A stretch of 64,000 nucleotides of DNA from an uncultured bacterium (lineage in GTDB: Bacteria; Chlamydiota; Chlamydiia; Chlamydiales; SM23-39), in assembly GCA_963716985.1 (NCBI GenBank), contig OY970323.1, positions 1,024,001 to 1,088,000 on the forward strand. Direction: 5' to 3'. The position numbers and the translations under genes were made by a program. Position 1 is the first letter of the stretch; every line of letters starts with the position of its first letter. The notes beneath the pieces were generated by a model. It ran no database searches, was not told where the DNA came from, and worked only from the letters and a program-made list of their open reading frames with translations. Positions 1-64,000 of the stretch are shown one piece after another.

Positions 1-750
1 TGGTTTGGGCGAATATTGGCGGCTTTGTTTGGAATTATCACTCCATTTTGCTCCTGCAGCGCGGTCCCTCTTTTTTTGGGATTTGTAGAGGCGGGCGTTC
101 CATTGGGGATTACCTTCACATTTCTTATCGCATCTCCCATGATCAATGAAGTAGCTTTGGTTTTGCTTTTCGGGCTTTTTGGGATGAAGGTGGCCCTTAT
201 CTATGTTGTGAGCGGACTTCTCATTGCGATTTTTTCGGGATTTTTGATCGAAAAGATCAAGGTGGAAAATCTGATCGAGAGCTATGTCTACGATAAAAAA
301 CAGGAACGAGTAAAGCATGGACTTTCCATGAGCTGGAGGGAGAGGATCGCTTACGCGAGACACTACACGGGAATGATTGTTCAAAAAGTCTGGTTTTTTG
401 TCGTCATAGGTATTGGCATCGGCGCTTGGATCCATGGATATGTTCCGATCGATTTTCTGGCCAGATATGCGGGTGCGGACAAATGGTATGCAATTCCTTT
501 GGCAACGCTGATTGGCATTCCTCTTTATTCCAATGCGGCGGGAGTCATTCCTTTGGTGAACGCTCTGACTGAAAAGGGTGTGTCAATGGGAACCGCTCTT
601 GCTTTTATGATGGCGGTCACGGCACTTTCTTTTCCCGAGTTTGTTATATTAAAAAAAGTGATGAAGGCAAAATTGATTGCGATTTTTGCTGGCATCGTGG
701 GGGTTGGTATTATGATTGTGGGATATCTCTTCAATTGGCTTTTGGGATAG
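1..750 (+). CDS. DUF318/ArsP-family permease (5'-partial at window edge)
   Basis: TPFCSCS motif, FLIASP, PLYSN and MMAVTALS motifs, multiple TM segments; frame open to position 1. Confidence 0.85.
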   Translation, partial: WFGRILAALFGIITPFCSCSAVPLFLGFVEAGVPLGITFTFLIASPMINEVALVLLFGLFGMKVALIYVVSGLLIAIFSGFLIEKIKVENLIESYVYDKKQERVKHGLSMSWRERIAYARHYTGMIVQKVWFFVVIGIGIGAWIHGYVPIDFLARYAGADKWYAIPLATLIGIPLYSNAAGVIPLVNALTEKGVSMGTALAFMMAVTALSFPEFVILKKVMKAKLIAIFAGIVGVGIMIVGYLFNWLLG

Positions 751-769
751 TTCTTGTGCCGCAATTTTG

Positions 770-803
770 AAAAGTTCAGCCAAGAGAGATGACTGAACTT
801 TTC
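770..803. terminator. Probable bidirectional intrinsic terminator
   Basis: aaaagttcag...ctgaactttt inverted repeat between convergent genes. Confidence 0.55.
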
Positions 804-810
804 CTATCTC

Positions 811-1212
811 TTATTTCACTTTGATTTGAATCTTTTTTCCCTTCGTCCCTTTGGATTTTTTGAACGTGACTTTGAGAACGCCGTCTTTTGCCGATGCCTC
901 GGGAGATGCTTTATCATCGACTGTGGCGGGCAGAGGAACGCGATAAGAAAAGGACCTGGATGAATGGAGGTGAACCTTCATCTCCTTTTTCTCTTCTTTG
1001 ACCTCTCCTTTGATCCAGAGGATGTGGTCTTCGTAGGCAATCTCTATATCTTTTGAGGGGATGCCGGGAAGGGCCGCCTCGACGTAGATATTGTTTGCGT
1101 CTTCATAGACCGAGAGCCCCGAATCTTTTTTAAAGGGTAGGGCTTCGAAATGGGCTATCAGATCGCGAAGATCATTTTCTTCTCCAAATAGGGAAGGGAG
1201 CCAATATTTCAT
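811..1212 (-). CDS. Hsp20/alpha-crystallin small heat-shock protein
   Basis: VYEDANNIYVEAALPG...F.YRVPLP...A..KDGVLKV...K.IQI motifs; AGGAGG RBS. Confidence 0.93.
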   Translation of the reverse strand: MKYWLPSLFGEENDLRDLIAHFEALPFKKDSGLSVYEDANNIYVEAALPGIPSKDIEIAYEDHILWIKGEVKEEKKEMKVHLHSSRSFSYRVPLPATVDDKASPEASAKDGVLKVTFKKSKGTKGKKIQIKVK

Positions 1213-1237
1213 AAAAAATACCTCCTAGGTTTTTCAT

Positions 1238-1789
1238 TCACGAAAGGAAGTGTAATTCTTTTTTTATTTTTTTAAAATCCCTCTTCAATCGCGATAGGAT
1301 CTGCCGGCTTCTTCTAGCAGCTGCGGGATGATAAAGTGCAATCAATAAGAGATCTCCCCAAGAAGAAGAAAGGTGAAAGACCTTGCCATGGAGATCTTTC
1401 ATCGTGGTGAAAGGAAGGTGAAACTTTTGGAAAAGAGCTTGGGAGGACAGACGGCCAAGACAGATAAGCGCGCGGGGTTTTAATCTAGCAATTTCTTGCC
1501 AAAGGTCCTCTCTCCAATAGAGCATCTGTTGGGCCGAGGGAGTTTTTTTTCTTAAAGGGCATTTGAAGAGGTTGGTAATGTAGAGTTTTTCTCGCAAAAG
1601 ATGCGTGGAAGAGAGAAGAGCGTTTAACAGTTTTCCCGATCTGCCCACAAAGGGCCTTTTTTTATGAACCTCTTCTTTGCCCGGAGATTCGCCGATTAGG
1701 CAGATGGTTGGATTTTTAGGGCCCTCTCCAAAGACGAGCGGCGTGCACTTTTTTTTCGGTTTTTTTTTGAACGAGGACTTCATGGACAA
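1238..1789 (-). CDS. Uracil-DNA glycosylase, family 4-like
   Basis: GEG, IGESPG.EE...RPFVGRSG, YITN..KC, YHPAA motifs. Confidence 0.9.
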   Translation of the reverse strand: MSMKSSFKKKPKKKCTPLVFGEGPKNPTICLIGESPGKEEVHKKRPFVGRSGKLLNALLSSTHLLREKLYITNLFKCPLRKKTPSAQQMLYWREDLWQEIARLKPRALICLGRLSSQALFQKFHLPFTTMKDLHGKVFHLSSSWGDLLLIALYHPAAARRSRQILSRLKRDFKKIKKELHFLS

Positions 1790-1849
1790 TCTTTCAGGGG
1801 ATTCTTTTTGCTTTATAAGCGAAAGGAGAGTGGAAAAACAAGAAAAACA

Positions 1850-3190
1850 TCAAACCCGGATGGCCGAAAGGGGAGCTTTCTTTCTTGTTATTTGTAAAAA
1901 GATCTTCTTGACCGGGGGCGGGATGGATTTTTCGAAATCTACATGCCAGCCGGATTCATCAAGGACGCTTTTTTCGAAGACGTATCTGCCCATGCCGATG
2001 AGGGCGGTAATGACCATCAAAAGAGTAGCGGCGATGCCGCCTCCGGGAGTGCAGAACAGAAGAACCACTCCAATCAATGTGAGGATGACGACAGTCATTC
2101 CGAGCGCATGAAGACAGGCTTTTTTGATCGCTTGTGTTTGCAGCGAAAAGACCAGATTTTCTGCAAGAGCCAATGAAGTGTCGCTTTTTGCCGCAAGATC
2201 TTTCAGTAGGCCCGGAAGCTTGTTTTTGAGAATATTTTGAACAAACGTATGTCCGAGGTTTTTGGAGAGAGAAATTTGGGCGATGCGCACCCGATTTTTA
2301 AGCCGATTTTCCCTCTTCGAAAGGAAAGAGATGAGCTCTTGGGCGGCAGGCGCTTGCTTGTTAAAAAAGAGGCGTCTTTTTGGTTGGTATTTTTGAAAGA
2401 TTTCTCTGATGGCGGAGTTTTGTGCAATCGCATGAGGCGAGCTTTTATACTTCGTTAACAGTGCAATTTGTTTTTGGAGCTTTGCTAGTTTTTTTTCTTT
2501 CTTTAGAGAGAGGGTAAAATTTTTCCTATAGAAATAGGATAGGTGAAAGGTCAAAACAGACCGTTTCATCTTTTGAAATGCACTATTTGAAGCGCAAATA
2601 GGGGCTGAAGAAGTTGTAAATTTTTTACAATCGTCCAGGAATGTTTGAACGGTTTTTTTTCCCAAAAAATTTTCGAATTTTTTTCGATTTTTTTCTATTT
2701 GCAAAAGATAATTTTTCAAGGAATCTATTGGATTTTTAGATGAGGGCAGTGAAAGAAATTTTGTGAGGTGAAAAAATGGTTTTTTTAAAAAAAGAATCGG
2801 CCGGCTTAGGCTGATTGCCTCGACCCCTCCCTCTACTGAGCAGAGGACGAGGGCCGTAATGTTGCAAGAGAGGGCAAGGGCGATGAATCCGCAGGTGGGC
2901 GAGAGTTGAAAAAAAGTAAAGAGTTTCTGCAAGCAGGAGATGATCGCTTGGCCAAAAGAAAGAAGCGCAGAGGCGATGCGAACGAGGGCCCTATTTCTTG
3001 TGGAGACATCTCCTATTTGAATGCTTCTCTTCAAAGCAATAGAGGTATCTTTAATGTCGAGTGGCGCGCCCAGCACATTCGTGATGCCCGGAAGAAGGGG
3101 CGTCGGTTGAAAAATTGTGACCTCATGAGAAGAATCGTGTTGAAAATAGGAAATAATAGATTGTATCTTTGTAGTAATTGAATGTGTCAT
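1850..3190 (-). CDS. Hypothetical membrane protein with bilobed hydrophobic segments (Inc-like candidate)
   Basis: 446-aa ORF; hydrophobic pair near aa 70-120 and ~40-aa bilobed hydrophobic stretch near the C-terminus, basic helical middle. Confidence 0.65.
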   Translation of the reverse strand: MTHSITTKIQSIISYFQHDSSHEVTIFQPTPLLPGITNVLGAPLDIKDTSIALKRSIQIGDVSTRNRALVRIASALLSFGQAIISCLQKLFTFFQLSPTCGFIALALSCNITALVLCSVEGGVEAISLSRPILFLKKPFFHLTKFLSLPSSKNPIDSLKNYLLQIEKNRKKFENFLGKKTVQTFLDDCKKFTTSSAPICASNSAFQKMKRSVLTFHLSYFYRKNFTLSLKKEKKLAKLQKQIALLTKYKSSPHAIAQNSAIREIFQKYQPKRRLFFNKQAPAAQELISFLSKRENRLKNRVRIAQISLSKNLGHTFVQNILKNKLPGLLKDLAAKSDTSLALAENLVFSLQTQAIKKACLHALGMTVVILTLIGVVLLFCTPGGGIAATLLMVITALIGMGRYVFEKSVLDESGWHVDFEKSIPPPVKKIFLQITRKKAPLSAIRV

Positions 3191-3438
3191 TGAATTTTCT
3201 TTTTTTGTTCGTCATTGTAGCTTTTGCCATCCTTTAAATCAAGCACTAAAATCATTGCTAGTCAATGAGTTATATAATACAATCTTTATGAATATGTGAA
3301 AAAAACTTATCTTGATCATGCAAAAAAATAAAGGATTTCCGACTTTGTTTTTTTGTATGACTTAATGAAAATTTTCCAGAGATGCGGTTAAAATTTTCAC
3401 TCAAACAAAGATGTTTTTAGAAAAAGGCGAAAACTACT

Positions 3439-3873
3439 TTAGACGATTTCTAAAAGATGGATGTCAAAAGTAATATCTTTTCCTGCCAGTGGGTGGTTGG
3501 CATCGAAAGTGACAAAGTCTTCCGAAAGATCCACAATTTTTGCGATGAAAACAGTTCCGTCGGGCTGCTGAATCTGGAGGTTCTGTCCTAAAGAGAGTTT
3601 TAATTCGCCGGGCAAGTCTTTCCTGTGAACAGTAGTAATCAGTTCTTTGAGATAGGGCCCAAAAGCTTCATCCGACACTAAGGTAATGGATTTTTTTTCT
3701 CCCCTTTTCATGCCCACCAGTGCTTTTTCGAACGCAGGAATGACTTGATTGTGCCCGATCGTTACGAGAAGAGGTTCTGCAAGTGTGGCAGAATCAAAGA
3801 TGATGCCCTCTTGAGAGGAGGCTTTATAATGAACTTTTACAGTATCGCCTTGTTTGGCTTTTGATAACGACAT
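3439..3873 (-). CDS. slyD: FKBP-type peptidyl-prolyl isomerase (SlyD-like)
   Basis: GDTVKVHY, G..QVIPAFEKAL.GM..GEKK, DANHPLAGK.I.F motifs; ATG at 3873. Confidence 0.9.
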   Translation of the reverse strand: MSLSKAKQGDTVKVHYKASSQEGIIFDSATLAEPLLVTIGHNQVIPAFEKALVGMKRGEKKSITLVSDEAFGPYLKELITTVHRKDLPGELKLSLGQNLQIQQPDGTVFIAKIVDLSEDFVTFDANHPLAGKDITFDIHLLEIV

Positions 3874-4042
3874 TGTTTTTCCCCTTGTGTTGATCTTAGG
3901 ATCTTTTTCCCGCATTAAAAAGAATCTCTCGTTTCCTTCTCTTTAGAGGGTCGATGCTATTTCGTCAATAGGTTAAAGAAAAAAACTTTACTCGTAGAGG
4001 ATTTTTTCTTATGTTCTTAAGAGGTGGCCAAAGAATCGGGGA

Positions 4043-4426
4043 ATGATGGAGTTTGTGGATTTTCTAACGGTTGTTATTTGCGCTTTTCTTTATTTTTTTT
4101 TGGATGGCTTTTTTCACTCCAAATATTTTTTTGCAACTTCCCTCGCGGCCCTGAGACGGAAAAAAAAGGGGAGATGGCTCCATTGGTGCAGCAGAGCTGT
4201 TGCCAGCTTTCTTGTCGTTTTCTTTGTGGCTTTTTTTGAAAATTACTTGCAGGTGGTTCATTTTTGGGACGGGGTCATCGCGGGGGCAATCATCGCCTTT
4301 GGCTTCATCATTCCTTCTCATTTTTTCTTATTTTTGCGGGGAGTTGAAAGCCGCACGCTTTTTTTTCTAGAAAGCGGCGTGGCTCTTTTTAATTTACTGT
4401 TGGTCGGTGGCATTTTAGCTGGTTAA
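4043..4426 (+). CDS. Small 4-TM membrane protein (DUF1761-like)
   Basis: 127 aa, four hydrophobic segments, upstream of the glycosyltransferase. Confidence 0.6.
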   Translation: MMEFVDFLTVVICAFLYFFLDGFFHSKYFFATSLAALRRKKKGRWLHWCSRAVASFLVVFFVAFFENYLQVVHFWDGVIAGAIIAFGFIIPSHFFLFLRGVESRTLFFLESGVALFNLLLVGGILAG

Positions 4427-4439
4427 AAGAGGAGTTCTC

Positions 4440-5741
4440 ATGAAGCCAAAAAAACAGAAAACCCTGTTGATCATTACTTCTTCCGGCGGAGGGGGGCTCA
4501 TTCAGGCAGCAATTGCTAAAGAACAAGAGGCAAAGGCAAATGATGCCAATGTCCGGGTGGTTGTCAAGGACATCATGCAGGAGTGGGTATGGAAGGGATT
4601 TGGCCGCTTTGGTGTTTTTGCTTATAACTGGACCCAAAAAGGGGGGAGAATTTTTCTCCAAACCCTTTTAGTCAACTGTCAGCGGGCTGCCGAAGTTCTT
4701 TTTTGGCCGCGGATATTTTTCAAACTGCTTCGTCTGCTGCAAGAAGAAAAGGTGGACCGAGTCATTGATACGCAGCCGCTCGGGACAAAGGCGATTGTAA
4801 AAGCCCTTCGGATTTATCATAAAAGGAGCGGAAAAAAAATCCTGCTCGAAAAAATTGCAGTCGATTTGCCGACGCCCTCGTGCCAGCATTTTTTTCGCGG
4901 GGTCAAGTCTCTTTCTGAAGAGGACAAGAAATATCTTTCTTTTGTGTCGATCGAGCCCCTCTTGGAGCCCAATCAGAGCGAGGCAGACTTTTGGCAAAAA
5001 CATTGCGGCCTGCCCCTTTCTCAGGTGGTATATGAAAAATATCCCATTCGCCAGAGTTTTAAACAAATCATGAAAAAATCTTCCTCTTTCTCCGTCAAGG
5101 AGATCTTTGTGCGCGCATCCAGTGAAGAGGAGAGTAGCTGCCAGCGCAAGATTTTTGAAAGAGGTTCCATCTCATTTTCTCCGACCTTTCAAGGGCATCT
5201 CTTTGCGATTCCGCCAGAAGACCGCGTGATGGTTGTTCTTCTTGGCACCAACCCATCGGAAAATGCAGCTTTTCGCTATATTGTTGAAACGTTGCGAGCC
5301 GCGCAAAAGAGCGGATATGCAAAAAAGATCCACCTGTTTGTTTTTTGCGGAAAATTTAAAGGAGCTCTCTATCAAGAGGCCCTGCGTTTTCTGCAAGGCT
5401 ATGAGAACTATCCTAAAAACGTCACCGTGGTCCCCATGTCATTTCAAGCGGATGATGTCATTGCTCCTCTTTTTTTCAGAAGCAACCTTTTGATTACAAA
5501 ATCAGGCGGGCATACGGCAATGGAGCTCTTGGGAGTTGCAAAGGGATCTGTGTGGATTCATTCGGAAGCGAAAAAAAAGGACTCCTCTCCATGGACTTTG
5601 CAAGAACTTTTGAGAGGCATTGCTTCCTGGGAAGCGGGAAATGCGCATTATTTGAAGGAGAAAATGGGGGCCGAAATTGTGACCCCCGAGCGGTTTGTCT
5701 CTCTTTTTGAGGAGAAATTAAGCAAGGATTTTAGTGGCTGA
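4440..5741 (+). CDS. GT-B glycosyltransferase, MGDG-synthase/GT28-like
   Basis: N-terminal LIITSSGGGG..QAA, VIDTQP, LITKSGG.T.ME, WE.GNA motifs; AGAGGAG RBS. Confidence 0.75.
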   Translation: MKPKKQKTLLIITSSGGGGLIQAAIAKEQEAKANDANVRVVVKDIMQEWVWKGFGRFGVFAYNWTQKGGRIFLQTLLVNCQRAAEVLFWPRIFFKLLRLLQEEKVDRVIDTQPLGTKAIVKALRIYHKRSGKKILLEKIAVDLPTPSCQHFFRGVKSLSEEDKKYLSFVSIEPLLEPNQSEADFWQKHCGLPLSQVVYEKYPIRQSFKQIMKKSSSFSVKEIFVRASSEEESSCQRKIFERGSISFSPTFQGHLFAIPPEDRVMVVLLGTNPSENAAFRYIVETLRAAQKSGYAKKIHLFVFCGKFKGALYQEALRFLQGYENYPKNVTVVPMSFQADDVIAPLFFRSNLLITKSGGHTAMELLGVAKGSVWIHSEAKKKDSSPWTLQELLRGIASWEAGNAHYLKEKMGAEIVTPERFVSLFEEKLSKDFSG

Positions 5742-6300
5742 TTAGATAATCGACAAATCCTTCCCAATCCTTCTTATTACCGTTTTTGTAAAAGGAACGA
5801 AGGTCGTCTGCCGAGACGTTGAGCTGGGCTGAAAAATCTTCGATAAATCTATCCACTTTCCCTTTCTTAAATTCCACGTTGATCCTCTTAGACAGTCCAT
5901 GGACAAAGTTGGTCCACTTAAAATAGTCGCCTCGAATGTTATTCATGTAGTTTTTCAGATTCGGGTTGGAGAAAATAACGGCAAGAAATTTTAAAGGATG
6001 CACTTTTGCATTGATTTCGTCGCCCATTCTCTCAAGACGCGTTTTATGGTTCATCAGCAAGTCGAGTTTTCCTTTCGTCCCTATCGTTGTGATGAGATCG
6101 AAGATTTTGTTTCGATCCTCCTCGCTACAAGGGAGCTCGGAATAGGCTTGATAGTCTTCCTGTGGAGAGAGATTGATGATTCCTGCAAAAGGAATCGAAT
6201 AAGAGTGGGAAAAGGGGGTAAAGGACAAGAACCGGTTAGAGAAAAAGACAATCTCTTGTTTTATGGGACTTTCTTGAAAATCGATTGGCAAATCAAACAT
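5731..6300 (-). CDS. Hypothetical protein
   Basis: 189-aa ORF with GGAGGAG RBS; VHPLKFL..IF motif recalled from environmental chlamydial hypotheticals. Confidence 0.7.
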   Translation of the reverse strand: MFDLPIDFQESPIKQEIVFFSNRFLSFTPFSHSYSIPFAGIINLSPQEDYQAYSELPCSEEDRNKIFDLITTIGTKGKLDLLMNHKTRLERMGDEINAKVHPLKFLAVIFSNPNLKNYMNNIRGDYFKWTNFVHGLSKRINVEFKKGKVDRFIEDFSAQLNVSADDLRSFYKNGNKKDWEGFVDYLISH

Positions 6301-6483
6301 AAAGCTCCTCCGCTTTTATTTACTAAAATATTTTAATCAGAGAAAAAGATAAAAGAACAATCTTTTTTTGAGGGAAAAATTTCCTGTCGGGGAAAAGAGC
6401 GGCTACAAGCTTTTGGAAGAAAAAAAACCTTCCACGCAATATAGTTATCTTTTTTCGGGCCAGATCAAGAGGTTTTGGGTAGT

Positions 6484-7353
6484 ATGGGTAGAAAAATATT
6501 CCTTTTTTTCCTCCTGCTTTTTTCTCTTTTTGTTTTTGCCAGGGCCCTCAGGGAAACGGGAGGCGGTTTTCGTATGGGCAAGATCTTTCTGGAAAAAGAT
6601 CTTCAACTTCCCGCAAAAGAGCCCTCCTCGGAGCTGCTTGCCCTCTTGGATCAGCCCTTTTTTTATCTGGACCAGGGATGTCAAACCTATGTTTTCTTAA
6701 GTCAAGATCAGAAGAGCGTTCTCAAGATCATCCGCACAGAGCGTTTTCGCCCCCCTTTCTGGGCCCGTTGGATTTTGCTTCCAAAACGCGTAGGGGAAAA
6801 GCTCACAAAAGGCCGCACGGCCAATCTTCAACATGCCATGGCAAGCTATCGGATAGCCTATGCTTTTTTGCCCAATGAAACAAAAATTTCTTATGTCCAT
6901 TTAGGGCAGACGAAGGGATTGCCAAAAGTGCAGTTAAAAAATCGGTTTTTTCAGACCTTTGAAGTGGACTTGAACCGGGTAGGATTTTTGATTCAAAAGA
7001 GGGCAGAGCCGATGAAAAAAGCGCTACTGGAAAAGAAGGGAGATCTTCTATATGCCCAAAAGATCATTGCATCTTTTGTTTCCCTTGCCTCTTCGATGCA
7101 GGAGAAGAATATTCGCAATCGCGATTACAATTGCGTCAAAAATGCCGGCGTGGAGGGAGAGTCCGCGCTTTTTTTGGATGCGGGAAGCTTTGCTTTTGAA
7201 GAAAAGACGCTTTCATTTCCGGAATATGAGGCGAGGATGCGCCAATTTTTGAAGCATTTTTACCGTTTTGCCAAAAAAAGCTATCCCGAGCTTTTGCCCA
7301 TTTTGGATGAGGAGATTGCAAACCATTTAGAAACCAGAAAAAATCGCCTATGA
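6484..7353 (+). CDS. Membrane-anchored atypical kinase-like protein, paralogue 1
   Basis: N-terminal hydrophobic segment; FYLDQGCQTYVF...VLKII; IRNRDYNCVKN; FLDAG. Confidence 0.7.
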   Translation: MGRKIFLFFLLLFSLFVFARALRETGGGFRMGKIFLEKDLQLPAKEPSSELLALLDQPFFYLDQGCQTYVFLSQDQKSVLKIIRTERFRPPFWARWILLPKRVGEKLTKGRTANLQHAMASYRIAYAFLPNETKISYVHLGQTKGLPKVQLKNRFFQTFEVDLNRVGFLIQKRAEPMKKALLEKKGDLLYAQKIIASFVSLASSMQEKNIRNRDYNCVKNAGVEGESALFLDAGSFAFEEKTLSFPEYEARMRQFLKHFYRFAKKSYPELLPILDEEIANHLETRKNRL

Positions 7354-8216
7354 AAAACCATTGGAAAGGGAGTTTGGTTTTTTTAAGCGCGCTTGTTTTT
7401 GTTTGCGCGCTTTTCACCATCAAATATCTGGGCACCGGCGGATTTCGGGCGGAAAAAATTCATTCTCATTGTCTAACATCCGCCTCTTTTGATTTTTCCT
7501 CTTCCGGCTTTTCGGAAAAAATGCTGGATCAGCCCTTTTACTATTTAGGAAAGGGACGGCAGGCCTATGTTTTTAGCAGCCAAGATGGAAAGTATGTGAT
7601 CAAATTTCTTCGCGATCAAAAATACCGCCCCTCTCTTTGGATGAGAGCTTCGATTTTTTTTCACGCTCTTTCTTCTTCTCAGAAAAAGGTTTTAAGAGAG
7701 CAGAGCGAGCGTTTAGAAAGAGCTCTTTTGAGCTATCAACTAGCCTCTTTGAAGCTCTCTTCGGAAACGGAGATTTTGAGAACCCATATCGGGCAAGGGC
7801 CTTTGTCAAAAAACATTCTTCTTGTCGATGGGTTTTCAAGAAAGTTTGCAATCGATTTGGGAACAACCTCATTTCTTTTACAAAGGAAGGGCGAAAATTT
7901 GGGCCGATTTCTTTTGCGATGCCATCAAAAAAATGACGTAAAATTACTGCAAAGCGCAATTTGCGGTTTTTTTGAAACGATCAAACGGCGGGTGGGAGAA
8001 AACATTCTTGTGCGCGACGCCCACTGCACGCTGCAAAACACGGCCCTTTGCCGGGGGCGGGTGATCGAGATTGACGTGGGGAGTTTTTACGAGGATGCTC
8101 AGTGCGATAGAGCCTATGAGATCAAGCGATCGGCCGGGCCTCTTCGAGAATTTATCGAGAAAAACATTCCCGAGGTGCTCTCTTTTTTTGATGAAGAATG
8201 GAAGCGAGCTTTATGA
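7350..8216 (+). CDS. Membrane-anchored atypical kinase-like protein, paralogue 2
   Basis: YYLGKGRQAYVF...YVIKFL; ILVRDAHCTLQN; EIDVG; ATGA overlap with paralogue 1. Confidence 0.7.
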   Translation: MKNHWKGSLVFLSALVFVCALFTIKYLGTGGFRAEKIHSHCLTSASFDFSSSGFSEKMLDQPFYYLGKGRQAYVFSSQDGKYVIKFLRDQKYRPSLWMRASIFFHALSSSQKKVLREQSERLERALLSYQLASLKLSSETEILRTHIGQGPLSKNILLVDGFSRKFAIDLGTTSFLLQRKGENLGRFLLRCHQKNDVKLLQSAICGFFETIKRRVGENILVRDAHCTLQNTALCRGRVIEIDVGSFYEDAQCDRAYEIKRSAGPLREFIEKNIPEVLSFFDEEWKRAL

Positions 8217-9091
8217 AAAATTTTAGGATTTTTCTTCTTCCCTTCACGGTGGCCGTCTTGCTTTTTTTCTTAAGTCTTGCGCGAACGGATCTTTTTGAGG
8301 AGGGAAAAATTGATGGAAGAGGTGTTTTTCAAGATTGTAGAAATTCCCCTCAAAGCTCTTCGACAGCAGAGGGCCTGCTCTCCCGGCCATTCTATTATCT
8401 GGGCCATGGACGGCAGTGTTATGCATTTGAGAGCCAAGATGGACAATACGTAGTTAAGTTTTTCAACTTTTCTTCCAACCACAAGCCCTCCTTTCTCGAG
8501 CGCTTCAAGCTCCCTTCTTTTTTAGAGAAGATCTTTTTGCGCAAGGAGAAGAGGGGAAAAGCTTTTTTCCGGGGGTATTTCCTTGACGATCTTTTAAAAG
8601 ACACGTCTCCCAAAATGACCGCAACTCTTCTTGTCCAACTGGGACGGGGATCCTCTCACAAAGACTTGGCGCTCTATGACAAATGGCATCAGATGCATCA
8701 TGTCCATTTGGATGAGACGGCCTTTGTTTTGCAGCGGAAGGTTTACCCCTTTTTTTCTTGGTTACAAGAGTCTCTTTTTCAAGAAGATCTTTTTAGAGAA
8801 CGGATCGCTGCCTACGTAGATCTCATTTTTTCTCGTCTGGAGAGAGGAATTTTTGATCCTGACGGACGGTTGTTGGAACATATAGGCCTGGTCGATGGTT
8901 CTTTGGTTTTTTTTGATCAGGGCAGGATTTTTTTTGAAAAAAAATTGGAAGAGCCCTCTTTTAGGGTGCAAAAAATGAAAAAAGAGACTCAATTGCTCAG
9001 AAAGTTCCTTTTAAAGGAGCATCCTGAAAAGCTCAAAATCTTGGAAGAGGAGATCGCAAAAAGGCAGGGAGGTCACGGAAGAGAGCGCTGA
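8213..9091 (+). CDS. Membrane-anchored atypical kinase-like protein, paralogue 3
   Basis: YYLGHGRQCYAF...YVVKFF; IFDPDGRLLEH; FFDQG; ATGA overlap with paralogue 2. Confidence 0.7.
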   Translation: MKNFRIFLLPFTVAVLLFFLSLARTDLFEEGKIDGRGVFQDCRNSPQSSSTAEGLLSRPFYYLGHGRQCYAFESQDGQYVVKFFNFSSNHKPSFLERFKLPSFLEKIFLRKEKRGKAFFRGYFLDDLLKDTSPKMTATLLVQLGRGSSHKDLALYDKWHQMHHVHLDETAFVLQRKVYPFFSWLQESLFQEDLFRERIAAYVDLIFSRLERGIFDPDGRLLEHIGLVDGSLVFFDQGRIFFEKKLEEPSFRVQKMKKETQLLRKFLLKEHPEKLKILEEEIAKRQGGHGRER

Positions 9092-9717
9092 TGTAAAATT
9101 CCCACCACTTCTGCGTCGCTTGTTTGGTCAAAAAAATCGTAAAAATCGCTGACGCTGAAGAAATTTTCCACGATAAGGGGGCAGATGAGGGCGTCGACGC
9201 TTTTTTGGATTTTGAGAGATGTCTCTCGAGGCGCCACGGGAATGGCCACGACAATTTTTTTCACCCTTTGTTTTTTTAAGAAGAGAATGGAGGCCTCCAT
9301 TGTGGCGCCCGTTGCAATGCCGTCATCGATGAGAAGAATGGTTTTGTTTTTGCACTCGAGTTTTTTTCTTCCCTTTCGGAAAAGATCGACGCGGCGGCGC
9401 GCTTCTTCTCTCTGCTTTTGAATCTCTTCTTCTAAATAACTACTCGATACCTGTAGCTCTCGTATGACATCGTTGTGGAGTAAAACCTCTTCTCCGGCAA
9501 TGGCTCCGATGGCAAGCTCGGAATTGTTAGGAGCGCTTAGCTTTCTCGGGACGATCACATCGAGGGGAAGGTGGAGAAGATCGGCAACGGCCGCAGCCAC
9601 GACGACGCCCCCTCTTGGCAGGCCAAGGATGAGGGTGTCTTTCTTTTCTTTATAGGAAAGCAGGAGAGACGCTAGCTTCTCTCCTGCCTCTTTTCGATCT
9701 CTGTAGGCGCTCATCAT
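9073..9717 (-). CDS. Phosphoribosyltransferase family protein
   Basis: YRDR.EAG..LA, LGLPRGGV, ILLIDDGIATGAT PRPP-binding loop, F.Q.SD.EV. Confidence 0.92.
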   Translation of the reverse strand: MMSAYRDRKEAGEKLASLLLSYKEKKDTLILGLPRGGVVVAAAVADLLHLPLDVIVPRKLSAPNNSELAIGAIAGEEVLLHNDVIRELQVSSSYLEEEIQKQREEARRRVDLFRKGRKKLECKNKTILLIDDGIATGATMEASILFLKKQRVKKIVVAIPVAPRETSLKIQKSVDALICPLIVENFFSVSDFYDFFDQTSDAEVVGILHQRSLP

Positions 9718-9760
9718 TTTTCTTTAGCAAAAATCTTTGTTTAAAAAAAGGGGTCTTGTG

Positions 9761-10549
9761 TCAAAGTTTTGCGAAAATTTCATCGATCAAGGAATCTGCA
9801 ATCATATTCAGGATCGGCTCGGCCACGCACTCGGGAAGGAAGGGCACTTCTACTTTACTGATGATCAGGCTGATGAGATTTTTTGTGATATCTGCTCTTT
9901 CAGCGCTCGTCAAACTTTCGAATTGATTGCCGAATTTGACGCCCATTTCCACCAGGTAAGCGACATATTTCCAATGAAACCCTCCTTTAAAATCTTGGAT
10001 GATTGCGTCGACGGCTTTTGTGATCGCCGCATGGTCGGGCGCACCTTCGGTTGTTTGCGGCGGTAGATAGATGTCCATGGAGTCGGGAACGAGTATGTTG
10101 ATCAGATGTTCGGCCAGAGTTTTGTAAATGGGATGGGAGAAAGATTTAGGAAGAAGGTGGTCTTCCATCTTGTCGATGGCTCTGTCGAGAATTTGCGTTG
10201 AGTAGCATCGTTTCTGTTCCACGGTCAGTTCGAAAAACTGATCTAAAAACTCAAGCTCGATTCTGATCATCGCCGGAATATCTGCCCACTGAAATCCCGC
10301 TGCGAAAATCCTTTTGATTTCGCCGACATATTTTTGGATGTCCTGATCTGAGGGAAGAAGAGGTGCTTTGATAGCAGAAGAATCGGTTGATCGAAGGACA
10401 TAGGCGGGTGTGTTTTCTTCTGCAGCACTCTGGCAAGCGCAGAGGATGTAAGCTGGGCGTTTTTCTTCTATGGCGGGAAATGCCGCTTCATGGGGAACAA
10501 AATCAACCATGGGATCCTTCTTGGTAAGGAAATGTTTTAAACGGCCCAT
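9761..10549 (-). CDS. Hypothetical protein with internal two-fold repeat (start uncertain)
   Basis: F..GFQW/F..GFHW followed by QF..LT..Q/ER repeated twice. Confidence 0.6.
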   Translation of the reverse strand: MGRLKHFLTKKDPMVDFVPHEAAFPAIEEKRPAYILCACQSAAEENTPAYVLRSTDSSAIKAPLLPSDQDIQKYVGEIKRIFAAGFQWADIPAMIRIELEFLDQFFELTVEQKRCYSTQILDRAIDKMEDHLLPKSFSHPIYKTLAEHLINILVPDSMDIYLPPQTTEGAPDHAAITKAVDAIIQDFKGGFHWKYVAYLVEMGVKFGNQFESLTSAERADITKNLISLIISKVEVPFLPECVAEPILNMIADSLIDEIFAKL

Positions 10550-10779
10550 AGGATAAGTTTTTTTTCTTCTAATTGGCAAGCAAGAATGGTCCGAGTGCTT
10601 CAAAAAGGAAAAAAGATATTCTCTTGATCCTGAATGCACCCTTAAGACGCTTTTGGATTGCCGCGGAACGGAAGAAGATTTCCCTCTATCAAAAGGAGCT
10701 GCAAAGTGAGAAAACGAGTCTTTTTCTTGAGGAAAAGTGAAATTTCCGACAAAATAAACGAGTTAACATTTGTATTTCG

Positions 10780-11487
10780 ATGAACAAGGGTCTTTTTATT
10801 TCTAAGGTTGGTGGAATCGTTAAGGAAGGGCTGTCCTTTCCTTTGACCTATTTTTTGTCCCTTTTCCCGTACGAGCTTTCCTGGCAAGGAAAGGGAACGC
10901 CTCTTTTACTGATTCATGGATATCTGAATTCGAGCCTTGTCTGGTTTTACCATGGCAGACGTTTTCAGAAAAATGGACTCGGCCCCGTCTATACGGTCTT
11001 GCTCGGCAAGCCCTTTTCATCGATTCGGGAATATGCCAAGAAGGTAGAGGAAAAAGTAGCGCACATCCAAAATGCGACCGGGAAAAATGACCTGATTTTG
11101 GTCGGACATTCTATGGGCGGGATTGTCGCGGCCTATTATGCTTTGAAACTGGCCAAAAAGACCAATGTCAAAGCGGTCCTTACCATGGGCTCTCCCTTTC
11201 ATGGGACAAAAGTGGCAAAGATTGCTTTTGGCGAATGTGCTCATGAAATGGCCCCCTCATCGATTCTGTTAAATGAAATTGCAGAAGAGAGGAGAAGAAA
11301 GCCCAACATTCCCTTCTATTGCATTGCCACTTCGCTCGATCATATCGTTGTGCCTCCCTCCTCTGCGCTGATGGGAGAAGATCCTCATAATGAAATTGTT
11401 CTAGACTCTTGCGGCCATTCTTCTCTGCTTTTTTCTAAAGAGGCGAATAAAAAAATGGTCGAGTGGTCCTCTATGTACAAGGATTAA
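10780..11487 (+). CDS. Alpha/beta hydrolase (lipase/esterase)
   Basis: LLIHGY oxyanion motif, GHSMGG nucleophile, GSPFHGT, D.IV.P, GH. Confidence 0.92.
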   Translation: MNKGLFISKVGGIVKEGLSFPLTYFLSLFPYELSWQGKGTPLLLIHGYLNSSLVWFYHGRRFQKNGLGPVYTVLLGKPFSSIREYAKKVEEKVAHIQNATGKNDLILVGHSMGGIVAAYYALKLAKKTNVKAVLTMGSPFHGTKVAKIAFGECAHEMAPSSILLNEIAEERRRKPNIPFYCIATSLDHIVVPPSSALMGEDPHNEIVLDSCGHSSLLFSKEANKKMVEWSSMYKD

Positions 11488-11491
11488 TCCG

Positions 11492-11965
11492 TCACTGGTT
11501 CTCGTTTTGCATGAATAGCTGATCTCCTTTGATGAGGAGATAGACGCCAATTTCATTGGCCGTTATCGTGACGGTTTTTTCCCGGCGATTGGCGGCAGGA
11601 TATTCGGCACGGGGATCTTGGATCTGCCATTGAAGGGAATAATCCCCCGGAGTGAGCCGCAAAAAGGTCGATCCTCTTCTTCCTGTCGGGTCCACGGGCT
11701 TTAAGGGAATGGTTTGCCCGGCAAAGGAGACCGATACAACGTGGCCATTTTCCTTTGTCACGTCATCCATCACCTCGATTTCGATACGTACTGCCGAGGA
11801 AAAATGTGCTTGCGGGGTCTCCAGGTAGGCCGCATTTTCGAGGATAAAAGGCTGCGAGGACTCCTTTTTCTTCCACCTCACGCCTCCGGCTAAAAATCCG
11901 CTATAAACTATAAAGAGGGAGATAAAAAAAACCCAAAGGGTTTTAAGCACATAACTTTTTTTCAT
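11492..11965 (-). CDS. Hypothetical exported/membrane-anchored protein
   Basis: N-terminal TM segment followed by beta-rich domain (LTPGDYSLQW). Confidence 0.65.
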   Translation of the reverse strand: MKKSYVLKTLWVFFISLFIVYSGFLAGGVRWKKKESSQPFILENAAYLETPQAHFSSAVRIEIEVMDDVTKENGHVVSVSFAGQTIPLKPVDPTGRRGSTFLRLTPGDYSLQWQIQDPRAEYPAANRREKTVTITANEIGVYLLIKGDQLFMQNENQ

Positions 11966-12069
11966 ACAGGGGGACCGTTTTCTCCACAAATACTAAAGAG
12001 ATCGTTTTTTTCAAATAAAAATAAAAAAAAAATAAAAAAGAGCGGTTTAGCAAACCCAAGACAACATTC

Positions 12070-14232
12070 TTAAATAGAAGAGGACCATTGATTTAGGGAG
12101 CGTTCAAGGATGTTGAAGATTTTTTCTCTATCTTCCCTGTTTTTGGTTTTATAGATATAGCCCAGAGAAAAGGTATCGCTCACGTCAAGAGAGAAAGGGG
12201 TCAGGTCGATCGAGGGGACCTTCATGGAGGATATGGCAGAGGCAACAAACGCCTTAAAGGAGCTGTTGGAAGATGCGAGGCAGACAAGAAAATGGCATGT
12301 AAGATTTTTTGTCCGGATGGCAAAGATTCCTTCTTTTTCTTGGGTTGTTCGCAAAAGGAGAAGAAAGGTCTCTTTGAGGACAGATGCGGGAAGAATGCTT
12401 TGCATAATCGCAGGCTTGATGGAGTAGAAAAAGTTTTCCAAGAGAAACGAGCTTTTCTTTTCCCCATCTTCAAGAGAGGATTTTAACTCTTCCAGCGCTT
12501 GATTTTGCCTTAGGATCATGCCTCCGTTGAAATCGCGGAAGTTCCCGAGTACTTTCGAGAGTTTTTGCGTGACATACAAACGGGCCTTTTGGAGGTCGAG
12601 ACTATTGTCCTTTCGGAAAAAAGGCTCTTTGGACAGGGATATGCGAAAGATGTTTGCCTCCTTGGTATGCCTTTTCTTCAGCATGCCCACTTTTTTGATC
12701 TCCTCATGATCAAAATGCAGAAGGGTGTCGCAATAATGGAACAATTCTTTAATCGCCAGCGAGTCCTCTTTCAGCAGGCGGACGAGGATGACGACGAAGG
12801 AGAGATGGGCCTTGGTCTGTTTATCATAGGAAATGATCACTTGCGGGATATCGTTGACATATTTCAATTGTTTGCTCAAGAGAACGATATTGCGCAGGAT
12901 TTCTTCTTCATTTTGGGGCATGAAGATGGGGCTCATGATATTTTCAATGCGTTCCTTGCACTCGAAGGGGAGCTCCTTTTTGAGTTTTTTGAGCTCGTCG
13001 AGAGAAAAAGGCTTCTTGTTTTGTTTTTCGATTTCCAAATAGCAAAAGAGAAGAGAGTCTTCTCGGCGATCGATGATGAAGGAGTCTTTGACATATTGGG
13101 CCTCTTCCAGCAAGAAGCGCAGGGCCTGCAAAAAATGCTTTTTTTCAAAACGTTCGGTCTCATGGGAAAGGTTTAAGAGCAGCAGTATGCCCAAAACAGG
13201 CAAGGGCGTTTCTTTGCCAAGCTGTGTTTTGAGGATTTTTATGAAGATGTAGCGTTCATTTGGGTCCTTTTGTACATTCTTTTGTAAAATCTTCTGAAAG
13301 AGATATTGAAAACTGATGATGCGGCTGACGTGTTTCGGATCGCGGATCAAGGTGAATTTATCGCGAAAGAGTTGGCTTGCTCGATGGATAGCTTCAAAAA
13401 TACCCTCGTCGAAGGTTTTGGGCCTTTTGTCCATTAAATGGGAGAGGTTTTCCTTGATTTCGGAGAGTTTTTTTTCGGCAGAAAGGTGGACGAGAAAATG
13501 TTGCAGATGGTCAATAGAATCTTCTTTGTGGGGAAGCTGTTCGAGCAGAGAAGAGATGTTTTCCTGAATCAGGAATGAGGACTCTTCAAAGGAGAGCCGG
13601 CTCGAGGAAAGAATTTCTCCGGCCTGGTAGGCCGAGAGGATATTGAGTTTGAGCTCAGCCAAGAAATGGGGGAGTTTTTTCTGTACGAGCGCTCTCTCTT
13701 TTTCATCGCCAATCTGAATAAAGTATTCCTGCAAGAAAAAATCCTTATCTTCAAAGGGCAGAAAACGAAAGCGAAGCGAGCGATTGCCGCCAAGAGAGAT
13801 CTGCTTTCCGGGAATGAGCCATTTTGTGATCATTTCGGGCATGAATTTATTCAAGCTTTCCAGGTGTTTTCCAAAAGAGAGCAGCGCAAGAGAAAAGCAG
13901 CAGGGCGCTTTTGCGATCGGAGACGGCAGCAGAACGGGCAGATCCTCAAAAAACTTCAAAAGGCCCTCTTTTTGCGTATATTCGGCTGTCTTTTCGAAAA
14001 GCTCTTTGGGAAGCATGGTTTCCAAGAGGGCTTCCATGGACCGAATATATCCTTCCATCTGATGAGCCATTTGCGGCAGCGGCAGCAGGGGATGAATCTT
14101 CAGCCAGGAGTTTCTAAGAGAGGGAAATGTAGGGAGCATCATAAGAATTTTTCTTTGTGAATCTTTCTTATTTAGCCACTTTAACAATTTCTTTAAAGAA
14201 AATTGTGCGCGCTGGCCGAGATGCGAATCCAT
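12070..14232 (-). CDS. Conserved chlamydial-type hypothetical protein (start uncertain, 14232 or 14142)
   Basis: 720-aa ORF with PIFMPQNEEE, DIPQV.I.YD, G.FRDFNGGM, LENFFYSI.P motifs. Confidence 0.75.
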   Translation of the reverse strand: MDSHLGQRAQFSLKKLLKWLNKKDSQRKILMMLPTFPSLRNSWLKIHPLLPLPQMAHQMEGYIRSMEALLETMLPKELFEKTAEYTQKEGLLKFFEDLPVLLPSPIAKAPCCFSLALLSFGKHLESLNKFMPEMITKWLIPGKQISLGGNRSLRFRFLPFEDKDFFLQEYFIQIGDEKERALVQKKLPHFLAELKLNILSAYQAGEILSSSRLSFEESSFLIQENISSLLEQLPHKEDSIDHLQHFLVHLSAEKKLSEIKENLSHLMDKRPKTFDEGIFEAIHRASQLFRDKFTLIRDPKHVSRIISFQYLFQKILQKNVQKDPNERYIFIKILKTQLGKETPLPVLGILLLLNLSHETERFEKKHFLQALRFLLEEAQYVKDSFIIDRREDSLLFCYLEIEKQNKKPFSLDELKKLKKELPFECKERIENIMSPIFMPQNEEEILRNIVLLSKQLKYVNDIPQVIISYDKQTKAHLSFVVILVRLLKEDSLAIKELFHYCDTLLHFDHEEIKKVGMLKKRHTKEANIFRISLSKEPFFRKDNSLDLQKARLYVTQKLSKVLGNFRDFNGGMILRQNQALEELKSSLEDGEKKSSFLLENFFYSIKPAIMQSILPASVLKETFLLLLRTTQEKEGIFAIRTKNLTCHFLVCLASSNSSFKAFVASAISSMKVPSIDLTPFSLDVSDTFSLGYIYKTKNREDREKIFNILERSLNQWSSSI

Positions 14233-14241
14233 TCCTTTTGC

Positions 14242-14260
14242 GGGGGGGGGGGGGGGGGGG
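14242..14260 (+). repeat. G19 homopolymer tract
   Basis: 19 consecutive G between divergent genes. Confidence 0.9.
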
Positions 14261-14324
14261 CCGCGCTTTGTTCTTAGAAAAAAAATCCTCTCGTGCTATA
14301 AGCAAAAAAAGCAAGGGGAGTGTT

Positions 14325-14741
14325 ATGACCTATTTCAAGAGCCTTTTTTTCAATTTTCTAGCGATTTTCTTCGTCAACCACATGATTCCCGGGATCGATA
14401 TCTTGCATCCCACCAAGCTTCCGAATATTCAAGGAGATCTGATCTTTGCCTTTTCTTTGGGCCTTTTGCTCTCTCTCATCTTTCCTTTTTTCAAACTTTT
14501 CCGTCTCCATCCCGATCTGCTCAAGATTGGAGTTGCCAGTTTTTGCATCAGCTTTGTCTCTTACGCCGTGCTCAATTTTCTGCCGGTCGAGATCAAGGTG
14601 CAATCTTTTTCCGGCTATTTTTGGGGCGCATTCGTGGTTTTTTCCAGCAGTTTCCTGACCAACTTTCTTGAATGCAAACGATGTGCTTGTAAAGATGTTC
14701 CAAAGGATATTCCGGAAGAAAAAGATCCCTTTCAAAAATAG
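14325..14741 (+). CDS. 4-TM membrane protein, YvlD/phage-holin-4-like
   Basis: ATG after GGGGAG RBS; F.N...PGI, four TM segments. Confidence 0.65.
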   Translation: MTYFKSLFFNFLAIFFVNHMIPGIDILHPTKLPNIQGDLIFAFSLGLLLSLIFPFFKLFRLHPDLLKIGVASFCISFVSYAVLNFLPVEIKVQSFSGYFWGAFVVFSSSFLTNFLECKRCACKDVPKDIPEEKDPFQK

Positions 14742-14956
14742 AATTTTTCCAGACCGGCAAAAAGCGCGCACTGCGTGAAGACAATTGGGGTGTGATGGTT
14801 TTTTTTCCTACGATCTTGAGGAGACATTCAGGATGCTTTGAAAGATATCGAGCGTACCTTGCCAAAGAAAAAAAATCTGCTCTTGTTGGCAAGCAATCTC
14901 TCAGCTCCCGCAACAGATGTTTCCACCAATACACAGCTCTTGAATAGACGGACACT

Positions 14957-16476
14957 TTAAATTTTTTCGGGCACGCCTTGCTGCGCAGTGAATTTTGCCA
15001 AAAGAACTTCGAAAGCCTGCGGCGTGCGCTCGACTTGTTTATAGTGGTCATTGCCATCATAAAAAATTAAAGTGCATTTAGACATTTCGAGTTTTTGATC
15101 AACCGGCCAGGTCATCGAAATGTTATAGCCTGTCCCATGCTTCTTTTCGTCATCTCTTGTCACAAGTGCGATCTGAATATCGGGGAAGATCCTTGCAACA
15201 ATATCGAAGAAAGGCTTGTCCAGCCAAATGCCCAACCTTTGGATATGGTCAGCATACCAAAGAATAAGATTCGCTTTTTCATCGGGATCAAAGCCAGCTT
15301 TCTTTTTGAGAACATCTTGGAGTTTATAGGAAATAACCCTAGGAGTTTCTCGAGCAACTATCCTGATCGCGTGCTCAACCCCGTCCATAAAATTGGAATC
15401 TTGAATAAGATCTTGGACGTGACTTAGCATGAAATCTACCACTTGGCGGCGTAGATCTTGTTGTGTTATTTGAATTCCAAGAGCATCCATCTGTCCAGAT
15501 ACTGCCCAAGCAGCGCAATTCCCGTCATGAGGCACATCTACGAGGTGAACTTTTTCTTGAAACTCCTCAAGGGGTTTTCCTGCAGCGGCATCAGGCAAAG
15601 GAGCTGGCGGCGCCGGGGCAGGAGAAGAATCGACGCTCATTGCTACAGGCGCTGCAGCCGCAGGGACGGGGACAACTGGAGGGGCGACAGGGACAGAGGT
15701 GCTTGGAGAAGAAGGGGGAAGATCTCTCCGGCTCTGCTGCCCAGAGAAAGCTTTAATACGTCGAAGCTTTTCCAATGCAACATCAACAGTGGGGCGTTTC
15801 GTATAATCCAGATTGAGCATTTCCATGATGAGAGTTGCAAGCATCTCGGCTGTCTCCTTTGAATCGTTCCTGAAGTACGCAGCGTCCATGATTGATCGGT
15901 ATACCGAGGATTGCTTTATAGTTTCCGCTTCATCTGGTATTGAAGAAGATGGGCCACCGGCTTTTTCGGGGTTCAATTCGCATGTAAAAGAAGGTTCAAT
16001 TTGCGACCAATTCTTTGAGTTTTTGAGGAAATCTCGGTCGAAAGGTGTGCCTACTATTTTTTGCATCCAAGCAAGCTGGGCGCCATCGATTTGTTCTCGC
16101 GTTTCCGATGATTTTCCCTCACCGAACTTCAATAATCTGTCTATAAAACTAGAATAAAAGTCCCTTCGTGTATAAAGTTGAACAAAATTTAGGGCAAGAG
16201 ACCAAATATCAATCGCAGGTGTAATTTCATCAATTGGTTTCTGTGGTATAGTGTCGGGATTTCCCCATAAAATAACTTCGGGAGCTCGATCGAATCTACA
16301 CTGAATCTGTTCATTGACGGGAGGAGTGCCCTTCTTAATTACTCCGCCATAATCAATCAAATGAACCTTTAAAACGACCTTTCCGCTCTCTTTTATCACC
16401 TTTTGTTTTATCGTAGCATTGGGCAGACGAACATCGGTGTGAGTGTACCCATGATGATGAATCTGTGCCAAAGCAG
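14957..16476 (-). pseudogene. Ser/Thr kinase (C-lobe only) fused to OTU deubiquitinase; 5' part lost at IS boundary
   Basis: Begins just before HTDVRLPN catalytic loop; IDYG, RAPEV, DIWSL, R.T...AL; Pro/Ala linker; OTU motifs VPHDGNC and YDGNDHY. Confidence 0.85.
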
Positions 16477-17590
16477 CTGATCCTTATACACAAGTCAACA
16501 TCCACAACCTAAAAGCGCTCCCATTAACATGTCTTGCAATCGTTTATAACCCTTCCAAATTGTTTGCCACCCAGGCTCCCCATCTGATTTGCGCCCTATA
16601 AAACCCCCCATACGAGCCAGAGAACGCCAGAAATCTTTCACCGTTTTCAATTTCACCATCAGATGCCTTTCTATGAGCGTAATCCAAGGCTTGGGCACCT
16701 TTTCCTCGACCGGTGTTTCCGGAGACAACCGACATCGTTCTCTCATCGCTAAAAGTTGCGTTGCTATCACCCCAATCATTCCAAATAGTGCAAGAATTCG
16801 GCTCGCCTGTTTAAGCTGATTATCTTCGATTCGAAAGCCCGTTTTGACCGCCTTATGATAATCCTCTATAAGCCAGCGTCGGCGGTAGATTCTGACGATT
16901 CTTAGGGAGTCTTCTTGATTGTTGACAGGAAGATTCGTAACCAATAGCCATTCTAACCTGGGCCTATCGGGACACCACACTCGAATATACGTCACTTCTT
17001 CACCTGCTGAACCACCATTTCCTGGAGGAAACAATTTCGCTTTGACCCAAGTTATTTCCAGTGTCACTTCACCACCAAATTCTTCGCCTTTTGCTTTCAC
17101 ATACAGCGTGGATGTACACTTGGCTGTTTGTTGACGAATCCATGAAAAAAGACGTGTCTTCTCGCCATCAATCTCGACTTTGCGATCATGTCGCGCCCGC
17201 ACTACACATTTCCACCCCAGCCTATTTGCATTATTCAAAAAATCATAAATATCATTGGCGCGATCGCCAACGCTCACCCAGTTCTCCTGGGGACGTCCCA
17301 TTTTCTCTAACGTCCTCAGCCACACCTCAGATTCTTTCGAATCACTCGCCGATTTTTCTTCGGGACGCACCCAAGCCTCCTGGTAACCAAGTCCCAAAAT
17401 TTCGGTTTCTTCAGATTCATGATATTTGGCGACCAGGCATGAGTGAAACATGAGTCCATTTCCGTTACTGTCCGCGGTTGGTCCAAGTCCATGTGTCCAT
17501 GGATGGGAATTGAACAAAAGCTCTGAACCATCTTGAATAAATAGAACAAGCTGTTCCGACCAGCGCGCCTTTTCTAAGACTTGATCGTAT
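16477..17590 (-). mobile_element. Truncated IS4-family (IS50/Tn5-like) element
   Basis: Transposase frame YDQVLEKARWSEQLVLFIQDGSEL...GDRAND...WLLVTN...YRRRWLIEDYHK...GGF.GRK.DG.PGW; terminal CTGATCCTTATACACAAGT at 16477-16495; N-terminus and other end missing. Confidence 0.9.
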
Positions 17591-19298
17591 GCAATGCTTC
17601 ATCAGCAGTGATGCGGGTTCGATAATCCACATCAAGCATTCTCTCGATAAGAGTTGCAAACGAGGCAGCTAGATCTGGTGGATCGGATTTTTCGCGGGCG
17701 ATATCCACGATTGATTGCCTTACAGTTCTCTGTTCATGGGGTGTTGGAGAAGGAACGGAACAACTTGGTGCAGGTGAAGCGGACTGCCCAGCTTGAGAAA
17801 ATGAAGCGCGATCTTCTTTGGGTTTCAAGTGAGGGGTAAAAAATTGTGCAATTCGCGACCAATTCTTCGATGTTATGAGAAAACTTTGATCGAAAGACTT
17901 TCCGACCATTTTTTGCATTTCAGCAAGCTGGTCGCTATCTATTTGTTCCCGACTTGGCGGTGAGTGATCTTGTTTTGCACTTAGCTGTTGGTACTTCAAA
18001 AATGATTTTAAGTTCTTCAAAAAATCTGCTGAATAAAATGGCAATGAATAAAGTTCAGCAAGATTTTGGCCAAGAGACCAAATATCAATTGCTGTTGTAA
18101 TTTCAGGAATTGGTTCCTTTGAATCAACGTAGGCGTTTCCCCATAAAATGACTTCGGGGGCTCGCTCGAACATGCGTTGCACCTCGCTAATGACCGGAGC
18201 TGTTCCCTCTTTAAATGAAATACTCCAATCAATTAGATGAACCCTTAGGACTTTCTGGCCTTTTTTTTGTTTTATCATAAGATTGGAATCACGAACATCG
18301 GCATGAACTATCCCAAGCCTATGAATCACAGACAAAGCATTTAAGCATTGTTTTGTAATTTCAAAAAAATCTTTGAGAGGAAGTATTTGCCTAGAACGAG
18401 CCAATTTTAAAATATGCTCTATTAAGGAAACTCCATAATAGGGAGATACATAACCGATAACCGATGACTCTGGTTTATACACTCCTAGAAGTTTTGGTAA
18501 CCCATGCTTTCGATACTCTTTTGTTATTTGCATGCGTGATATTTCTTCTGCAGCCACATTAGGACGGCTAAGGATTTTGACTACAACGTCTTTGAGTTTT
18601 CCTTTTTGTTCAAGCTGTATTTTGTAAACCCTGCCGTCCGATCCACATCCAATAGGTGGTTCTGTAAGCTCAAGTTTCGTAAAAACGGGGATCTCTCTTT
18701 TTTGGACCTCTTCCACACTCACTTCCATTGAATCGTCAGTTTTCTCTGAGGGAGGCAAGTTTTCAACTTTTCTGGTTGGTGTGGAATTTATGAAAATGGC
18801 CCTTCTTTGATAACGGATGAAGCAGCAAGCGGAGATCGAAAGCATGCTAAAGGAAAAAAATGTTATGCATTCAATTGTTTTCAGGTGAGATAAGAAATTT
18901 CTTACAATGCGATTATAGAAGGCCCATAGGTTCGGAACATTTGGGGGTATTGGGGGTATAGGAGGGTCGGGTGGTTGCGGTATACCTTTCCATAAATAAA
19001 TTCCTGCTACAACCACCGACACAGCAAAAATAAGCCAGGGCAATTTTGGGGCGGATTCCGATTTTTGAGGAGATGTTCGAGTGGCAAATTGATTTGGGTC
19101 GGAAATTTTTCTAAGTCCTATTGCAACACTGGCAACGCACAGAACAATGATAAAAGGTACAAAAATAGCAATACGATAAGCAAGAAGGGACCAGGAAGAG
19201 AGTTTTTTGGGGGACCAGATAGAATTTTTTGTTCGTTGAAGGTAGCTCTCTCTTGCATGGTAATGTGATGGACTGAATCGAGGCGATATTCTCATCAT
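17574..19298 (-). CDS. Membrane-anchored eukaryote-like Ser/Thr protein kinase (3' end replaced by IS sequence)
   Basis: Three hydrophobic segments and Pro-rich linker, then IGCGSDG.VY, VVKIL, HADVRDSN, IDWS, RAPEV, DIWSLG, RITADEAL; stop codon lies within IS DNA. Confidence 0.9.
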   Translation of the reverse strand: MMRISPRFSPSHYHARESYLQRTKNSIWSPKKLSSWSLLAYRIAIFVPFIIVLCVASVAIGLRKISDPNQFATRTSPQKSESAPKLPWLIFAVSVVVAGIYLWKGIPQPPDPPIPPIPPNVPNLWAFYNRIVRNFLSHLKTIECITFFSFSMLSISACCFIRYQRRAIFINSTPTRKVENLPPSEKTDDSMEVSVEEVQKREIPVFTKLELTEPPIGCGSDGRVYKIQLEQKGKLKDVVVKILSRPNVAAEEISRMQITKEYRKHGLPKLLGVYKPESSVIGYVSPYYGVSLIEHILKLARSRQILPLKDFFEITKQCLNALSVIHRLGIVHADVRDSNLMIKQKKGQKVLRVHLIDWSISFKEGTAPVISEVQRMFERAPEVILWGNAYVDSKEPIPEITTAIDIWSLGQNLAELYSLPFYSADFLKNLKSFLKYQQLSAKQDHSPPSREQIDSDQLAEMQKMVGKSFDQSFLITSKNWSRIAQFFTPHLKPKEDRASFSQAGQSASPAPSCSVPSPTPHEQRTVRQSIVDIAREKSDPPDLAASFATLIERMLDVDYRTRITADEALHTIKS

Positions 19299-19596
19299 TT
19301 TTTCTTTAACTTCCTTAGCTTAGAGCAAAAAATGCTGCTTAACTCCTGACTTCGGCTGATGCGGCGATAGCCTAAGTTTTTTTAATTTTAAACTAATTCA
19401 TTTCTATTTTTCCCATTGCAAGTTCTACCGGCGAATCTTTCAAGAAATTTTATCACGGAAGACAATTGCATGAAAGCTAAAAAAGCTTATGCAAAGATTA
19501 AAATAATTCAGCTTTGACGTAAGCAATGCTTTAAACCTATGCCTTTAAAGGAGAAAATTTTACACCCACCAAATAAAAATCATAATTCCTTCAAAA

Positions 19597-19632
19597 AATT
19601 CCTCGAAGAGTTTTTCTCTCTTCGAGGAATCT
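19597..19632. terminator. Hairpin terminator
   Basis: attcctcgaagag...ctcttcgaggaat perfect stem downstream of the 19669-20777 gene. Confidence 0.6.
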
Positions 19633-19668
19633 GCGTGCTTTTAAAGAACCATCAACGTTCATTGCAAA

Positions 19669-20777
19669 CTAAGAAGAAGTTACCCAATCAAGAATCGAAG
19701 AAAACGTAGACTTTTTAGGTTCTGGTTTGGGTGCACCACAACATTTTGCAAACAAAGCAACAATGAGCGCAGGCACGCCAACAAAGGTGCCGAGCAAAGC
19801 GATGATGGAAGGACCGGGGGGAGGGGGGGAGGATCTGTGTGGGTAATGACGGGGATAACAACGGGTTTTTGCGTTGAATTTTGAACAGGCGTTACAAAAA
19901 AGGAACTCCAGGGAATAGCGAACGTTACTATGGTAGAAAGTGCAACTGCACTAATAATAACGACCCAGGTCGGTGTAGAGGCTAGGTTCCCGATTTGAGA
20001 AATTCTACCCCAAAGAGACGAAGAAGTTTTCTTGGGCTCTTCTGGCTTGAGATCTGCGGGCTTGGGCTTTGCGGACGTGGAGGCCTTTGGATCTGCGGAC
20101 ATAGGGGGGGTGGAACTTTCGGGCTTGGGCTTTGCAGAAACGGCACTTTGAAATTGAACAGCATCCGCGTATCGAGCTGCTAATAGGTCTGCAGTCATCA
20201 CAGCAATCTTTTGAGGTGTTGATGCGGATGATTGTTCTTCTGTTATAAGAGAGCTTTGATGAAATTGCCCCAGTACTCTACCGGCATAAATTTTTAATTG
20301 AGATAAGACCTTCTCGTCATCAGAACATGCATTATAAACCCCATGACCACTTTCTGCAAAAGAGGCATGAAATTTGTCTGGATTCAAAATAATATTTCTT
20401 GCGACTTCTCCAATTTTGACCGAAATCGTTACTTCGGGTGGTGTGGCAGGAGTTGGTGTGGGAGGAGTTGGTGTGGGAGGAGTTGGTGTGGGAGGAATAA
20501 GAACCCAATATCCATTAGAAGGCCGTATCACAAAGATGTGATCCCTTTGTAGAAAACCTACCATCTTTTCATTTGCGGGAATGTTTTTTGGGCTTCCAAA
20601 GGCTTCATAATACTCTTGCGAGGGAAACTCAATTCGTAATAATTTTGCACCTTCGAATTGGTCGTAAGTGCATGGAGAATAGCTTGCGCCGTATGCTTGT
20701 TTGTTTTCTGGGACAGGGCTGCTAGCTGCAGGTGCAGATGCGCCGGGGGATGGGACTGTACTTGTAGACGTTGTCAT
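19669..20777 (-). CDS. Putative effector: X-family domain + Ser/Pro linker + TM-Pro-TM-CC anchor, frameshifted at poly-C (19816-19829)
   Basis: ORF as assembled stops at 19680; adding one C gives DPPPPPPGPSIIALLGTFVGVPALIVALFAKCC...VTSS* ending at 19669; AAGGAG RBS. Confidence 0.7.
20446..20497 (-). repeat. 15-bp tandem repeat (PTPPT), 3 copies
   Basis: ggaggagttggtgtg x3 here versus x2 in the paralogue at ~27052-27088. Confidence 0.85.
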
Positions 20778-21622
20778 AAACAACTCCTTGTTAATTGTTT
20801 AAAGATAAAAAACAGGATTGGTCAATTACTTTTTTTGGACATTGACCGAAGAAGAAAAATTTCTGAGGACAGATCGTCATGTTCAATGTTCTCAATAAAT
20901 TTTGTTGCAAAAATGTAGAACGTTTAGACTTAAATGTAAAAAGGTTTTTTTAAGAATATAAAAATTTTTTTTAAAGGATTGGGGAGGGTTTTTTATGTCA
21001 TTAAATATAAGTATCTTGCAGGCGTCCTTGCATGCAGTTGTCTCAAAAAGTATTTTTGATTTTCCTAAAATTAACACTCGGTGAATCAGCTCTCCTCCTT
21101 TCCGGGCCAATCATTTGCCTTCGCTGCATTCTTTGTTGAGTTGACCGGCAACGGGGATTCTTCTTTCAATGACCCTCCGAATCAACCAGCCCAATGCTTG
21201 AAACTTCATTGGGCGTTTCTGATAGCATTCTCAGGAATCTAAACGAGAAAAAAGTTCTCCACTTAACGGCTTGTCTCAAGATCTGCACTCTCACCGCCTT
21301 TCCGGAGCAATACATCTTGCGGGATCCTTCTTGCCGTTTCTTCCCAATGGTGTCTGTCGAAGCCATTCCGATGAAAATGCTCTTTTGTAGGTGAAAGTGG
21401 GTTTTTGATCGTAAGCTATTGAAATTGAGTCGTTAGTTTTTATTGCATGAGGAATATGCCGGGAAAATCGAAATGCCTCGAGATCTCTTTGCGGTTCTTT
21501 TTTTATAAGACTATGGTTTTTATTGTGTTAATTTAAATTTATAATTAAATTGAATAAAAACTTTATAAACATGATAATTAGCTTAGAATAATAAAGTGCT
21601 GTTTATTGCATGTGGAGGAGCC

Positions 21623-23782
21623 TTGAAACCAAAGACCAAGGTGCAGATCATAACGACCAATGAGGCAATCGATAATCTAACAACGATTGCCGAAACGGAC
21701 TTTAATGCAAATACGCTGCTCGGCGTTGTGGATCAGGCGCGCTTTGTCTTGTCCGATCAAGACTATACGATGGGATCCATACAATGGCTGGCTCCTGAAA
21801 ATGCATCGGAAATTTTGGAGGTCATGAGAGTGACCTACCGAGCGCTCTTTCAATACCTCTGTGATCTTTATGAAAATATGCTCACCGATTGGGAAGATCT
21901 CAAATTGAAAAAGTCGCTCCAGGAGATGATGGAGATTGCCGGAGAGGCGGCGAGTGGGTTGGATCGCTATCTGGCGCTTTTCCCCGGCGTGATGGAGCGC
22001 GCATCGGAACTTGCGGAATACAAAGAGGTTCGTGCCTACTTTCTCGAAAGAATTGTTCCTAAATTCGACGGAGGCGTCGAAGGAGATCAAGAGTGGGCGC
22101 GCGAGTGGGTGGAAAACGAAGAGGCGTTAAATTTCGATCTGGAAAGAAGAGGGCTGAAAGATTTCGAAACGGTCCGAAGAGATCGCGAATATGAGCTTTT
22201 TTATGTCCGCGATGAAAATGACCGGCCTTTTTTTACTCCCGAGCTTTTGCGCAACATCAAACTCGTCTGCGATTTTGATGCAGCTGCCGGAGAGGAGTTG
22301 ACTGAAGACCCTCTGTTGAAAATTCAGGATTTTCAAGATCGCGATCATCATGCTGCAGCTTTGCAAATTCTGCATCTTGTCGACCCCTACATGCGCGATT
22401 TCTACAAAAGCCGCATCAACCATAAGGAACACGAGCTGGCCGCGCTTCTTCACAAGGCGCTTTTCGCCTTGATGCTTGCGGCAAATGAGAGGCATTTGAT
22501 GGCCAGAACCGGCAATAAACATTGCCTGCTCTATTTCGAGGATTTTCAGACGTTTTTACGAGAGGCGCTGACTTGCGACGAATACCAGAAGATTTTGGCT
22601 TATGAAGAGTCTGAGGTCACCTCCGCATCCCATGTGCTTTTGCGTTTGACCCACCATCTTTGCAAGGCGTTTTATTTGCGCACATCCGGCATAAAAGAAG
22701 AGATGATTGGGTTCATTTATCATCTGATCCATAAGGGAAAAGATAGAAAGGCAAAAAAAACAAAAGAGCCCGAGAGCGTTTTAGCAAAGATCGTTGAGAA
22801 TGACGATTCGATGCGCTTTTTCTTACGCTTTTTTCCCAATGGGGCCATCTTTAAGGACCTCGACGTGGTGAGGAGCAAAGAGGTCGTGGGGTTTGATCCT
22901 ATTTTGCAGAGAAATGATCCCGCAAAGCTCTATTCGGCCCATATCGATGGGCGTGTAGTGCAAATCGTTAAAATTCCCTCTCCCACAAGACAAGAGATCA
23001 TCACAAAAGCCAAGGTCGTTCCGGAATTTTTAGGATTTTTGCGTGCTGACGTTCGCGAAAAGCATCCCAAAAAACATCTCATGGTCCAGCTGCAAGATAA
23101 AACGTCATGGAAAGAGTTTGCCAGGGTCAAGGTATTGGAAGATTTGCAAAGAGAGGCCGAATGGAAGGGAAATCTTGTGGTTTTGACCCTAACGAAGGAT
23201 ACCGATTTTTATTTTCAAAACGGAGAGTATCTTTCTTTGGATCTTGCAAAGGATTTCATCGAGAACTTTTTCCAGCAGATCGAGAGCGCCGAGTGCGGAT
23301 ATTATCTTCCGCCGCTTGTGCAGACGGAAACGATGAAAAAAACGATCCTAGACCTTCTTTTTTGGGTTCATGAGAATTTCTTTGAAAGCAAAGAGCTTCT
23401 CAATCGAAAGGAGCGGTTGGATTTCATCGAGATTTTTTACCATTTCTTCATTTTGCGCTTGATCAAAGAAATCAAGCCGGACAGCATCAGCTTTACTTGC
23501 AAGGATGCGGTGGATGTCGGCGGGTCTTTGAGCGCATCTTTTTATGCTTTTATCAAGATTCTTTCCCAGCAAGTGCTCATCAAGCAGGATGAGGATTTTT
23601 TATTCTATCTTTTTTATGCCTGCCCGCTTCTAGTGCGCGAAAGGGCCATCGACCCTCAAAGGTTGCATCGTCTCCTATCTGCCCTCTCTCAGATCGAGAG
23701 CGGTTTGAAACGACGGGGAAAAGAGATCGTAAAAGAGGTAAGTTCTCTTTATGGATCAGATTTGGGAGCCGCTTCCTTTTGA
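21623..23782 (+). CDS. Conserved chlamydial-type hypothetical protein (~720 aa)
   Basis: Long ORF, TTG after GGAGGAG; D.EYELFY, PSPT.QE, ERLDFIEIFY, FTCKDAVD motifs. Confidence 0.8.
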   Translation: MKPKTKVQIITTNEAIDNLTTIAETDFNANTLLGVVDQARFVLSDQDYTMGSIQWLAPENASEILEVMRVTYRALFQYLCDLYENMLTDWEDLKLKKSLQEMMEIAGEAASGLDRYLALFPGVMERASELAEYKEVRAYFLERIVPKFDGGVEGDQEWAREWVENEEALNFDLERRGLKDFETVRRDREYELFYVRDENDRPFFTPELLRNIKLVCDFDAAAGEELTEDPLLKIQDFQDRDHHAAALQILHLVDPYMRDFYKSRINHKEHELAALLHKALFALMLAANERHLMARTGNKHCLLYFEDFQTFLREALTCDEYQKILAYEESEVTSASHVLLRLTHHLCKAFYLRTSGIKEEMIGFIYHLIHKGKDRKAKKTKEPESVLAKIVENDDSMRFFLRFFPNGAIFKDLDVVRSKEVVGFDPILQRNDPAKLYSAHIDGRVVQIVKIPSPTRQEIITKAKVVPEFLGFLRADVREKHPKKHLMVQLQDKTSWKEFARVKVLEDLQREAEWKGNLVVLTLTKDTDFYFQNGEYLSLDLAKDFIENFFQQIESAECGYYLPPLVQTETMKKTILDLLFWVHENFFESKELLNRKERLDFIEIFYHFFILRLIKEIKPDSISFTCKDAVDVGGSLSASFYAFIKILSQQVLIKQDEDFLFYLFYACPLLVRERAIDPQRLHRLLSALSQIESGLKRRGKEIVKEVSSLYGSDLGAASF

Positions 23783-23792
23783 TGCTCGATGA
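23749..23792. repeat. 44-bp overlap repeat, copy 1 (supplies the 3' end of 21623-23782)
   Basis: ttatggatcagatttgggagccgcttccttttgatgctcgatga; homologous to 26727, 27589 and 28373. Confidence 0.85.
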
Positions 23793-23817
23793 GTTCTCAT
23801 ATTTCTCTTTCTTTTTT

Positions 23818-25203
23818 CTATTTTTTTATAGGATAAACGAAAATGGTTTTGAGAAAAGCTTCATTGTTTAGAGAATCTAAGAAAGAAAGAGTATAGGTAA
23901 AAACTTCATTTTTTTTACAGTTATGGTCGTAAAATTCTAATGGGCCGTCCGAGAGGACGACTCCAATAGGAAGAGTCAAATTCCCATTGCGATAGATGGC
24001 ATAGCTTGTCGCATTGCTAACAGGTGTCCATGAAAGTTTATTAACCAGTTCACTTACTGTAGCAAAAGAATTATTGATCTGGTCTCCCTTAAAACTAGAA
24101 TAAGGATAAGCGGGCGAAGCGATAGAATTGATGGCCAAAGCAATATAGATAGGCCCTTCTCCTACTGCAATTGTTTTTATGACGGTATTCGTTGATGTTT
24201 GTAAAAGGCTAACGCTATTATTTCCTTGATTGCAAACATACCCATAAGATTCATCAGGGGTGATTGTTATACTCAGTGGCCTCAACCCTACGGGAATAGT
24301 TGTAATAACCGTGTCACTAGATGTTTGGATCGCGCTGATCGTATTATCGGCACTATTGCACACGTAAACTTTCGACCCACTTGGAGTAATCGTTGAGAAC
24401 ACCGGGTGGTTTCCTACTGAAATAGAATCAATCACCGTGTTAGTAGATGTTTGAATGACACTGACTCTGTTGCTTACAAAATTACAAACATAAGCTTTGG
24501 TTCCATCTGGGGTAATCTTTATATCAATCGGGTTCGTTGCCACAACAATTGTTGCAATGGGCATATTGTCCGATGTTCGAATGGCGGTGACAATGCCACC
24601 GCTAAAAGTACAGACATAAACTTTTGATCCGTCGGGGGTAATGGCGATAGAATTGGGTTCAACTCCTAAAGGAATCGTTGCGGTGACGGTGTTATCGGAT
24701 GTGCGGATGACGCTAATGCTGTCACTTTGAGAATTAGAAACATAAACATGAGATCCATCAGGAGATATGACTACTCTAGAGGGAAAGGAACCTACAGTAA
24801 CAGTCGTGACAGTATTATCTGATGTTCGAATGACACTGACAGTGCCGCTCTGAAGATTGCAAACATAAACTTGCGTTCCATCAGGAGTGATTGCTATTGC
24901 TTCCGGATAGGTTCCCACAGAAATTGTTGCAGCGATTGTGTTGTCGGATGTTTGAATGACGCTGACAGAATCACTGAGAATATTGCAAATATAAGCTTTC
25001 GTTCCATCGGGAGATATCGCCACAGGAGTGATCTCTATAGACTCCGGGTCCAATCCTACGGGAATTGTTGCAACGATTGTGTTATCAGACAATCGAATCG
25101 CACTAACAGTGCTACCAACTGAATTCGTAACAAAAGCTGTTTGTTCTGTAGCAAATAAAGAAATGCTCATAAGAAAGCTTAGAAAAAACAACTTTTTCTT
25201 CAC
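23818..25203 (-). CDS. YncE/YVTN-repeat beta-propeller protein, secreted
   Basis: Signal peptide; ~8 repeats of VG..P..I.I(T/S)PDG..YV.N..S..VSVI.TS.NT. Confidence 0.92.
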   Translation of the reverse strand: MKKKLFFLSFLMSISLFATEQTAFVTNSVGSTVSAIRLSDNTIVATIPVGLDPESIEITPVAISPDGTKAYICNILSDSVSVIQTSDNTIAATISVGTYPEAIAITPDGTQVYVCNLQSGTVSVIRTSDNTVTTVTVGSFPSRVVISPDGSHVYVSNSQSDSISVIRTSDNTVTATIPLGVEPNSIAITPDGSKVYVCTFSGGIVTAIRTSDNMPIATIVVATNPIDIKITPDGTKAYVCNFVSNRVSVIQTSTNTVIDSISVGNHPVFSTITPSGSKVYVCNSADNTISAIQTSSDTVITTIPVGLRPLSITITPDESYGYVCNQGNNSVSLLQTSTNTVIKTIAVGEGPIYIALAINSIASPAYPYSSFKGDQINNSFATVSELVNKLSWTPVSNATSYAIYRNGNLTLPIGVVLSDGPLEFYDHNCKKNEVFTYTLSFLDSLNNEAFLKTIFVYPIKK

Positions 25204-25277
25204 ACATCTTCTCCATTCAGCATGACAGTTTTAATTCGAGCGACCATGCGTTTGTCTCTCTCTTTTTTTGTTGCAAT

Positions 25278-25421
25278 CTCAACTGAGCTTAAGAACTGAG
25301 GCGGCATTCCAAGGTGCCCATATATTCGCTCCTAACATAGTCTCTAAATGCGCAAGAGACTTAAGGCTGGTCAACCTCAGGCTTGATCTCTCAAGCATCT
25401 CCCTTGGGAGGGGTGGTTGAC
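25278..25421 (-). ncRNA. Truncated HEARO/omega-RNA-like element (IscB transposon end), no iscB ORF
   Basis: Minus strand GTCAACCACCCC..AAGGG..GCTTG..AAGCC..GTTGACCAGCCTTAAG..GACTATGTTA..GGCACCTTGGAATGC..CCTCAGTT, matching the recalled order of omega-RNA 5' motifs. Confidence 0.72.
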
Positions 25422-25840
25422 AATTCCGCTTCAGGAATTTTATTATTGAAAAATAGTACATAAACAAAAAAATTCAGTCAAATTTTTTTTTGAATGCTTT
25501 ATCTCGCAGGGCTTTTATGAGATTTTTCCTGACGTCGCCTCGCTCTATGAAATGTACAACCTTCACGATTTAGCGCAGCACATTTTGAACGCTGTTGCAG
25601 ACCACGTCAACTTGTACGTTTTGTCTATGAGCAGGCAAGGTCAAGAATCTCTAGAAAAAGTCCTGTTTATCTTGGCTCTGCCATAAAAATTTGAAAAAAA
25701 TTACACAATCTGTTGATTACAACGCGAGTTAATGAAATACTTGACAAAGGTCAACATTATGCTGAGCCATATGTTCTCGTCACCCTTGAGGAAGAGGTAA
25801 TGTTTTTCGCAATTTCATCCACAGTGAAAAGAGAATTGCA

Positions 25841-26455
25841 ATGAAGGTAAAATTTTTTACATTTGTTTTCTGTTTTCTTCCACTGTTCGGTTCGGCAAGT
25901 TCACAGGTTTCTTCCCCTTCCAACCTGGAAGTAAAAACTGGCTATTTCTTTTTCACATCATCGCGTATGCAATGCGTGTATGATGAAGGGGGGCTCGACG
26001 TGCAGCTTTCTGGAACCTTAGGTTTTTGGCACTGGATGCGTCTTTATGGAAGCATGGAATATTTGCAAAAATCGGGCCACTCTCTCAATATCCACCAGCC
26101 CACTTCGATCTGGGAGCTTCCTTTAAGCTTTGGCCTGCAGACCTGGATACCGGTTTTTACCTCTTCAGACGATCACAAAAAAGTAGCCTTTTATCTGACA
26201 TTGGGACCGAGATATTCCTTCGTTTTTGTCCGAAACCATTCCAAATACGTCGATAACAAAATGAAGGAGAATGGAATCGGCGGTTTTGCCAATCTGGGAC
26301 TATTTGCTTCGATCAATCCCCATTTAAACTTTGATTTCTTTGGCGAATATTCCTATGCAAGACTACACTTCCATAGCTCGCACTTCGAAACCCAAGGCCA
26401 TACCGTTCAGATAGGCGGTCTTGCCTTCGGCGCTGCCGTAGGATATGCGTTTTGA
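25841..26455 (+). CDS. Small outer-membrane beta-barrel protein
   Basis: Signal peptide, alternating aromatic beta-strand pattern, C-terminal GYAF. Confidence 0.8.
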   Translation: MKVKFFTFVFCFLPLFGSASSQVSSPSNLEVKTGYFFFTSSRMQCVYDEGGLDVQLSGTLGFWHWMRLYGSMEYLQKSGHSLNIHQPTSIWELPLSFGLQTWIPVFTSSDDHKKVAFYLTLGPRYSFVFVRNHSKYVDNKMKENGIGGFANLGLFASINPHLNFDFFGEYSYARLHFHSSHFETQGHTVQIGGLAFGAAVGYAF

Positions 26456-26801
26456 GCCAGTCGGCATCAGCTTTACTTGCAAGGATGCGGTGGGTGTCGG
26501 CGGGGCTTTGAGCGCATCTTTTTATGCTTTTATCAAGATTCTTTCCCAGCAAGTGCTCATCAAGCAGGATGAGGATTTTTTATTCTATCTTTTATGCCTG
26601 CCCGCTTTTAGTGCGCAAAAGGGCCATCGATCCTCAAAGGTTGCATCGTCTCCTATCTGCCCTCTCTCAGATCGAGAGCGGTTTGAAACGACGGGGAAAA
26701 GAGATCGTAAAAGAGGTAAGTTCTCTTTATGGATCAGATTTGGGAGCCGCTTCCTTTTGATGCTCGATGATATCTTCATTGTAGAGCTTTAAAGAATCCA
26801 T
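26455..26801 (+). pseudogene. Duplicated 3' end of the 21623-23782 gene joined to a duplicated mlaD 3' end
   Basis: Near-identical to 23475-23792 with a 2-nt T deletion; 26761-26801 matches mlaD 28407-28447. Confidence 0.88.
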
Positions 26802-26835
26802 CGAGCAGGTTTCTTGGAGTTTTCTCACGAGGGAG

Positions 26836-27369
26836 CTACGTTAGGGTGTCCTGAAGGGAGTCTTTATAAAGCTGTCTCATTACCTTACCGGCATAAATTT
26901 TTAATTGAGATAAGACCTTCTCGTCATCAGAACATGCATCATAAACCCCATGACCACTTTCTGCAAAAGAGGCATGAAATTTGTGTGGATTCAAAATAAT
27001 ATTTCTTGCGACTTCTCCAATTTTGACCGAAATCGTTACTTCGGGTGGTGTGGCAGGAGTTGGTGTGGGAGGAGTTGGTGTGGGAGGAATAAGAACCCAA
27101 TATCCATTAGAAGGCCGTATCACAAAGATGTGATCCCTTTGTAGAAAACCTACCATCTTTTCATTTGCGGGAATGTTTTTTGGGCTTCCAAAGGCTTCAT
27201 AATACTCTTGCGAGGGAAACTCAATTCGTAATAATTTTGCACCTTCGAATTGGTCGTAAGTGCATGGAGAATAGCTTGCGCCGTATGCTTGTTTGTTTTC
27301 TGGGACAGGGCTGCTAGCTGCAGGTGCAGATGCGCCGAGGGATGGGACTGTACTTGTAGACGTTGTCAT
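26836..27369 (-). CDS. X-family hypothetical protein, stand-alone copy 1
   Basis: Near-identical to the 5' part of 19669-20777, own short C-terminus, same RBS/upstream region. Confidence 0.75.
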   Translation of the reverse strand: MTTSTSTVPSLGASAPAASSPVPENKQAYGASYSPCTYDQFEGAKLLRIEFPSQEYYEAFGSPKNIPANEKMVGFLQRDHIFVIRPSNGYWVLIPPTPTPPTPTPATPPEVTISVKIGEVARNIILNPHKFHASFAESGHGVYDACSDDEKVLSQLKIYAGKVMRQLYKDSLQDTLT

Positions 27370-27557
27370 AAACAACTCCTTGTTAATTGTTTAAAGATAA
27401 AAAACAGGATTGGTCAACTGCTTTTTTAAGACATTGTCCGAAGAGCAGACACTCCTGTGTTTGGATCTTCATTTTCAAAGATCGCAATAAATTTCTTCGC
27501 GAAAGCATAGAGCGTTTAGGCTTAAATGTAAAGTCGAGAGTGGGTGGAATCCGAGGA

Positions 27558-27628
27558 GAAAAGAGATCGTGAAAGAAGTAAGTTCTCTTTACGGATCAGA
27601 TTTGGGAGCTGCTTGCTTTTGATGCTCT
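27558..27628. repeat. Overlap repeat, copy 3 (diverged)
   Basis: gaaaagagatcgtgaaagaagtaagttctctttacggatcagatttgggagctgcttgcttttgatgctc. Confidence 0.85.
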
Positions 27629-27698
27629 ATACAAGTAGAGCTTCCTTTTGCTTTTGCGCAAAGAAGAGCGGGTTTCTCGGAATTTTCTGGAGCGGGAG

Positions 27699-28181
27699 CT
27701 ACTTTACGATCCTCTGAAGGGATTGTCGATAAAGTTGACTCATTACCTTACCGGCATAATCTTTTAATTGACGCAAGACCCGGCTGTCGTCAGCACTATT
27801 AACATCCACTGCATCCCGACGTGAAGAAGAGCTGCAGAATTGGGTTAGATTCAAGGTAACATATCTTGCGACATCTCCCATTTCGATCGCAATCGTTAAT
27901 TCTTTTTGGGATGTCGTGCCGGGAACTGGGGATGCTGTAAGGGGAACACAAGTCCAATACCCGGTCCTAGCGTGCACCACAAAGCAAAGTTCGTTAAGCG
28001 CCAAACCTACCATCTTTTCATTATATGTTTGCTCGGAAAGCTCAAAGCGTAATAATTTTGCGCCTGCGAATGGGTCGTGGATGGGAGGGTGTTTCTCGTC
28101 CCATGTTTGTGATTTTTGCCGGATGGGACTGCCGGCTGCAGGTGCTGATGCTCCAATGCTTGAAACTCCGACTGTAGACAT
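27699..28181 (-). CDS. X-family hypothetical protein, stand-alone copy 2 (diverged)
   Basis: Shares F.GAKLLR.E, NEKMVG, GYW, G.VAR...LN, DD..VL.QLK.YAGKVM.QLY with copy 1. Confidence 0.75.
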   Translation of the reverse strand: MSTVGVSSIGASAPAAGSPIRQKSQTWDEKHPPIHDPFAGAKLLRFELSEQTYNEKMVGLALNELCFVVHARTGYWTCVPLTASPVPGTTSQKELTIAIEMGDVARYVTLNLTQFCSSSSRRDAVDVNSADDSRVLRQLKDYAGKVMSQLYRQSLQRIVK

Positions 28182-28372
28182 GAACAACCCCTTGTTAATT
28201 GTTTAAAGGCATTTCCTGAAAAAACAAGATAGAGCAACTGCTTTTTTAAGACATTGTCCGAAGAGGAAAAACTTCTGAGGACGGATCTTCATTTTTAACG
28301 TTGTCAATAATTTTTTTTTCGTAAAAATGTAGAGCTTTGAGGCTTAAAAGTAAAGTCGAAAGCATGTGGAAT

Positions 28373-29626
28373 CTATGGATCGCACTTAGGAGGCGATTCC
28401 TGTTGGTGCTCGATGATATCTTCATTGTAGAGCTTTAAAGAATCCATGAGTCCATCGACTTTTTGGAGCAGGTCCGCAAAATCTTTTTTAAAAGAGGGGC
28501 TTTGGAGTATTTCTGTTTTGTTTTTTCTCTGCTCTGCTCTTTCAAGAAGCATCGAGAGTCGTTCGATGCCCACGTTGATTCCGTCGATCTCCCCTTCATA
28601 AAATTGACGAAATTCCTTCGGCGTTTGAAGTGCTTGGAGCAGGTTGGCCCTTTTCGTGCGTATGCGCTGCCAGTGTTTGTCATATTGGAAGAGCAGGCCA
28701 TAATGGTTGATGTCGTTCATGAGCGTATCGACTTTGCTCATGATATTGGTGAATCGAAGATAGAAATCCTCATCTGAAATGAGTTTTCCGAGTGTTCCTT
28801 TTCCATTGGCGATGTCTTTTGTGAATTTATTGATATTCGCCAGCATTTCGCCTCCATCGGTTTTGATGGATTTGCTGGCATCGACGAAGTTGGTGAGTAT
28901 TTCATCGAATTTGGAGACCATTTCATTTTGGTGCATCTCTTGCAGGGCATCGCGTATCAACTTCATATTGTCGGTAAAGACATCGACGGCATCTTTGACG
29001 GATGAGACCATGTCCTTTTCGTTAAAACTTTTTAGGGTGACATGCGCTTCTCCCATAGCGTTGGCAAAGGATTGGATCGCCTCTGAAAGCTCTTCTTTGT
29101 TTTCCATGAACCATTGTTCGAAATTGCCCACGGCGCTGTCCAGTTTTTCCGCGACGGAAGAGACCTCGTGAAAGGCCTGCTCGAGAGGTTCTGTGGAATC
29201 GGCATAGAGGATCTGGTCGGTGACTAGCTTGGCCTCTTCTCCTTTTCCCGGAGCCATGGGGATAATGGCAATGGACTTTTCTCCTAAAAGGCCGGTGGTC
29301 CGAATGGCGAGCTGATCGGTATTGTAGATCTCAACGCTGGAATCTACGCGAAGGGTCAATTCATAAAAGTAGATCCTGCCCAAAGCATCCACTTGATCTT
29401 CTCTAGCCGTTTTCACCTCTTTGATGGCGGCTACTTCTCCGACGGGCTTTCCCGCGAGGGTCACTCTTGTGCCAATCGAAATGCCGGCAACGTTGGAAAA
29501 ACGTACGTGCAGGATTTTTTTTCCATCTCCGATGGAGGGTTTGAAAAAGAGAATAGCCCAGGCAACTGCGAACATGGCGGCGACGATAAAAAGTCCAATG
29601 AGGAGATTTTTCATTTGTTCAGACAT
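28373..29626 (-). CDS. mlaD: MlaD/MCE-family protein
   Basis: N-terminal TM, MCE domain (F.NVAGI..G..V.LAG..VGEV, TTGLLGEK), coiled coil, GTLGKLI.D. Confidence 0.88.
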   Translation of the reverse strand: MSEQMKNLLIGLFIVAAMFAVAWAILFFKPSIGDGKKILHVRFSNVAGISIGTRVTLAGKPVGEVAAIKEVKTAREDQVDALGRIYFYELTLRVDSSVEIYNTDQLAIRTTGLLGEKSIAIIPMAPGKGEEAKLVTDQILYADSTEPLEQAFHEVSSVAEKLDSAVGNFEQWFMENKEELSEAIQSFANAMGEAHVTLKSFNEKDMVSSVKDAVDVFTDNMKLIRDALQEMHQNEMVSKFDEILTNFVDASKSIKTDGGEMLANINKFTKDIANGKGTLGKLISDEDFYLRFTNIMSKVDTLMNDINHYGLLFQYDKHWQRIRTKRANLLQALQTPKEFRQFYEGEIDGINVGIERLSMLLERAEQRKNKTEILQSPSFKKDFADLLQKVDGLMDSLKLYNEDIIEHQQESPPKCDP

Positions 29627-30407
29627 TTTTTCTCTCCTTTCTGACACGGGGATGATTTTCTAAGGTATCTTTTAAGAATTTAATGATCGGATCATCGATC
29701 TGCATAAAGCTATCGGGATCGGCAATATAAAGAATTTTTCCGTCTTTTAAAAGAGCGATGCGGTCGGCGACAAAAAGGGCCGAGTGGATGTCATGCGTGA
29801 CGATGATGCTGGTCCCTTTGAGCTCATTTTGCGTTTTGATGATGAGCTCATTGATGGTTTGAACGGTAAGAGGATCTAAGCCCGTAGTGGGTTCATCATA
29901 AAGAAGAATGCTGGGACGATAGGCAATGAGGCGGGCAAGGGCGGCCCGTTTTTTCATGCCTCCGGAAAGATCGGAGGGCATTTTCTTTTCCGTGTTTTCG
30001 AGCCCTACCATAGAAAGAGATTCTCTGACGCGTGCTTTGATTTCTTCTTTTGAGAAAAATTTCCCCGAATGGGGGTCGGGATTATGCTTTAAGTAAAAGC
30101 CCGTATTTTCTTCGATGTTGAGAGAGTCGAAAAGGGCGGACCCTTGAAAGAGCATTCCCATGTTTTTCACGGCGTCTGCATACTCTTTTTTCTTTAATGC
30201 CGAAATGTTCACGCCGTCGATTTCTACGCATCCCTTGTCCGGTTTTTCAAGGCCGAGAATCTGGCGAAGGAGCACGCTTTTCCCAATGCCGGACCGTCCT
30301 AATATAACGATGATTTCCCCTTGCAGGATCTCCAAAGAAAGACCTTGCAAAACCGGGTTTTTCTCATATTTTTTCCAAAGATCTTTGATCTGGATCATTG
30401 TGCCCAA
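29619..30407 (-). CDS. mlaF: MlaF-type ABC ATPase
   Basis: GRSGIGKS, FQGSALFDSL, LSGGMKKRAALAR, LYDEPTTGLDP, VTHD. Confidence 0.92.
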   Translation of the reverse strand: MGTMIQIKDLWKKYEKNPVLQGLSLEILQGEIIVILGRSGIGKSVLLRQILGLEKPDKGCVEIDGVNISALKKKEYADAVKNMGMLFQGSALFDSLNIEENTGFYLKHNPDPHSGKFFSKEEIKARVRESLSMVGLENTEKKMPSDLSGGMKKRAALARLIAYRPSILLYDEPTTGLDPLTVQTINELIIKTQNELKGTSIIVTHDIHSALFVADRIALLKDGKILYIADPDSFMQIDDPIIKFLKDTLENHPRVRKERKNV

Positions 30408-31207
30408 TTGTTGAGAATGCTCGTATGAATCGAGTTTAACGCCATCGTCAGGAAAAAGTCGAAGACCAGGATCGTCACATAACTGATGACAACGCTTGTC
30501 GTGGTGGCCCTCCCGACCCCGGCAGCGCCTCCCTTTGTTTTCATGCCCTTATAACAACAAATGGTCACTAAAAGAATTCCAAAGATAAAAGATTTTGTCA
30601 CTCCCATGGTGATGTCAAAGGCGGAAATCTGAATTTTCATGGGATCGAAATAGCTCGAGGGGGTCATGCCGAAGAAATCGCAGGCGATGAGGTAGCCGCC
30701 AAAAATTCCTAAGATCATGCTGAATATGGTAAGCAGGGGGACCATGAGAAATCCCGCAAGAAAACGAGGGGCGATGAGATAGCGATTGGGGTCCACGGCC
30801 ATCGATCGAAGCGCATCGACCTGCTCGGTGACTTTCATCGTACCGAGCTCGGCTGCCATCGAAGAGCCCACCCTGCCGGTGACCATCAAAGCTGTCAAAA
30901 CGGGGCCCAGTTCCGTGATCATTGCTTTTGCTACCATGATGCCCGTGACTCCGGCCAAGCCCTTTTCGCTGAGCTGGTAGAAAGATTGTGCTGCCAGAAT
31001 GGTCCCGGTGGAAATGCCGGTAAACGAGACAACGTTCAATGAGGTAACGCCGATTTGGTAGAGCTGTTCGCGCAATATGGCCCAGGAGGGCGGTCGTTTA
31101 AAAATGGTGATGAATACGTCGATAATCAGCGATAGATACTCTCCAAAGGCAGAAAAGATCTGCACTGCCTTTTCTTTGAACGTTTGAAAGAATCCCTCGC
31201 TTTCCAT
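30395..31207 (-). CDS. mlaE: MlaE-type ABC permease
   Basis: ELGPVLTAL..TGRVGS..AAELGTMKVTEQ.DAL, GA.GVGRATT.SVV. Confidence 0.93.
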   Translation of the reverse strand: MESEGFFQTFKEKAVQIFSAFGEYLSLIIDVFITIFKRPPSWAILREQLYQIGVTSLNVVSFTGISTGTILAAQSFYQLSEKGLAGVTGIMVAKAMITELGPVLTALMVTGRVGSSMAAELGTMKVTEQVDALRSMAVDPNRYLIAPRFLAGFLMVPLLTIFSMILGIFGGYLIACDFFGMTPSSYFDPMKIQISAFDITMGVTKSFIFGILLVTICCYKGMKTKGGAAGVGRATTTSVVISYVTILVFDFFLTMALNSIHTSILNNWAQ

Positions 31208-31520
31208 AAAAAGTCCCTTAAAATCGCATTGTACGTAAAGCATCTTTTCAAAGCAAAACAATCTATAGTGAATGATTCGCATGAGAAAACTCATGGCGAA
31301 ATGAGAAGTTTTTTTCCGATTTTTTGCAGATCAAAGATGGTTTTTAGAGGAGGAAAAAATCTGCCCCTCCGGAAGGAAGGGAGGGGAGATAGCAAACAGT
31401 ATCAAAACCCACAATCCTTCAACCTGAAGTCCCAAAGATTTGGCTACTTCCAATATCGGAACAGTGCTCTACGTTATGATCGGGCCTCTCATGGAGCAGA
31501 TGCTTTATGGGCAATTCTAA

Positions 31521-31832
31521 CTATACGGCCCTTCTGAAATTTGGAATGAGATCTAATCCGCGAATTAGAGTCATGAAAGTCTTGAGTTCAGGATTGCCAT
31601 CCGAAGACAAAGTATGGTAAATCTGTTCTCGTCTTAAATGGGTTTTTTTCGCTAAATTACTTTTGCCACCTTGAGCTTCAGCAACATTGCGAAGAGCAAG
31701 CAGGAAAAGATGTTGCGACTCTTCCTCTCCCTTAAGACATTCTTCCCATGCGGCATTTAGATAAGCAACAGCCTCTTCCTCGTCTTTCAAGGATTCGATA
31801 AGTTCATCTTGATATTTTCTGCTTCTTTTCAC
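31521..31832 (-). CDS. HTH addiction-module antitoxin (orphan)
   Basis: L.D.EEA..YL.AA, LLALRNVAEAQGG..LA....L.RE..Y..LS..GNP.L.T. Confidence 0.85.
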   Translation of the reverse strand: MKRSRKYQDELIESLKDEEEAVAYLNAAWEECLKGEEESQHLFLLALRNVAEAQGGKSNLAKKTHLRREQIYHTLSSDGNPELKTFMTLIRGLDLIPNFRRAV

Positions 31833-31884
31833 CCGAAACCTCCTTATAATCTTTTAAATAGCCATAAGCTAACTCTACTTCAGA

Positions 31885-32240
31885 ATAAACCAGTTTCTGA
31901 GAGGGCATTACACCTACTATGGCTTAGGAGGCAATCTCAAAGCCCTGAGCAAGATCTATCGCCATGCAGAAAAGTCATGGAGGACAGCGCTCAGCAAGCG
32001 AAGTCAAAAGAGTTATGTTACATGGGCGAAATTTAATCGACTAAAGGCGCTATACCCAATTTTAAAGCCAAGCTTGAAGATTCCATATGGAAAGATGCAA
32101 GCATTGGCAGTCTTGTAAACCAAACTTTGAAGAGCGTGGTGCGGGAAATCCGCACGCCACGATCGTTGGGGTTGGAGTTATGCAAATAGCTCCTTCTACC
32201 CGGCGACCGAGCCCAAATAGGGCTCCTCCCACTCGGCAAT
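31885..32240 (+). mobile_element. Group II intron 3' remnant (maturase domain X tail, DV, DVI)
   Basis: Frame 31885-32118 reads INQFLRGHYTYYGLGGN...W...LSKRSQK..VTW.KF; DV gagcgtggtgcgggaaatccgcacgccacg at 32132-32161; branched DVI-like stems follow. Confidence 0.88.
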
Positions 32241-32259
32241 GCTCTTAAGCGGAGAAAAA

Positions 32260-32745
32260 TTAACCAATGCCGCGTACGGATTCTTGAAAAGCACGGGCCG
32301 CAGCCGCTGCCGCTTGCTGGACTGCATCTTCGGCAGTTTTGGCAGAAGTGGCTCCCTGTCCTTGCTGGTTCGAGATCTTTGTGTTTAGGATTGTGGCGTC
32401 TCCATCGGCTCGGACTTTCTTAGGATCCGCATAGATTTTGGTCGCTGCTTGTCCGATCTCTGATCCGGTCTTTCCAATCGCTACTAAAAAGTCTTGCGCG
32501 GTTTTTCGGTCCGGAGTGTTGCAAACCCCATAGGCAAGCATGTTACAGCCCACAACCATCGTAAGCGTAACGGCAAGTGTGGTAACTGCCTGGAGGCGCG
32601 AGGCGTAAGCTGAGTCTCCATATTTTTCTGAGAGATTCGTTAACTCCTTATGCAGTTCGGCAGCCTGAAAGGTTTTTAGCTTGGCTGCGGACGCGTGCGC
32701 TTGGGAAAGAACTTCCCCAAGTTTATATTGGGATTCAATGGTCAT
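32260..32745 (-). CDS. Putative type III translocator (CopD/YopD-like position)
   Basis: One hydrophobic segment, Ala/Gln-rich amphipathic C-terminus, last gene of the lcrH operon. Confidence 0.55.
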   Translation of the reverse strand: MTIESQYKLGEVLSQAHASAAKLKTFQAAELHKELTNLSEKYGDSAYASRLQAVTTLAVTLTMVVGCNMLAYGVCNTPDRKTAQDFLVAIGKTGSEIGQAATKIYADPKKVRADGDATILNTKISNQQGQGATSAKTAEDAVQQAAAAAARAFQESVRGIG

Positions 32746-32763
32746 AACACTCCTCCATGATTT

Positions 32764-33780
32764 TTACGTTGGTTGGACGGCAAGTTTTTGACTTGTAATG
32801 TAACTTTGCAATGCATCTCTGCACGATTCGTTTAATGTACGCTGCGTGTCCGCAGTTTCTTGAACAGCGCGAGTTGTTTCATTCACACGATGCTTGTAAA
32901 GAGCCGATGCGCTTTCGGACTGTTTTCCCTTTTCTTGCATCTGATAGGTATGCGCAGTGTCGATACCGCTTTTGATGCCGAGAAAGACGGATGCGACATT
33001 GATCACAGTCGATACGCCGGAGAATAAAGTGGAGACTTCGGGCCCTAGCTGCCCAGTCCAAAACTGGGGATTGGACACTTGAATGGTCGTTGCCGAAACG
33101 CCGAGGCTGACCAGTCCTAAAAGCGTCGATCCGATCGAGACGCTTTTTTCTAAAAGAGAGGCGAGTTTGGCTCTGTTTTCTTCGTTGTCGGTCACAAGGC
33201 CGGCAAACCAGCTCCATCCCCCGGAAAGGGACATCCCCTGGTTGAAAAGAGCGCCGGATCCCGAGAGCAACAGAGCGTAGGTGAGATAAGCGGTGGCAGG
33301 TCCGGCCCCGGAGATAGTTGCGGCGGTAAAAAAGGTCATGGCCGATGTGAGAGTAGAGGCAATTTGTCGATAGCTGTCCCAATAGGAGGCCCTCTCTTGC
33401 TGTTCTACGAGCGCTCTTTGTTTTTTCGCCCACTCGAGGGCTAGCGTCTCGTGGCGTTTTGTCGCTTCTGTTAATTCTTCTGCTTGGCAGTGGTTCAAAC
33501 GGCCAAGCGTCTCCTCGGCCCCGATTTGGAGCTCCATCAGATCAAAGATCGGAGGATGGGTTTCTTTCTCGGATGATGGCGGGGGGAGTTTAGGGCGGGA
33601 AGGGGGGGAGGGCGATAGAGCATCGAGTGAAGAGGGTGGGGCAATTGCGAGCCGGTCTTGAAAAACGGGGCAGCCGGCCGGCGTTCCTAACATTGCGGGA
33701 GGCGGTAGTTTTTTTGAATTTTCAATGGCCTCTAGAAGCGGGCTTTTTTCTGCTTCGATGGCAGAAAGGGATCTAGGCAT
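32764..33780 (-). CDS. Putative type III translocator (CopB/YopB-like)
   Basis: Pro-rich N-terminus with P.L.PP-like chaperone motifs, coiled coil, long hydrophobic region; directly downstream of the chaperone. Confidence 0.65.
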   Translation of the reverse strand: MPRSLSAIEAEKSPLLEAIENSKKLPPPAMLGTPAGCPVFQDRLAIAPPSSLDALSPSPPSRPKLPPPSSEKETHPPIFDLMELQIGAEETLGRLNHCQAEELTEATKRHETLALEWAKKQRALVEQQERASYWDSYRQIASTLTSAMTFFTAATISGAGPATAYLTYALLLSGSGALFNQGMSLSGGWSWFAGLVTDNEENRAKLASLLEKSVSIGSTLLGLVSLGVSATTIQVSNPQFWTGQLGPEVSTLFSGVSTVINVASVFLGIKSGIDTAHTYQMQEKGKQSESASALYKHRVNETTRAVQETADTQRTLNESCRDALQSYITSQKLAVQPT

Positions 33781-34165
33781 GGGGCGGCTCCTCTTCTAAA
33801 TGGTTCTGGCTTTTTAATGCCTGGATTTTTTCCAGAAGATCTCTTGGAGGATGGCATTTTTCAGCAGCTAAGAGGGCTTTGAGCGCTTGATTTTTTTCAT
33901 TTTGGGAAAGTAGACACTCGGCTGCATGAAAATGGGGCAGGGGATTTTCAGGATCTAACGTGGCCGTGATGCTCCAGGCGGTGAGCGATTTTTTGTATTC
34001 GCCTTTGACTTGCCAAGAGGCGGCAAGGCCAAACCAGTGGCTCGCTCGATCGGCATCAAGCAGGACAAGGCAAGAAAAGGCTTGAATGGCTTCATCGACA
34101 TGCCCCTTTTCATAAAGGAGGCAGCTTGCCTGATAAAGATCCTGATTGTGCGGATGGATGTTCAT
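33773..34165 (-). CDS. lcrH: SycD/LcrH-family TPR type III chaperone
   Basis: LY..A..LY..G..EA...F..L..LD....W.GLAA..Q....Y..., P.P.FHAAEC. Confidence 0.88.
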   Translation of the reverse strand: MNIHPHNQDLYQASCLLYEKGHVDEAIQAFSCLVLLDADRASHWFGLAASWQVKGEYKKSLTAWSITATLDPENPLPHFHAAECLLSQNEKNQALKALLAAEKCHPPRDLLEKIQALKSQNHLEEEPPHA

Positions 34166-35193
34166 CTGCCCTGGCCCATGCGTTCCAAGACATGTCTCAA
34201 AAATTCCTGATAGGCTTTCAACGCTGCTAGCATGGCCTCATCGATTAAGCGCTGCTCGGATTGAATCCCTTGCAGTCCTGTCAACTCTTTGTTGGCGTCC
34301 TGCGGGCCCTGTTCGCACCGAGTTGTGACCACCTGTTCTAAGTCTTTTAACTCTTTTATGAGCTGTTTGATCTCCGCTTTCGACCGTTTGGTAAAATCAT
34401 AGCGCCCTTTTCCTTCTTTTTTGAGAAGTTCGCTCTGATCTTTTAATTCTTCAAGGGCGGCGCACTGTTTCAAACGGGAAGAAAAATCTTCTCTGGTTTT
34501 TGGCACAACGGTTTGATCAAAAGTGATGACGTAGGAGCCGGCCCCGGCGGAGCCAACCCCGTCGGATCCGGATCCGATGGATCTAGATCCACTGGCTAGG
34601 TCTGCTTTTGCTTTCAGGGCGGAAATGTCATAGCCATGATGTTGGAGCACAACTGCGAATTCTTCGTTCAAAACAAGGTCGGATTTTTCGACCCTCTCTT
34701 TTTTTGTCAAAGAAAGGTGTTCTTGGACGGCGGGGAGGGAGAAATCAATCGACTCGATGGCGGGCTCTTTTCCTCCGGGAGTTTCCAGTTTTGTTTTTTC
34801 TCTTTTCAATCTTTGCCGAAGCTCGATCAGGTAATCCAATTTGCCATAGATCTCTTTTGCTTTACGTATGATCTCCCCTTCTCTTTCGTGCAGCTGTTTT
34901 TGTTTTGGAGCGTAAAGAATATCCAGGACCTCGTAGACCATATTGTAGCCAAAGGGATGGGATGTGTGGGGGGAAAGGGAAGCAGATTCGATAGTGCCCG
35001 ACAAGGAGGCCGGAGGTGCCGCAGAGGGAATTTTCAGCGCGCCGGCAGCAGCTTGGTGAACTTTTAGCTGTTCGCGAGTTAAAGGGAGCGTTTCACGGCT
35101 CTCTTGCTGCAGTTGATTGTAGAAGGCGGCGATGACAGGATGCTCGTCAGTTTTTTTCTTCTTGCCTATGCTTGCGACTTTTCCATCGTCCAT
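34162..35193 (-). CDS. Hypothetical coiled-coil protein heading the translocon operon
   Basis: 343-aa ORF overlapping the lcrH start (ATGA). Confidence 0.7.
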   Translation of the reverse strand: MDDGKVASIGKKKKTDEHPVIAAFYNQLQQESRETLPLTREQLKVHQAAAGALKIPSAAPPASLSGTIESASLSPHTSHPFGYNMVYEVLDILYAPKQKQLHEREGEIIRKAKEIYGKLDYLIELRQRLKREKTKLETPGGKEPAIESIDFSLPAVQEHLSLTKKERVEKSDLVLNEEFAVVLQHHGYDISALKAKADLASGSRSIGSGSDGVGSAGAGSYVITFDQTVVPKTREDFSSRLKQCAALEELKDQSELLKKEGKGRYDFTKRSKAEIKQLIKELKDLEQVVTTRCEQGPQDANKELTGLQGIQSEQRLIDEAMLAALKAYQEFLRHVLERMGQGR

Positions 35194-35403
35194 TTTATTT
35201 TTCCTTTGTTAATTTTATGCGGACATAGCTTTCTCTCTTTTTCGATTCTAAATTAAAAACAAATTAAAAGCTATGCTATTAATTGTTTTAATGAAGAAAG
35301 AAAAAGTTGGCAACTAAAGATAAGTTTTGCATCTCTTTGAAAAAAAATCTAGAAGAAATTTCCTTTTTTTTTAAGTTTATGGATCAACGGAAGTTAAGAC
35401 TTA

Positions 35404-36449
35404 ACGCGATGTGCGAGTTTTTCAAAGCAAAAAATCACACGTAAAAAAATAATTGAAAAATGACAAGTCCTTACTGCACACTGTTTTGCGACAAAACAAC
35501 AACAGGAGTTCAGGACATGTCGATTGATGATTTTATCATAACCACCTTTTGTTTGATAGATGATGAGATGAAGAAGGTTCTTGCAGACGAGAAATTTCGT
35601 CAAAGAGGTCCCTCGCCTAGATTGAAAGACAGCGAGGTTATTACGATGGAGGTCGTTGGAGAATTTTTTGGAATGGACCGTGACAAAACCATTTGGGAAT
35701 ATTTCAAAAGGCACTGGTTGCATTTCTTTCCAAATATTCCTGCACGTTCGAATTTTGTCAGGCAAGCGGCCAACCTTCATGTAGTAAAGCGATTGTTACA
35801 AGAGAGTTTAGCAACTGACCTACATGCTCTTTCTGATTCATTGCACATAATAGACGGGCTTCCTATTCCAGTTTGCAAATTTGCCAGAGCTCACTTTAGC
35901 AAAAATTTCAAGGGCGACGCTGCATATGGATATTGTGCTACAAAAAAAGAGCACTTTTATGGTTTTCGAGGCCATGTTGTCATCAGTTCAATAGGGGTGG
36001 TGACAGCAGCTACATTCGCCAAGGCAAACATTGATGAGCGCGATGTGTGTCCTGAGATTGTGGAAAAAATCGGAGGGCTTTTGTTGGGAGACAAAGGTTT
36101 TATACGACCTGGATTGAAAGAGTTGCTCAAAAAACAAGGGTTGTACTTGCAAACTTCGCTGAGAGAAAATATGAAAGATGAAAGACCGAAGAAATTTTTG
36201 AAATGGCTGGTAGGGACTCGGCGACTGGTTGAAACAGTTATAGGGCAGCTCAATGATAGATTTCGGATTGAAAAAGTATGGGCGCGAGATTTATGGCATC
36301 AATTTTCAAGATTTTGGAGAAAATTACTGGCGCATACTGTCGGCATTAAACTTAATGTAAACGCAGGGAACGAGCCTTTACAGTTTGACCAGTTGCTTTG
36401 TTCTTAAAAGCATAGGCGATTTTTCGCTTTATAAACTCGCACATCGCGT
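35404..36449 (+). mobile_element. IS982-family element, copy 1 (1046 bp; transposase 35517-36407)
   Basis: Terminal IR ACGCGATGTGCGAGTTT; 6-bp TSD GACTTA; IDG.PIP.C, GY......YG, GDKG, R..VETV..QL motifs. Confidence 0.95.
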
Positions 36450-36452
36450 GAC

Positions 36453-37514
36453 TTAAGTCCGCTGTTCATATTCGGCCGCAAGCTGGCCGCAGGCCGCGCC
36501 GATTTCACTGCCGAAGGATTGACGGATCGTTACGTGAACGCCTTTTGTTTCTAACAGTTCTTTGAAGGAGAAGAGAGAGCTTTTTTCGGTCTTGTGAAAG
36601 ATCGTGTTTTCATGCAGCGGAGGGTTGTAGCGGATCAGATTCACGAGAAAGAGGTGGCGCAGATTTTTCCTCTCTAAAAGAGAGCAGAGCTTTTTGGCAT
36701 GGTCGAGCGTGTCGTTTTTCCCGGAGAGCACCATATAGGCGATGTAGGTTTTCTTGTTGGTCTTCAGAATATGCTCTTCCAGTGCCTGGAAAAGCTCTTC
36801 GATCGGGTATTTGTTGTTGAGAGGAACCAAGCTGTTTCGCTCTTCATCAAAAGGGCTGTGGAGGGAGAGCGTTAAGCTGATTTGGGGAAATGCATTCGTC
36901 AGGCGGATCATTCCCTCGGGTATTCCAACGGTGGATAGGGTGAGCCTTCGTTCGCTAAGGCCCATCAATTGCGGATCGGTGAGGAGTCGGAGTGCATCGA
37001 AAAGATTGGGGTTCAGAAAAGGCTCCCCCATCCCCATAAAAGCTACGTTGCGAACCTCCTGATTGTTTTTCATAAAGAAGAGCGGCTGGTCCGCGATCTC
37101 GTCGGACGATAGGCTGCGCCGGAAGGAGATGCGGCCCGTTGTGCAAAAAGCGCACGCACACTGACAGCCTACTTGAGAGGAGATGCAAAGAGAGGTGTGG
37201 TCATTTTGGAACTCCATGCGGACAGCTTCAATGCGGTTTTTGTCAAAAAGCTCAAAGAGAGCCTTGGAGGCTTGGGTCACTTTTTGCGTTTTGGATAGGC
37301 GCAAGGTCAAAATCTCATCCCCCAAAGAGGCGATGATGGCGTCTCTCAAAGATTTCGAGAGGGTGGTGATTTCGCTATAGCGAAGAGCTTTGGTCTTAAA
37401 AATCGCATGTGCGATCTGCGCTCGTCGATAGGGCTTTTCTTCTTTGAGCAAAGAAGCGAGGACCTCGAGTCGAGAGGGTTGTTGGGCGGGAGTTTCTGTA
37501 ATATTTTCTTGCAT
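36453..37514 (-). CDS. Cfr/RlmN-family radical-SAM 23S rRNA methyltransferase, Cfr-like
   Basis: CISSQVGCQCACAFC, MGMGEP, SLHSP, VNLIRYNP, AACGQL; Cfr-type segments throughout. Confidence 0.88.
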   Translation of the reverse strand: MQENITETPAQQPSRLEVLASLLKEEKPYRRAQIAHAIFKTKALRYSEITTLSKSLRDAIIASLGDEILTLRLSKTQKVTQASKALFELFDKNRIEAVRMEFQNDHTSLCISSQVGCQCACAFCTTGRISFRRSLSSDEIADQPLFFMKNNQEVRNVAFMGMGEPFLNPNLFDALRLLTDPQLMGLSERRLTLSTVGIPEGMIRLTNAFPQISLTLSLHSPFDEERNSLVPLNNKYPIEELFQALEEHILKTNKKTYIAYMVLSGKNDTLDHAKKLCSLLERKNLRHLFLVNLIRYNPPLHENTIFHKTEKSSLFSFKELLETKGVHVTIRQSFGSEIGAACGQLAAEYEQRT

Positions 37515-38081
37515 AGGGCATCTCAAAAAACAGGCTCTTATTGTGGTCTCTTTTTTCGTAGAAATCAATTCTTTCCGCCATTTGAAAAAAATATTTCTAA
37601 GCGGGAAGTGTTTTTTAAAAAAACACCTGAATCATTTTTTTATTTTTTGAGTTGATTGCGAAAAATTCGTTTATCGACGGTGGCAATGCGCTCATCCAAT
37701 GCTGTCAATTTAAGAATTCGAGAACTCTTCTCAAGAGGCAAGCTCTTTGCAGCAAAAAGAGACCTTTTCAACTAGCGGAAAATGGCTTCTGCTTTATTTT
37801 TCTCGTTTCCTTCTCCCAACTGTTTGCCTATACACCCGTGAACGCGTGCCTTCTTTGACCTTAATTAAAATATTCAATCAATCTAAATCATTTATATTCA
37901 CTGACATGCGCCCATCCATTAAGTCGACTCCTCTTGGTTATCAACAACTTATGATTACCAGAAAGAGGACATTTCTAAAAAACGGAAAGCGGACATTTTA
38001 AAAAAACGCTAATAGTTGCTTTACAAATTATTTTATTATTGTTATAATTATGTTATAAAAAATAAAATAGACGGAGATTTT

Positions 38082-38414
38082 ATGTCAGTCGTGGAAAGCG
38101 ACAGTGCAACAGTTGCGTGCAGTAGCAAAACAATAACCATTCGTTTATTTGATAATAAACAAACACTTGCGATTGGTATAGTTAATAGCGTTTTTACAAG
38201 CACTTTGAAATACATCAATTATTACGGCTGGTGGTTTCTAGCACTTCTCAAGTGTTGGAGGCTTGGTAAGGAATACACAATACTAAAACGTAATGTACGG
38301 TTCGAAAAACCAGGTTCGGACGAATATTCGGACGAAGTTGAAAAGAAGTATTTTGTTGTGCTCAAGGAGGACGTTGAGAAACCAATTTACGCAGAGGATG
38401 ACTCAAAGACGTAA
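38082..38414 (+). CDS. Small hypothetical protein (AT-rich)
   Basis: ATG after GGAGA RBS, 110 aa. Confidence 0.5.
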   Translation: MSVVESDSATVACSSKTITIRLFDNKQTLAIGIVNSVFTSTLKYINYYGWWFLALLKCWRLGKEYTILKRNVRFEKPGSDEYSDEVEKKYFVVLKEDVEKPIYAEDDSKT

Positions 38415-38449
38415 GTATATGTGATTTTTGGTACGCGTTCAGCCCCCAC

Positions 38450-38790
38450 AGGGCTGGCGCCCCGTCTTTTGATGACAATACACGCTTCTCTTGAATAATA
38501 TCCACGGGCGCATTTCCAAATTGTGGGTAGCTCAGGCGATGCATAAGATTCCTCCTTCGTAAACCGCTCTTTTTAACGATTCCCATCGACCGGCCTTGTA
38601 ATAAGCACGTAATAGCAATATTTCCTCAGCCGTGTCCTCATTCCAAAATATGCAGGGCTTTTCAAACGTAAGTTGATCACTCTTCGAACAGCACTTTCTA
38701 TAGCACCACTGCCTATCGGCATGTGCAATGCTCGCATCGCCGCGTAATCCATCCTGTGACGGTTCTTCACAAAATATTCTTGTTCTCCGA
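38450..38790 (-). pseudogene. ISKra4/ISLre2-type transposase C-terminal remnant, frameshifted
   Basis: YF..NRHRMDY......PIGSGAIESA.RRVIN.RLK, continuing in another frame as W.E..AE.IL.LR...K.GRW. Confidence 0.8.
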
Positions 38791-38918
38791 AAAGCCCAAA
38801 CTTCAACTCATAGAGAAAGTCACTGAAGTTGGGTTAAGTTGACAACAGTGGGCGCTCATCTGGATTGTTTTTGATCAATGAGGACGCTTCTTGAGATCGA
38901 ATGTTTTCCAACAAATTT

Positions 38919-41900
38919 TTAGTAGTTGATGTTCCACTTTAGCGTGAATTTGCTCTGCTCTTCCTCTTGCATCGTCTCTGCTTGGAAGATAAATCCATGC
39001 TTCAGGTCTACCTCAACGCTGATGTTGGAGCTGTCTTCTTGCGTTCCTTGCGTTAGGGAAACAAGCACGTCCTTCGTGATATATTTTCCCACCTGGACGG
39101 CAATTTTTTCCGATTCGTCGGGGGCGGCTGCGGGAGAGGAGATGATGGTGAAGCGGTCAATGCCAAGGTTTTTTCGGGCCGCTTCTAATAGGTTGGACCC
39201 ATTGGAAAGGCTGGCAATGGTTGTGGCCAGCTGAATGGCTTGAATGCCGGAGATTTCAGAAATATCCTGCCCAAAGATCAGTAGCGACATGATGGAGCTT
39301 AAGGGAAGCGGAGGCAATGATTCGAAGGTAAGAGAGGGCGCATTTAACGGCCCTTTGAGGTGGGCAGAGATCACCACTCCTTTTTGCTGCACCTGTCCTG
39401 CAAGGGACAGAACGGGCAGGGCGCCGATGATTCCGGGGAAGATCAAAGAACCTTGCGTCAGGGTAAACACGCGGCCGGAAAAAGAGTAATCTCCATGAAG
39501 AAGATTTAACTGGCCCTTCGCAATGAGATCGGTATACGATCCTTCGATTTTCAAAGAGCCCATGCATTCGGCATTCAGGCCTTTTCCGGAGATCATGATG
39601 TGATCTTTGGCAAATAGGTCTAAATCTAAATAGAGCGGATAGGGAGTATAAGCGGCGGCGATTTCTTCTTGCTTTTTGGAAAAAGGATGGTTGCGGTAAG
39701 TAATGGTGAAGTCGGGCGAAAAGGGCGGAATGCGATCGGGGACGGAGAGTGAGGCTTTGTTTACTTCGATCCTGCCCACTGCTTTTGCAGAAAGCGAAGT
39801 TCCTTTGATTTGCAGTTTTCCCGAAGTTGTTGCATCGATCAGGTCGGTTTGTATGCTGCTAAGCTTGTCGAGGGCGGCAATGACGAGGAAAGGAAAATGT
39901 TTTTTGGGATCAAGGAGGAGCAGTCCCTTGGCAGCCAGAGATCCGTTATGGAGATCGGAAGCGGTCAGGGATTCGATTTGCAAAAGGTCCTTTTCGGCCT
40001 TGACTTTTGCTTGTAAATTCTTCAAATAGCTTCCGGTATAATAATTCTCATATGTCCCTTTTTCAAATTGGCAAAAACCGTTGAGCTCGGGATGGAGGAG
40101 TGTTTTGGAAAGCTCCATCCGGCACTGCAAATGACCTTTGATCCGATGGGTCCCTAAATCAAAAAAGTCCAAAAGCTCTTCAATGCCGCCATCATAGGTA
40201 AGACGAGAAAAAATAGGCGACTGCTTATCTAGCGAGAAGTGAAAGGGCAAGGGGGTAAGGAGCGCTTGGCCGAAGGCGGAAAACTCCATGATCTCCTTTT
40301 GATTCATGGCAAGGCGGCTCTTTACACTGTAGTTGTTGTCCGCTACCTGGATTTCTACGGCGCCCATGGCGTGAAGAGGGGTCTTTTCCGATAGGGAATA
40401 TACATCCAGCTTTTCTAAAGTCAAATGGATAGCGCCGTTCAGTTTTTGCTCTTTTTGGCGAAGAGTTGCGTCCATAGATGCATGTCCGCGCACGCGCAAA
40501 TTCAGGGGATTGAGAGAAAGAAAGTCGATGGGAAAATGCGTCGAATGCAATTGGATTTCTGCTTCTTGATGCGACAAAAAAATCGATCCCTCTAAAGAAG
40601 AGGAGGCCAGCTGAATGCGAAAATTTTTCATGGAAAATTGATCCGGCGACCATTCCCATTGAATGGGTTCGGGCGCTGCTAAGGGCTGCCCCAGAAGGTG
40701 GCCCGACAGAGCGTCAATAGTTACGAGCAGATCGTTTGGCGAAAACTTCCAAAAACCGCTCGATCGGATCTGAAACGGCTCTTTCCACATCCCGCTTAAG
40801 AAAAGTTCATAGGGCCAATTTTCTTGCCGGTTGGACGTCTCTAAAAAAAGCCCCTTGATGCCAATGTCGCGAAAGGAGGCATCCTGGAGTAAAAATTTAA
40901 GCAAGCCCTTCATTTCAGAAAAAGGCTCTTCGCTATCAAAGGAGAGGTAGGCTTTTTTTCCCGACAGGCTTTGGTAGTGAAAGTTTGTCAAATCGGCCTG
41001 TATTTGCGCTTCCTGCTTGCCCTTGGCATCCGGCGTGGAATAGAGGCGCAAGATCAAGTCGCCGCTTTCTGCAAGGAAGGGCAGATCGGGGAAAAGAGCG
41101 TAAAAAAGGTTCATCTTTTCAAATCGAACCTCGATTTTTCCGGTGAGGAGCCCGAGCGGCGTTCGTTTCAAAGAAGCGGAGGCATGGGCCGAGGGAAGCG
41201 TCAAAGAGGAAGAGCGCAAAGAAAAGACCGCCTCATCCTCCCATTGGAATTCCGCGGTGGCCTTGGCCTTTTCTTTCTTGAAGAAAAAAGTGGATTCAAG
41301 AGAGCCGTTTTCGTTGTGCTTAAGCTGCGAGTTGAGGGCCACGTCTTCAATGGTGTGTGGGCCGATCCGAATTTGAGGGGAGAAGAAGGAGATGTTGAAG
41401 AAAGGGCCAAGCTGAGCGTTGTAATGGAGCTCACCTGCCCCTTTTTCTAACACCAATGCGGGCAGGCGCGGCTCTTGAATGGACAGGTTTTTCGTCTTTA
41501 GAAAAAAGTCGCATTTTTGAAGACCTGACGGGACATCAAAAAAACAGGAGCCTTTTAGAGCGGTCTTGTCATTGACGTAATAAAGGTCGAAGAGCTTGCA
41601 ATTTCGACTCTCGGAAATCTGGAACGAAGAGGCGATTCGCCCTTTGTCGATCCTGAGGTTTTTGAACGGATCCTTTTCAAAGGAGGGAAGACCGATGATT
41701 TTTCCTTTGAGGAAGCCTTCAGCGGCGAGGTTTGTTGCAGCGCCTCTTTCGGAAGAGAGCATCCGATAAAAATTGTCCACCTTTCCCTTGCCGTCGATTT
41801 GCAGAAAAACAGAGGCGTCGTAAGGAAATGAAAAGAGAGAAGAGAGAGAGGGTGTGTCGAGGATGAGGCGCGAGCGGAAGGACCTGGTTTTTTTTGTGAT

Positions 41901-42485
41901 GCTCCCCACCAGTTGCAGCGAGGAGGCTTCCTCATCTTTGGGAGATGCGAGTAGTGCAAAAACAATCTCTTTTCCATTCTTCTCGATCTTTCCCTTGCCT
42001 TTGATGCGCCACTCCTTTTCCAGATGGAGGTCTTCGATCCGAAAAGAGGTTATTTCTAGAGTGAAAGGGGGCTCGACCCAGTGACTTTTGAGATGGATCC
42101 GGAACATCGGCAGCACCTCATTATTTTGAGGGGAGGACTCCATGAGAGTGACATTTTTGGCCACGACTTGAGAGAGCACAAGTTTTTTTACCAAGAGAGG
42201 CAGAGGAGATATGCGAATGGTCAATTGATCGATGGCCACCCGGCGCGATGATGTCGCTTGCAGACGCACCTCATCGAGCCGGAAGGAAAAGGGGGAGAGG
42301 ATTTCTGCCCTTTCTACAGAGATGTTGATCTGATTCTTTTGGCTCCAGGTATGAAGATAGGAGAGAAAATATTCCTGGCCCTTGCGCGTATGGAAAAGAG
42401 AGGCGAGCAGGATAAAAAAGACAAAGAGGCTCAAAAGGGAGTAAAGAAAGGTTTTGAGAAAAAGAAGAGGTAGTTTTTTCATCAA
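38919..42485 (-). CDS. tamB: TamB/DUF490 translocation-assembly protein
   Basis: 1188 aa, N-terminal TM, beta-rich body, C-terminal G.L..P.L.F.S.PPL, LGID, VGKYIT, KWNINY. Confidence 0.85.
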   Translation of the reverse strand: MMKKLPLLFLKTFLYSLLSLFVFFILLASLFHTRKGQEYFLSYLHTWSQKNQINISVERAEILSPFSFRLDEVRLQATSSRRVAIDQLTIRISPLPLLVKKLVLSQVVAKNVTLMESSPQNNEVLPMFRIHLKSHWVEPPFTLEITSFRIEDLHLEKEWRIKGKGKIEKNGKEIVFALLASPKDEEASSLQLVGSITKKTRSFRSRLILDTPSLSSLFSFPYDASVFLQIDGKGKVDNFYRMLSSERGAATNLAAEGFLKGKIIGLPSFEKDPFKNLRIDKGRIASSFQISESRNCKLFDLYYVNDKTALKGSCFFDVPSGLQKCDFFLKTKNLSIQEPRLPALVLEKGAGELHYNAQLGPFFNISFFSPQIRIGPHTIEDVALNSQLKHNENGSLESTFFFKKEKAKATAEFQWEDEAVFSLRSSSLTLPSAHASASLKRTPLGLLTGKIEVRFEKMNLFYALFPDLPFLAESGDLILRLYSTPDAKGKQEAQIQADLTNFHYQSLSGKKAYLSFDSEEPFSEMKGLLKFLLQDASFRDIGIKGLFLETSNRQENWPYELFLSGMWKEPFQIRSSGFWKFSPNDLLVTIDALSGHLLGQPLAAPEPIQWEWSPDQFSMKNFRIQLASSSLEGSIFLSHQEAEIQLHSTHFPIDFLSLNPLNLRVRGHASMDATLRQKEQKLNGAIHLTLEKLDVYSLSEKTPLHAMGAVEIQVADNNYSVKSRLAMNQKEIMEFSAFGQALLTPLPFHFSLDKQSPIFSRLTYDGGIEELLDFFDLGTHRIKGHLQCRMELSKTLLHPELNGFCQFEKGTYENYYTGSYLKNLQAKVKAEKDLLQIESLTASDLHNGSLAAKGLLLLDPKKHFPFLVIAALDKLSSIQTDLIDATTSGKLQIKGTSLSAKAVGRIEVNKASLSVPDRIPPFSPDFTITYRNHPFSKKQEEIAAAYTPYPLYLDLDLFAKDHIMISGKGLNAECMGSLKIEGSYTDLIAKGQLNLLHGDYSFSGRVFTLTQGSLIFPGIIGALPVLSLAGQVQQKGVVISAHLKGPLNAPSLTFESLPPLPLSSIMSLLIFGQDISEISGIQAIQLATTIASLSNGSNLLEAARKNLGIDRFTIISSPAAAPDESEKIAVQVGKYITKDVLVSLTQGTQEDSSNISVEVDLKHGFIFQAETMQEEEQSKFTLKWNINY

Positions 42486-44251
42486 AAGGTCTGTCCTATG
42501 CTTGCATAAAGTTGGTAGGGCGGGTCAAGCTGGCTCCTGCGGTTTAAAGGAAAACCGATATCTATGCTTAAGGGACCAAAAAAGGTAAAATAACGCAAGC
42601 CGATTCCGGTGGACTTGTACCATTTTTTCTTTGGGGTGGGGGCCATTTTGTCAGTGACGCATCCCAGATCGAAGAAGGGAACGATGCCAATGGTCGAGGT
42701 GATTCTCATCCGTGTCTCGACGTTCATGAAAATGGCCCCTCTTCCTCCAACGGGCCGGCCATTTTTATTTCGAGGGCTCACCGTGCGATATTTATATCCG
42801 CGAAGATTGATATAGGATCCTCCAAGAAAGAGCTTGGTCAGGGGAATGAAGTGGACCGAGGGGCCGAGGATCGAGCCGATCTCGGTGCGGAGGGCGAGGA
42901 CGAGCTTGTCTTCTTTAACAATGGGAGCATATGTTTCTAAGCCAAGCGTCTCTTTAAAGAAAAGGGAGCGGTGTCTGTGCGTATTGGCAGAAGGTATGGC
43001 TTTATAGACAAGCGTATATCCCGAAATGGGATTTAAGAGACTGGCGGTATTGGTGTTTTTCAAAAAAATGGGAAGGGAGAAAAGAAGATATTTTCCATCG
43101 TTGGCGCTATGCGTGACATCGATGTAATCCTCTGAGAGCCCCCAAGAGAATTCCCATCGTTTTTTTAACTTGCGATCGATTGCGGCGCTAGAGCCATAAG
43201 TGAAGGCAAGATAGGGGAAAATATCTTCGCGTTCTGCATAAAATCGCGCGATGAAGTCCTGATCGCTTCGAAGAAAATCGGGTTTGCGAAAAAGAGCGAG
43301 TCCCGAATAGCCTTTTTGCGAAAGCGATCCTTCCACGCTCAGCTGCTCTCCCATATGGCGCAAATTTCGGTGCGTCCATGCAAAATTGCATCCCATCCCG
43401 TCGACGGTGGCATAGCTAAGCCCTAAGCTCAGACTTTTATGCTTGGATTCGGTCAGGTGGATTTTCATGGGGAGTTCTTGATTTTCCGCAATCTGGTCGG
43501 CATGGGTAATCATTACGGAGCTGAAGAGATCGCTCTCGAGTATTTTCTTCTGCGTTTCATCAATTTGAGTCGTCGAGTAGGTATCTCCTCGCTTCCAAGT
43601 GACTTTGCCGTCGAGAAAACGGGGAGAGACGTCGATGAGTCCTGTCGTGGAAATGGAGCCAAAGCGGCACAAGGGGCCGAATTGTACGAAGATGGCGATG
43701 TGCAGCGCCTTTTCGCTGCCATCGGCGATCACTTCTTGATTTTCAATGGTTGCCAGAGGATAGCCCTCTTCGGCCAGATGGGATAAAAGAAGGAGTCTTG
43801 CCTGCAAAATTTTTCGCTCGTCGGCCGGCTCTTGTAAGTTCAGTCCAAGCTGCTTTAAGGAGATGGCGGAATACTCCTTATTCTCCTCGCAAGGCGCAAT
43901 GAAGATTTTATAGGACCCGAGGGTATAGTGCGGGCCCGACTCGATGAGAAAGGAGATAAAAATCACATCGCCCTGTGTTTGTAATGAGGGCGTGATCGTC
44001 GCATCGTAATAACCGTTTATGTGAAGAACCTTCATCAATTGAGGGAGATCGCGATCGATGCGATAGCGCAGGGCATTGATGGAGGGAGGCGGCTTTTTTC
44101 TCATCCGTATGAGATCCGATGTGTTTTTGAGCTCTTTGAGGGTCGAAAGGTCTTTCACCCCAATGAATTTTACCTCATAGCTCAGAGCGCATAAAGAAGC
44201 GCTTAGAAAGAAAAAGAAGAGGAAAAAAAAGATACTCTTCCGGCAGGCCAC
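42482..44251 (-). CDS. tamA: TamA/Omp85-family outer-membrane protein
   Basis: Signal peptide, POTRA-like region, GG...LRGY, G.GLRY.T.FGP...D.GFP, SIGQTF; overlaps tamB. Confidence 0.9.
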   Translation of the reverse strand: MACRKSIFFFLFFFFLSASLCALSYEVKFIGVKDLSTLKELKNTSDLIRMRKKPPPSINALRYRIDRDLPQLMKVLHINGYYDATITPSLQTQGDVIFISFLIESGPHYTLGSYKIFIAPCEENKEYSAISLKQLGLNLQEPADERKILQARLLLLSHLAEEGYPLATIENQEVIADGSEKALHIAIFVQFGPLCRFGSISTTGLIDVSPRFLDGKVTWKRGDTYSTTQIDETQKKILESDLFSSVMITHADQIAENQELPMKIHLTESKHKSLSLGLSYATVDGMGCNFAWTHRNLRHMGEQLSVEGSLSQKGYSGLALFRKPDFLRSDQDFIARFYAEREDIFPYLAFTYGSSAAIDRKLKKRWEFSWGLSEDYIDVTHSANDGKYLLFSLPIFLKNTNTASLLNPISGYTLVYKAIPSANTHRHRSLFFKETLGLETYAPIVKEDKLVLALRTEIGSILGPSVHFIPLTKLFLGGSYINLRGYKYRTVSPRNKNGRPVGGRGAIFMNVETRMRITSTIGIVPFFDLGCVTDKMAPTPKKKWYKSTGIGLRYFTFFGPLSIDIGFPLNRRSQLDPPYQLYASIGQTF

Positions 44252-44323
44252 AGGCTCTCTCTTTTAGATCATATGGAAAAATTATTGCTTTAATAGAGTC
44301 GCTCCGTCAACGAAAAAAAGAAC

Positions 44324-46036
44324 TTATTCCACCGTCGGGCAAAAACTGGAGGAGGTTTGGACCTCGGGTGTGGGCAAATTGCATAGGTTATGCGCATGCA
44401 AAAGCGCTGCGTCAATATTGGAAAAGCAATGCTCTTCTCCAACCTTTTTTAAGAAACCCGATCGTTTAAAGGCCTCTTTGAGCAAGGGAGGAACCCCGGA
44501 GAAGAGAAGAAGCGTTTTTTCCTTCTGAGTTTTTACGAAAAGATCTTCCAGTGCACGTATTCCGCTAGCGTCGATGGTGGGGACGTGGCGCATTCGTAAG
44601 ATCAAAACCTTGGGCACGCGATTGATCCGGCCAAGCGCGGATCGAAAATTTTCCGTGGCTGCAAAAAATAGGGGGCCGAAAATTTCAAAGACTTCGATCT
44701 CATCGGGAATTTTTCTTGCAGTGATCGCAAAGGGATCCTCTTTGTCCTCTTCTTCTTTGAGGCTTTCTTTCAGGAAACGATGCTTGGAAGATTTTACCAG
44801 TTTGTTCAAGAAGAGGAAGCTGGCGAGAATGATGCCCACCTCGATCGCCGTGACGAGATCGACGAAAACGGTGAGAAAAAAAGTACTCAAAAGAACGGCG
44901 ATGTCGGATTTGGGACTTCTAAAGAGTCTTGCAAAATGGCGCCATTCGCTCATGTTATAGGCGATAACGGCTAAAATGGCAGCCAGTGTGGCCATCGGGA
45001 TCCAGCACACCCAATTTCCAAAGAAAAACAGAATGAGGAGCAGAACGATTGCGTTGACAATGCCGGCAACAGGAGTCTGTGCTCCGTTTTTAATGTTGGT
45101 AGCCGTTCTGGCAATGGCGCCGGTCGCCGGAATGCCGCAGAAGAAGATCGTGCCGATATTCGCGATTCCTTGGGCAAAAAGCTCCATATTGGATCTGTGC
45201 CGGCGGCCTGTCATTCCATCTGCCACGACAGCCGAAAGCAGAGATTCGATGCCGGCCAATAGCGCAATGGCAATGGCGGAGGGGATGACCCGCAGCAGCA
45301 GATCGATATTCCACGACGGAATAGAAGGAGAGGGCAGAGAGGTGGGAATGGTTCCAAAACGATCCTTGATGGTTTCGATGGGTAGATGGAAGAGCTGAAC
45401 GATGGCGGTTGTCACGAAAATGGCAACAATCGCTCCCGGCACGCGTTTCGACACCTTGGGCCAAAAAATCATGATGCAAAGAGTTCCGAGTGCAATGAAA
45501 AAAGAAGATGGGTCGATGGATAAAAAATGATCGAGGAATAGAGCCCATCGCTTGTGAAATTCCGGAGGAAAAGAAGAAAATTTGATCCCGAAAAGATCGG
45601 GAATTTGTCCTGTAAAAATCACGAGCGCAAGTCCGCTTGTAAAGCCGATCGTTACAGGGTAGGGGATGAATTTGATGAATGCGCCAAAGCGAAAAACCCC
45701 CATAATGCATAGGAAAAGGCCGGCTACTATGGTCGCAAGAGCAAGGCCCTCATATCCAAATTGTTGAATGATCGTATGGACGAGAATGACAAAAGCGCCT
45801 GTGGGACCTGCGACCTGCACTCGAGAGCCTCCGAGCAAGGAGACGAGAAGTCCTGCGATGATGGCGGTGAATATGCCCTGTTCGGGCCTGGCTCCCGAAG
45901 CGATGGCAAATGAAATGGCCATGGGAATGGAAAGTATGCCGACGATGAAACCCGCCAGAGAGTCTTTTGCAAAAGTGGAGAAGCTATATCCTTCTTTAAA
46001 AGTAGTCCAAAGACTTGGAATCAAACGATTTTCCAT
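44324..46036 (-). CDS. SulP-family anion transporter with STAS domain
   Basis: D..AG..V....IP.A, GGS..Q..GPTGA, IESLLSAVVADGM, GAIARTATN, STAS GPLFF/IDASG. Confidence 0.95.
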   Translation of the reverse strand: MENRLIPSLWTTFKEGYSFSTFAKDSLAGFIVGILSIPMAISFAIASGARPEQGIFTAIIAGLLVSLLGGSRVQVAGPTGAFVILVHTIIQQFGYEGLALATIVAGLFLCIMGVFRFGAFIKFIPYPVTIGFTSGLALVIFTGQIPDLFGIKFSSFPPEFHKRWALFLDHFLSIDPSSFFIALGTLCIMIFWPKVSKRVPGAIVAIFVTTAIVQLFHLPIETIKDRFGTIPTSLPSPSIPSWNIDLLLRVIPSAIAIALLAGIESLLSAVVADGMTGRRHRSNMELFAQGIANIGTIFFCGIPATGAIARTATNIKNGAQTPVAGIVNAIVLLLILFFFGNWVCWIPMATLAAILAVIAYNMSEWRHFARLFRSPKSDIAVLLSTFFLTVFVDLVTAIEVGIILASFLFLNKLVKSSKHRFLKESLKEEEDKEDPFAITARKIPDEIEVFEIFGPLFFAATENFRSALGRINRVPKVLILRMRHVPTIDASGIRALEDLFVKTQKEKTLLLFSGVPPLLKEAFKRSGFLKKVGEEHCFSNIDAALLHAHNLCNLPTPEVQTSSSFCPTVE

Positions 46037-46127
46037 GTACTGCCAATCTTGAAGATGATTCAAACAGAAAATGGCATTATATCGCTCTTTTTTCACTCCC
46101 GTCAAGGGCAATTAACTAATGATATTA

Positions 46128-47173
46128 ACGCGATGTGCGAGTTTATAAAGCGAAAAATCGCCTATGCTTTTAAGAACAAAGCAACTGGTCAAACTGTAAA
46201 GGCTCGTTCCCTGCGTTTACATTAAGTTTAATGCCGACAGTATGCGCCAGTAATTTTCTCCAAAATCTTGAAAATTGATGCCATAAATCTCGCGCCCATA
46301 CTTTTTCAATCCGAAATCTATCATTGAGCTGCCCTATAACTGTTTCAACCAGTCGCCGAGTCCCTACCAGCCATTTCAAAAATTTCTTCGGTCTTTCATC
46401 TTTCATATTTTCTCTCAGCGAAGTTTGCAAGTACAACCCTTGTTTTTTGAGCAACTCTTTCAATCCAGGTCGTATAAAACCTTTGTCTCCCAACAAAAGC
46501 CCTCCGATTTTTTCCACAATCTCAGGACACACATCGCGCTCATCAATGTTTGCCTTGGCGAATGTAGCTGCTGTCACCACCCCTATTGAACTGATGACAA
46601 CATGGCCTCGAAAACCATAAAAGTGCTCTTTTTTTGTAGCACAATATCCATATGCAGCGTCGCCCTTGAAATTTTTGCTAAAGTGAGCTCTGGCAAATTT
46701 GCAAACTGGAATAGGAAGCCCGTCTATTATGTGCAATGAATCAGAAAGAGCATGTAGGTCAGTTGCTAAACTCTCTTGTAACAATCGCTTTACTACATGA
46801 AGGTTGGCCGCTTGCCTGACAAAATTCGAACGTGCAGGAATATTTGGAAAGAAATGCAACCAGTGCCTTTTGAAATATTCCCAAATGGTTTTGTCACGGT
46901 CCATTCCAAAAAATTCTCCAACGACCTCCATCGTAATAACCTCGCTGTCTTTCAATCTAGGCGAGGGACCTCTTTGACGAAATTTCTCGTCTGCAAGAAC
47001 CTTCTTCATCTCATCATCTATCAAACAAAAGGTGGTTATGATAAAATCATCAATCGACATGTCCTGAACTCCTGTTGTTGTTTTGTCGCAAAACAGTGTG
47101 CAGTAAGGACTTGTCATTTTTCAATTATTTTTTTACGTGTGATTTTTTGCTTTGAAAAACTCGCACATCGCGT
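46128..47173 (-). mobile_element. IS982-family element, copy 2 (inverted relative to copy 1)
   Basis: Same IRs and identical transposase translation; 7-bp TSD GATATTA. Confidence 0.95.
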
Positions 47174-47217
47174 GATATTAATTGAAAAATTTAGAATGAA
47201 TATAGTTTGTCTAAAAA

Positions 47218-47634
47218 TTAATTTTTCTCTTCTTTTTCCAATGCCTTCAGAGGCCGTATTTCCAGATGGGATTCTGAAAGCAGCACTCTTTCTCCGTCTA
47301 CCTCGACGAGGTATAATAAAGATTTAGAGCTTAAAACTCTTTTTTCGATAATTTTGATCTTCTTTTGCTCATTGATCTCTTTTTCTCTAGAGCGCATGAG
47401 ACGCTTGAGGGCCCAAACAGTCAGAATCAAAAGGCCGACGAGCAATCCAAGCGAGAGCAGCATGCGTCTGAAATAATGGGGAAAGGGAGAGACGAGCGGG
47501 GCATTCTCTTGGTTCTCCATAATATTCTGGACGACAAGAGAGCTCTCTTTTTCTTGAATGGTCGCATCTTTTGCAGGCTCTGCTCCCAATAACATGGAAG
47601 ACAGGCAGAAAAACAGCACGCAAAACTTTTTCAT
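47218..47634 (-). CDS. FliO-like protein
   Basis: Signal peptide, TM, then IKIIEKR.LS.KS.LYLVEV.G..VLL.ES. Confidence 0.75.
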   Translation of the reverse strand: MKKFCVLFFCLSSMLLGAEPAKDATIQEKESSLVVQNIMENQENAPLVSPFPHYFRRMLLSLGLLVGLLILTVWALKRLMRSREKEINEQKKIKIIEKRVLSSKSLLYLVEVDGERVLLSESHLEIRPLKALEKEEKN

Positions 47635-47740
47635 CGAAAAATTCCCTATTCAAGATTTTCTCGACTATACGATTTTTTGTTTTGCAAGAAAAGAAAATTG
47701 AGTCTTTGGAGTGGGGAAAATTTTTGTCTCTTTATTCATA

Positions 47741-47772
47741 AAAAAGACCGGTTCCAGATCAGCCGGTCTTTT
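47741..47772 (-). terminator. Intrinsic terminator
   Basis: aaaagaccgg...ccggtctttt stem with T-tract on the minus strand. Confidence 0.65.
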
Positions 47773-47829
47773 GCAAATGCTTGCAGATGGCATTGCGGTG
47801 AAAATTGCCATCGGCCCGCGGAAGAGATC

Positions 47830-48552
47830 TTAGCGTTGTTTTGCCGTCGCGGCACTGGTTGGCGCTGTGGCATTGGCAGGGGCGCAAGTGTTGTACACTG
47901 CGGCAGTAAGTTTATTTAACTGAACCCCCATTTTCTTTAGTTCAGCAACAACAGCAGGATCATTCAAACCTTCTGCCTTCGGGGACGCGAAGCGCTGTTT
48001 CACGCAATCGGGTATCCATCCTGGGAATTTTTCGGCAACAAAGATCCAAGCCGAGTGGATTTTCGTAATAATGGGCGCTCCTATTGCGCTTTTAGCCAGT
48101 TTTTCCCAGTAGGTGCCCACCCCGTTGGTGATTTTTACAATTTTTTCGGCAAACTGGTTTGGATACAGACATCCCAAAAGGGCGAGCGATGCGAGGGCCG
48201 GAATGACAAAGAAGGGTTTGTAGGAGGTCGGTGTCCAAGACCTGCGAGCGAGGAGGTGGTTCTGTTGGGCCTGTTTATTTGAAGACCGAATCCACATATT
48301 GACAGGCTTTGCAATGGCATTGTTATAGATTAATGCAAGAGCATTTTTTGCAAAGGAGGTGAAAAAGTCGAGCATCCAAGCACCGACTTTTGCTCCCGTT
48401 CTTACGAATGGATCGTGAATATCCTTTGTTTGTTCTGCCAGGTTTGTTACTTCATGGAGGCCCCAAGACATGCAGGTGAGTTCTTTTTTTAAGGCGACAT
48501 CGGGACGATAGTAAGGATTGAAAAACGAATTATTGAGGATGGATAAAACCAT
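47830..48552 (-). CDS. Array paralogue A (diverged)
   Basis: NNSFFNPYYRP.V.LK, GLH..TN, AL.YN, SW.PTSYK, TM. Confidence 0.75.
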   Translation of the reverse strand: MVLSILNNSFFNPYYRPDVALKKELTCMSWGLHEVTNLAEQTKDIHDPFVRTGAKVGAWMLDFFTSFAKNALALIYNNAIAKPVNMWIRSSNKQAQQNHLLARRSWTPTSYKPFFVIPALASLALLGCLYPNQFAEKIVKITNGVGTYWEKLAKSAIGAPIITKIHSAWIFVAEKFPGWIPDCVKQRFASPKAEGLNDPAVVAELKKMGVQLNKLTAAVYNTCAPANATAPTSAATAKQR

Positions 48553-48758
48553 GAGAAAAACCCTTTTTTGTATTTTTTCAAACATTCTAATCCTTTTCAT
48601 CGGTTAAGTCAATAGAAGCTTTTCTGCAATTATTTAAAAAGTTTTTTGAATAGACTTTGTTTCAGGACATCCCTTTTTCTCAAAAATGTCTTTTGCAAGG
48701 GATCTTTTGGTTTGGATTTTTGAAAAGCACTCATGATTGGAGCCGGTTGTTTACCTTA

Positions 48759-48792
48759 AAAAAAAGACCGACCCTTTGAGAGGGGTCGGCCA
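48759..48792 (-). terminator. Repeated terminator of array units (copies near 50918 and 52380)
   Basis: aaaaaaagaccgaccct..aggggtcggcc hairpin with T-tract on the minus strand. Confidence 0.7.
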
Positions 48793-48820
48793 TTGGTCTT
48801 TTGAAGATTCCCGTCCCTTA

Positions 48821-49609
48821 TCAGGAGGGAGGAGGGGGCGCGGGTTCAGGGGGTTTTTGTGGTTCTGGTGAAGAATCCCCCCCCTCGACAGGGGAGACGT
48901 TTCCTTTGGCCATGAGGATGTCGTCGGCAATTCTTGAGGTTATGAAGAAGGCGCGAGCTTTTTTTTCCCAGAGGGTGCCTGCAGTGAGTTGGTCATCATT
49001 TTTGATCAGAGCATGCAGTTTACGGCTAGGGCAGCAGCAAGCAAGAGAAATTGCCGCACCGCCTACGACTGTACCACCGATTGCTAGGGCTGCTTTTGTC
49101 CAACTCCGTGATGGAATTTCAGGTGAGATGTCGATGGGTTTTTGTGGTGTTGGTGGAACGATTTCTGGTGGTGTTGTTGGTTGGTCTGATGGTTTAGGTG
49201 TTTTGTCTATTGTTGGGAAAAAATATTTGTATCCAACGACAGCGATTGTGGCAAGAAGGAGAGCGTCAATTGCAAGTGCTCTGTAGGAAATAGGCTTCCA
49301 TGATTGTCGCGCTGCTTTGTCTTGTTCTCTGAGCACATGATTGGAAATTTGAATGAATTTGTTTCGGAGCGGCGCCAATGTAAGAATGTTGTACAAAAGT
49401 GCAAGTAGGCTGCAGGGGATCGCTGTGAAAAGGTCTGCCGCAAAAGCAGCTACTTTTGCCGCTGTGTTCCTGCCGTTCGTTTTTGCAAGGAAGTTTGTTC
49501 CAATATGCAATCCTAAGCGTATGCCGGCTTCTGCTTTCAAGGCAACGGCCGGGCGATAAAAAGGATTGAACCATGAATTATTGAATGGATTACTGATGGT
49601 TTTGACCAT
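48821..49609 (-). CDS. Array paralogue B
   Basis: Conserved ~130-aa N-block, TM1, Pro-rich linker, TM2-ACCC, unique tail. Confidence 0.8.
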   Translation of the reverse strand: MVKTISNPFNNSWFNPFYRPAVALKAEAGIRLGLHIGTNFLAKTNGRNTAAKVAAFAADLFTAIPCSLLALLYNILTLAPLRNKFIQISNHVLREQDKAARQSWKPISYRALAIDALLLATIAVVGYKYFFPTIDKTPKPSDQPTTPPEIVPPTPQKPIDISPEIPSRSWTKAALAIGGTVVGGAAISLACCCPSRKLHALIKNDDQLTAGTLWEKKARAFFITSRIADDILMAKGNVSPVEGGDSSPEPQKPPEPAPPPPS

Positions 49610-49641
49610 AAAAAAACCTCCGGCACTCATTTTGGTCATTG

Positions 49642-50322
49642 TTAATATGATGCTCTGGGAAAGAGAGCGGGGGCGGGAGAAGAATCGTGGGTATTTAGGC
49701 TATCCGCGAGATTCACCTTGTCCGCTTTAGTCCGTGCGCAGCTGGCGAAGCAAAGAAGAGAAGCCACAATGCTTGTGATTGTACCACCGATTATTAGGGG
49801 TGATAGGGCTGCTTTTTCCCATCTCCTTAATGGAATTTCAGGTGAGATGTCGATGATTTTTGGTGGTGGGGCGATTTCCGGTAGTTTTTCTGGTGGTTTA
49901 GGTGGTGTGATTATTGTTGGGAAAAAATATTTGTATCCGACGACAGCGATTGTTGCCAGAAGGACAGCGTCAATGGCAAGTGCTTTGTAGGAAGTCGGCT
50001 TCCATGATTTTCGAGCTGCTTTGTCTTGTTCTCTGAGCGCATTATTGAAAATTTGAATGAATTTGTTTCGGAGCGGCGACAATGTAAGAATGTTGTACAA
50101 AAGTGCAAGTACGTTGCAGGGGATTGCTGTGAAAAGGTCTGCCGCAAAGGCAGCTACTTTTGCCGCTGTGTTCCTGCCGTTCGTTTTTGCAAGGAAGTTT
50201 GTTCCAATATGCAATCCTAAGCGTATGCCGGCTTCTGCTTTCAAGGCAACGGCTGGGCGATAATAAGGATTGAACCATGAATTATTGAATGGATTACTGA
50301 TGGTTTTGAGTGGAAGCGGCAT
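49642..50322 (-). CDS. Array paralogue C
   Basis: Same N-block, PPKPPEKLPE linker, TM2-LCFASC, unique tail. Confidence 0.8.
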   Translation of the reverse strand: MPLPLKTISNPFNNSWFNPYYRPAVALKAEAGIRLGLHIGTNFLAKTNGRNTAAKVAAFAADLFTAIPCNVLALLYNILTLSPLRNKFIQIFNNALREQDKAARKSWKPTSYKALAIDAVLLATIAVVGYKYFFPTIITPPKPPEKLPEIAPPPKIIDISPEIPLRRWEKAALSPLIIGGTITSIVASLLCFASCARTKADKVNLADSLNTHDSSPAPALFPRASY

Positions 50323-50529
50323 AAAAAATACCTCTTTTATAGGTTTGGCTGCTTTTTCCCATTAATTGTACTCCATCGGCGAGGTTTTGATCAATGAAAA
50401 TGATTATTTTTTTTTGAACACTTGTTAACTGTCAGAACATACCTCAGTTGTCTTACGGCAGAAAGCCCTTGGGTCGCATAAATTCTAAAAATGCCAGTCA
50501 ACGCATTGTGAGAGAGAGACTTACGAATT

Positions 50530-50761
50530 CAGAGATTTCCCTATACTTTTCAGGCACAAAGCATGCAATCGACGGCAGACCTGCTGATCTGAACATCTGA
50601 ATCGCTCCCTATCGATCGCCTGCTTGTCTTCTTCTGTGACGATGAACTGGATCACGTTGAGCCCCCCGATGGAATTGTGGGCATCAATTATAGGGAAATA
50701 AAAATTTTACTTCACTCGCCATCAACCAATTTTTTCACAACACTTAACGACGCGCGGTATA
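50530..50761 (-). mobile_element. IS630-family left-end remnant
   Basis: From GTG at 50655: MIQFIVTEEDKQAIDRERF...RRLHAL.LKS.G, like IS630 transposase N-termini; end-like TATACCGCGCGTCG. Confidence 0.65.
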
Positions 50762-51001
50762 TCTTGAGTATGAGTTGATAGAAACTACTTGGATGATTCA
50801 AAAGCTAAACAACCGTGGCTTTGGTTTTGGGATCTTCACTTTATTTTATTTGGAGGCTACAAGCTTAGACCGCGGCTCAAATTTTTGGGACCATTATAAT
50901 GTCGGGTTTTTCACCTTAAAAAAAAGGCCGACCCTTTGGGAGGAGTTGGCCTTTTGGCGTCGAGGGTCATTTTTGAAGATCCGCTTAAAAATCAACGTGT
51001 T

Positions 51002-51946
51002 TTATAAGCTATCAAGAGAAGGGGGGGATTTGATGGTGAGGGTTGCATTGAGGGCATCGCGGGCTTCGTCGGTAGCGGCAAGGAGATCGTAGGCGGCGAC
51101 TCTGATGGGATGGTCTGTGGTGAAGGAGCAGTCGTTGGCGCCTCTGATGATGGCTAGGGCGGCCTCTCTGCAGTTGCTGACGGTGATGGCGAAGTTTTTG
51201 AGGAACTGCTCGTCGTCGGTGCGCCTGCTGGCGGCGTCTCGGAAGGTTTGGGTGTATGATCTGAGGGCTTGGGCGCTTATTTTGAGGTCGTTGACTTTAC
51301 TGGGGTTATTGGCGATGGCTGTGAATGCCTTACGGGTCCTATTCTTAAAAGATTGTGTCCAAATGCTGCAACAGATCAAAGAAGCTACCACAATGCGTGT
51401 GATTGTGCTACCGATTGTTAGGAGTGATAGGGCTGCTTTTGTCCAGCTCCTTGATGGAATTGCATCAAGTGCAATGACTTTTGATAGTGTTGGTATGCTT
51501 GTCACCGGTGGCGTTGATAGGACCGGTTGGTTAAGTGTTGTGATTATTGTTGGGAAAAAATATTTGTATCCGACGACAGCGATTGTTGCAAGAAGGAGAG
51601 CATCAATTGCAAGTGCTTTGTAGGAAGTCGGCTTCCATGATTGTCTCGCTGCTTTGTCTTGCTCTTTGCGCACATAATTAGAAATTTGAATGAATTTGTT
51701 TCGGAGCGGCGACAATGTAAGAATGTTGTACAAAAGTGCAAGTATGTTGCAGGGGATCGCTGTGAAAAGGTCTGCCGCAAAAGCAGCTACTTTTGCCGCT
51801 GTGTTCCCGCCGTTCGTTTTTGCAAGGAAGTTTGTTCCAATATGCAATCCTAAGCGTATGCCGGCTTCTGCTTTCAAGGAAACGGCCGGGCGATAATAAG
51901 GATTGAACCATGAATTATTGAATGGATTACTGATGCTTTTGGCCAT
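51002..51946 (-). CDS. Array paralogue D
   Basis: Same N-block, different linker, TM2-ICC, ~120-aa helical unique tail. Confidence 0.8.
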   Translation of the reverse strand: MAKSISNPFNNSWFNPYYRPAVSLKAEAGIRLGLHIGTNFLAKTNGGNTAAKVAAFAADLFTAIPCNILALLYNILTLSPLRNKFIQISNYVRKEQDKAARQSWKPTSYKALAIDALLLATIAVVGYKYFFPTIITTLNQPVLSTPPVTSIPTLSKVIALDAIPSRSWTKAALSLLTIGSTITRIVVASLICCSIWTQSFKNRTRKAFTAIANNPSKVNDLKISAQALRSYTQTFRDAASRRTDDEQFLKNFAITVSNCREAALAIIRGANDCSFTTDHPIRVAAYDLLAATDEARDALNATLTIKSPPSLDSL

Positions 51947-52118
51947 AAAAACCTTTTGTTGAGGTTTGGTTATTTTTTTCCATTAATTATACTCCATTGA
52001 CGAGGTTTTGATCAATGAAAATGATTATTTTTTTTTGAACGCTTGTTAATAGTTAGAACATGCCTGAGTTGTCTTGCGGCAGAATGCTCTTGGGTCACAT
52101 AAATTCTAAAAATGCCAG

Positions 52119-52360
52119 TCAACGCGTTGGGTAATGTAAGATTCTTTCTGTAAAATGTTTTTTCCACTCGGAGAGGATCATCTGATGCGCTTCTGGTTTT
52201 TCCGACAATCGTGCTGCAGTTTTTTCTCCTTTTAAAATTTCCAAACCGGCTTTGAGCTTGAACTCAGGAGAACATTGCCTCCTCGATTGACTCATTTTAA
52301 CCTCCACTTTGTTTGGAGGTTATAAGCTTAGAGTGTGGCTCAAATTTTGGGACCATTATA
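52119..52360 (-). mobile_element. IS3-family left end with orfA remnant (end sequence also at ~50850-50898)
   Basis: MSQSRRQCSPEFKLKA.LE.LKGEKT...W.K.F HTH; terminal TATAATGGTCCCAAAATTTGAGCC. Confidence 0.75.
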
Positions 52361-52450
52361 GTTATCGATGTTTTCACCTAAAAAAAAGACCGACCCTTTG
52401 GAGGGGGTCGGCCTTCTGGCGTCGAGGGTCTGGAGATTCTCCCAAAGCCC

Positions 52451-53083
52451 TTAGGTGCTCTTCGGATCCTTAGAAGCTTCGGCTATAACGGCGACGCAAC
52501 AGAGGCAAGTACTCGCAACTGTCACAACGGCTGTGATTGTGCTACCGATTATAATGGCTGCTTTTGTCCAGCTCCTTGATGGAATTTCAGGTGAGATGTC
52601 GATGATTTTTGGTGGTGGGACGATTTCCCGTAGTTTTTCTGGTAGTTTTTCTGGTGGTTTAGGTGGTGTGATTATTGTTGGGAAAAAATATTTGTATCCG
52701 ACGACAGCGATTGTTGCAAGAAGGAGAGCATCAATTGCAAGTGCTTTGTAAGAAGTGGGCTTCCATGATTGTCTCGCTGCTTTGTCTTGCTCTTTGCGCA
52801 CATAATTAGAAATTTGAATGAATTTGTTTCGGAGCGGCGCCAATGTAAGAATGTTGTACAAAAGTGCAAGTAGGTTGCAGGGGATCGCTGTGAAAAGGTC
52901 TGCCGCAAAGGCAGCTACTTTTGCCGCTGTGTTCCTGCCATTTGCTTGTGCAAGGAAGTTTGTTCCAATATGCAATCCTAAGCGTATGCCGGCTTCTGCT
53001 TTCAAGGAAACGGCTGGGCGATAAAAAGGATTGAGCCATTGGTTATTGAATGGATTACTGATGCTTTTGAGTGGAAGCGTCAT
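52451..53083 (-). CDS. Array paralogue E
   Basis: Same N-block, linker with an extra 12-bp unit, TM2-CLCC, short tail. Confidence 0.8.
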   Translation of the reverse strand: MTLPLKSISNPFNNQWLNPFYRPAVSLKAEAGIRLGLHIGTNFLAQANGRNTAAKVAAFAADLFTAIPCNLLALLYNILTLAPLRNKFIQISNYVRKEQDKAARQSWKPTSYKALAIDALLLATIAVVGYKYFFPTIITPPKPPEKLPEKLREIVPPPKIIDISPEIPSRSWTKAAIIIGSTITAVVTVASTCLCCVAVIAEASKDPKST

Positions 53084-53403
53084 AAAAAATACCTCTTTTA
53101 TAGGTTTGGTTGTTTTTTTCCGCTAATTTTAGTCCATGACGAAGTTTTGATCAATGAAAATGATTATTTTTTTTTGAACATTCGTTAACGGTCGGATGAT
53201 ATTAGTAAAATTTTTATTTTTAGGAATTATTAGGCGCATCTGCATTTAAAGGAGCAGGTTTTTATGCTCTCTCGAAGAGATTGCATCTTGAGTATGGGTT
53301 GATAGAAACTATTTGGATGATTCAATAGATGGTCGGGTTTATGCGACCGACCATCTGAGATCTGTCCACTCTCTTTAAGTTTAAACCTGAACATCTTGGT
53401 CAG

Positions 53404-53601
53404 TTAACCTAAAAACGGCAGTTGAACCGCTCCGCACAATCAAAACTTTCGCGATTCTCCTCTAAAAATCAATGTTATTGCTCAAATTTATCCACTCACC
53501 TATTGGGTGGGCGTGAAAGTTCAAGATAGAATTTATTTCTGAGAGAGAAATTTACAATTTTCAGGTCATGCAGAGCGGTTCAACTGCCGTTTTTAGGTTA
53601 A
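53404..53601. mobile_element. MITE (~198 bp) with perfect 29-bp terminal inverted repeats
   Basis: ttaacctaaaaacggcagttgaaccgctc at the left, exact reverse complement at the right; no ORF. Confidence 0.8.
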
Positions 53602-54378
53602 AGAAGAAGGCTGGGACTGTTGCAGTGAGAGCCATTCTTTTTTCCACTCTTCCCACCTAGCGTTAAAATGCTCCGGATCCTTATTCTTAGCTACCTTACA
53701 CATAAAGCGGAAGAGTTTAGGATTCACTTTAGCAGGAGCGGTCTTTTCAATAGAGGGGAGGTTACCAATCCCTTCAACAGTAGTTTTTGATTTGAGTGAT
53801 TGATGCAGCGCAAGGATGGGAATCGCAAATAATGGACTATATTGTGCCCAATGGAGAGTCTTTCCCCAAGGTCCGATGTCATTTATTTTATCAACGACAG
53901 TAGAGTCCACAGCCCAGTGAGTTATTGTTGGCAGAGTCTCTGACGGTGGTTTTGTGGCGGAGACAAAATACTTAGGTCCGAGGGTTGCGATTGCCACGAC
54001 AGAAGCAAGAAGGAGGGCGTCAACGGCTAGTGCTTTATAAGAAGTGGGCTTCCAAGGGTTTTGCCCTTTTTGGGTTTTTTTATTTGAAATTTGCATGATT
54101 TTATTACGGATCGGTAGGACTGAAACGTTATAGAAAAGAGCAATCGCATTCCCGGAAATTGCCGTAAGGAGGTCCCCTACAAAGGCGCCAATTTTTGCTA
54201 TTGTATGGAGGAAGGGATTGGAAATGGTTTTTGTTTTTTCTAGCAGGTTGGTTCCGGCATGCAAGCCTAAGGAACGATATGCTTTTTGTGGGCAAACGTT
54301 CGTTTCATGAAAAAAAGGATTGAACCATGAATTATTGATATAAGGGTTGTGCAAAAGATGATTTATTATGGCGTTCAT
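53593..54378 (-). CDS. Array paralogue F (diverged; stop supplied by MITE)
   Basis: NNSWFNPF, LGLH.GTN.L.KT, AL.YN, WKPTSYKALA.DALLLA. Confidence 0.75.
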   Translation of the reverse strand: MNAIINHLLHNPYINNSWFNPFFHETNVCPQKAYRSLGLHAGTNLLEKTKTISNPFLHTIAKIGAFVGDLLTAISGNAIALFYNVSVLPIRNKIMQISNKKTQKGQNPWKPTSYKALAVDALLLASVVAIATLGPKYFVSATKPPSETLPTITHWAVDSTVVDKINDIGPWGKTLHWAQYSPLFAIPILALHQSLKSKTTVEGIGNLPSIEKTAPAKVNPKLFRFMCKVAKNKDPEHFNARWEEWKKEWLSLQQSQPSSLT

Positions 54379-54878
54379 GAGAATCTTTGGTTTTTTTAAT
54401 AAATTATAAGCCTAGAAAATACATTGTGTCAACAAAAGTGATTTTTTTAAAGTTTATTAATTTTTTTATTTTTTAAAAAAAATCATTTGTTTTAAAAAAT
54501 TTCGTGGATGAAGAGTTTGTTTGAGAAGGGAAAATTTAGGTAGCTTAAGGCCAATGGGGCCAAGGGGCAGGCTTCTTCATGTGATATGTGGGAATCTAAG
54601 ACCGGGTGTCCGGCTAATCTAGCTAATGACAGACGAGTCACCCTGCTTCCGGAATCGCAAAAATTAGAAACAAACTGCCCATTTTTTTTGAAGGACTTCG
54701 TGTATTTTGGACCTTATGTGGATGCCCTGTACATTTTCGTTCTGTATGCCAGTCGTTTGCAAGGGATTTTCTTCTGATTTCACTTAAACGATCTTCTTTG
54801 CTAACAAAGCTAGAATGGTTTTCTGAATCAAGGTCTATAGGGGAGTTTGGCTTTTAGTCCTATGCCGGGCGCGTCAAT

Positions 54879-54913
54879 AAAAAAAGGCCAGCTTAATAAA
54901 AGCTGGCCTTTTT
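54879..54913 (-). terminator. Intrinsic terminator
   Basis: aaaaaggccagct...agctggccttttt. Confidence 0.75.
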
Positions 54914-54939
54914 GCCATAAAGCCTAACTGCTAGTAGAC

Positions 54940-55695
54940 TTATTCACCAGTCTTTAGCTGGGGCTTCTTCCCATCAGGAGGCTTCGGAGCATCGGAAGTA
55001 ATGGAAGTACTGAGCATTACACGTTTCCCATGATGACAGCATTTTACTACACCATATATTGCTCCTATGAGAGCCAAGAGGCTGCCCGAGCCTTCACCTA
55101 TCATCATAGGAATGCTCGGCTTCGTAAGAATGCTTGGCATCGAGAACCAGGGTTGTTTTGGTGTAACGACTTTTGGTATTACAACTTTTGGTGTTACAAC
55201 TTTATCTGCTTCTTTGGGGATTGTTACTCGAAAAGGAAATACCCCATATTTGTAAGCAGAAAAGCCTGCAAGTGCAAGAACTGCAGCTGCAGCTACGCCA
55301 ATTTTTAGCGGCGACCAAACATATGTTTTATGTTTGCTGACTTGGCTAATCACTCTTCTTTCTACTGCAACGGCAAGATTGCCAACTGTCCAACGTGCCA
55401 TGTTCCCCACCGTGGCATCAAGAACTACAATCAAGGGCAGGGTCAGGGTAGCAAAAAGAGCTACTTTGTATGCAAGCGCAAGAGCTCCTTTGTCACCAGC
55501 TAGATGAAAAACAGACTTTGTTGTCTCAAAGCCAAAAGGAGAGACGTAATAGTCTGGCTTTTGCTTTGAAGGCACTGCTGTTTTGAGCAAAGCGTTCAAA
55601 GCGCTCGATGGTATTGAAACGATTGCTTTGCCAACGGATTTTGCGCCATTGACAACTGAATGAAAATTTACTGCTGCAACTGGACTTATACTCAT
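54940..55695 (-). CDS. Membrane protein with TM-linker-TM-KCC anchor (distant array member)
   Basis: WSPLK, TM1, (KVVTP)3-like linker, TM2 ending VKCC, charged tail. Confidence 0.7.
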   Translation of the reverse strand: MSISPVAAVNFHSVVNGAKSVGKAIVSIPSSALNALLKTAVPSKQKPDYYVSPFGFETTKSVFHLAGDKGALALAYKVALFATLTLPLIVVLDATVGNMARWTVGNLAVAVERRVISQVSKHKTYVWSPLKIGVAAAAVLALAGFSAYKYGVFPFRVTIPKEADKVVTPKVVIPKVVTPKQPWFSMPSILTKPSIPMMIGEGSGSLLALIGAIYGVVKCCHHGKRVMLSTSITSDAPKPPDGKKPQLKTGE

Positions 55696-56367
55696 AAAAA
55701 ACCTCTTTTCTTTGGGTCTAATTGTTAATAATTCCTTTCAAGTGCTAGCACAATAGCAAATTCGGCTTCTTTTCGTCAAAACTTTTTTTATTCAGCTGTT
55801 TTTTTTTTTCTGCACGCGCCTCTTTTTGGTTCTTTTTAGGTTTTAAAAAGAGGGAAACAATCCTGCGGTTGCGGCACTCCTTCCTGTTGCAAAAAAGGAG
55901 AGAAAGGGGGGATTTTAGACGCTCAGGGAGCCATTTCCTTAAAATCCCATAGAGAATGGCGGCTGTTGGACGGGGGAGCTGGGGCAGTCTTGAATATTCG
56001 TTTGTGGAATTCCATGACGGGGTGCGAAGGGGCAGCCGGCCCATGTCCGGCATCGGAAAAAAGCAAAAATGTGCAGACGAGAAAAAGCGAGACATGCCTG
56101 CAGCTTCCTGACGATGCATTGAGGACAATGGACATGGCGGAATATCCCGTTTGAAAAATGGCGCAAGAGCTCCGGAAGAGAATGAAAACGCATTTTTTGT
56201 GAAAGCAAAGAGTCCCTTCGAGGGGCGCCTAAGAGGGAAGGATAGCTAAAGATTAAGGAGGAATGAATCAGTTGTCGAACAATTATTTGCCAAATGAACA
56301 AATTTTCTAATGGGAAATGAGATCGACGCAACGGAGAGATTGTTTTGCAACAGGGAGGAGCAGGATC

Positions 56368-57276
56368 TCAAGAGGTTGCGGACTTTCGTAGGGCAGGACT
56401 ATCTATCGATAACCCCATGGCATGAAGTCCATTGTCAACGAAGAGAACGTTGCCTGTGATCGCAGAGGCCGATGGAGAGAGAAGAAATGCTGCTGCCCGG
56501 CCCACCTCTTCGGCATCTAAATCTTTGACAAGCGGAGCGTTGGCTTTCGAATAGGCGATCGACTGATCGATGCTGCCAATGGCTCTGGCCGCACGGCTGC
56601 GCAAGGGGCCTGCTGAAATGCAATTGACGCGGATGTTCCATTTCCTTCCGGCTTCCCAAGCAAGCGTGCGGGTGTCGCTTTCGAGCGCGGCTTTTGCGGA
56701 GCTCATCCCGCCCCCATATCCGGGGATGGCTCTGGTGGAAGCGATATAGCTAAGCGTGAGAGCGGAGCCGTTTTTTAAAATCGGACCAAAATGAGAAAGA
56801 AGGCTTACAAAAGAATAGGAAGAGGCGCTGAGCGCGGCTAAATAGCCGGCCCTAGAGGTGTCGAGAAGGTCTTTCGTCACTTCGGGTGCATTGGCAAGCG
56901 AGTGGACAAGGATGTCGATGGACCCAACATCTTTTTTCACCTGCTCGGCAACCTCGGAAATCGTATAGCCCGAAGCTTCAGCATAGCGTTTGTTCTGCAA
57001 GACGTCCGGGGGGATGTTTTCGGGGGTATCGAATGCGGCATCGAGCGAGTAGACTTTGCTGTATTCCCAAAGGGTGCCGTCAGAGAGTTTGCGGGATTCG
57101 TCGAATTTTCCCATTTCCCAAGAGGTGGTGAAGATTTTGACGATGGGGGTCCAGGTGCCGATGAGAATTACAGCGCCCGCTTCAGCAAGCGCTTTTGCGA
57201 TGGCAAAGCCAAATCCGCGATCATCGCCAATTCCTGCGACAAAGGCCTTTTTACCTTTTAAGGACGAATGAAACAT
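56368..57276 (-). CDS. fabI: Enoyl-ACP reductase (NADH), chlamydial/plant type
   Basis: [49 protein letters not shown]. Confidence 0.95.
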
Positions 57277-57331
57277 AAAGAACCTCTTCGAGAAAAAATC
57301 ACCTTATTATAGCACAAATAAGAGCAGGACC

Positions 57332-57520
57332 TCAATGTGTTTTTTCTTTCTTGCTATGTGCTCTTTTCCACCCTTCGGCGGTTAAAATTTTTTTTTCAGG
57401 CGCGGAGGCTTTATGCGTTCCTTCTCTTTTCACCGGAGGCTTTTTTTCCGGTTTTTTTTCTTCTGCCTTCTTCTTCTCTTTTTTCTTTTTGGAAGAGAAA
57501 AATTTTACTTTTCGAAACAT
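57332..57520 (-). CDS. Small Lys-rich protein
   Basis: 62 aa, very basic, KILTAEGWKR motif. Confidence 0.55.
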   Translation of the reverse strand: MFRKVKFFSSKKKKEKKKAEEKKPEKKPPVKREGTHKASAPEKKILTAEGWKRAHSKKEKTH

Positions 57521-57596
57521 TTCAGGCTCTCTTTTTGTTGCATTATTTAGTTGGAATTTTCAATAATTCTACCAGCAGCAACATTTTGTGCAACAC

Positions 57597-58556
57597 ATGA
57601 AATTTCACGACTTTTCTTCTTTTCGGCGCTCTTGCGACGCGTCGCGTCCCCTTGTTGCCCTGGTTGTTGCCGCTCAAGATTACGAGCGGTCGAAAATTTT
57701 TGATGAGATCTTTTCGCTTTTACAAAAAAAAGGCCATTTTCAGATGATCAAATTTTCTTCTGAAGAAGCGGACAGGGCAATGGAGGCTCTTTCGTGCGGA
57801 TCTCTGTTTGCACAGGACCCTTTGGTCATTATCGACGGCGTGGATTTATTCAAGAAAAAGCAAGAAGAGCTTGTGCTGCAATATCTCAAGAATCCCAATA
57901 CGCACGGCTGCCTGCTTTTGGGCGCGCGCGAAAAAAAGGGAGTTTCTCTCTACGGAGAAATCGACGCCAAGGGAGTGGTCTTTGATTTGGGATTTGAAAG
58001 GGTCAAAGAGCGTGAAAAGCGGTTTGTCGAGAAATTGCGCGAGAAGTGTAGTGCAGCGGGAAAGACGATAGAGATGGCGGCCGTCGAGCTTTTCTTTACC
58101 AAGACGGGCCTTGATTTGGCGATTGTGGAATCAGAATCGGAAAAGCTTTTGTGCTTTGTCGGAGAAAAAGAGAGAATTGAGCGAAGCGATGTGGCCCTCA
58201 TTTGCGCCTCTTCCGATACGAGAAATCTTTGGGAAATTGCAGAGGACTTTGTCTGGAGGCAAAAAATGCCGCCCTCTTTAGAAAGCTCGCTTTTTCACCC
58301 GCTTTTGAGTGCGGTCCGCTATCAACTGCAGCAGGGACTTCGTATGGCATCTAGAGAGAGCTTTGGGGAAGAGTCCTCTTTTTTTTATAAAAAAGAAGAA
58401 GAAAAGCGGAATATTGCGCTGCAGAGAGGCCCTTCATTTTTTAAAAAATTTTTACTCCTGCTTTTTGAAATCGATCTTTTGTCGAAAACGCTCGGAGGGT
58501 CATTGGATTCTCTTTTCTCTTATCTGCACTCTAAGATGTTTGAGGCGCTTTCATGA
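57597..58556 (+). CDS. holA: DNA polymerase III delta subunit
   Basis: SLFA...V...., E.EKL..FVG...I...DV; size and position before the methyltransferase. Confidence 0.78.
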   Translation: MKFHDFSSFRRSCDASRPLVALVVAAQDYERSKIFDEIFSLLQKKGHFQMIKFSSEEADRAMEALSCGSLFAQDPLVIIDGVDLFKKKQEELVLQYLKNPNTHGCLLLGAREKKGVSLYGEIDAKGVVFDLGFERVKEREKRFVEKLREKCSAAGKTIEMAAVELFFTKTGLDLAIVESESEKLLCFVGEKERIERSDVALICASSDTRNLWEIAEDFVWRQKMPPSLESSLFHPLLSAVRYQLQQGLRMASRESFGEESSFFYKKEEEKRNIALQRGPSFFKKFLLLLFEIDLLSKTLGGSLDSLFSYLHSKMFEALS

Positions 58557-59308
58557 GCGGAGCGCTTTTTCTCTTGCCCAATTTACTCTGGCCGGACTCC
58601 AGGTTTGAGGATTTTTTTCCAAAAAGGGTGAGCGATATCGTTCATTCTTTAGATGGGCTCATTGCAGAGAGCGAAAAAGGGGGATGGCGTTTTCTTCGCC
58701 ATTTTTTTTCTCATGAAAAAATCAAGACCTTTCCGGTGCGCTATCTCAACGAACATACAAAGCTCGTAGAGATCGAGGAGCTGCTCCAACCCTTATTGAA
58801 AGGGGAGCGATGGGGGATGGTGTCGGATGCGGGACTTGCGACGATTGCAGATCCCGGATCTGAGCTGGTCTTTGCTGCGAAAAAAAGAAACATTCAGGTG
58901 GAAGCATTTCCCGGGCCCTCTTCGATCGTTCTTGCTTTAATGCTTTCGGGATTTTCCGCCCAAAGTTTTTCCTTTTACGGATATCTGCCCATCGATCCCG
59001 TGGCCTTCAAGGAGCGCATTTTGTCATTTGAAAAAGAGGTTGCACAGACGCATCTATGGATGGAAACTCCCTATCGCATCCGGCAGAGAATGCAGCAGAT
59101 CGTCCTTACTTTAAAGGAGGAGACGCTGCTCTGTCTTGCCCTTGATTTAACGCTGCCGAGGCAAGAGGTCATTGTTGCTCCTATTCGCGAGTGGAAGAGA
59201 AGGGATTTTTCTTCTTTTCACAAGCGGCTTGCCATTTTTCTGATCGGCCAAGATCCCTTTAAAGAAGCTCTTCGGCCACAGAGTCATAAAAAAGCAGGCC
59301 TTTTTTAG
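58553..59308 (+). CDS. RsmI-like tetrapyrrole-methylase-family SAM methyltransferase
   Basis: LFLLPN.L, LNEH, G.VSDAG...IADPG, PGPSS..LAL..SG, ETPYR. Confidence 0.88.
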   Translation: MSGALFLLPNLLWPDSRFEDFFPKRVSDIVHSLDGLIAESEKGGWRFLRHFFSHEKIKTFPVRYLNEHTKLVEIEELLQPLLKGERWGMVSDAGLATIADPGSELVFAAKKRNIQVEAFPGPSSIVLALMLSGFSAQSFSFYGYLPIDPVAFKERILSFEKEVAQTHLWMETPYRIRQRMQQIVLTLKEETLLCLALDLTLPRQEVIVAPIREWKRRDFSSFHKRLAIFLIGQDPFKEALRPQSHKKAGLF

Positions 59309-60371
59309 AGAGGCGAAAAAATCCCTCCATCTCCTCTAACCATCCCTCTTGTTGGAGTTTTTTTATTTTTTCCCAAAGTTCATGAGGAATCTTTCCCTGC
59401 TTTTTTTGAAAAATCTCCATTTGCACTCCCTGAATGAGCCGCAGTTCGATGACGAAAAGTTCCGCAAGTTTTTGGGGTTGCGGCAATGTTTCTTCAAAAG
59501 CAGTGGGGATCTGATGCAATTGCAGCTGCCGGTAATATAGGTCCATGTTCGCCCTATTTTGAAATCTTCTGCCCTCTTCGTAACTAAAAGCAGAAGGGCC
59601 GAGGCCCAAAAAGGGGCGCCCGATCCAGTAGCCTACGTTATGTCTTGAATAAAGACCTTTTTTTGCAAAGGCGGAAATCTCATAGCGCTCGAATGAGAAG
59701 GAGGAAAAAGAGGAAATGGCCATTTCCCATAACTGCAAACTCAACGCCCCATCCGGGAGCAGCGGCAAAAGCATACTCCTTTTTTTATGGAAAAAGGTGT
59801 TTTCTTCAAAGGTTAGATTATAAAGGGAGAGATGGGTGATGGGCAGATCTTTGACAAGGGAAAGAGTTTTTTCCCAGCTCTCCATTGTCTGGCGCGGCAG
59901 GTCGAACATAAGATCGATAGAGAGATTATCGAATCCTGCGCTATTTGCCCATTCGATCGCTTGCAATCCCTTTTTTGCAGAGTGGGAGCGATTTAATAGG
60001 CGCAGTAAAGAAGGATCGAAGGATTGAATCCCGAGGCTGAGGCGATTGATGCCCATTTCTCTAAAAGAGCGCAAAGCATTTTTGGAAAGGCTTTCGGGGT
60101 TAGCTTCCAGGGTGATCTCACAAGAAGCGTCGTGGTCGATCCATCCCAGTATTGGCCCTAGATCTTTTTCTAGAAGAGAAGGAGTTCCTCCGCCAAAATA
60201 AATGGAGGTAATCTCTTTTCCCGCCTGATGCTTGCGAAGATCCCATTCGATTTTTAAGTGTTTCAGAAATTCGTTTTTCAGCTCTTCTTTGAAGGGAATA
60301 GAATAAAAATGACAATAGGGACACTTTCTCTGGCAAAAGGGAATATGAAAATAGATGCTTTTACCAGTTAT
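59259..60371 (-). CDS. hemW: Radical-SAM heme chaperone HemW/HemN-like (start uncertain)
   Basis: IYFHIPFC..KC.YC.F, YFGGGTPS, EITLEANP, NRLSLG.QSF, YEIS.FA, HN..YW. Confidence 0.9.
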   Translation of the reverse strand: MTGKSIYFHIPFCQRKCPYCHFYSIPFKEELKNEFLKHLKIEWDLRKHQAGKEITSIYFGGGTPSLLEKDLGPILGWIDHDASCEITLEANPESLSKNALRSFREMGINRLSLGIQSFDPSLLRLLNRSHSAKKGLQAIEWANSAGFDNLSIDLMFDLPRQTMESWEKTLSLVKDLPITHLSLYNLTFEENTFFHKKRSMLLPLLPDGALSLQLWEMAISSFSSFSFERYEISAFAKKGLYSRHNVGYWIGRPFLGLGPSAFSYEEGRRFQNRANMDLYYRQLQLHQIPTAFEETLPQPQKLAELFVIELRLIQGVQMEIFQKKQGKIPHELWEKIKKLQQEGWLEEMEGFFRLSKKGLLFYDSVAEELL

Positions 60372-60828
60372 CTGAGTCGGGATCTTCCCAAACGCCTCTT
60401 TTCCAGCGATTTGTGTCGGAGAAAGGATCTTCTGCTTCTTCACTTTCCTCTTCTGCAGCTTCTTCTTGAACGGGAGCTTCTTCCGCGACGGGGGCGGCCT
60501 CTTCTTCGGTGACGGCGCCCTCATCAAAATTTTCTGTTTCTAGGTCCAGCCCCACGTCGGTATCGATTCCCATTTCCATGTCGGGCAGGGTTTGCGGTTC
60601 TGCGTAAGCTTGTTTGGCAGATCCTCTTTTCGGGGCAGTGAACTCTTCGCCCTCGCCGCTTTCCTTCATGAAGCGAAGCCGCTCTTTTTCTTCTTCGATC
60701 TTGATTTTGATGAGTCGGATTTCTTCATTGTGTTTGAGAAGGTCTTTTTTGGGGACCAATCCCAATCGCTTCCACTGTTCGAGGTCTTCAAATTCTGTTT
60801 CTAATTTTTTCAAGCGCTCACTTTTCAT
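60361..60828 (-). CDS. Conserved chlamydial protein (CT053-like), acidic C-terminus
   Basis: MKSERLKKLE.E..DL.QW..LGLVPKK; DPFSD.NRW.RG...DP..DNW; adjacent to hemW. Confidence 0.82.
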   Translation of the reverse strand: MKSERLKKLETEFEDLEQWKRLGLVPKKDLLKHNEEIRLIKIKIEEEKERLRFMKESGEGEEFTAPKRGSAKQAYAEPQTLPDMEMGIDTDVGLDLETENFDEGAVTEEEAAPVAEEAPVQEEAAEEESEEAEDPFSDTNRWKRGVWEDPDSDNW

Positions 60829-60973
60829 TAAAAAAACCTTACCTTTTATGTGGAGAACAATAGCTAAACAGTGGCATTTTCCTGAAGTTTTTTTTGAAGA
60901 AGACAAAAAATCCCCTTCTTTTTTGTCTATCTACAAAAGTAAGAATTTTTTAAACAGTTTTTTTTTAGAAAGA

Positions 60974-61237
60974 TCAAAAAGTCACCTTGACAGTGCCTTT
61001 TTTGATCTTGCATTTACAGGCAAGCCTTTCATCGCCCATTTCACCTAAAAAGTCTTTTTCTTCCATGGTATATTCGGAAAGATTTTCCATCCCCGAAGTG
61101 ATTTGGATGACGCAAGCTCCGCAAATACCCTCTCCGCAAGGGATGGGCACACCTGCTTTCTCGCAGACATCTTTGATTGGAGAGCCGTCAGGCAGGTCAT
61201 ACTCTTCGTTTAAATTTTCAAAAATGATCTTGGCCAT
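60974..61237 (-). CDS. 2Fe-2S ferredoxin
   Basis: C.EG.CG.C ... RLAC.C. Confidence 0.92.
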   Translation of the reverse strand: MAKIIFENLNEEYDLPDGSPIKDVCEKAGVPIPCGEGICGACVIQITSGMENLSEYTMEEKDFLGEMGDERLACKCKIKKGTVKVTF

Positions 61238-61288
61238 AAAAAATCCACTTTAAGTTTTTTTTCTATTATTCAAGGATTTCGATAAAAT

Positions 61289-61462
61289 TCAAGAAGGATT
61301 GTTGGTCTTTTTCTTAAGAATTTCCAGAACGCTTGCTTTGAGGGATTGAATTCCCTCCGGAAGGCCGCATTCTTTGAGCAACTGATTGACCGTCGAATGT
61401 TCGGTTTCTAAAAAATCGATCTTGCTCTCTAAGGAAGCGATGGCTTGTAATAATTTTTTCAT
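61289..61462 (-). CDS. Small coiled-coil hypothetical protein
   Basis: IA.LES..D.LETE....N.LL..CG.PEGI..LK. Confidence 0.65.
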   Translation of the reverse strand: MKKLLQAIASLESKIDFLETEHSTVNQLLKECGLPEGIQSLKASVLEILKKKTNNPS

Positions 61463-61599
61463 AAGATCCGTTTGAATGCCTATTTCAATTATAGCTCGGC
61501 TCCCTTCCTCGAGCAAGCATTAAAAGAATGATTTGTCAATGGAAAGAATCAAAAAAAAGTTCTCCCTATCGAATGATTTCACAGGCTCCGGACGGGGAG

Positions 61600-64000
61600 C
61601 TATTGTGTTGCTTTAGGGAAAATCCCTAAAAAATAGGGAAGGTAGAAATTTATGCATTGCGAGGTCCAAAAAAGGGCAGAACATAGCGGTGGGGCTGTCC
61701 GTTGGTTTTTGCGCGTTTGCAATAGGCCGCTGAGTGTGTGGGACAAAGAGAGGGCGGCTGCTTTCCAGTAGAATCTTCCGGCATTGGCACTCAATTGCCA
61801 AAAAGCAATAAAGTTGAGAAGAGATAAAAGGGCCGTTGTAGTGATTGCTCGGTTCCGTCCGGAGAGTCTTTGATTGAGCAGGTTCGAGAGCCCTAAGGAA
61901 GATAGCGAGCTAAAAATAATGGTGGGAAGGTTTCCGAAAAGGGCGGAGGAGAACATTTCGTGCAGGGCAGGGTCGGGCAACCAGCGGCCAAGATTCTTGG
62001 CGGCAGATCCGAGCGCGGTGAGAGGAGTGGCGAGATTTGTGAATGTACACAGAATTGCGGACGCCCCCAGAAGAACGGTGATGATTTTTCCGGTTTTTGA
62101 CACTTTTGAGTTGCGGATGATTGTGTACAATAGGCTGCCTGCAGCTATTTTTGCCAGATTGGTTTTTGTCATGAAGTTCCATGCAATCGTAGCAGGTATT
62201 TCGAGGCTTACCGGCGAGCAGTTGAAAAGAAGGCCCCAAATAGCCGCTGTGATTAAGTAGCTCGCCTTTTCCGAAAGTATAGGGACTCTCCATCCGGACC
62301 TATGAAGAGACGCAGATCCATGCTTGATGATATGTTTGCCCATCAGCATGAAGTAGGCCATTGCGGCCTTTCCGGCCCAACCGGAGGGAATCATTAAACT
62401 TGCAAGTTTTTTCAGCCCGAAGGTTGTTCCCGCTTGTGCGAGAGTTGTCATTCTGCTGACAATGCGCGGAGATAAAAAGTTGAGCGCAAGAAAAAGAAGC
62501 GCGGATACTACCATTCGTTCCTCAGGCGTTCGATTGGCAAAACGGGCGAGAAGTTTTTGTTGCAAGAAAGGAGTGCAAAGATTCGTGGCTATCATCGTTA
62601 CAATCTGGAGAAAAGAGGAGGGCAATAGCATGTTGGCCGCGAATGGAATCAAGGTTCCGGCTGCTTGAGGAATCAGGTGGCCGATTGCATAGGGGACAAG
62701 AGCGCCGATCAAAGGGAGCGCGAGCCATTTAATTTTATCCTGTAAGAGTGTATTTACAATGGATTCTCCGAGCAGGCTTTTGAGAACGTTAACTGTTTGC
62801 GGCTCGCGGGAATTTCGGGCGAGAACCCCTCCTAAAATGCCCCCGAGAACAGCTGCGCTCCAAACGACCGGAGCCATTCCGGAACAATAGGCGGCTGCCA
62901 GAGAGGCGAGAGCGACTTTTATGAAAGTTGGATGATCCTCGATCCAGGGGATCGTTTGTAATACGGGATCGAGCTTATTTAAATGCTTGGGAGCGAAAGC
63001 TGCGATGGCAAGCGATAGGGCGACCGTTGTCGGGGCGAAGATCCAGGTAAGCCCTGCGGTGGCAAGGCCCGCAGCGGCAATTATCGCTGTTTTTCTTATG
63101 TTGGGCCTGATCCTGTGGAGGAGTGAAGGGTGCTGCGTCGTTGATGAGGAGAGAAGAGATTGGTTGATCCCTTCTATATTTCTATAGGCCAAATAGCCGG
63201 CGCCAACGGCAGCCACAGCCGTAATGGGGGAGAAGAGGAGGGATGCACCTGCGGTAAGCGATACAGCGGCAATATTTTGGATGGTTAGGTATTTTTTCCA
63301 GCGTCCCCAGCCGCTTTCTTCTTGCGGCAGGATTTCCGTTTTCCAACGCGCATGAAGTTGATTCTTTAAAAGGTCATTTGCGAGCAATTCCTCGCAAAGG
63401 GGTTTGTCTCTCGGATGGCCTTCTAAATGCCTTTGCACAAGCGCATGGACCTCGCCCTCCTCGAAAGCCTCCATTAACGTGTCTTCGGTTTCGGGGTTTG
63501 CAAGAAATTGCGTTAAAGCAGCCACTTTGGGCCCTAGAAGAGGTTGTTTTGCAGGATCCTTGCGGATCTGCTCTTCTAAGTTGGCTTTTTTTGCTTGAAG
63601 AGGCTCGAGAAAGGGGGTTAGCTGTTTTTGCGCTGCAGCTTGCTGATAATTTTGGGCGAACACGAGAAAATCCTGTCGAAGACGTGCTTTGAAAGACTCA
63701 AAATCTCTCAGAGAAGATTGGGCCAGTGGCTTTTTAAGGCACCAATCTCTGACGAGGAGAAGAGAGATGTTTTGCGTGTCTAACTGTCCTGAAATTCCAA
63801 GAGAGGGAAGGGAAAGAACACTGGGTTTTTGAGCAGGTCCGCTTGTGATTGCAGGCGCTTCTTGAAATGAGCCGAGTAGTTCCGGGATGAGATCTTTTAA
63901 TGTTTGGTATTGCAAGCCTCCATATTTTCTGGGGATTATGCATTTGCTGGGGTGTGAAGGATCATGTCGCAAAAGCGTTTCATCGGAAACATCCCATCTT
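61600..64000 (-). CDS. Large polytopic membrane protein (5'-partial at window edge)
   Basis: Frame open to the window end; helical/coiled-coil N-part followed by many paired hydrophobic segments. Confidence 0.75.
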   Translation of the reverse strand, partial: RWDVSDETLLRHDPSHPSKCIIPRKYGGLQYQTLKDLIPELLGSFQEAPAITSGPAQKPSVLSLPSLGISGQLDTQNISLLLVRDWCLKKPLAQSSLRDFESFKARLRQDFLVFAQNYQQAAAQKQLTPFLEPLQAKKANLEEQIRKDPAKQPLLGPKVAALTQFLANPETEDTLMEAFEEGEVHALVQRHLEGHPRDKPLCEELLANDLLKNQLHARWKTEILPQEESGWGRWKKYLTIQNIAAVSLTAGASLLFSPITAVAAVGAGYLAYRNIEGINQSLLSSSTTQHPSLLHRIRPNIRKTAIIAAAGLATAGLTWIFAPTTVALSLAIAAFAPKHLNKLDPVLQTIPWIEDHPTFIKVALASLAAAYCSGMAPVVWSAAVLGGILGGVLARNSREPQTVNVLKSLLGESIVNTLLQDKIKWLALPLIGALVPYAIGHLIPQAAGTLIPFAANMLLPSSFLQIVTMIATNLCTPFLQQKLLARFANRTPEERMVVSALLFLALNFLSPRIVSRMTTLAQAGTTFGLKKLASLMIPSGWAGKAAMAYFMLMGKHIIKHGSASLHRSGWRVPILSEKASYLITAAIWGLLFNCSPVSLEIPATIAWNFMTKTNLAKIAAGSLLYTIIRNSKVSKTGKIITVLLGASAILCTFTNLATPLTALGSAAKNLGRWLPDPALHEMFSSALFGNLPTIIFSSLSSLGLSNLLNQRLSGRNRAITTTALLSLLNFIAFWQLSANAGRFYWKAAALSLSHTLSGLLQTRKNQRTAPPLCSALFWTSQCINFYLPYFLGIFPKATQ

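Follow-up and report, generated by a model that had tools for sequence, protein, structure and literature searches.

Does an intracellular bacterium of the chlamydial lineage reuse one membrane anchor in front of unrelated protein domains? The question arises from a window of 64,000 nucleotides (the whole stretch of DNA analysed) in which a preliminary description recognised a common anchor in at least seven ORFs, named here by their lowest coordinate, and proposed that it had been shuffled onto different cargo. Translations and hydropathy agree on the pattern itself: all seven ORFs encode two hydrophobic helices joined by a loop of 42-55 residues, the loops are mostly Pro-rich (13-27% Pro, the lowest value of 13% being that of 51002), and the last hydrophobic segment carries 2-3 Cys at its C-terminal end. 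Each of the seven Cys motifs originally quoted is present (Table 1), the copy in 19669 appearing only across a frame break. Genome-wide counts given below rest on 2030 gene calls from a simple, untrained ORF picker, and transmembrane (TM) calls are those of Kyte-Doolittle windows rather than of a trained predictor.

Table 1 Coordinates and main characteristics of the module-bearing and X-domain genes in the window
Feature	Positions	Strand	Details
Ser/Thr kinase with N-terminal group-B module	17574..19298	-	module residues about 1-162; hydrophobic segments 43-59, 86-102, 145-161; Cys158-159 in SISACCFIRY, codons 18822-18827
X-domain protein with C-terminal TM, Pro-rich loop, TM-CC hairpin	19669..20783	-	from three-frame translation of the DNA; CC codons 19738-19743, in the other frame
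X-domain-only paralog	26836..27375	-	near-identical to first ~165 residues of the 19680 gene, phmmer E 3e-108
Divergent X-domain-only paralog	27699..28187	-	phmmer E 6e-27
NPW member without clear TM3 or Cys cluster	47830..48600	-	family profile E 1e-70
NPW tandem paralog	48821..49639	-	SLACCCPSR; CCC codons 49031-49039; 71-residue tail
NPW tandem paralog	49642..50322	-	LLCFASCAR; C-x3-C codons 49738-49752; 34-residue tail
NPW tandem paralog	51002..51946	-	SLICCSIW; CC codons 51368-51373; 123-residue tail
NPW tandem paralog	52451..53083	-	TCLCCVAV; C-x-CC codons 52496-52507; 9-residue tail
NPW member without clear TM3 or Cys cluster	53593..54378	-	family membership by search
Group-B-type module protein	54940..55695	-	VVKCCHHGKR; CC codons 55036-55041; 31-residue tail

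Six of the seven ORFs are paralogs from two apparently related families, and most of the sharing is therefore a matter of common descent and not of independent shuffling. The ORFs 48821, 49642, 51002 and 52451 are tandem paralogs of one lineage-specific family, which we call NPW, while a second family, group B, includes kinase 17574 and 54940. The conserved unit is also larger than the short TM-Pro-TM-CC cassette envisaged in the preliminary description: about 30 of the 2030 gene calls (about 29 loci) carry an N-terminal membrane module, about 150-200 residues long, which consists, in order, of a leader, a hydrophobic helix (H1) that runs on into a basic helix, TM2, a loop and TM3. The leader (about 45 residues) is family-specific, NPW and group B each having their own on a common plan. 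The cores of H1 and TM2 lie about 30-35 residues apart with the basic helix between them, and the spacing of H1, TM2 and TM3 is constant from member to member. The TM2-TM3 loop ranges from 6 to 82 residues, exceeds 40 in most members and is often Pro-rich; among the 19 members with a clear TM3 it measures 25-82 residues in 18 and 6 in the remaining one. The leader and H1, which lie upstream of what had been taken for the first TM segment, were overlooked at the outset, as were the two family members of the window that carry no Cys cluster (47830 and 53593).

A single family protein used as query found 21 places in its own genome, and an iterated profile search converged at 30 gene calls, drawing in no transporters or other membrane proteins. 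Beyond this genome the module is rarely encountered: the NPW protein was absent from all relatives searched (0 of 40), the group-B profile had no match in 150 genomes of the order, nor the NPW profile in 399 of the phylum, and 1.84 billion representative proteins yielded 34 matches, 18 of them from outside the genome itself. The ten matches that were looked up are all metagenome-derived and labelled 'hypothetical protein'. Among RNA runs, none was found to contain the region. Pfam and NCBIfam gave zero matches over the module (the leader/H1/TM2 region), and against the PDB the module profiles A3 and A2 returned 0 hits and one chance match (E 0.25), respectively. Such a restricted distribution is the usual pattern for host-interaction genes, and the genome is that of an environmental chlamydia, with three NTT nucleotide transporters, one SctV export gate and Hc1.

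The assignment of the kinase and 54940 was made with a group-B profile built without either of them and without the NPW proteins, and with reversed sequences as decoys. This profile ranks 54940 (E 3.8e-4), three NPW proteins and the kinase (E 7.7e-3) right behind its own members, over a range of E 4e-4 to 2.5e-2, against 0.45 for the best decoy. Moreover, the leader motif WSPKKLSSWSLLAYRI of the kinase and the motif DATVGNMARWTVGN of 54940 are each found otherwise only in 6 group-B proteins, with at most 0.05 chance occurrences expected. By phmmer, 54940 is colinear with 48821 (E 2e-6), and its only match in a search of 5.8 billion proteins was a single further protein, at 96% identity. The NPW and group-B families may be related, the link between them being a weak one: hhalign gave a probability of 6.8% over 14 columns, and the NPW profile search did not find group B at significance.

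The module ends abruptly. Over about 400 nt the DNA of the four tandem NPW genes is 92-100% identical, and right past the Cys codons, which are the last alignable positions of the common module, the genes become unalignable; g1622419 and g1392865 are 61% identical until just past TM3 and unrelated thereafter, so that in two independent comparisons homology breaks off at one structural position. Duplication followed by recombination, the breakpoint falling immediately behind TM3, evidently gives rise to the new combinations. The parts that follow TM3 are mutually unrelated, and include a kinase, a ubiquitin-like domain, an Rce1-like intramembrane protease (PF02517), a helical domain that occurs in one or two copies and for which fold comparison gave zero matches, and short tails. 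Kinase 17574 scores 83 bits with the Pkinase model for Hanks-type Ser/Thr kinases (PF00069, cut-off 31.7), its VVVKIL, HADVRDSN, IDWS (in the place of DFG) and APE are on our own reading the probable catalytic motifs, and the best solved relatives of its domain are eukaryotic MAPK/CMGC kinases (MAPK/HIPK/GSK3). Similarly, g1392865, which lies outside the window, contains a ubiquitin-family domain (PF00240, 42.2 bits against 25.4, E 7e-11) that aligns to ubiquitin repeats in PDB chains. The idea of a modular anchor on unrelated domains consequently survives as a reusable membrane module with unrelated and partly eukaryote-type cargo (MAPK-like Pkinase, ubiquitin), but not as the independent shuffling of a short cassette.

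The Pro-rich loop and the Cys cluster, by which the anchor was originally defined, prove to be variable decorations of the module, since 11 of the 19 members with a clear TM3 have no cluster; of five metagenomic NPW homologs whose TM3 is clear, one has it. Enrichment of Cys over background, on which the original proposal depended, was found. Using a fixed window of 15 residues, at least two Cys occur in 8 of the 19 clear-TM3 members, compared with 76 of 2164 segments from non-members (3.5%); with the four tandem paralogs counted once the figure is 5 of 16 (binomial 1.7e-4), p-values that are generous because window and motif were set after the data had been seen. At least two Cys at the end of the second TM accompany 6 of 27 Pro-rich (at least 15%) TM-TM linkers versus 10 of 624 other linkers, and across the 2030 gene calls CC stands at the C-terminal end of a hydrophobic segment in 12 proteins, 6 of them in the window, one of these being an unrelated MlaE permease at 30395. 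The Cys of the clusters occupy the end of TM3 that faces the cargo and usually precede basic residues, and their enrichment shows that the cluster arose or was kept repeatedly at this junction.

The seventh ORF is a separate case. Its anchor had been regarded as common with the other six, yet it has no detectable homology to the module families, and a search of 5.8 billion proteins found no relatives of the 19680 protein outside its own genome. The ORF 19680-20783 ends in a different frame, and the TM-loop-TM-CC pattern is complete only across a break: the frame offset lies in or beside runs of C7 and C6 (19816-19829), and the alternative frame of the same strand reads SIIALLGTFVGVPALIVALFAKCCGAPKPEPKK and reaches its stop at 19669-19671. 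The X-domain also exists without the anchor, as had been claimed, in 26836 and 27699, whose proteins have no hydrophobic segment by hydropathy.

We consider it probable, at roughly 0.55 for the explanation as a whole, that the module carriers form a lineage-specific superfamily of which the seven ORFs are the local part, and that they are host-directed, membrane-anchored, terminally reassorted effectors. A common anchor on varied tails suggests a build-your-own kit for host-aimed proteins. Secretion of the module proteins has even odds or slightly better. In mechanistic terms, the module would act as an export and membrane-insertion cassette that, following type III secretion, holds the C-terminal part of the protein at a membrane facing the host, be it the inclusion or some other host membrane, and S-acylation of the juxtamembrane Cys by host enzymes would then stabilise or sort the anchor. 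Such host acylation is a tentative and rather unlikely element. Doubtful to a somewhat greater degree is the most far-reaching version, a self-contained delivery and anchoring cassette whose leader and moderately hydrophobic helices would grant any downstream domain type III passage and entry into a host-facing membrane, whose Cys cluster at the junction with the cargo would be acylated by the host and so lock or sort the anchor, and which would capture eukaryotic cargo via recombination behind the Cys codons; should this version hold, it would constitute an effector-innovation mechanism, and a lipidated transmembrane effector class, of which we found no description. In hydrophobicity, the members' hydrophobic segments fall slightly short of those in polytopic membrane proteins (median 1.88 vs 2.01, p 0.007), which fits the moderate hydrophobicity of secreted transmembrane effectors in the accessible portion of PMC12981334, and every loop of the module is net positive.

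Comparison with known systems reveals both parallels and departures. Like Inc proteins, the module proteins belong to the chlamydial lineage, have paired hydrophobic helices and no Sec signal; the C-terminal parts of Incs are thought to face the host cytosol, and the genome here has a type III export gate. Lineage-specificity, expansion in tandem arrays and little sequence conservation are further likenesses, as far as Incs are characterised in the available sections of PMC3290821. The classical bilobed criterion in those sections calls for two TM helices of 20-30 residues with a small loop, or a hydrophobic region of at least 40 residues, and the module proteins, with TM2-TM3 loops of the lengths given above, do not conform to it; of the rules given in these sections, they approach just the looser one used for scanning (two hydropathy peaks within 40 residues). 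Unlike Incs, the module places a leader and one more hydrophobic helix, both conserved, upstream of the pair, and its sequence is conserved across about 30 paralogs. No sequence match was found between the module proteins and the Pfam Inc families.

A wider list of Salmonella SPI-2 effectors has a common N-terminal translocation domain, and the module resembles these effectors in the reuse of one conserved N-terminal domain before different C-terminal activities. According to the available part of PMC4951486, host enzymes S-palmitoylate a conserved Cys of this domain in SspH2 and SseI, and the residue governs targeting to membranes. The Salmonella domain is soluble and binds membranes by lipid alone, whereas the module has TM helices with Cys at a TM end; in the four tandem genes the Cys likewise belong to the conserved targeting part, as its last alignable codons, and not to the variable catalytic part. 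Stavrinides, Ma and Guttman reportedly described in 2006 the terminal reassortment of type III effectors, by which an N-terminal secretion/targeting part is combined with unrelated C-termini. The sharp homology breaks past TM3 fit this process, which reportedly concerned soluble effectors from pathogens of plants and animals, whereas the module is transmembrane. Type III/IV transmembrane effectors, as presented in the accessible text of the review PMC12981334, have moderately hydrophobic TMs in a two-TM, N-in/C-in hairpin and insert into host membranes, and the module proteins resemble them in moderate hydrophobicity and hairpin plan. The terms 'palmitoyl' and 'S-acyl' are absent from the text of this review, the accessible part of which describes no common sequence module reused across cargoes, unlike the situation here.

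The proteins could instead be ordinary inner-membrane proteins, with a Sec/YidC-inserted anchor for cytoplasmic domains, a periplasmic Pro-rich loop and Cys that have no lipid role (tolerated hydrophobic residues, or a metal/redox site). An anchored cytoplasmic kinase or protease domain would be normal bacterial biology, membrane-anchored Hanks kinases and CPBP proteases being common in bacteria; the H1-TM2 linker is strongly basic, as for a cytoplasmic loop, and most members lack the Cys cluster. However, a ubiquitin-family domain and a MAPK-like kinase have no obvious intrabacterial target, all loops are net positive, the supposedly periplasmic one included, Cys clusters are about tenfold enriched relative to other hydrophobic segments, and the family, with its unrelated tails, has undergone a large tandem expansion restricted to one species; we judge this alternative unlikely. 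Very improbable is an envelope role, in which the Pro-rich loop would span the periplasm in the manner of TonB and the Cys would be disulfide-linked to the cysteine-rich chlamydial outer-membrane complex. Proteins of the TonB type have an N-terminal TM, a Pro-rich spacer and a C-terminal TonB domain; these spacers are KP/EP-rich, a likeness apparent in loops such as KPPEKLPEKLREIVPPPK, and chlamydial envelopes are disulfide cross-linked. Yet the Pro-rich part is TM-flanked on both sides here, unlike in TonB, Pfam finds neither TonB (no match at E <=0.1 for window ORFs or <=0.01 for 18 other members) nor another periplasmic domain, and beyond TM3, on the Cys-bearing side, come domains not expected in the periplasm, namely an ATP-dependent kinase and a ubiquitin-like one. 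The OmcB N-terminal domain, sought with its Pfam model, gave no match in the genome, which is weak evidence because the model matched no control genome either.

It is also conceivable that, beyond plain paralogy, the anchor is meaningless as a unit, reflecting low-complexity convergence among the kinase, 54940, 19680 and the NPW proteins, with CC a coincidence of pattern-seeking. The lack of detectable homology for the 19680 anchor, the weak hhalign result, the post hoc definition of the pattern and the existence of unrelated proteins with CC at the end of a TM, MlaE among them, all point in this direction. We nevertheless regard such convergence as improbable, given that the kinase and 54940 share with group B, at matching positions in the proteins, leader and H1 motifs that are not hydrophobic, that decoys score far lower than family members, that the Cys enrichment survives the collapse of paralogs, and that the homology boundary coincides in two independent pairs.

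If the cassette version were true, captured eukaryotic domains (kinase, ubiquitin-like, CAAX-type protease) would have become membrane-tethered effectors. Should the more general explanation hold, a single genome would display how a bacterium living inside cells assembles new proteins aimed at its host, keeping the module and swapping the cargo, and juxtamembrane Cys clusters on predicted transmembrane effectors would extend host S-acylation from soluble effectors (SspH2, SseI, GobX, LpdA) to membrane-spanning ones. Near-identical modules with unrelated tails are natural chimeras that mark a functional boundary, and the kinase and ubiquitin-like members offer testable activities; even if the proteins remain inside the bacterium, they represent an uncharacterised family comprising about 1.5% of genes and without a curated model. 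An AlphaFold2 model of the 52451 protein (mean pLDDT 75) consists of coil at residues 1-42, one long helix at 52-105, a TM helix at 111-133, a disordered stretch at 134-171 and a TM helix at 172-203.

The region holds genes of a lineage-specific, expanded and tandemly arrayed superfamily, whose products share a conserved membrane module with a leader of approximately 45 residues, a hydrophobic helix (H1), a basic helix, a second transmembrane segment (TM2) some 50 residues after H1, a loop, and a third segment (TM3), in an order and at a spacing that are constant across members. The preliminary description had proposed a smaller unit, in which two transmembrane segments joined by a Pro-rich linker and closed by a Cys cluster are shuffled onto unrelated domains in at least seven ORFs. 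Translations and hydropathy recovered all seven quoted Cys motifs; in every case a hydrophobic segment, a loop of 42-55 residues (13-27% Pro) and a further hydrophobic segment follow one another, with the motif at the C-terminal end of the last. Given the sharp module boundary behind TM3 and the unrelated cargo beyond it, the idea of a reusable anchor is right in substance, but what is reused exceeds the proposed cassette in size, and much of the resemblance reflects paralogy. Four of the seven ORFs (48821, 49642, 51002 and 52451, named by window start) are tandem paralogs with 76-83% protein identity, and two further members in the window, 47830 and 53593, were absent from the original list.

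These six proteins belong to a family that we term NPW after its leader (NSWFNP..., GLHxGTNF, a polar-striped hydrophobic helix, and SWKPTSYK), which has 21 matching places in the genome and 21 significant profile hits. An AlphaFold2 model of 52451 (31-row alignment, mean pLDDT 75, pTM 0.40) predicts a coil at residues 1-42, a continuous helix at 52-105 (pLDDT about 90) in which H1 and the basic stretch are merged, a transmembrane helix at 111-133, a disordered Pro-rich loop, and a transmembrane helix at 172-203. Along the long helix, invariant alignment columns hold D and N at intervals of 7-9 positions, which lends it a polar stripe. Nineteen members have a clear TM3; the loop that separates it from TM2 is 6 residues long in the one that carries an Rce1-like protease and 25-82 in the other 18. 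The module has no match in Pfam, NCBIfam or PDB sequences.

The N-terminus of kinase 17574 and the protein 54940 most probably belong to a second family of the same plan, group B, whose eight remaining members are encoded at other places in the genome. A profile built from these eight ranks, directly after them, 54940 (E 3.8e-4), three NPW proteins (4.4e-3, 5.4e-3 and 2.5e-2) and the kinase (7.7e-3), all in colinear alignments, with the best reversed-sequence decoy at 0.45. Furthermore, the motif W/L-S/T-P-x-x-L...Y-R-I is exclusive to six group-B proteins and the kinase, and D-x-T-x-G-N...R-x-T-x-G-N to six group-B proteins and 54940; both are non-hydrophobic, lie at equal positions in the proteins, and are expected by chance at most 0.05 times, for patterns written after the alignments had been seen. 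When a search seeded with four group-B N-termini is iterated, it settles on 30 gene calls without drawing in any other. The hhalign comparison of the NPW and group-B alignments is weak (14 columns, probability 6.8%), and consequently the link between the families rests on the HMMER ranking, on the shared architecture, and on the colinear match of 54940 to 48821 over W-x-P, YKYxFP, the Pro-rich loop and the TM-CC end (E 2e-6). That NPW and group B descend from one ancestor is, in our estimate, about as likely as not.

The recombination boundaries behind TM3 are sharp. From leader to TM2, a stretch of about 400 nt, the DNA of the four tandem genes is 92-100% identical; this identity falls through the loop and TM3, and directly past the Cys codons the genes become unalignable, ending in mutually unrelated tails of 9, 34, 71 and 123 residues. 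Independently of this set, the proteins g1622419 and g1392865 share 61% identity between the leader and a point five residues beyond TM3 and are unrelated thereafter, the former possessing a different tail of approximately 350 residues. A tblastn search with all family proteins found no remnants of lost tails in the intergenic gaps beside the family genes of the window. The cargo is diverse and partly of eukaryotic type (see table). A metagenomic NPW homolog, P0023, shows by eye the protease motifs EELIFRF...H that match the Rce1-like cargo of a group-B member, and these would represent two independent fusions to one protease type. For the helical domain, an AlphaFold model (pLDDT 72, pTM 0.80) yielded no significant Foldseek match (best E 0.54), and its best VIA Z, 6.8, does not rise above the noise level of helical proteins.

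Coordinates and characteristics of the superfamily genes, their cargo and neighbouring features (the window comprises bases 1,024,001-1,088,000 of the genome; single numbers are ORF starts)
Feature	Scale	Position (strand)	Characteristics
Second kinase	window	14957-16471 (-)	paralog of 17574 (phmmer E 3e-48); begins at catalytic-loop region, Pkinase profile positions 112-259
Tn5-like DDE transposase gene	window	16495-17517 (-)	adjoins second kinase
Kinase 17574	window	17574	Pkinase domain, 83 bits; best solved relatives eukaryotic p38/JNK, HIPK, GSK3
X-domain gene 19680 (= 19669)	window	19680-20783	stop in other frame 19669-19671
C7 and C6 runs	window	19816-19829	in Pro-rich linker of 19680
X-domain without anchor	window	26836, 27699	
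Four-gene run	window	32260-35193 (-)	most G+C-rich stretch of window (51%)
IS, DDE_Tnp_1_3 transposase	window	35404-36449 (+), 46128-47173 (-)	two 1046-bp copies, 100% identical, inverted
Small ORF	window	47218-47634 (-)	FliO family, PF04347, E 2.9e-8
54940-like gene	genome	11283-12296	group B; flanks second NPW array
Second NPW array	genome	12546-21255	four long genes, each with one or two helical-domain copies
Rce1-like member	genome	276219-277193	group B; CPBP (CAAX-type intramembrane) protease, Pfam
g1392865	genome	1392865-1393740	group B; C-terminal ubiquitin-family domain, PF00240, E 7e-11; C-x-C within TM3
Split NPW gene	genome	1911738-1912679	ORFs of 83 and 215 residues
g2012296	genome	2012296-2013309	two strain variants, P0038 and P0039
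Helical domain			~230 residues; one or two copies in five members; also in remote homolog P0032

The arrangement of the second array beside a 54940-like gene mirrors that of the window, where the NPW array lies beside 54940.

The preliminary description proposed a test for enrichment of Cys over background, and such enrichment was found, with a window and motif chosen once the data had been seen, which makes the p-values given here generous. A 15-residue window at the C-terminal end of TM3 contains at least two Cys in 8 of the 19 members where TM3 is clear, and a single one in another 4, compared with at least two in 76 of 2164 hydrophobic segments (3.5%) of non-member proteins, the segments being defined by Kyte-Doolittle windows and the 2030 gene calls, which cover 90% of the genome, by a simple picker of longest ORFs, both crude methods. 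The binomial p is 1.2e-7, or 1.7e-4 if the four tandem genes are counted once (5/16). The cluster is no fixed feature of the family, being absent from 11 of the 19. In metagenomic homologs, a script found a clear TM3 in 5 of 16 and a cluster in one of these five (P0032, KNCC), while CGFC was seen by eye in P0035. Owing to this patchiness, it seems that the cluster was repeatedly acquired or retained, in a number of superfamily lineages and in the unrelated anchor of the X-domain gene 19680.

The latter anchor has no detectable relative. Its transmembrane helix, AKCCG and basic tail appear only after a change of frame, the annotated frame giving a different ending. The frame offset coincides with two C-runs, at which a sequencing error, a pseudogene or slipped-strand switching are possible explanations, and we left the gene unjoined. 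Four metagenome runs from soil and peat yield contigs over parts of the region; none spans the C-runs, and one ends at 19812, just short of them. The occurrence of the X-domain without the anchor was confirmed at both paralogs; the domain has no usable match in the protein atlas. Contigs of two metagenome runs (X1, X2) carry a 15-nt in-frame deletion at window 20448, in the PTPTP repeat of this gene, and paralog 26836 is also one repeat shorter.

The superfamily has a restricted distribution. An NPW protein used as query was not found in 40 relatives, and the NPW profile found nothing in the 399 other genomes scored across the phylum (up to four candidates were scored in each, and one genome was not scored); the group-B profile found none in 150 genomes of the order. 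In a collection of 5.8 billion proteins, group B matched only proteins of its own genome and the variants of g2012296, which differ in their count of ~23-residue Pro/Val-rich C-terminal repeats. Among 1.84 billion representatives, the NPW profile matched 34 proteins, 18 of them not from this genome, and the ten that were looked up each form a metagenome cluster with a single member and bear the name 'hypothetical protein'. Searches for related loci with the single protein 53593 in genome contigs and with P0032 in metagenome contigs found none. Near-identical DNA was met only as small contig pieces in metagenomes of soil, peat and sediment, and the sequencing runs listed as holding the region include no RNA run.

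The kinase, the ubiquitin-like domain and the Cys are all found on one side of TM3, and this side must consequently face a compartment that contains ATP, which could be the bacterial cytoplasm or the host cytosol. In the former case these would be ordinary inner-membrane proteins with cytoplasmic domains, which is the main rival explanation. In the latter, type III secretion would carry the proteins out of the bacterium, and they would become anchored in the inclusion membrane or a different membrane of the host, with their cargo in the host cytosol, where the Cys may then be S-acylated by the host. Several lines of evidence give indirect support to such export and anchoring and, more tentatively, to the acylation. 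These include the eukaryote-type domains and the restricted distribution, which is also a trait of known chlamydial effector and Inc expansions (PMC3290821; PMC4209131). Additionally, hydrophobicity of the module is slightly below that of polytopic membrane proteins and all loops are net-positive, as fits what a 2026 review reports for secreted transmembrane effectors (PMC12981334). Finally, a precedent exists in Salmonella SspH2 and SseI, where host palmitoylation targets a Cys in a shared N-terminal domain (PMC4951486). An effector reading would relate the superfamily to known kinds, namely Inc-like membrane effectors, terminal reassortment and host-lipidated effectors; neither the module nor Cys-clustered transmembrane effectors are described in the literature consulted, including that on Inc palmitoylation and on environmental-chlamydia family expansions, and 'palmitoyl' and 'S-acyl' are absent from the 2026 review (PMC12981334).

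The genome, a single contig of 2,067,739 bp with 44.4% G+C, encodes one SctV-type export gate, three NTT nucleotide transporters and an Hc1 histone-like protein. The Pfam model of the OmcB N-domain has no match in it, nor in any control genome, and so shows little. Within the window, the second kinase begins only at the catalytic loop and abuts a transposase gene, and its N-lobe and any anchor module thus appear to have been lost at insertion. The two IS copies enclose a 9.7-kb segment with radical SAM, TamB, Omp85 and SulP genes, which could be a composite element or an inversion substrate, and the FliO-family ORF has an IS copy on one side and the NPW array on the other. In the G+C-rich four-gene run, a TPR protein of 130 residues, comparable in size and type to the class II chaperones of type III systems, stands between proteins without a Pfam match.

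Follow-up and report, generated by a model that had tools for sequence, protein, structure and literature searches.

Tandem segmental duplication, with unequal crossover and gene conversion after it, is a general mode of gene amplification in bacteria. The island described here resembles such amplifications in that its units lie head to tail and in register, non-coding flanks included, share a novel joint and carry mosaic identity tracts, and in that a paralogous source of matching order and orientation lies beside it; it departs from them in that a dual-coding overlap dictates the endpoints, so that duplication also resolves the overlap, and in having one cargo block that is no local duplicate, namely the one encoding a YVTN beta-propeller protein and a small outer-membrane protein (YVTN+OMP). 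Integron cassette arrays share with it the row of short gene units parted by copies of one repeat, with X1 and X2 co-oriented, but the island lacks IntI and attI, its repeats consist of gene ends rather than attC hairpins (z -0.55 to -1.94), each unit comes with an upstream region of its own and the boundaries are not fixed. According to the accessible part of PMC13626634, prophage e14 in icd of E. coli K-12 leaves icd plus a pseudogene, icdC; there and in other islands that insert at a gene's 3' end and supply a replacement for it, as here, insertion is tolerated through the duplicated end, one copy working and the other being displaced beyond the cargo, and the copies can recombine to give back one gene. 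Our locus differs from e14/icd in having no integrase inside the island or close to it, in that one duplicated piece does duty for two genes at once on opposite strands, in its four copies of unequal extent, and in that tandem duplicates of a neighboring gene account for two of the cargo units. In the mitochondrial tandem duplication-random loss model, as outlined in the available portion of PMC4223735, a block is likewise duplicated and redundant copies are lost to yield a new arrangement, although the setting here is a bacterial chromosome and what is retained is the end of each of two overlapping protein genes, the space between being filled by new genes.

We consider it probable that duplication opened a gene overlap here and left the island as its scar, rather than that a dedicated integration system produced it. 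The island would be the work of ordinary recombination and not of a new mobile system. In the window, the whole 64,000-nucleotide stretch of DNA from an uncultured bacterium that was analyzed, geneA (21596-23782, plus strand; a conserved gene of 728 aa without a Pfam or NCBIfam family) and a MlaD/MCE-family gene (28373-29647, minus strand; 424 aa; PF02470, with TIGR00996 and TIGR04430 below cut-offs) now stand 4.6 kb apart with four genes, YVTN, OMP, X1 and X2, between them. Among the genomes searched, geneA was found in 37/41 (G000 included) and MlaD in 39/41. Third-position GC is 34-47% in the cargo (35% in YVTN) compared with 52-61% in geneA and MlaDFE.

The preliminary description had placed copies of the geneA/MlaD tail junction at 23749, 26727, 27589 and 28373, and all four lie where it put them. 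It had also read 26727-26801 as dual-coding, and this is borne out, the minus strand encoding MDSLKLYNEDIIEHQKEAAPKSDP up to a stop codon and the plus-strand reading ending in ...SSLYGSDLGAASF and a stop. What did not hold is the uniformity of the four as 44-bp copies, the repeats being longer, uneven and different in extent from copy to copy. Copy A (23475-23792, plus strand) comprises the final 308 nt of geneA (a318), of which 34 nt (23749-23782) are the former overlap, and 10 nt of MlaD tail (23783-23792), and provides the working 3' end of geneA; copy D (28373-28447) is the working 3' end of MlaD. Each of these outer copies terminates an intact gene, and the two between them are relics: copy B (26455-26801) consists of a frameshifted geneA 3' fragment (26455-26760) and a MlaD tail fragment (26727-26801, possibly to ~26819), and copy C (27534-27665) of 97 nt of geneA 3' end, whose frame is still open to a TGA (27534-27622), with a decayed MlaD tail behind it. 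At 28356-28373 (repeat family D11) a remnant of 18 nt, corresponding to 23694-23711, is left of the geneA 3' end, and a 38-nt deletion comes next. The repeats pair as A|B (23475-23792 with 26455-26770; 318 nt, 96.9% identity, E 3e-150), A|C (23694-23790 with 27534-27630; 97 nt, 85.6%, E 6e-26) and B|D (26728-26801 with 28374-28447; 74 nt, 89%, E 1.4e-21). Leftward, copies A, B, C and D extend over 318, 318, 97 and 18 nt; rightward, over 10 nt, at least 41 nt, a decayed 41 nt and the full gene. The 44-nt core directly common to A and D is made up of o33 (25/33) and b10 (10/10). A whole-genome BLAST search with a 99-nt probe of the geneA tail, a search for further copies being what the preliminary description had advised, gave three matches, with D recognizable via B and no copies beyond these, confining the tail to the known island copies. 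The junctions were also considered as structured sites or terminators and rejected, since they fold no better than shuffles (four junctions, both strands, z -1.94 to +1.41, 10-191 of 200 shuffles folding as well); a consensus scan found weak 5-pair stems only, at 23764-23776 and 26742-26754.

In the sole congener searched (G001), geneA and MlaD overlap tail to tail by 34 nt with no DNA between them, geneA ending in ...RLYGSDFGVASS and MlaD in ...LYNEDLIQRQEEATPKSDP, each before its stop codon; this is precisely the cargo-free empty site predicted from an ancestral tail-to-tail overlap. In four further genera (G022, G005, G004, G015) the two genes lie end to end, at -8 to +8 nt, and MlaD lies within ~90 nt of geneA in six of nine metagenome loci; the geneA/MlaD site is variable across the family. 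The nine loci, returned by a search of metagenomes for intermediates, are all 37-42% identical to geneA and none is of this genus, and no second genome of the lineage in an intermediate state was found among the genomes and metagenome loci searched. Eleven cargo-carrying relatives and G010 have no junction duplications, some showing inverted repeats only.

X1 (coding sequence 26836-27375, 179 aa, with an upstream region at 27376-27533) and X2 (27699-28187, 162 aa, with an upstream region at 28188-28355), both on the minus strand, form two head-to-tail units of ~860 bp that align in register through coding and non-coding DNA alike (26672-27551 with 27534-28373; 908 columns, E 1.8e-83), repeat families D7-D11 and D14 being spaced by 812-863. 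In both units the same novel joint links the X upstream region, at the equivalent of 20940, to the tail of geneA, at the equivalent of 23694, an upstream region like that of the paralogue Xp running straight into what corresponds to the final 97 nt of geneA: ...ttaaatgtaaag|tcgagag... at 27533|27534 in unit 1 and ...ttaaaagtaaag|tcgaaag... at 28355|28356 in unit 2. The orphan X family has a third member, Xp, to the left of geneA on the minus strand (19680-20783, 367 aa, its upstream region reaching 20940), within 6.85 kb that G001 lacks; segment 20247-20940 of Xp is 91% identical to 26854-27532, and the homology of Xp to the X1 and X2 upstream regions ends at 20940. The order and orientation of X, upstream region and geneA within the units (minus, then plus) are those of Xp and geneA at the left. 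Xp is likely the source of the X cassettes or their partner, although it could also be the copy; with a dS (XpN) of 0.034 between X1 and Xp as against 0.57 between X1 and X2, unit 1 was either overwritten by Xp or copied from it. No homology to Xp is detectable in the 16-52 nt that separate the MlaD-derived tails from the X stop codons (among 300 shuffles, 50 and 66 scored as well), so that the left end of the first duplication proposed below is not demonstrated. The pattern fits a tandem duplication, loss of a redundant geneA body and then unequal crossover. X is an orphan family: it was not found in 40 relatives, and within the near-length range of a library of 5.8e9 proteins only X1 and X2 were returned. 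The X proteins have no Pfam or NCBIfam family and no usable ESM Atlas match, and an AlphaFold model from a three-sequence alignment was unusable (mean pLDDT 38).

The identities among junction copies are mosaic. A and B agree at 209/219 positions of a221, yet at 99/99 over the last 99 nt, and the next 31 nt of B match D, whence the 41/41 identity of B and D in b41, against which A and D share only 25/33 in o33. These tracts show gene conversion, which is ongoing at the locus, and because gene conversion acts, the ages and order of events are unreadable from the identities. In a56, A and C agree at 48/57 positions, compared with 37/59 for A and G001 and 36/58 for C and G001; the junction duplication is later than the split from G001. 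Direct duplications at short range abound throughout the genome (317 nested HSPs, 0.3-12 kb apart).

The other cargo block has a different relationship to its surroundings. YVTN (23818-25203, minus strand; PF10282/PF21783, TIGR02276 in six stretches) encodes a YVTN beta-propeller repeat protein whose N-terminus resembles a signal peptide, and OMP (25841-26455, plus strand; PF13505 at E 8e-5, below cut-off) a small outer-membrane beta-barrel protein that ends in ...GYAF, its stop codon directly adjoining copy B. The genome contains no close paralogue of the pair (42% and 58% protein identity), those of OMP being at 58% and 44%, and no trace of the pair is left of geneA; pure local duplication therefore fails to explain it. 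Database relatives of YVTN are numerous (6963 among 8000 scored candidates) and none exceeds 53% identity, so that no donor can be named. The boundaries of the block are tight, 25 nt and 0 nt past the two stop codons, which gives it a cassette-like look, and YVTN and OMP also occur linked to each other at further loci and in additional genera.

We propose the following history. The ancestor had convergent geneA and MlaD with 34 nt of coding DNA in common. Since intervening DNA truncates one of the genes unless the shared end is copied first, only duplicating events survive selection. To judge from the structure of the joints, a segmental tandem duplication may have taken in a short X gene on the left of geneA, then geneA itself, and have reached into the tail of MlaD, and the redundant geneA body would then have been deleted, leaving geneA, overlap, MlaD tail, X, X upstream region with the last 97 nt of geneA, overlap and MlaD. 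The common register and shared joint of the units show a second step, in which unequal crossover between the flanking repeats of geneA tail, overlap and MlaD tail doubled the unit and produced X1 and X2. YVTN+OMP would have entered just behind geneA, with 318 nt duplicated in that event, the likely routes being homology-driven entry of a circular piece by single crossover, or duplication with filler DNA. Finally, as the mosaic identities show, gene conversion maintains the identity of relic B with working ends A and D, and it has homogenized X1 with Xp. Each working end, once separated, would be under constraint from one gene only.

An alternative that we regard as unlikely, albeit the least so of those considered, is a non-autonomous integrative element of the e14-in-icd type, comprising YVTN+OMP and perhaps the X cassette and bringing its own gene ends. 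It would have entered through a recombinase encoded elsewhere or by a Campbell-type single crossover, the element-borne end becoming copy A and the original one being displaced as copy B. A working end together with a displaced, frameshifted 3' fragment is indeed the outcome at icd/icdC in the accessible text of PMC13626634, and the empty site in G001, the atypical GC3 and tight boundaries of the cargo, and the capacity of YVTN+OMP, linked at other loci and in other genera, to travel as a module are all compatible with it. That the window has no recombinase, as first described, holds for the tyrosine and serine families, Pfam scans of seven locus ORFs and 48 other window ORFs finding neither PF00589 nor PF00239; three DDE transposase ORFs are present (16495-17517, 35460-36407 and 46170-47117). 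The search for an integrase elsewhere in the genome, which the preliminary description had advised, did return 11 PF00589 matches, which could act in trans, and a single PF00239 match at 1917018 (1.917 Mb), but none in the window or next to the island, the nearest PF00589 match being at 1098476, ~46 kb away. The junctions themselves argue further against integration. Repeat extents are unlike at each copy, so that no core with common boundaries recurs at every junction, and the deletion-type joint of the X units is not predicted by integration. Folding of the four junctions on both strands revealed no attC-type hairpin at the cassette boundaries, no IntI with an attI and Pc accompanies the array in a window without a tyrosine recombinase, and no terminal inverted repeats pair the island ends, the four listed pairs linking other positions or being weak (23809-23833/25167-25191, 72%). 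The duplications, at 44 to 318 nt, are not the short, fixed-length target duplications of transposons or insertion sequences. No circle or excision joint was seen in the contigs of four metagenome runs, a weak observation as it concerns contigs only. Of the preliminary interpretation, the former tail-to-tail overlap and growth by repeated duplication of a constrained junction with both genes kept whole are supported, and att-like, recombinase-mediated cassette capture is not: the copies differ in their repeat boundaries, the window lacks an integrase or resolvase, no fold is significant, and the X units carry a deletion-type joint.

It is quite improbable, in our estimation, that the island is instead ancestral to the genus and that the empty site of G001 is secondary, geneA and MlaD having been re-fused by recombination of A with D. 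A crossover within their shared 44 nt would yield exactly an overlapping pair, and o33 is too short to date the event (A|D 25/33, A|G001 24/33, D|G001 21/33); against this, the copies must derive from one dual-coding sequence in any case, A is much closer to C than to G001 in a56, X is confined to this genome in the relatives and near-length protein library searched, and the genes abut in four other genera. Comparably doubtful is the use of the 44-nt dual-coding junction as an attachment site by a remote recombinase, one of the 11 tyrosine matches; if true, it would represent a recombinase-remote, integron-like platform stacking small cassettes, an orphan family among them, where two essential-looking genes are welded.

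Least credible of all is an assembly artefact in which repeats were collapsed or mis-joined in the single-contig assembly, for although 318-nt repeats at 97-100% identity can mislead short-read assemblers and independent contigs bridge no more than two of the six joints among the matches listed (the remaining four being without a bridge among them), the copies are unlike in extent and sequence, every joint is unique, the flanking ORFs are intact on both sides, and contigs of different studies match the joints with 0 differences, two runs at OMP|geneA fragment (copy B; 26455) and one run at X2 upstream region|MlaD (copy D; 28355-28373). Near-identical, low-depth metagenome contigs came from four runs of four studies. 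One metagenome contig joins 26875 to 27739, skipping 863, exactly one unit; it is only ~88% like X2 and hints at polymorphism of unit number or of sequence.

Studies of overlapping genes in bacteria have mostly emphasized the origin of overlaps through shifts of start or stop codons. The loss of overlaps is called neglected in PMC4161906, and in the available portions of PMC4161906 and PMC3843671 the word 'duplication' has 0 occurrences. This probable scar of an overlap opened by duplication, with its matched empty site in a congener, offers a concrete and datable case of another route to overlap loss, in which the shared end is copied, one copy is kept per gene, and the relics serve as neutral ground and as recombination handles. 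The freed site can turn into a nursery for taxonomically restricted genes such as the X family. An annotation pipeline can mistake either relic, 26455-26801 or 27534-27665, for a small gene or an att site.

Two further elements lie between YVTN and OMP. Just upstream of YVTN, 25235-25421 on the minus strand gives a full-length match to RF02033 at 38 bits, below the gathering score of 83, and is 80-86% identical to copies elsewhere in the genome, nine of which pass that score (104-143 bits); on this basis we read it as a decayed copy of HEARO, the IscB omega-RNA. A 125-nt repeat occupies 25541-25665, and its only other copy is at G000:293842-293968.

The space between geneA, a conserved gene of 728 aa without a family (21596-23782, + strand), and the convergent MCE-family gene MlaD (28373-29647, -; followed by MlaF and MlaE) in this 2.07-Mb, single-contig genome holds a YVTN propeller gene (23818-25203, -), a small OMP barrel gene (25841-26455, +) and two orphan-family genes, X1 (26836-27375, -) and X2 (27699-28187, -). 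A third X-family member, Xp (19680-20783, -; 367 aa), lies left of geneA. As proposed in the preliminary description, the geneA-end/MlaD-end junction is present four times, at 23749 (copy A), 26727 (B), 27589 (C) and 28373 (D), with coordinates confirmed by a BLAST comparison of the region with the window: A matches B over 318 nt (23475-23792 and 26455-26770; 96.9%, E 3e-150) and C over 97 nt (23694-23790 and 27534-27630; 85.6%, E 6e-26), and B matches D over 74 nt (26728-26801 and 28374-28447; 89%, E 1.4e-21). Intact geneA is terminated by A and intact MlaD by D; B joins a frameshifted 3' fragment of geneA to a fragment of the MlaD tail, and C a 97-nt geneA tail to a decayed MlaD tail. On the plus strand both A and B terminate in ...YGSDLGAASF*, and the minus strand of B encodes MDSLKLYNEDIIEHQKEAAPKSDP*. 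A 99-nt geneA-tail probe matched A, B and C and no additional copy in the whole genome. The repeat is not the uniform 44-bp element first supposed: its extent differs copy by copy, 44 nt being just what A and D share directly. We note an 8-bp stem in copy B (GCTCGATG/CATCGAGC; 26762-26806), which pairs 10 nt common to A, B and D with the first bases past the MlaD-derived tail and is followed on the plus strand by a T-rich run; it may be the OMP terminator or a template-switch mark at the joint.

That the two genes once overlapped tail to tail is borne out by the only congener searched (G001), where they do so by 34 nt, with ends ...RLYGSDFGVASS* and ...LYNEDLIQRQEEATPKSDP* and an overlap sequence alignable with all four copies of the window. 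Of the 41 genomes searched, counting the present one, 37 have a geneA match and 39 an MlaD match, and the two genes are convergent on one contig in 18 of the 40 relatives. Besides the congener, these comprise four in which the genes abut (G022, G005, G004, G015; in three of them the overlap is 4, 8 and 4 nt, in one 8 nt separate the ends), two with gaps of 48 nt (G020) and 180 nt (G010), and 11 with 0.7-3.9 kb of cargo, different in nearly every genus, as anticipated. Among this cargo are an FkbM methyltransferase, an MFS transporter, a glycosyltransferase, AlgH-like genes on two occasions, an RlmI-like methyltransferase, Ppx/GppA, a dual-specificity phosphatase, an autotransporter accompanied by YggU and an AAA ATPase, and some genes that belong to no family. 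Duplicated gene ends were seen at none of these 11 loci. Among the other 22 relatives, two carry both genes on one contig in a different arrangement, the rest having them on separate contigs or lacking a match. Metagenomes add nine distant loci (37-42% identity), of which six have MlaD within ~90 nt, one is cut off and two lack MlaD within 7 kb. These arrangements show the convergent pair to be old and its intergenic space to be a site of recurrent gene flux; copying of the ends is needed for insertion only where they overlap deeply, in the genus studied here. The geneA-MlaD space of three relatives also contains long, near-perfect inverted repeats of 128, 59, 30 and 21 nt (locus L035 of G016, 3841-4233 and 761-993; L038 of G010, 690-872; L027 of G006, 699-886), which could be MITEs or two-way terminators.

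The duplication itself is later than the split from the congener, since in the 56 nt ahead of the overlap A and C are identical at 48/57 positions, compared with 37/59 for A and 36/58 for C against G001. Each X unit is made up of a geneA tail (97 nt), the overlap, an MlaD tail, X on the minus strand and its upstream region, and the two units (26672-27551 and 27534-28373) align head to tail through coding and non-coding sequence alike (E 1.8e-83; spacings 812-863). Upstream of X1, X2 and Xp the sequence is homologous as far as the equivalent of 20940, past which X1 and X2 run directly into the geneA 3' end (equivalent of 23694). This joint, found at both 27533|27534 and 28355|28356 (in the latter with an 18-nt geneA remnant followed by a 38-nt deletion), matches the product expected from deletion of 20941-23693, and the order and orientation of X(-), upstream region and geneA(+) are those of Xp and geneA at the left. 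The simplest history would begin with a tandem duplication that started at a short X gene, took in geneA and ended within the MlaD tail, followed by loss of the redundant geneA body; an unequal crossover between flanking junction copies, a well-supported step, would then have doubled the X unit. The few nucleotides that separate the MlaD-derived tail from the X1 and X2 stop codons have no homology to Xp, so the left boundary of that initial duplication is presumptive and Xp might be a copy rather than the source.

The X family had no match in Pfam, NCBIfam, the 40 relatives or the ESM Atlas, and a 5.8-billion-protein library, in the length range searched, returned only X1 and X2 themselves; the predicted structure model was unusable. 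With both frames open and a dN/dS of 0.74 at a dS of 0.57 between X1 and X2, we read X as a probable fast-evolving, lineage-restricted gene family.

Mosaic identities show that relic B has been kept like both working ends and that X1 has been homogenised with Xp: A and B agree at 209/219 positions in their first 219 nt versus 99/99 in the final 99, B then follows D for 31 nt, and the MlaD-tail segment b41 is identical in B and D (41/41), with A and D agreeing at only 25/33 positions of the overlap; dS is 0.034 for X1 and Xp versus 0.57 for X1 and X2. Such gene conversion makes the order and age of events unreadable from identity. In one low-depth metagenome contig copy B has two additional bases, absent from the copy in the window, a hint that the state of B varies among strains. 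Near-identical contigs in four runs from four studies cover parts of the island, bridging the OMP|B joint in two runs (0 differences) and the X2-upstream|D joint in one, and no other joint among the 32 pieces listed. In another contig 26875 is followed directly by 27739, with exactly one unit omitted; being only ~88% like X2, it is a hint only.

Taken with the need for both genes to remain whole as a filter, duplication, deletion, unequal crossover and gene conversion are in our judgment the probable mechanism, and the locus a variant of known processes. Local direct duplications are frequent, with 317 nested HSPs 0.3-12 kb apart in this genome. The main rival, which we regard as unlikely, concerns the 2.66-kb YVTN+OMP block between A and B (25 nt and 0 nt past its two stop codons) and holds it to be an e14-like or Campbell-type insertion. 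The closest described case to the island is e14 in icd of E. coli, where the working gene end belongs to the element and icdC, a 3' fragment that has been displaced, lies beyond it (PMC13626634); e14 has its own site-specific excision system, however, whereas the geneA/MlaD locus has none. Entry of the block with the 318-nt duplication would fit one homologous crossover with a circular DNA that bears the gene end, a trans-acting recombinase, or duplication with captured filler. Its closest genomic paralogues are 42% (YVTN) and 58% (OMP) identical; a YVTN-like gene also neighbours an OMP gene at a second locus here, as in G005, G004 and G001. GC3 is 35% for YVTN and 47% for OMP, and higher (52-61%) for geneA and MlaDFE. 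Against the att-like integration initially suggested stand the unequal extents of the copies and a window with no tyrosine or serine recombinase, no junction fold better than shuffles and no inverted repeat pairing the island ends.

One of two papers on bacterial overlap evolution (PMC4161906, PMC3843671) describes the loss of overlaps as little studied; the word duplication does not occur in either, and the literature searched yielded no paper on an overlap opened through duplication of a shared end.

The YVTN-OMP spacer holds a decayed HEARO/omega-RNA (38 bits) and a 125-nt repeat (25541-25665) whose sole other genomic copy is at 293842-293968 (80%). Elsewhere on the contig HEARO occurs in nine copies above the Rfam gathering score plus one at 67 bits (1818584-1820186, 166141-~168035, 1669794, 1919348, 1491365, 389149, 21236, 35378, 1003298 and 1222537). 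An IscB-type ORF of ~452-464 aa (RRXRR + HNH; Pfam-checked for the 1818584 copy) follows two of them, the others being solo, and in at least five the right end (...LSNRMKK...) leads without a break into the beginning of a host ORF that is signal-peptide-like.

The earlier statement that the window lacks a recombinase stands for the tyrosine and serine types and fails for transposases, three DDE ORFs being present. PF00589 has 11 matches in the genome, the nearest ~46 kb from the island; seven of these tyrosine-recombinase matches fall in a ~90-kb span (contig positions 878297-969343, 55-146 kb ahead of the window), possibly a large integrative or conjugative region. Immediately left of geneA, a 6.85-kb stretch missing from G001 (14678-21529; GC3 low in all its genes, 34-44%) encodes a 574-aa Ser/Thr-kinase-like protein, a truncated Tn5/IS4-like DDE transposase (16495-17517), Xp and a 504-aa ORF whose C-terminal half is kinase and which has a putative OTU-like motif. 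Two inverted DDE_Tnp_1_3 ORFs of 315 aa each with identical Pfam scores (35460-36407, +; 46170-47117, -), ~10 kb apart, enclose a radical-SAM gene, TamB, Omp85 and a sulfate permease, possibly as the ends of a composite or an invertible segment. Finally, 47830-55695 (contig positions 1073067-1077193) contains several tandem paralogous ORFs of ~210-310 aa without a Pfam family, in units of 84-92% nucleotide identity.
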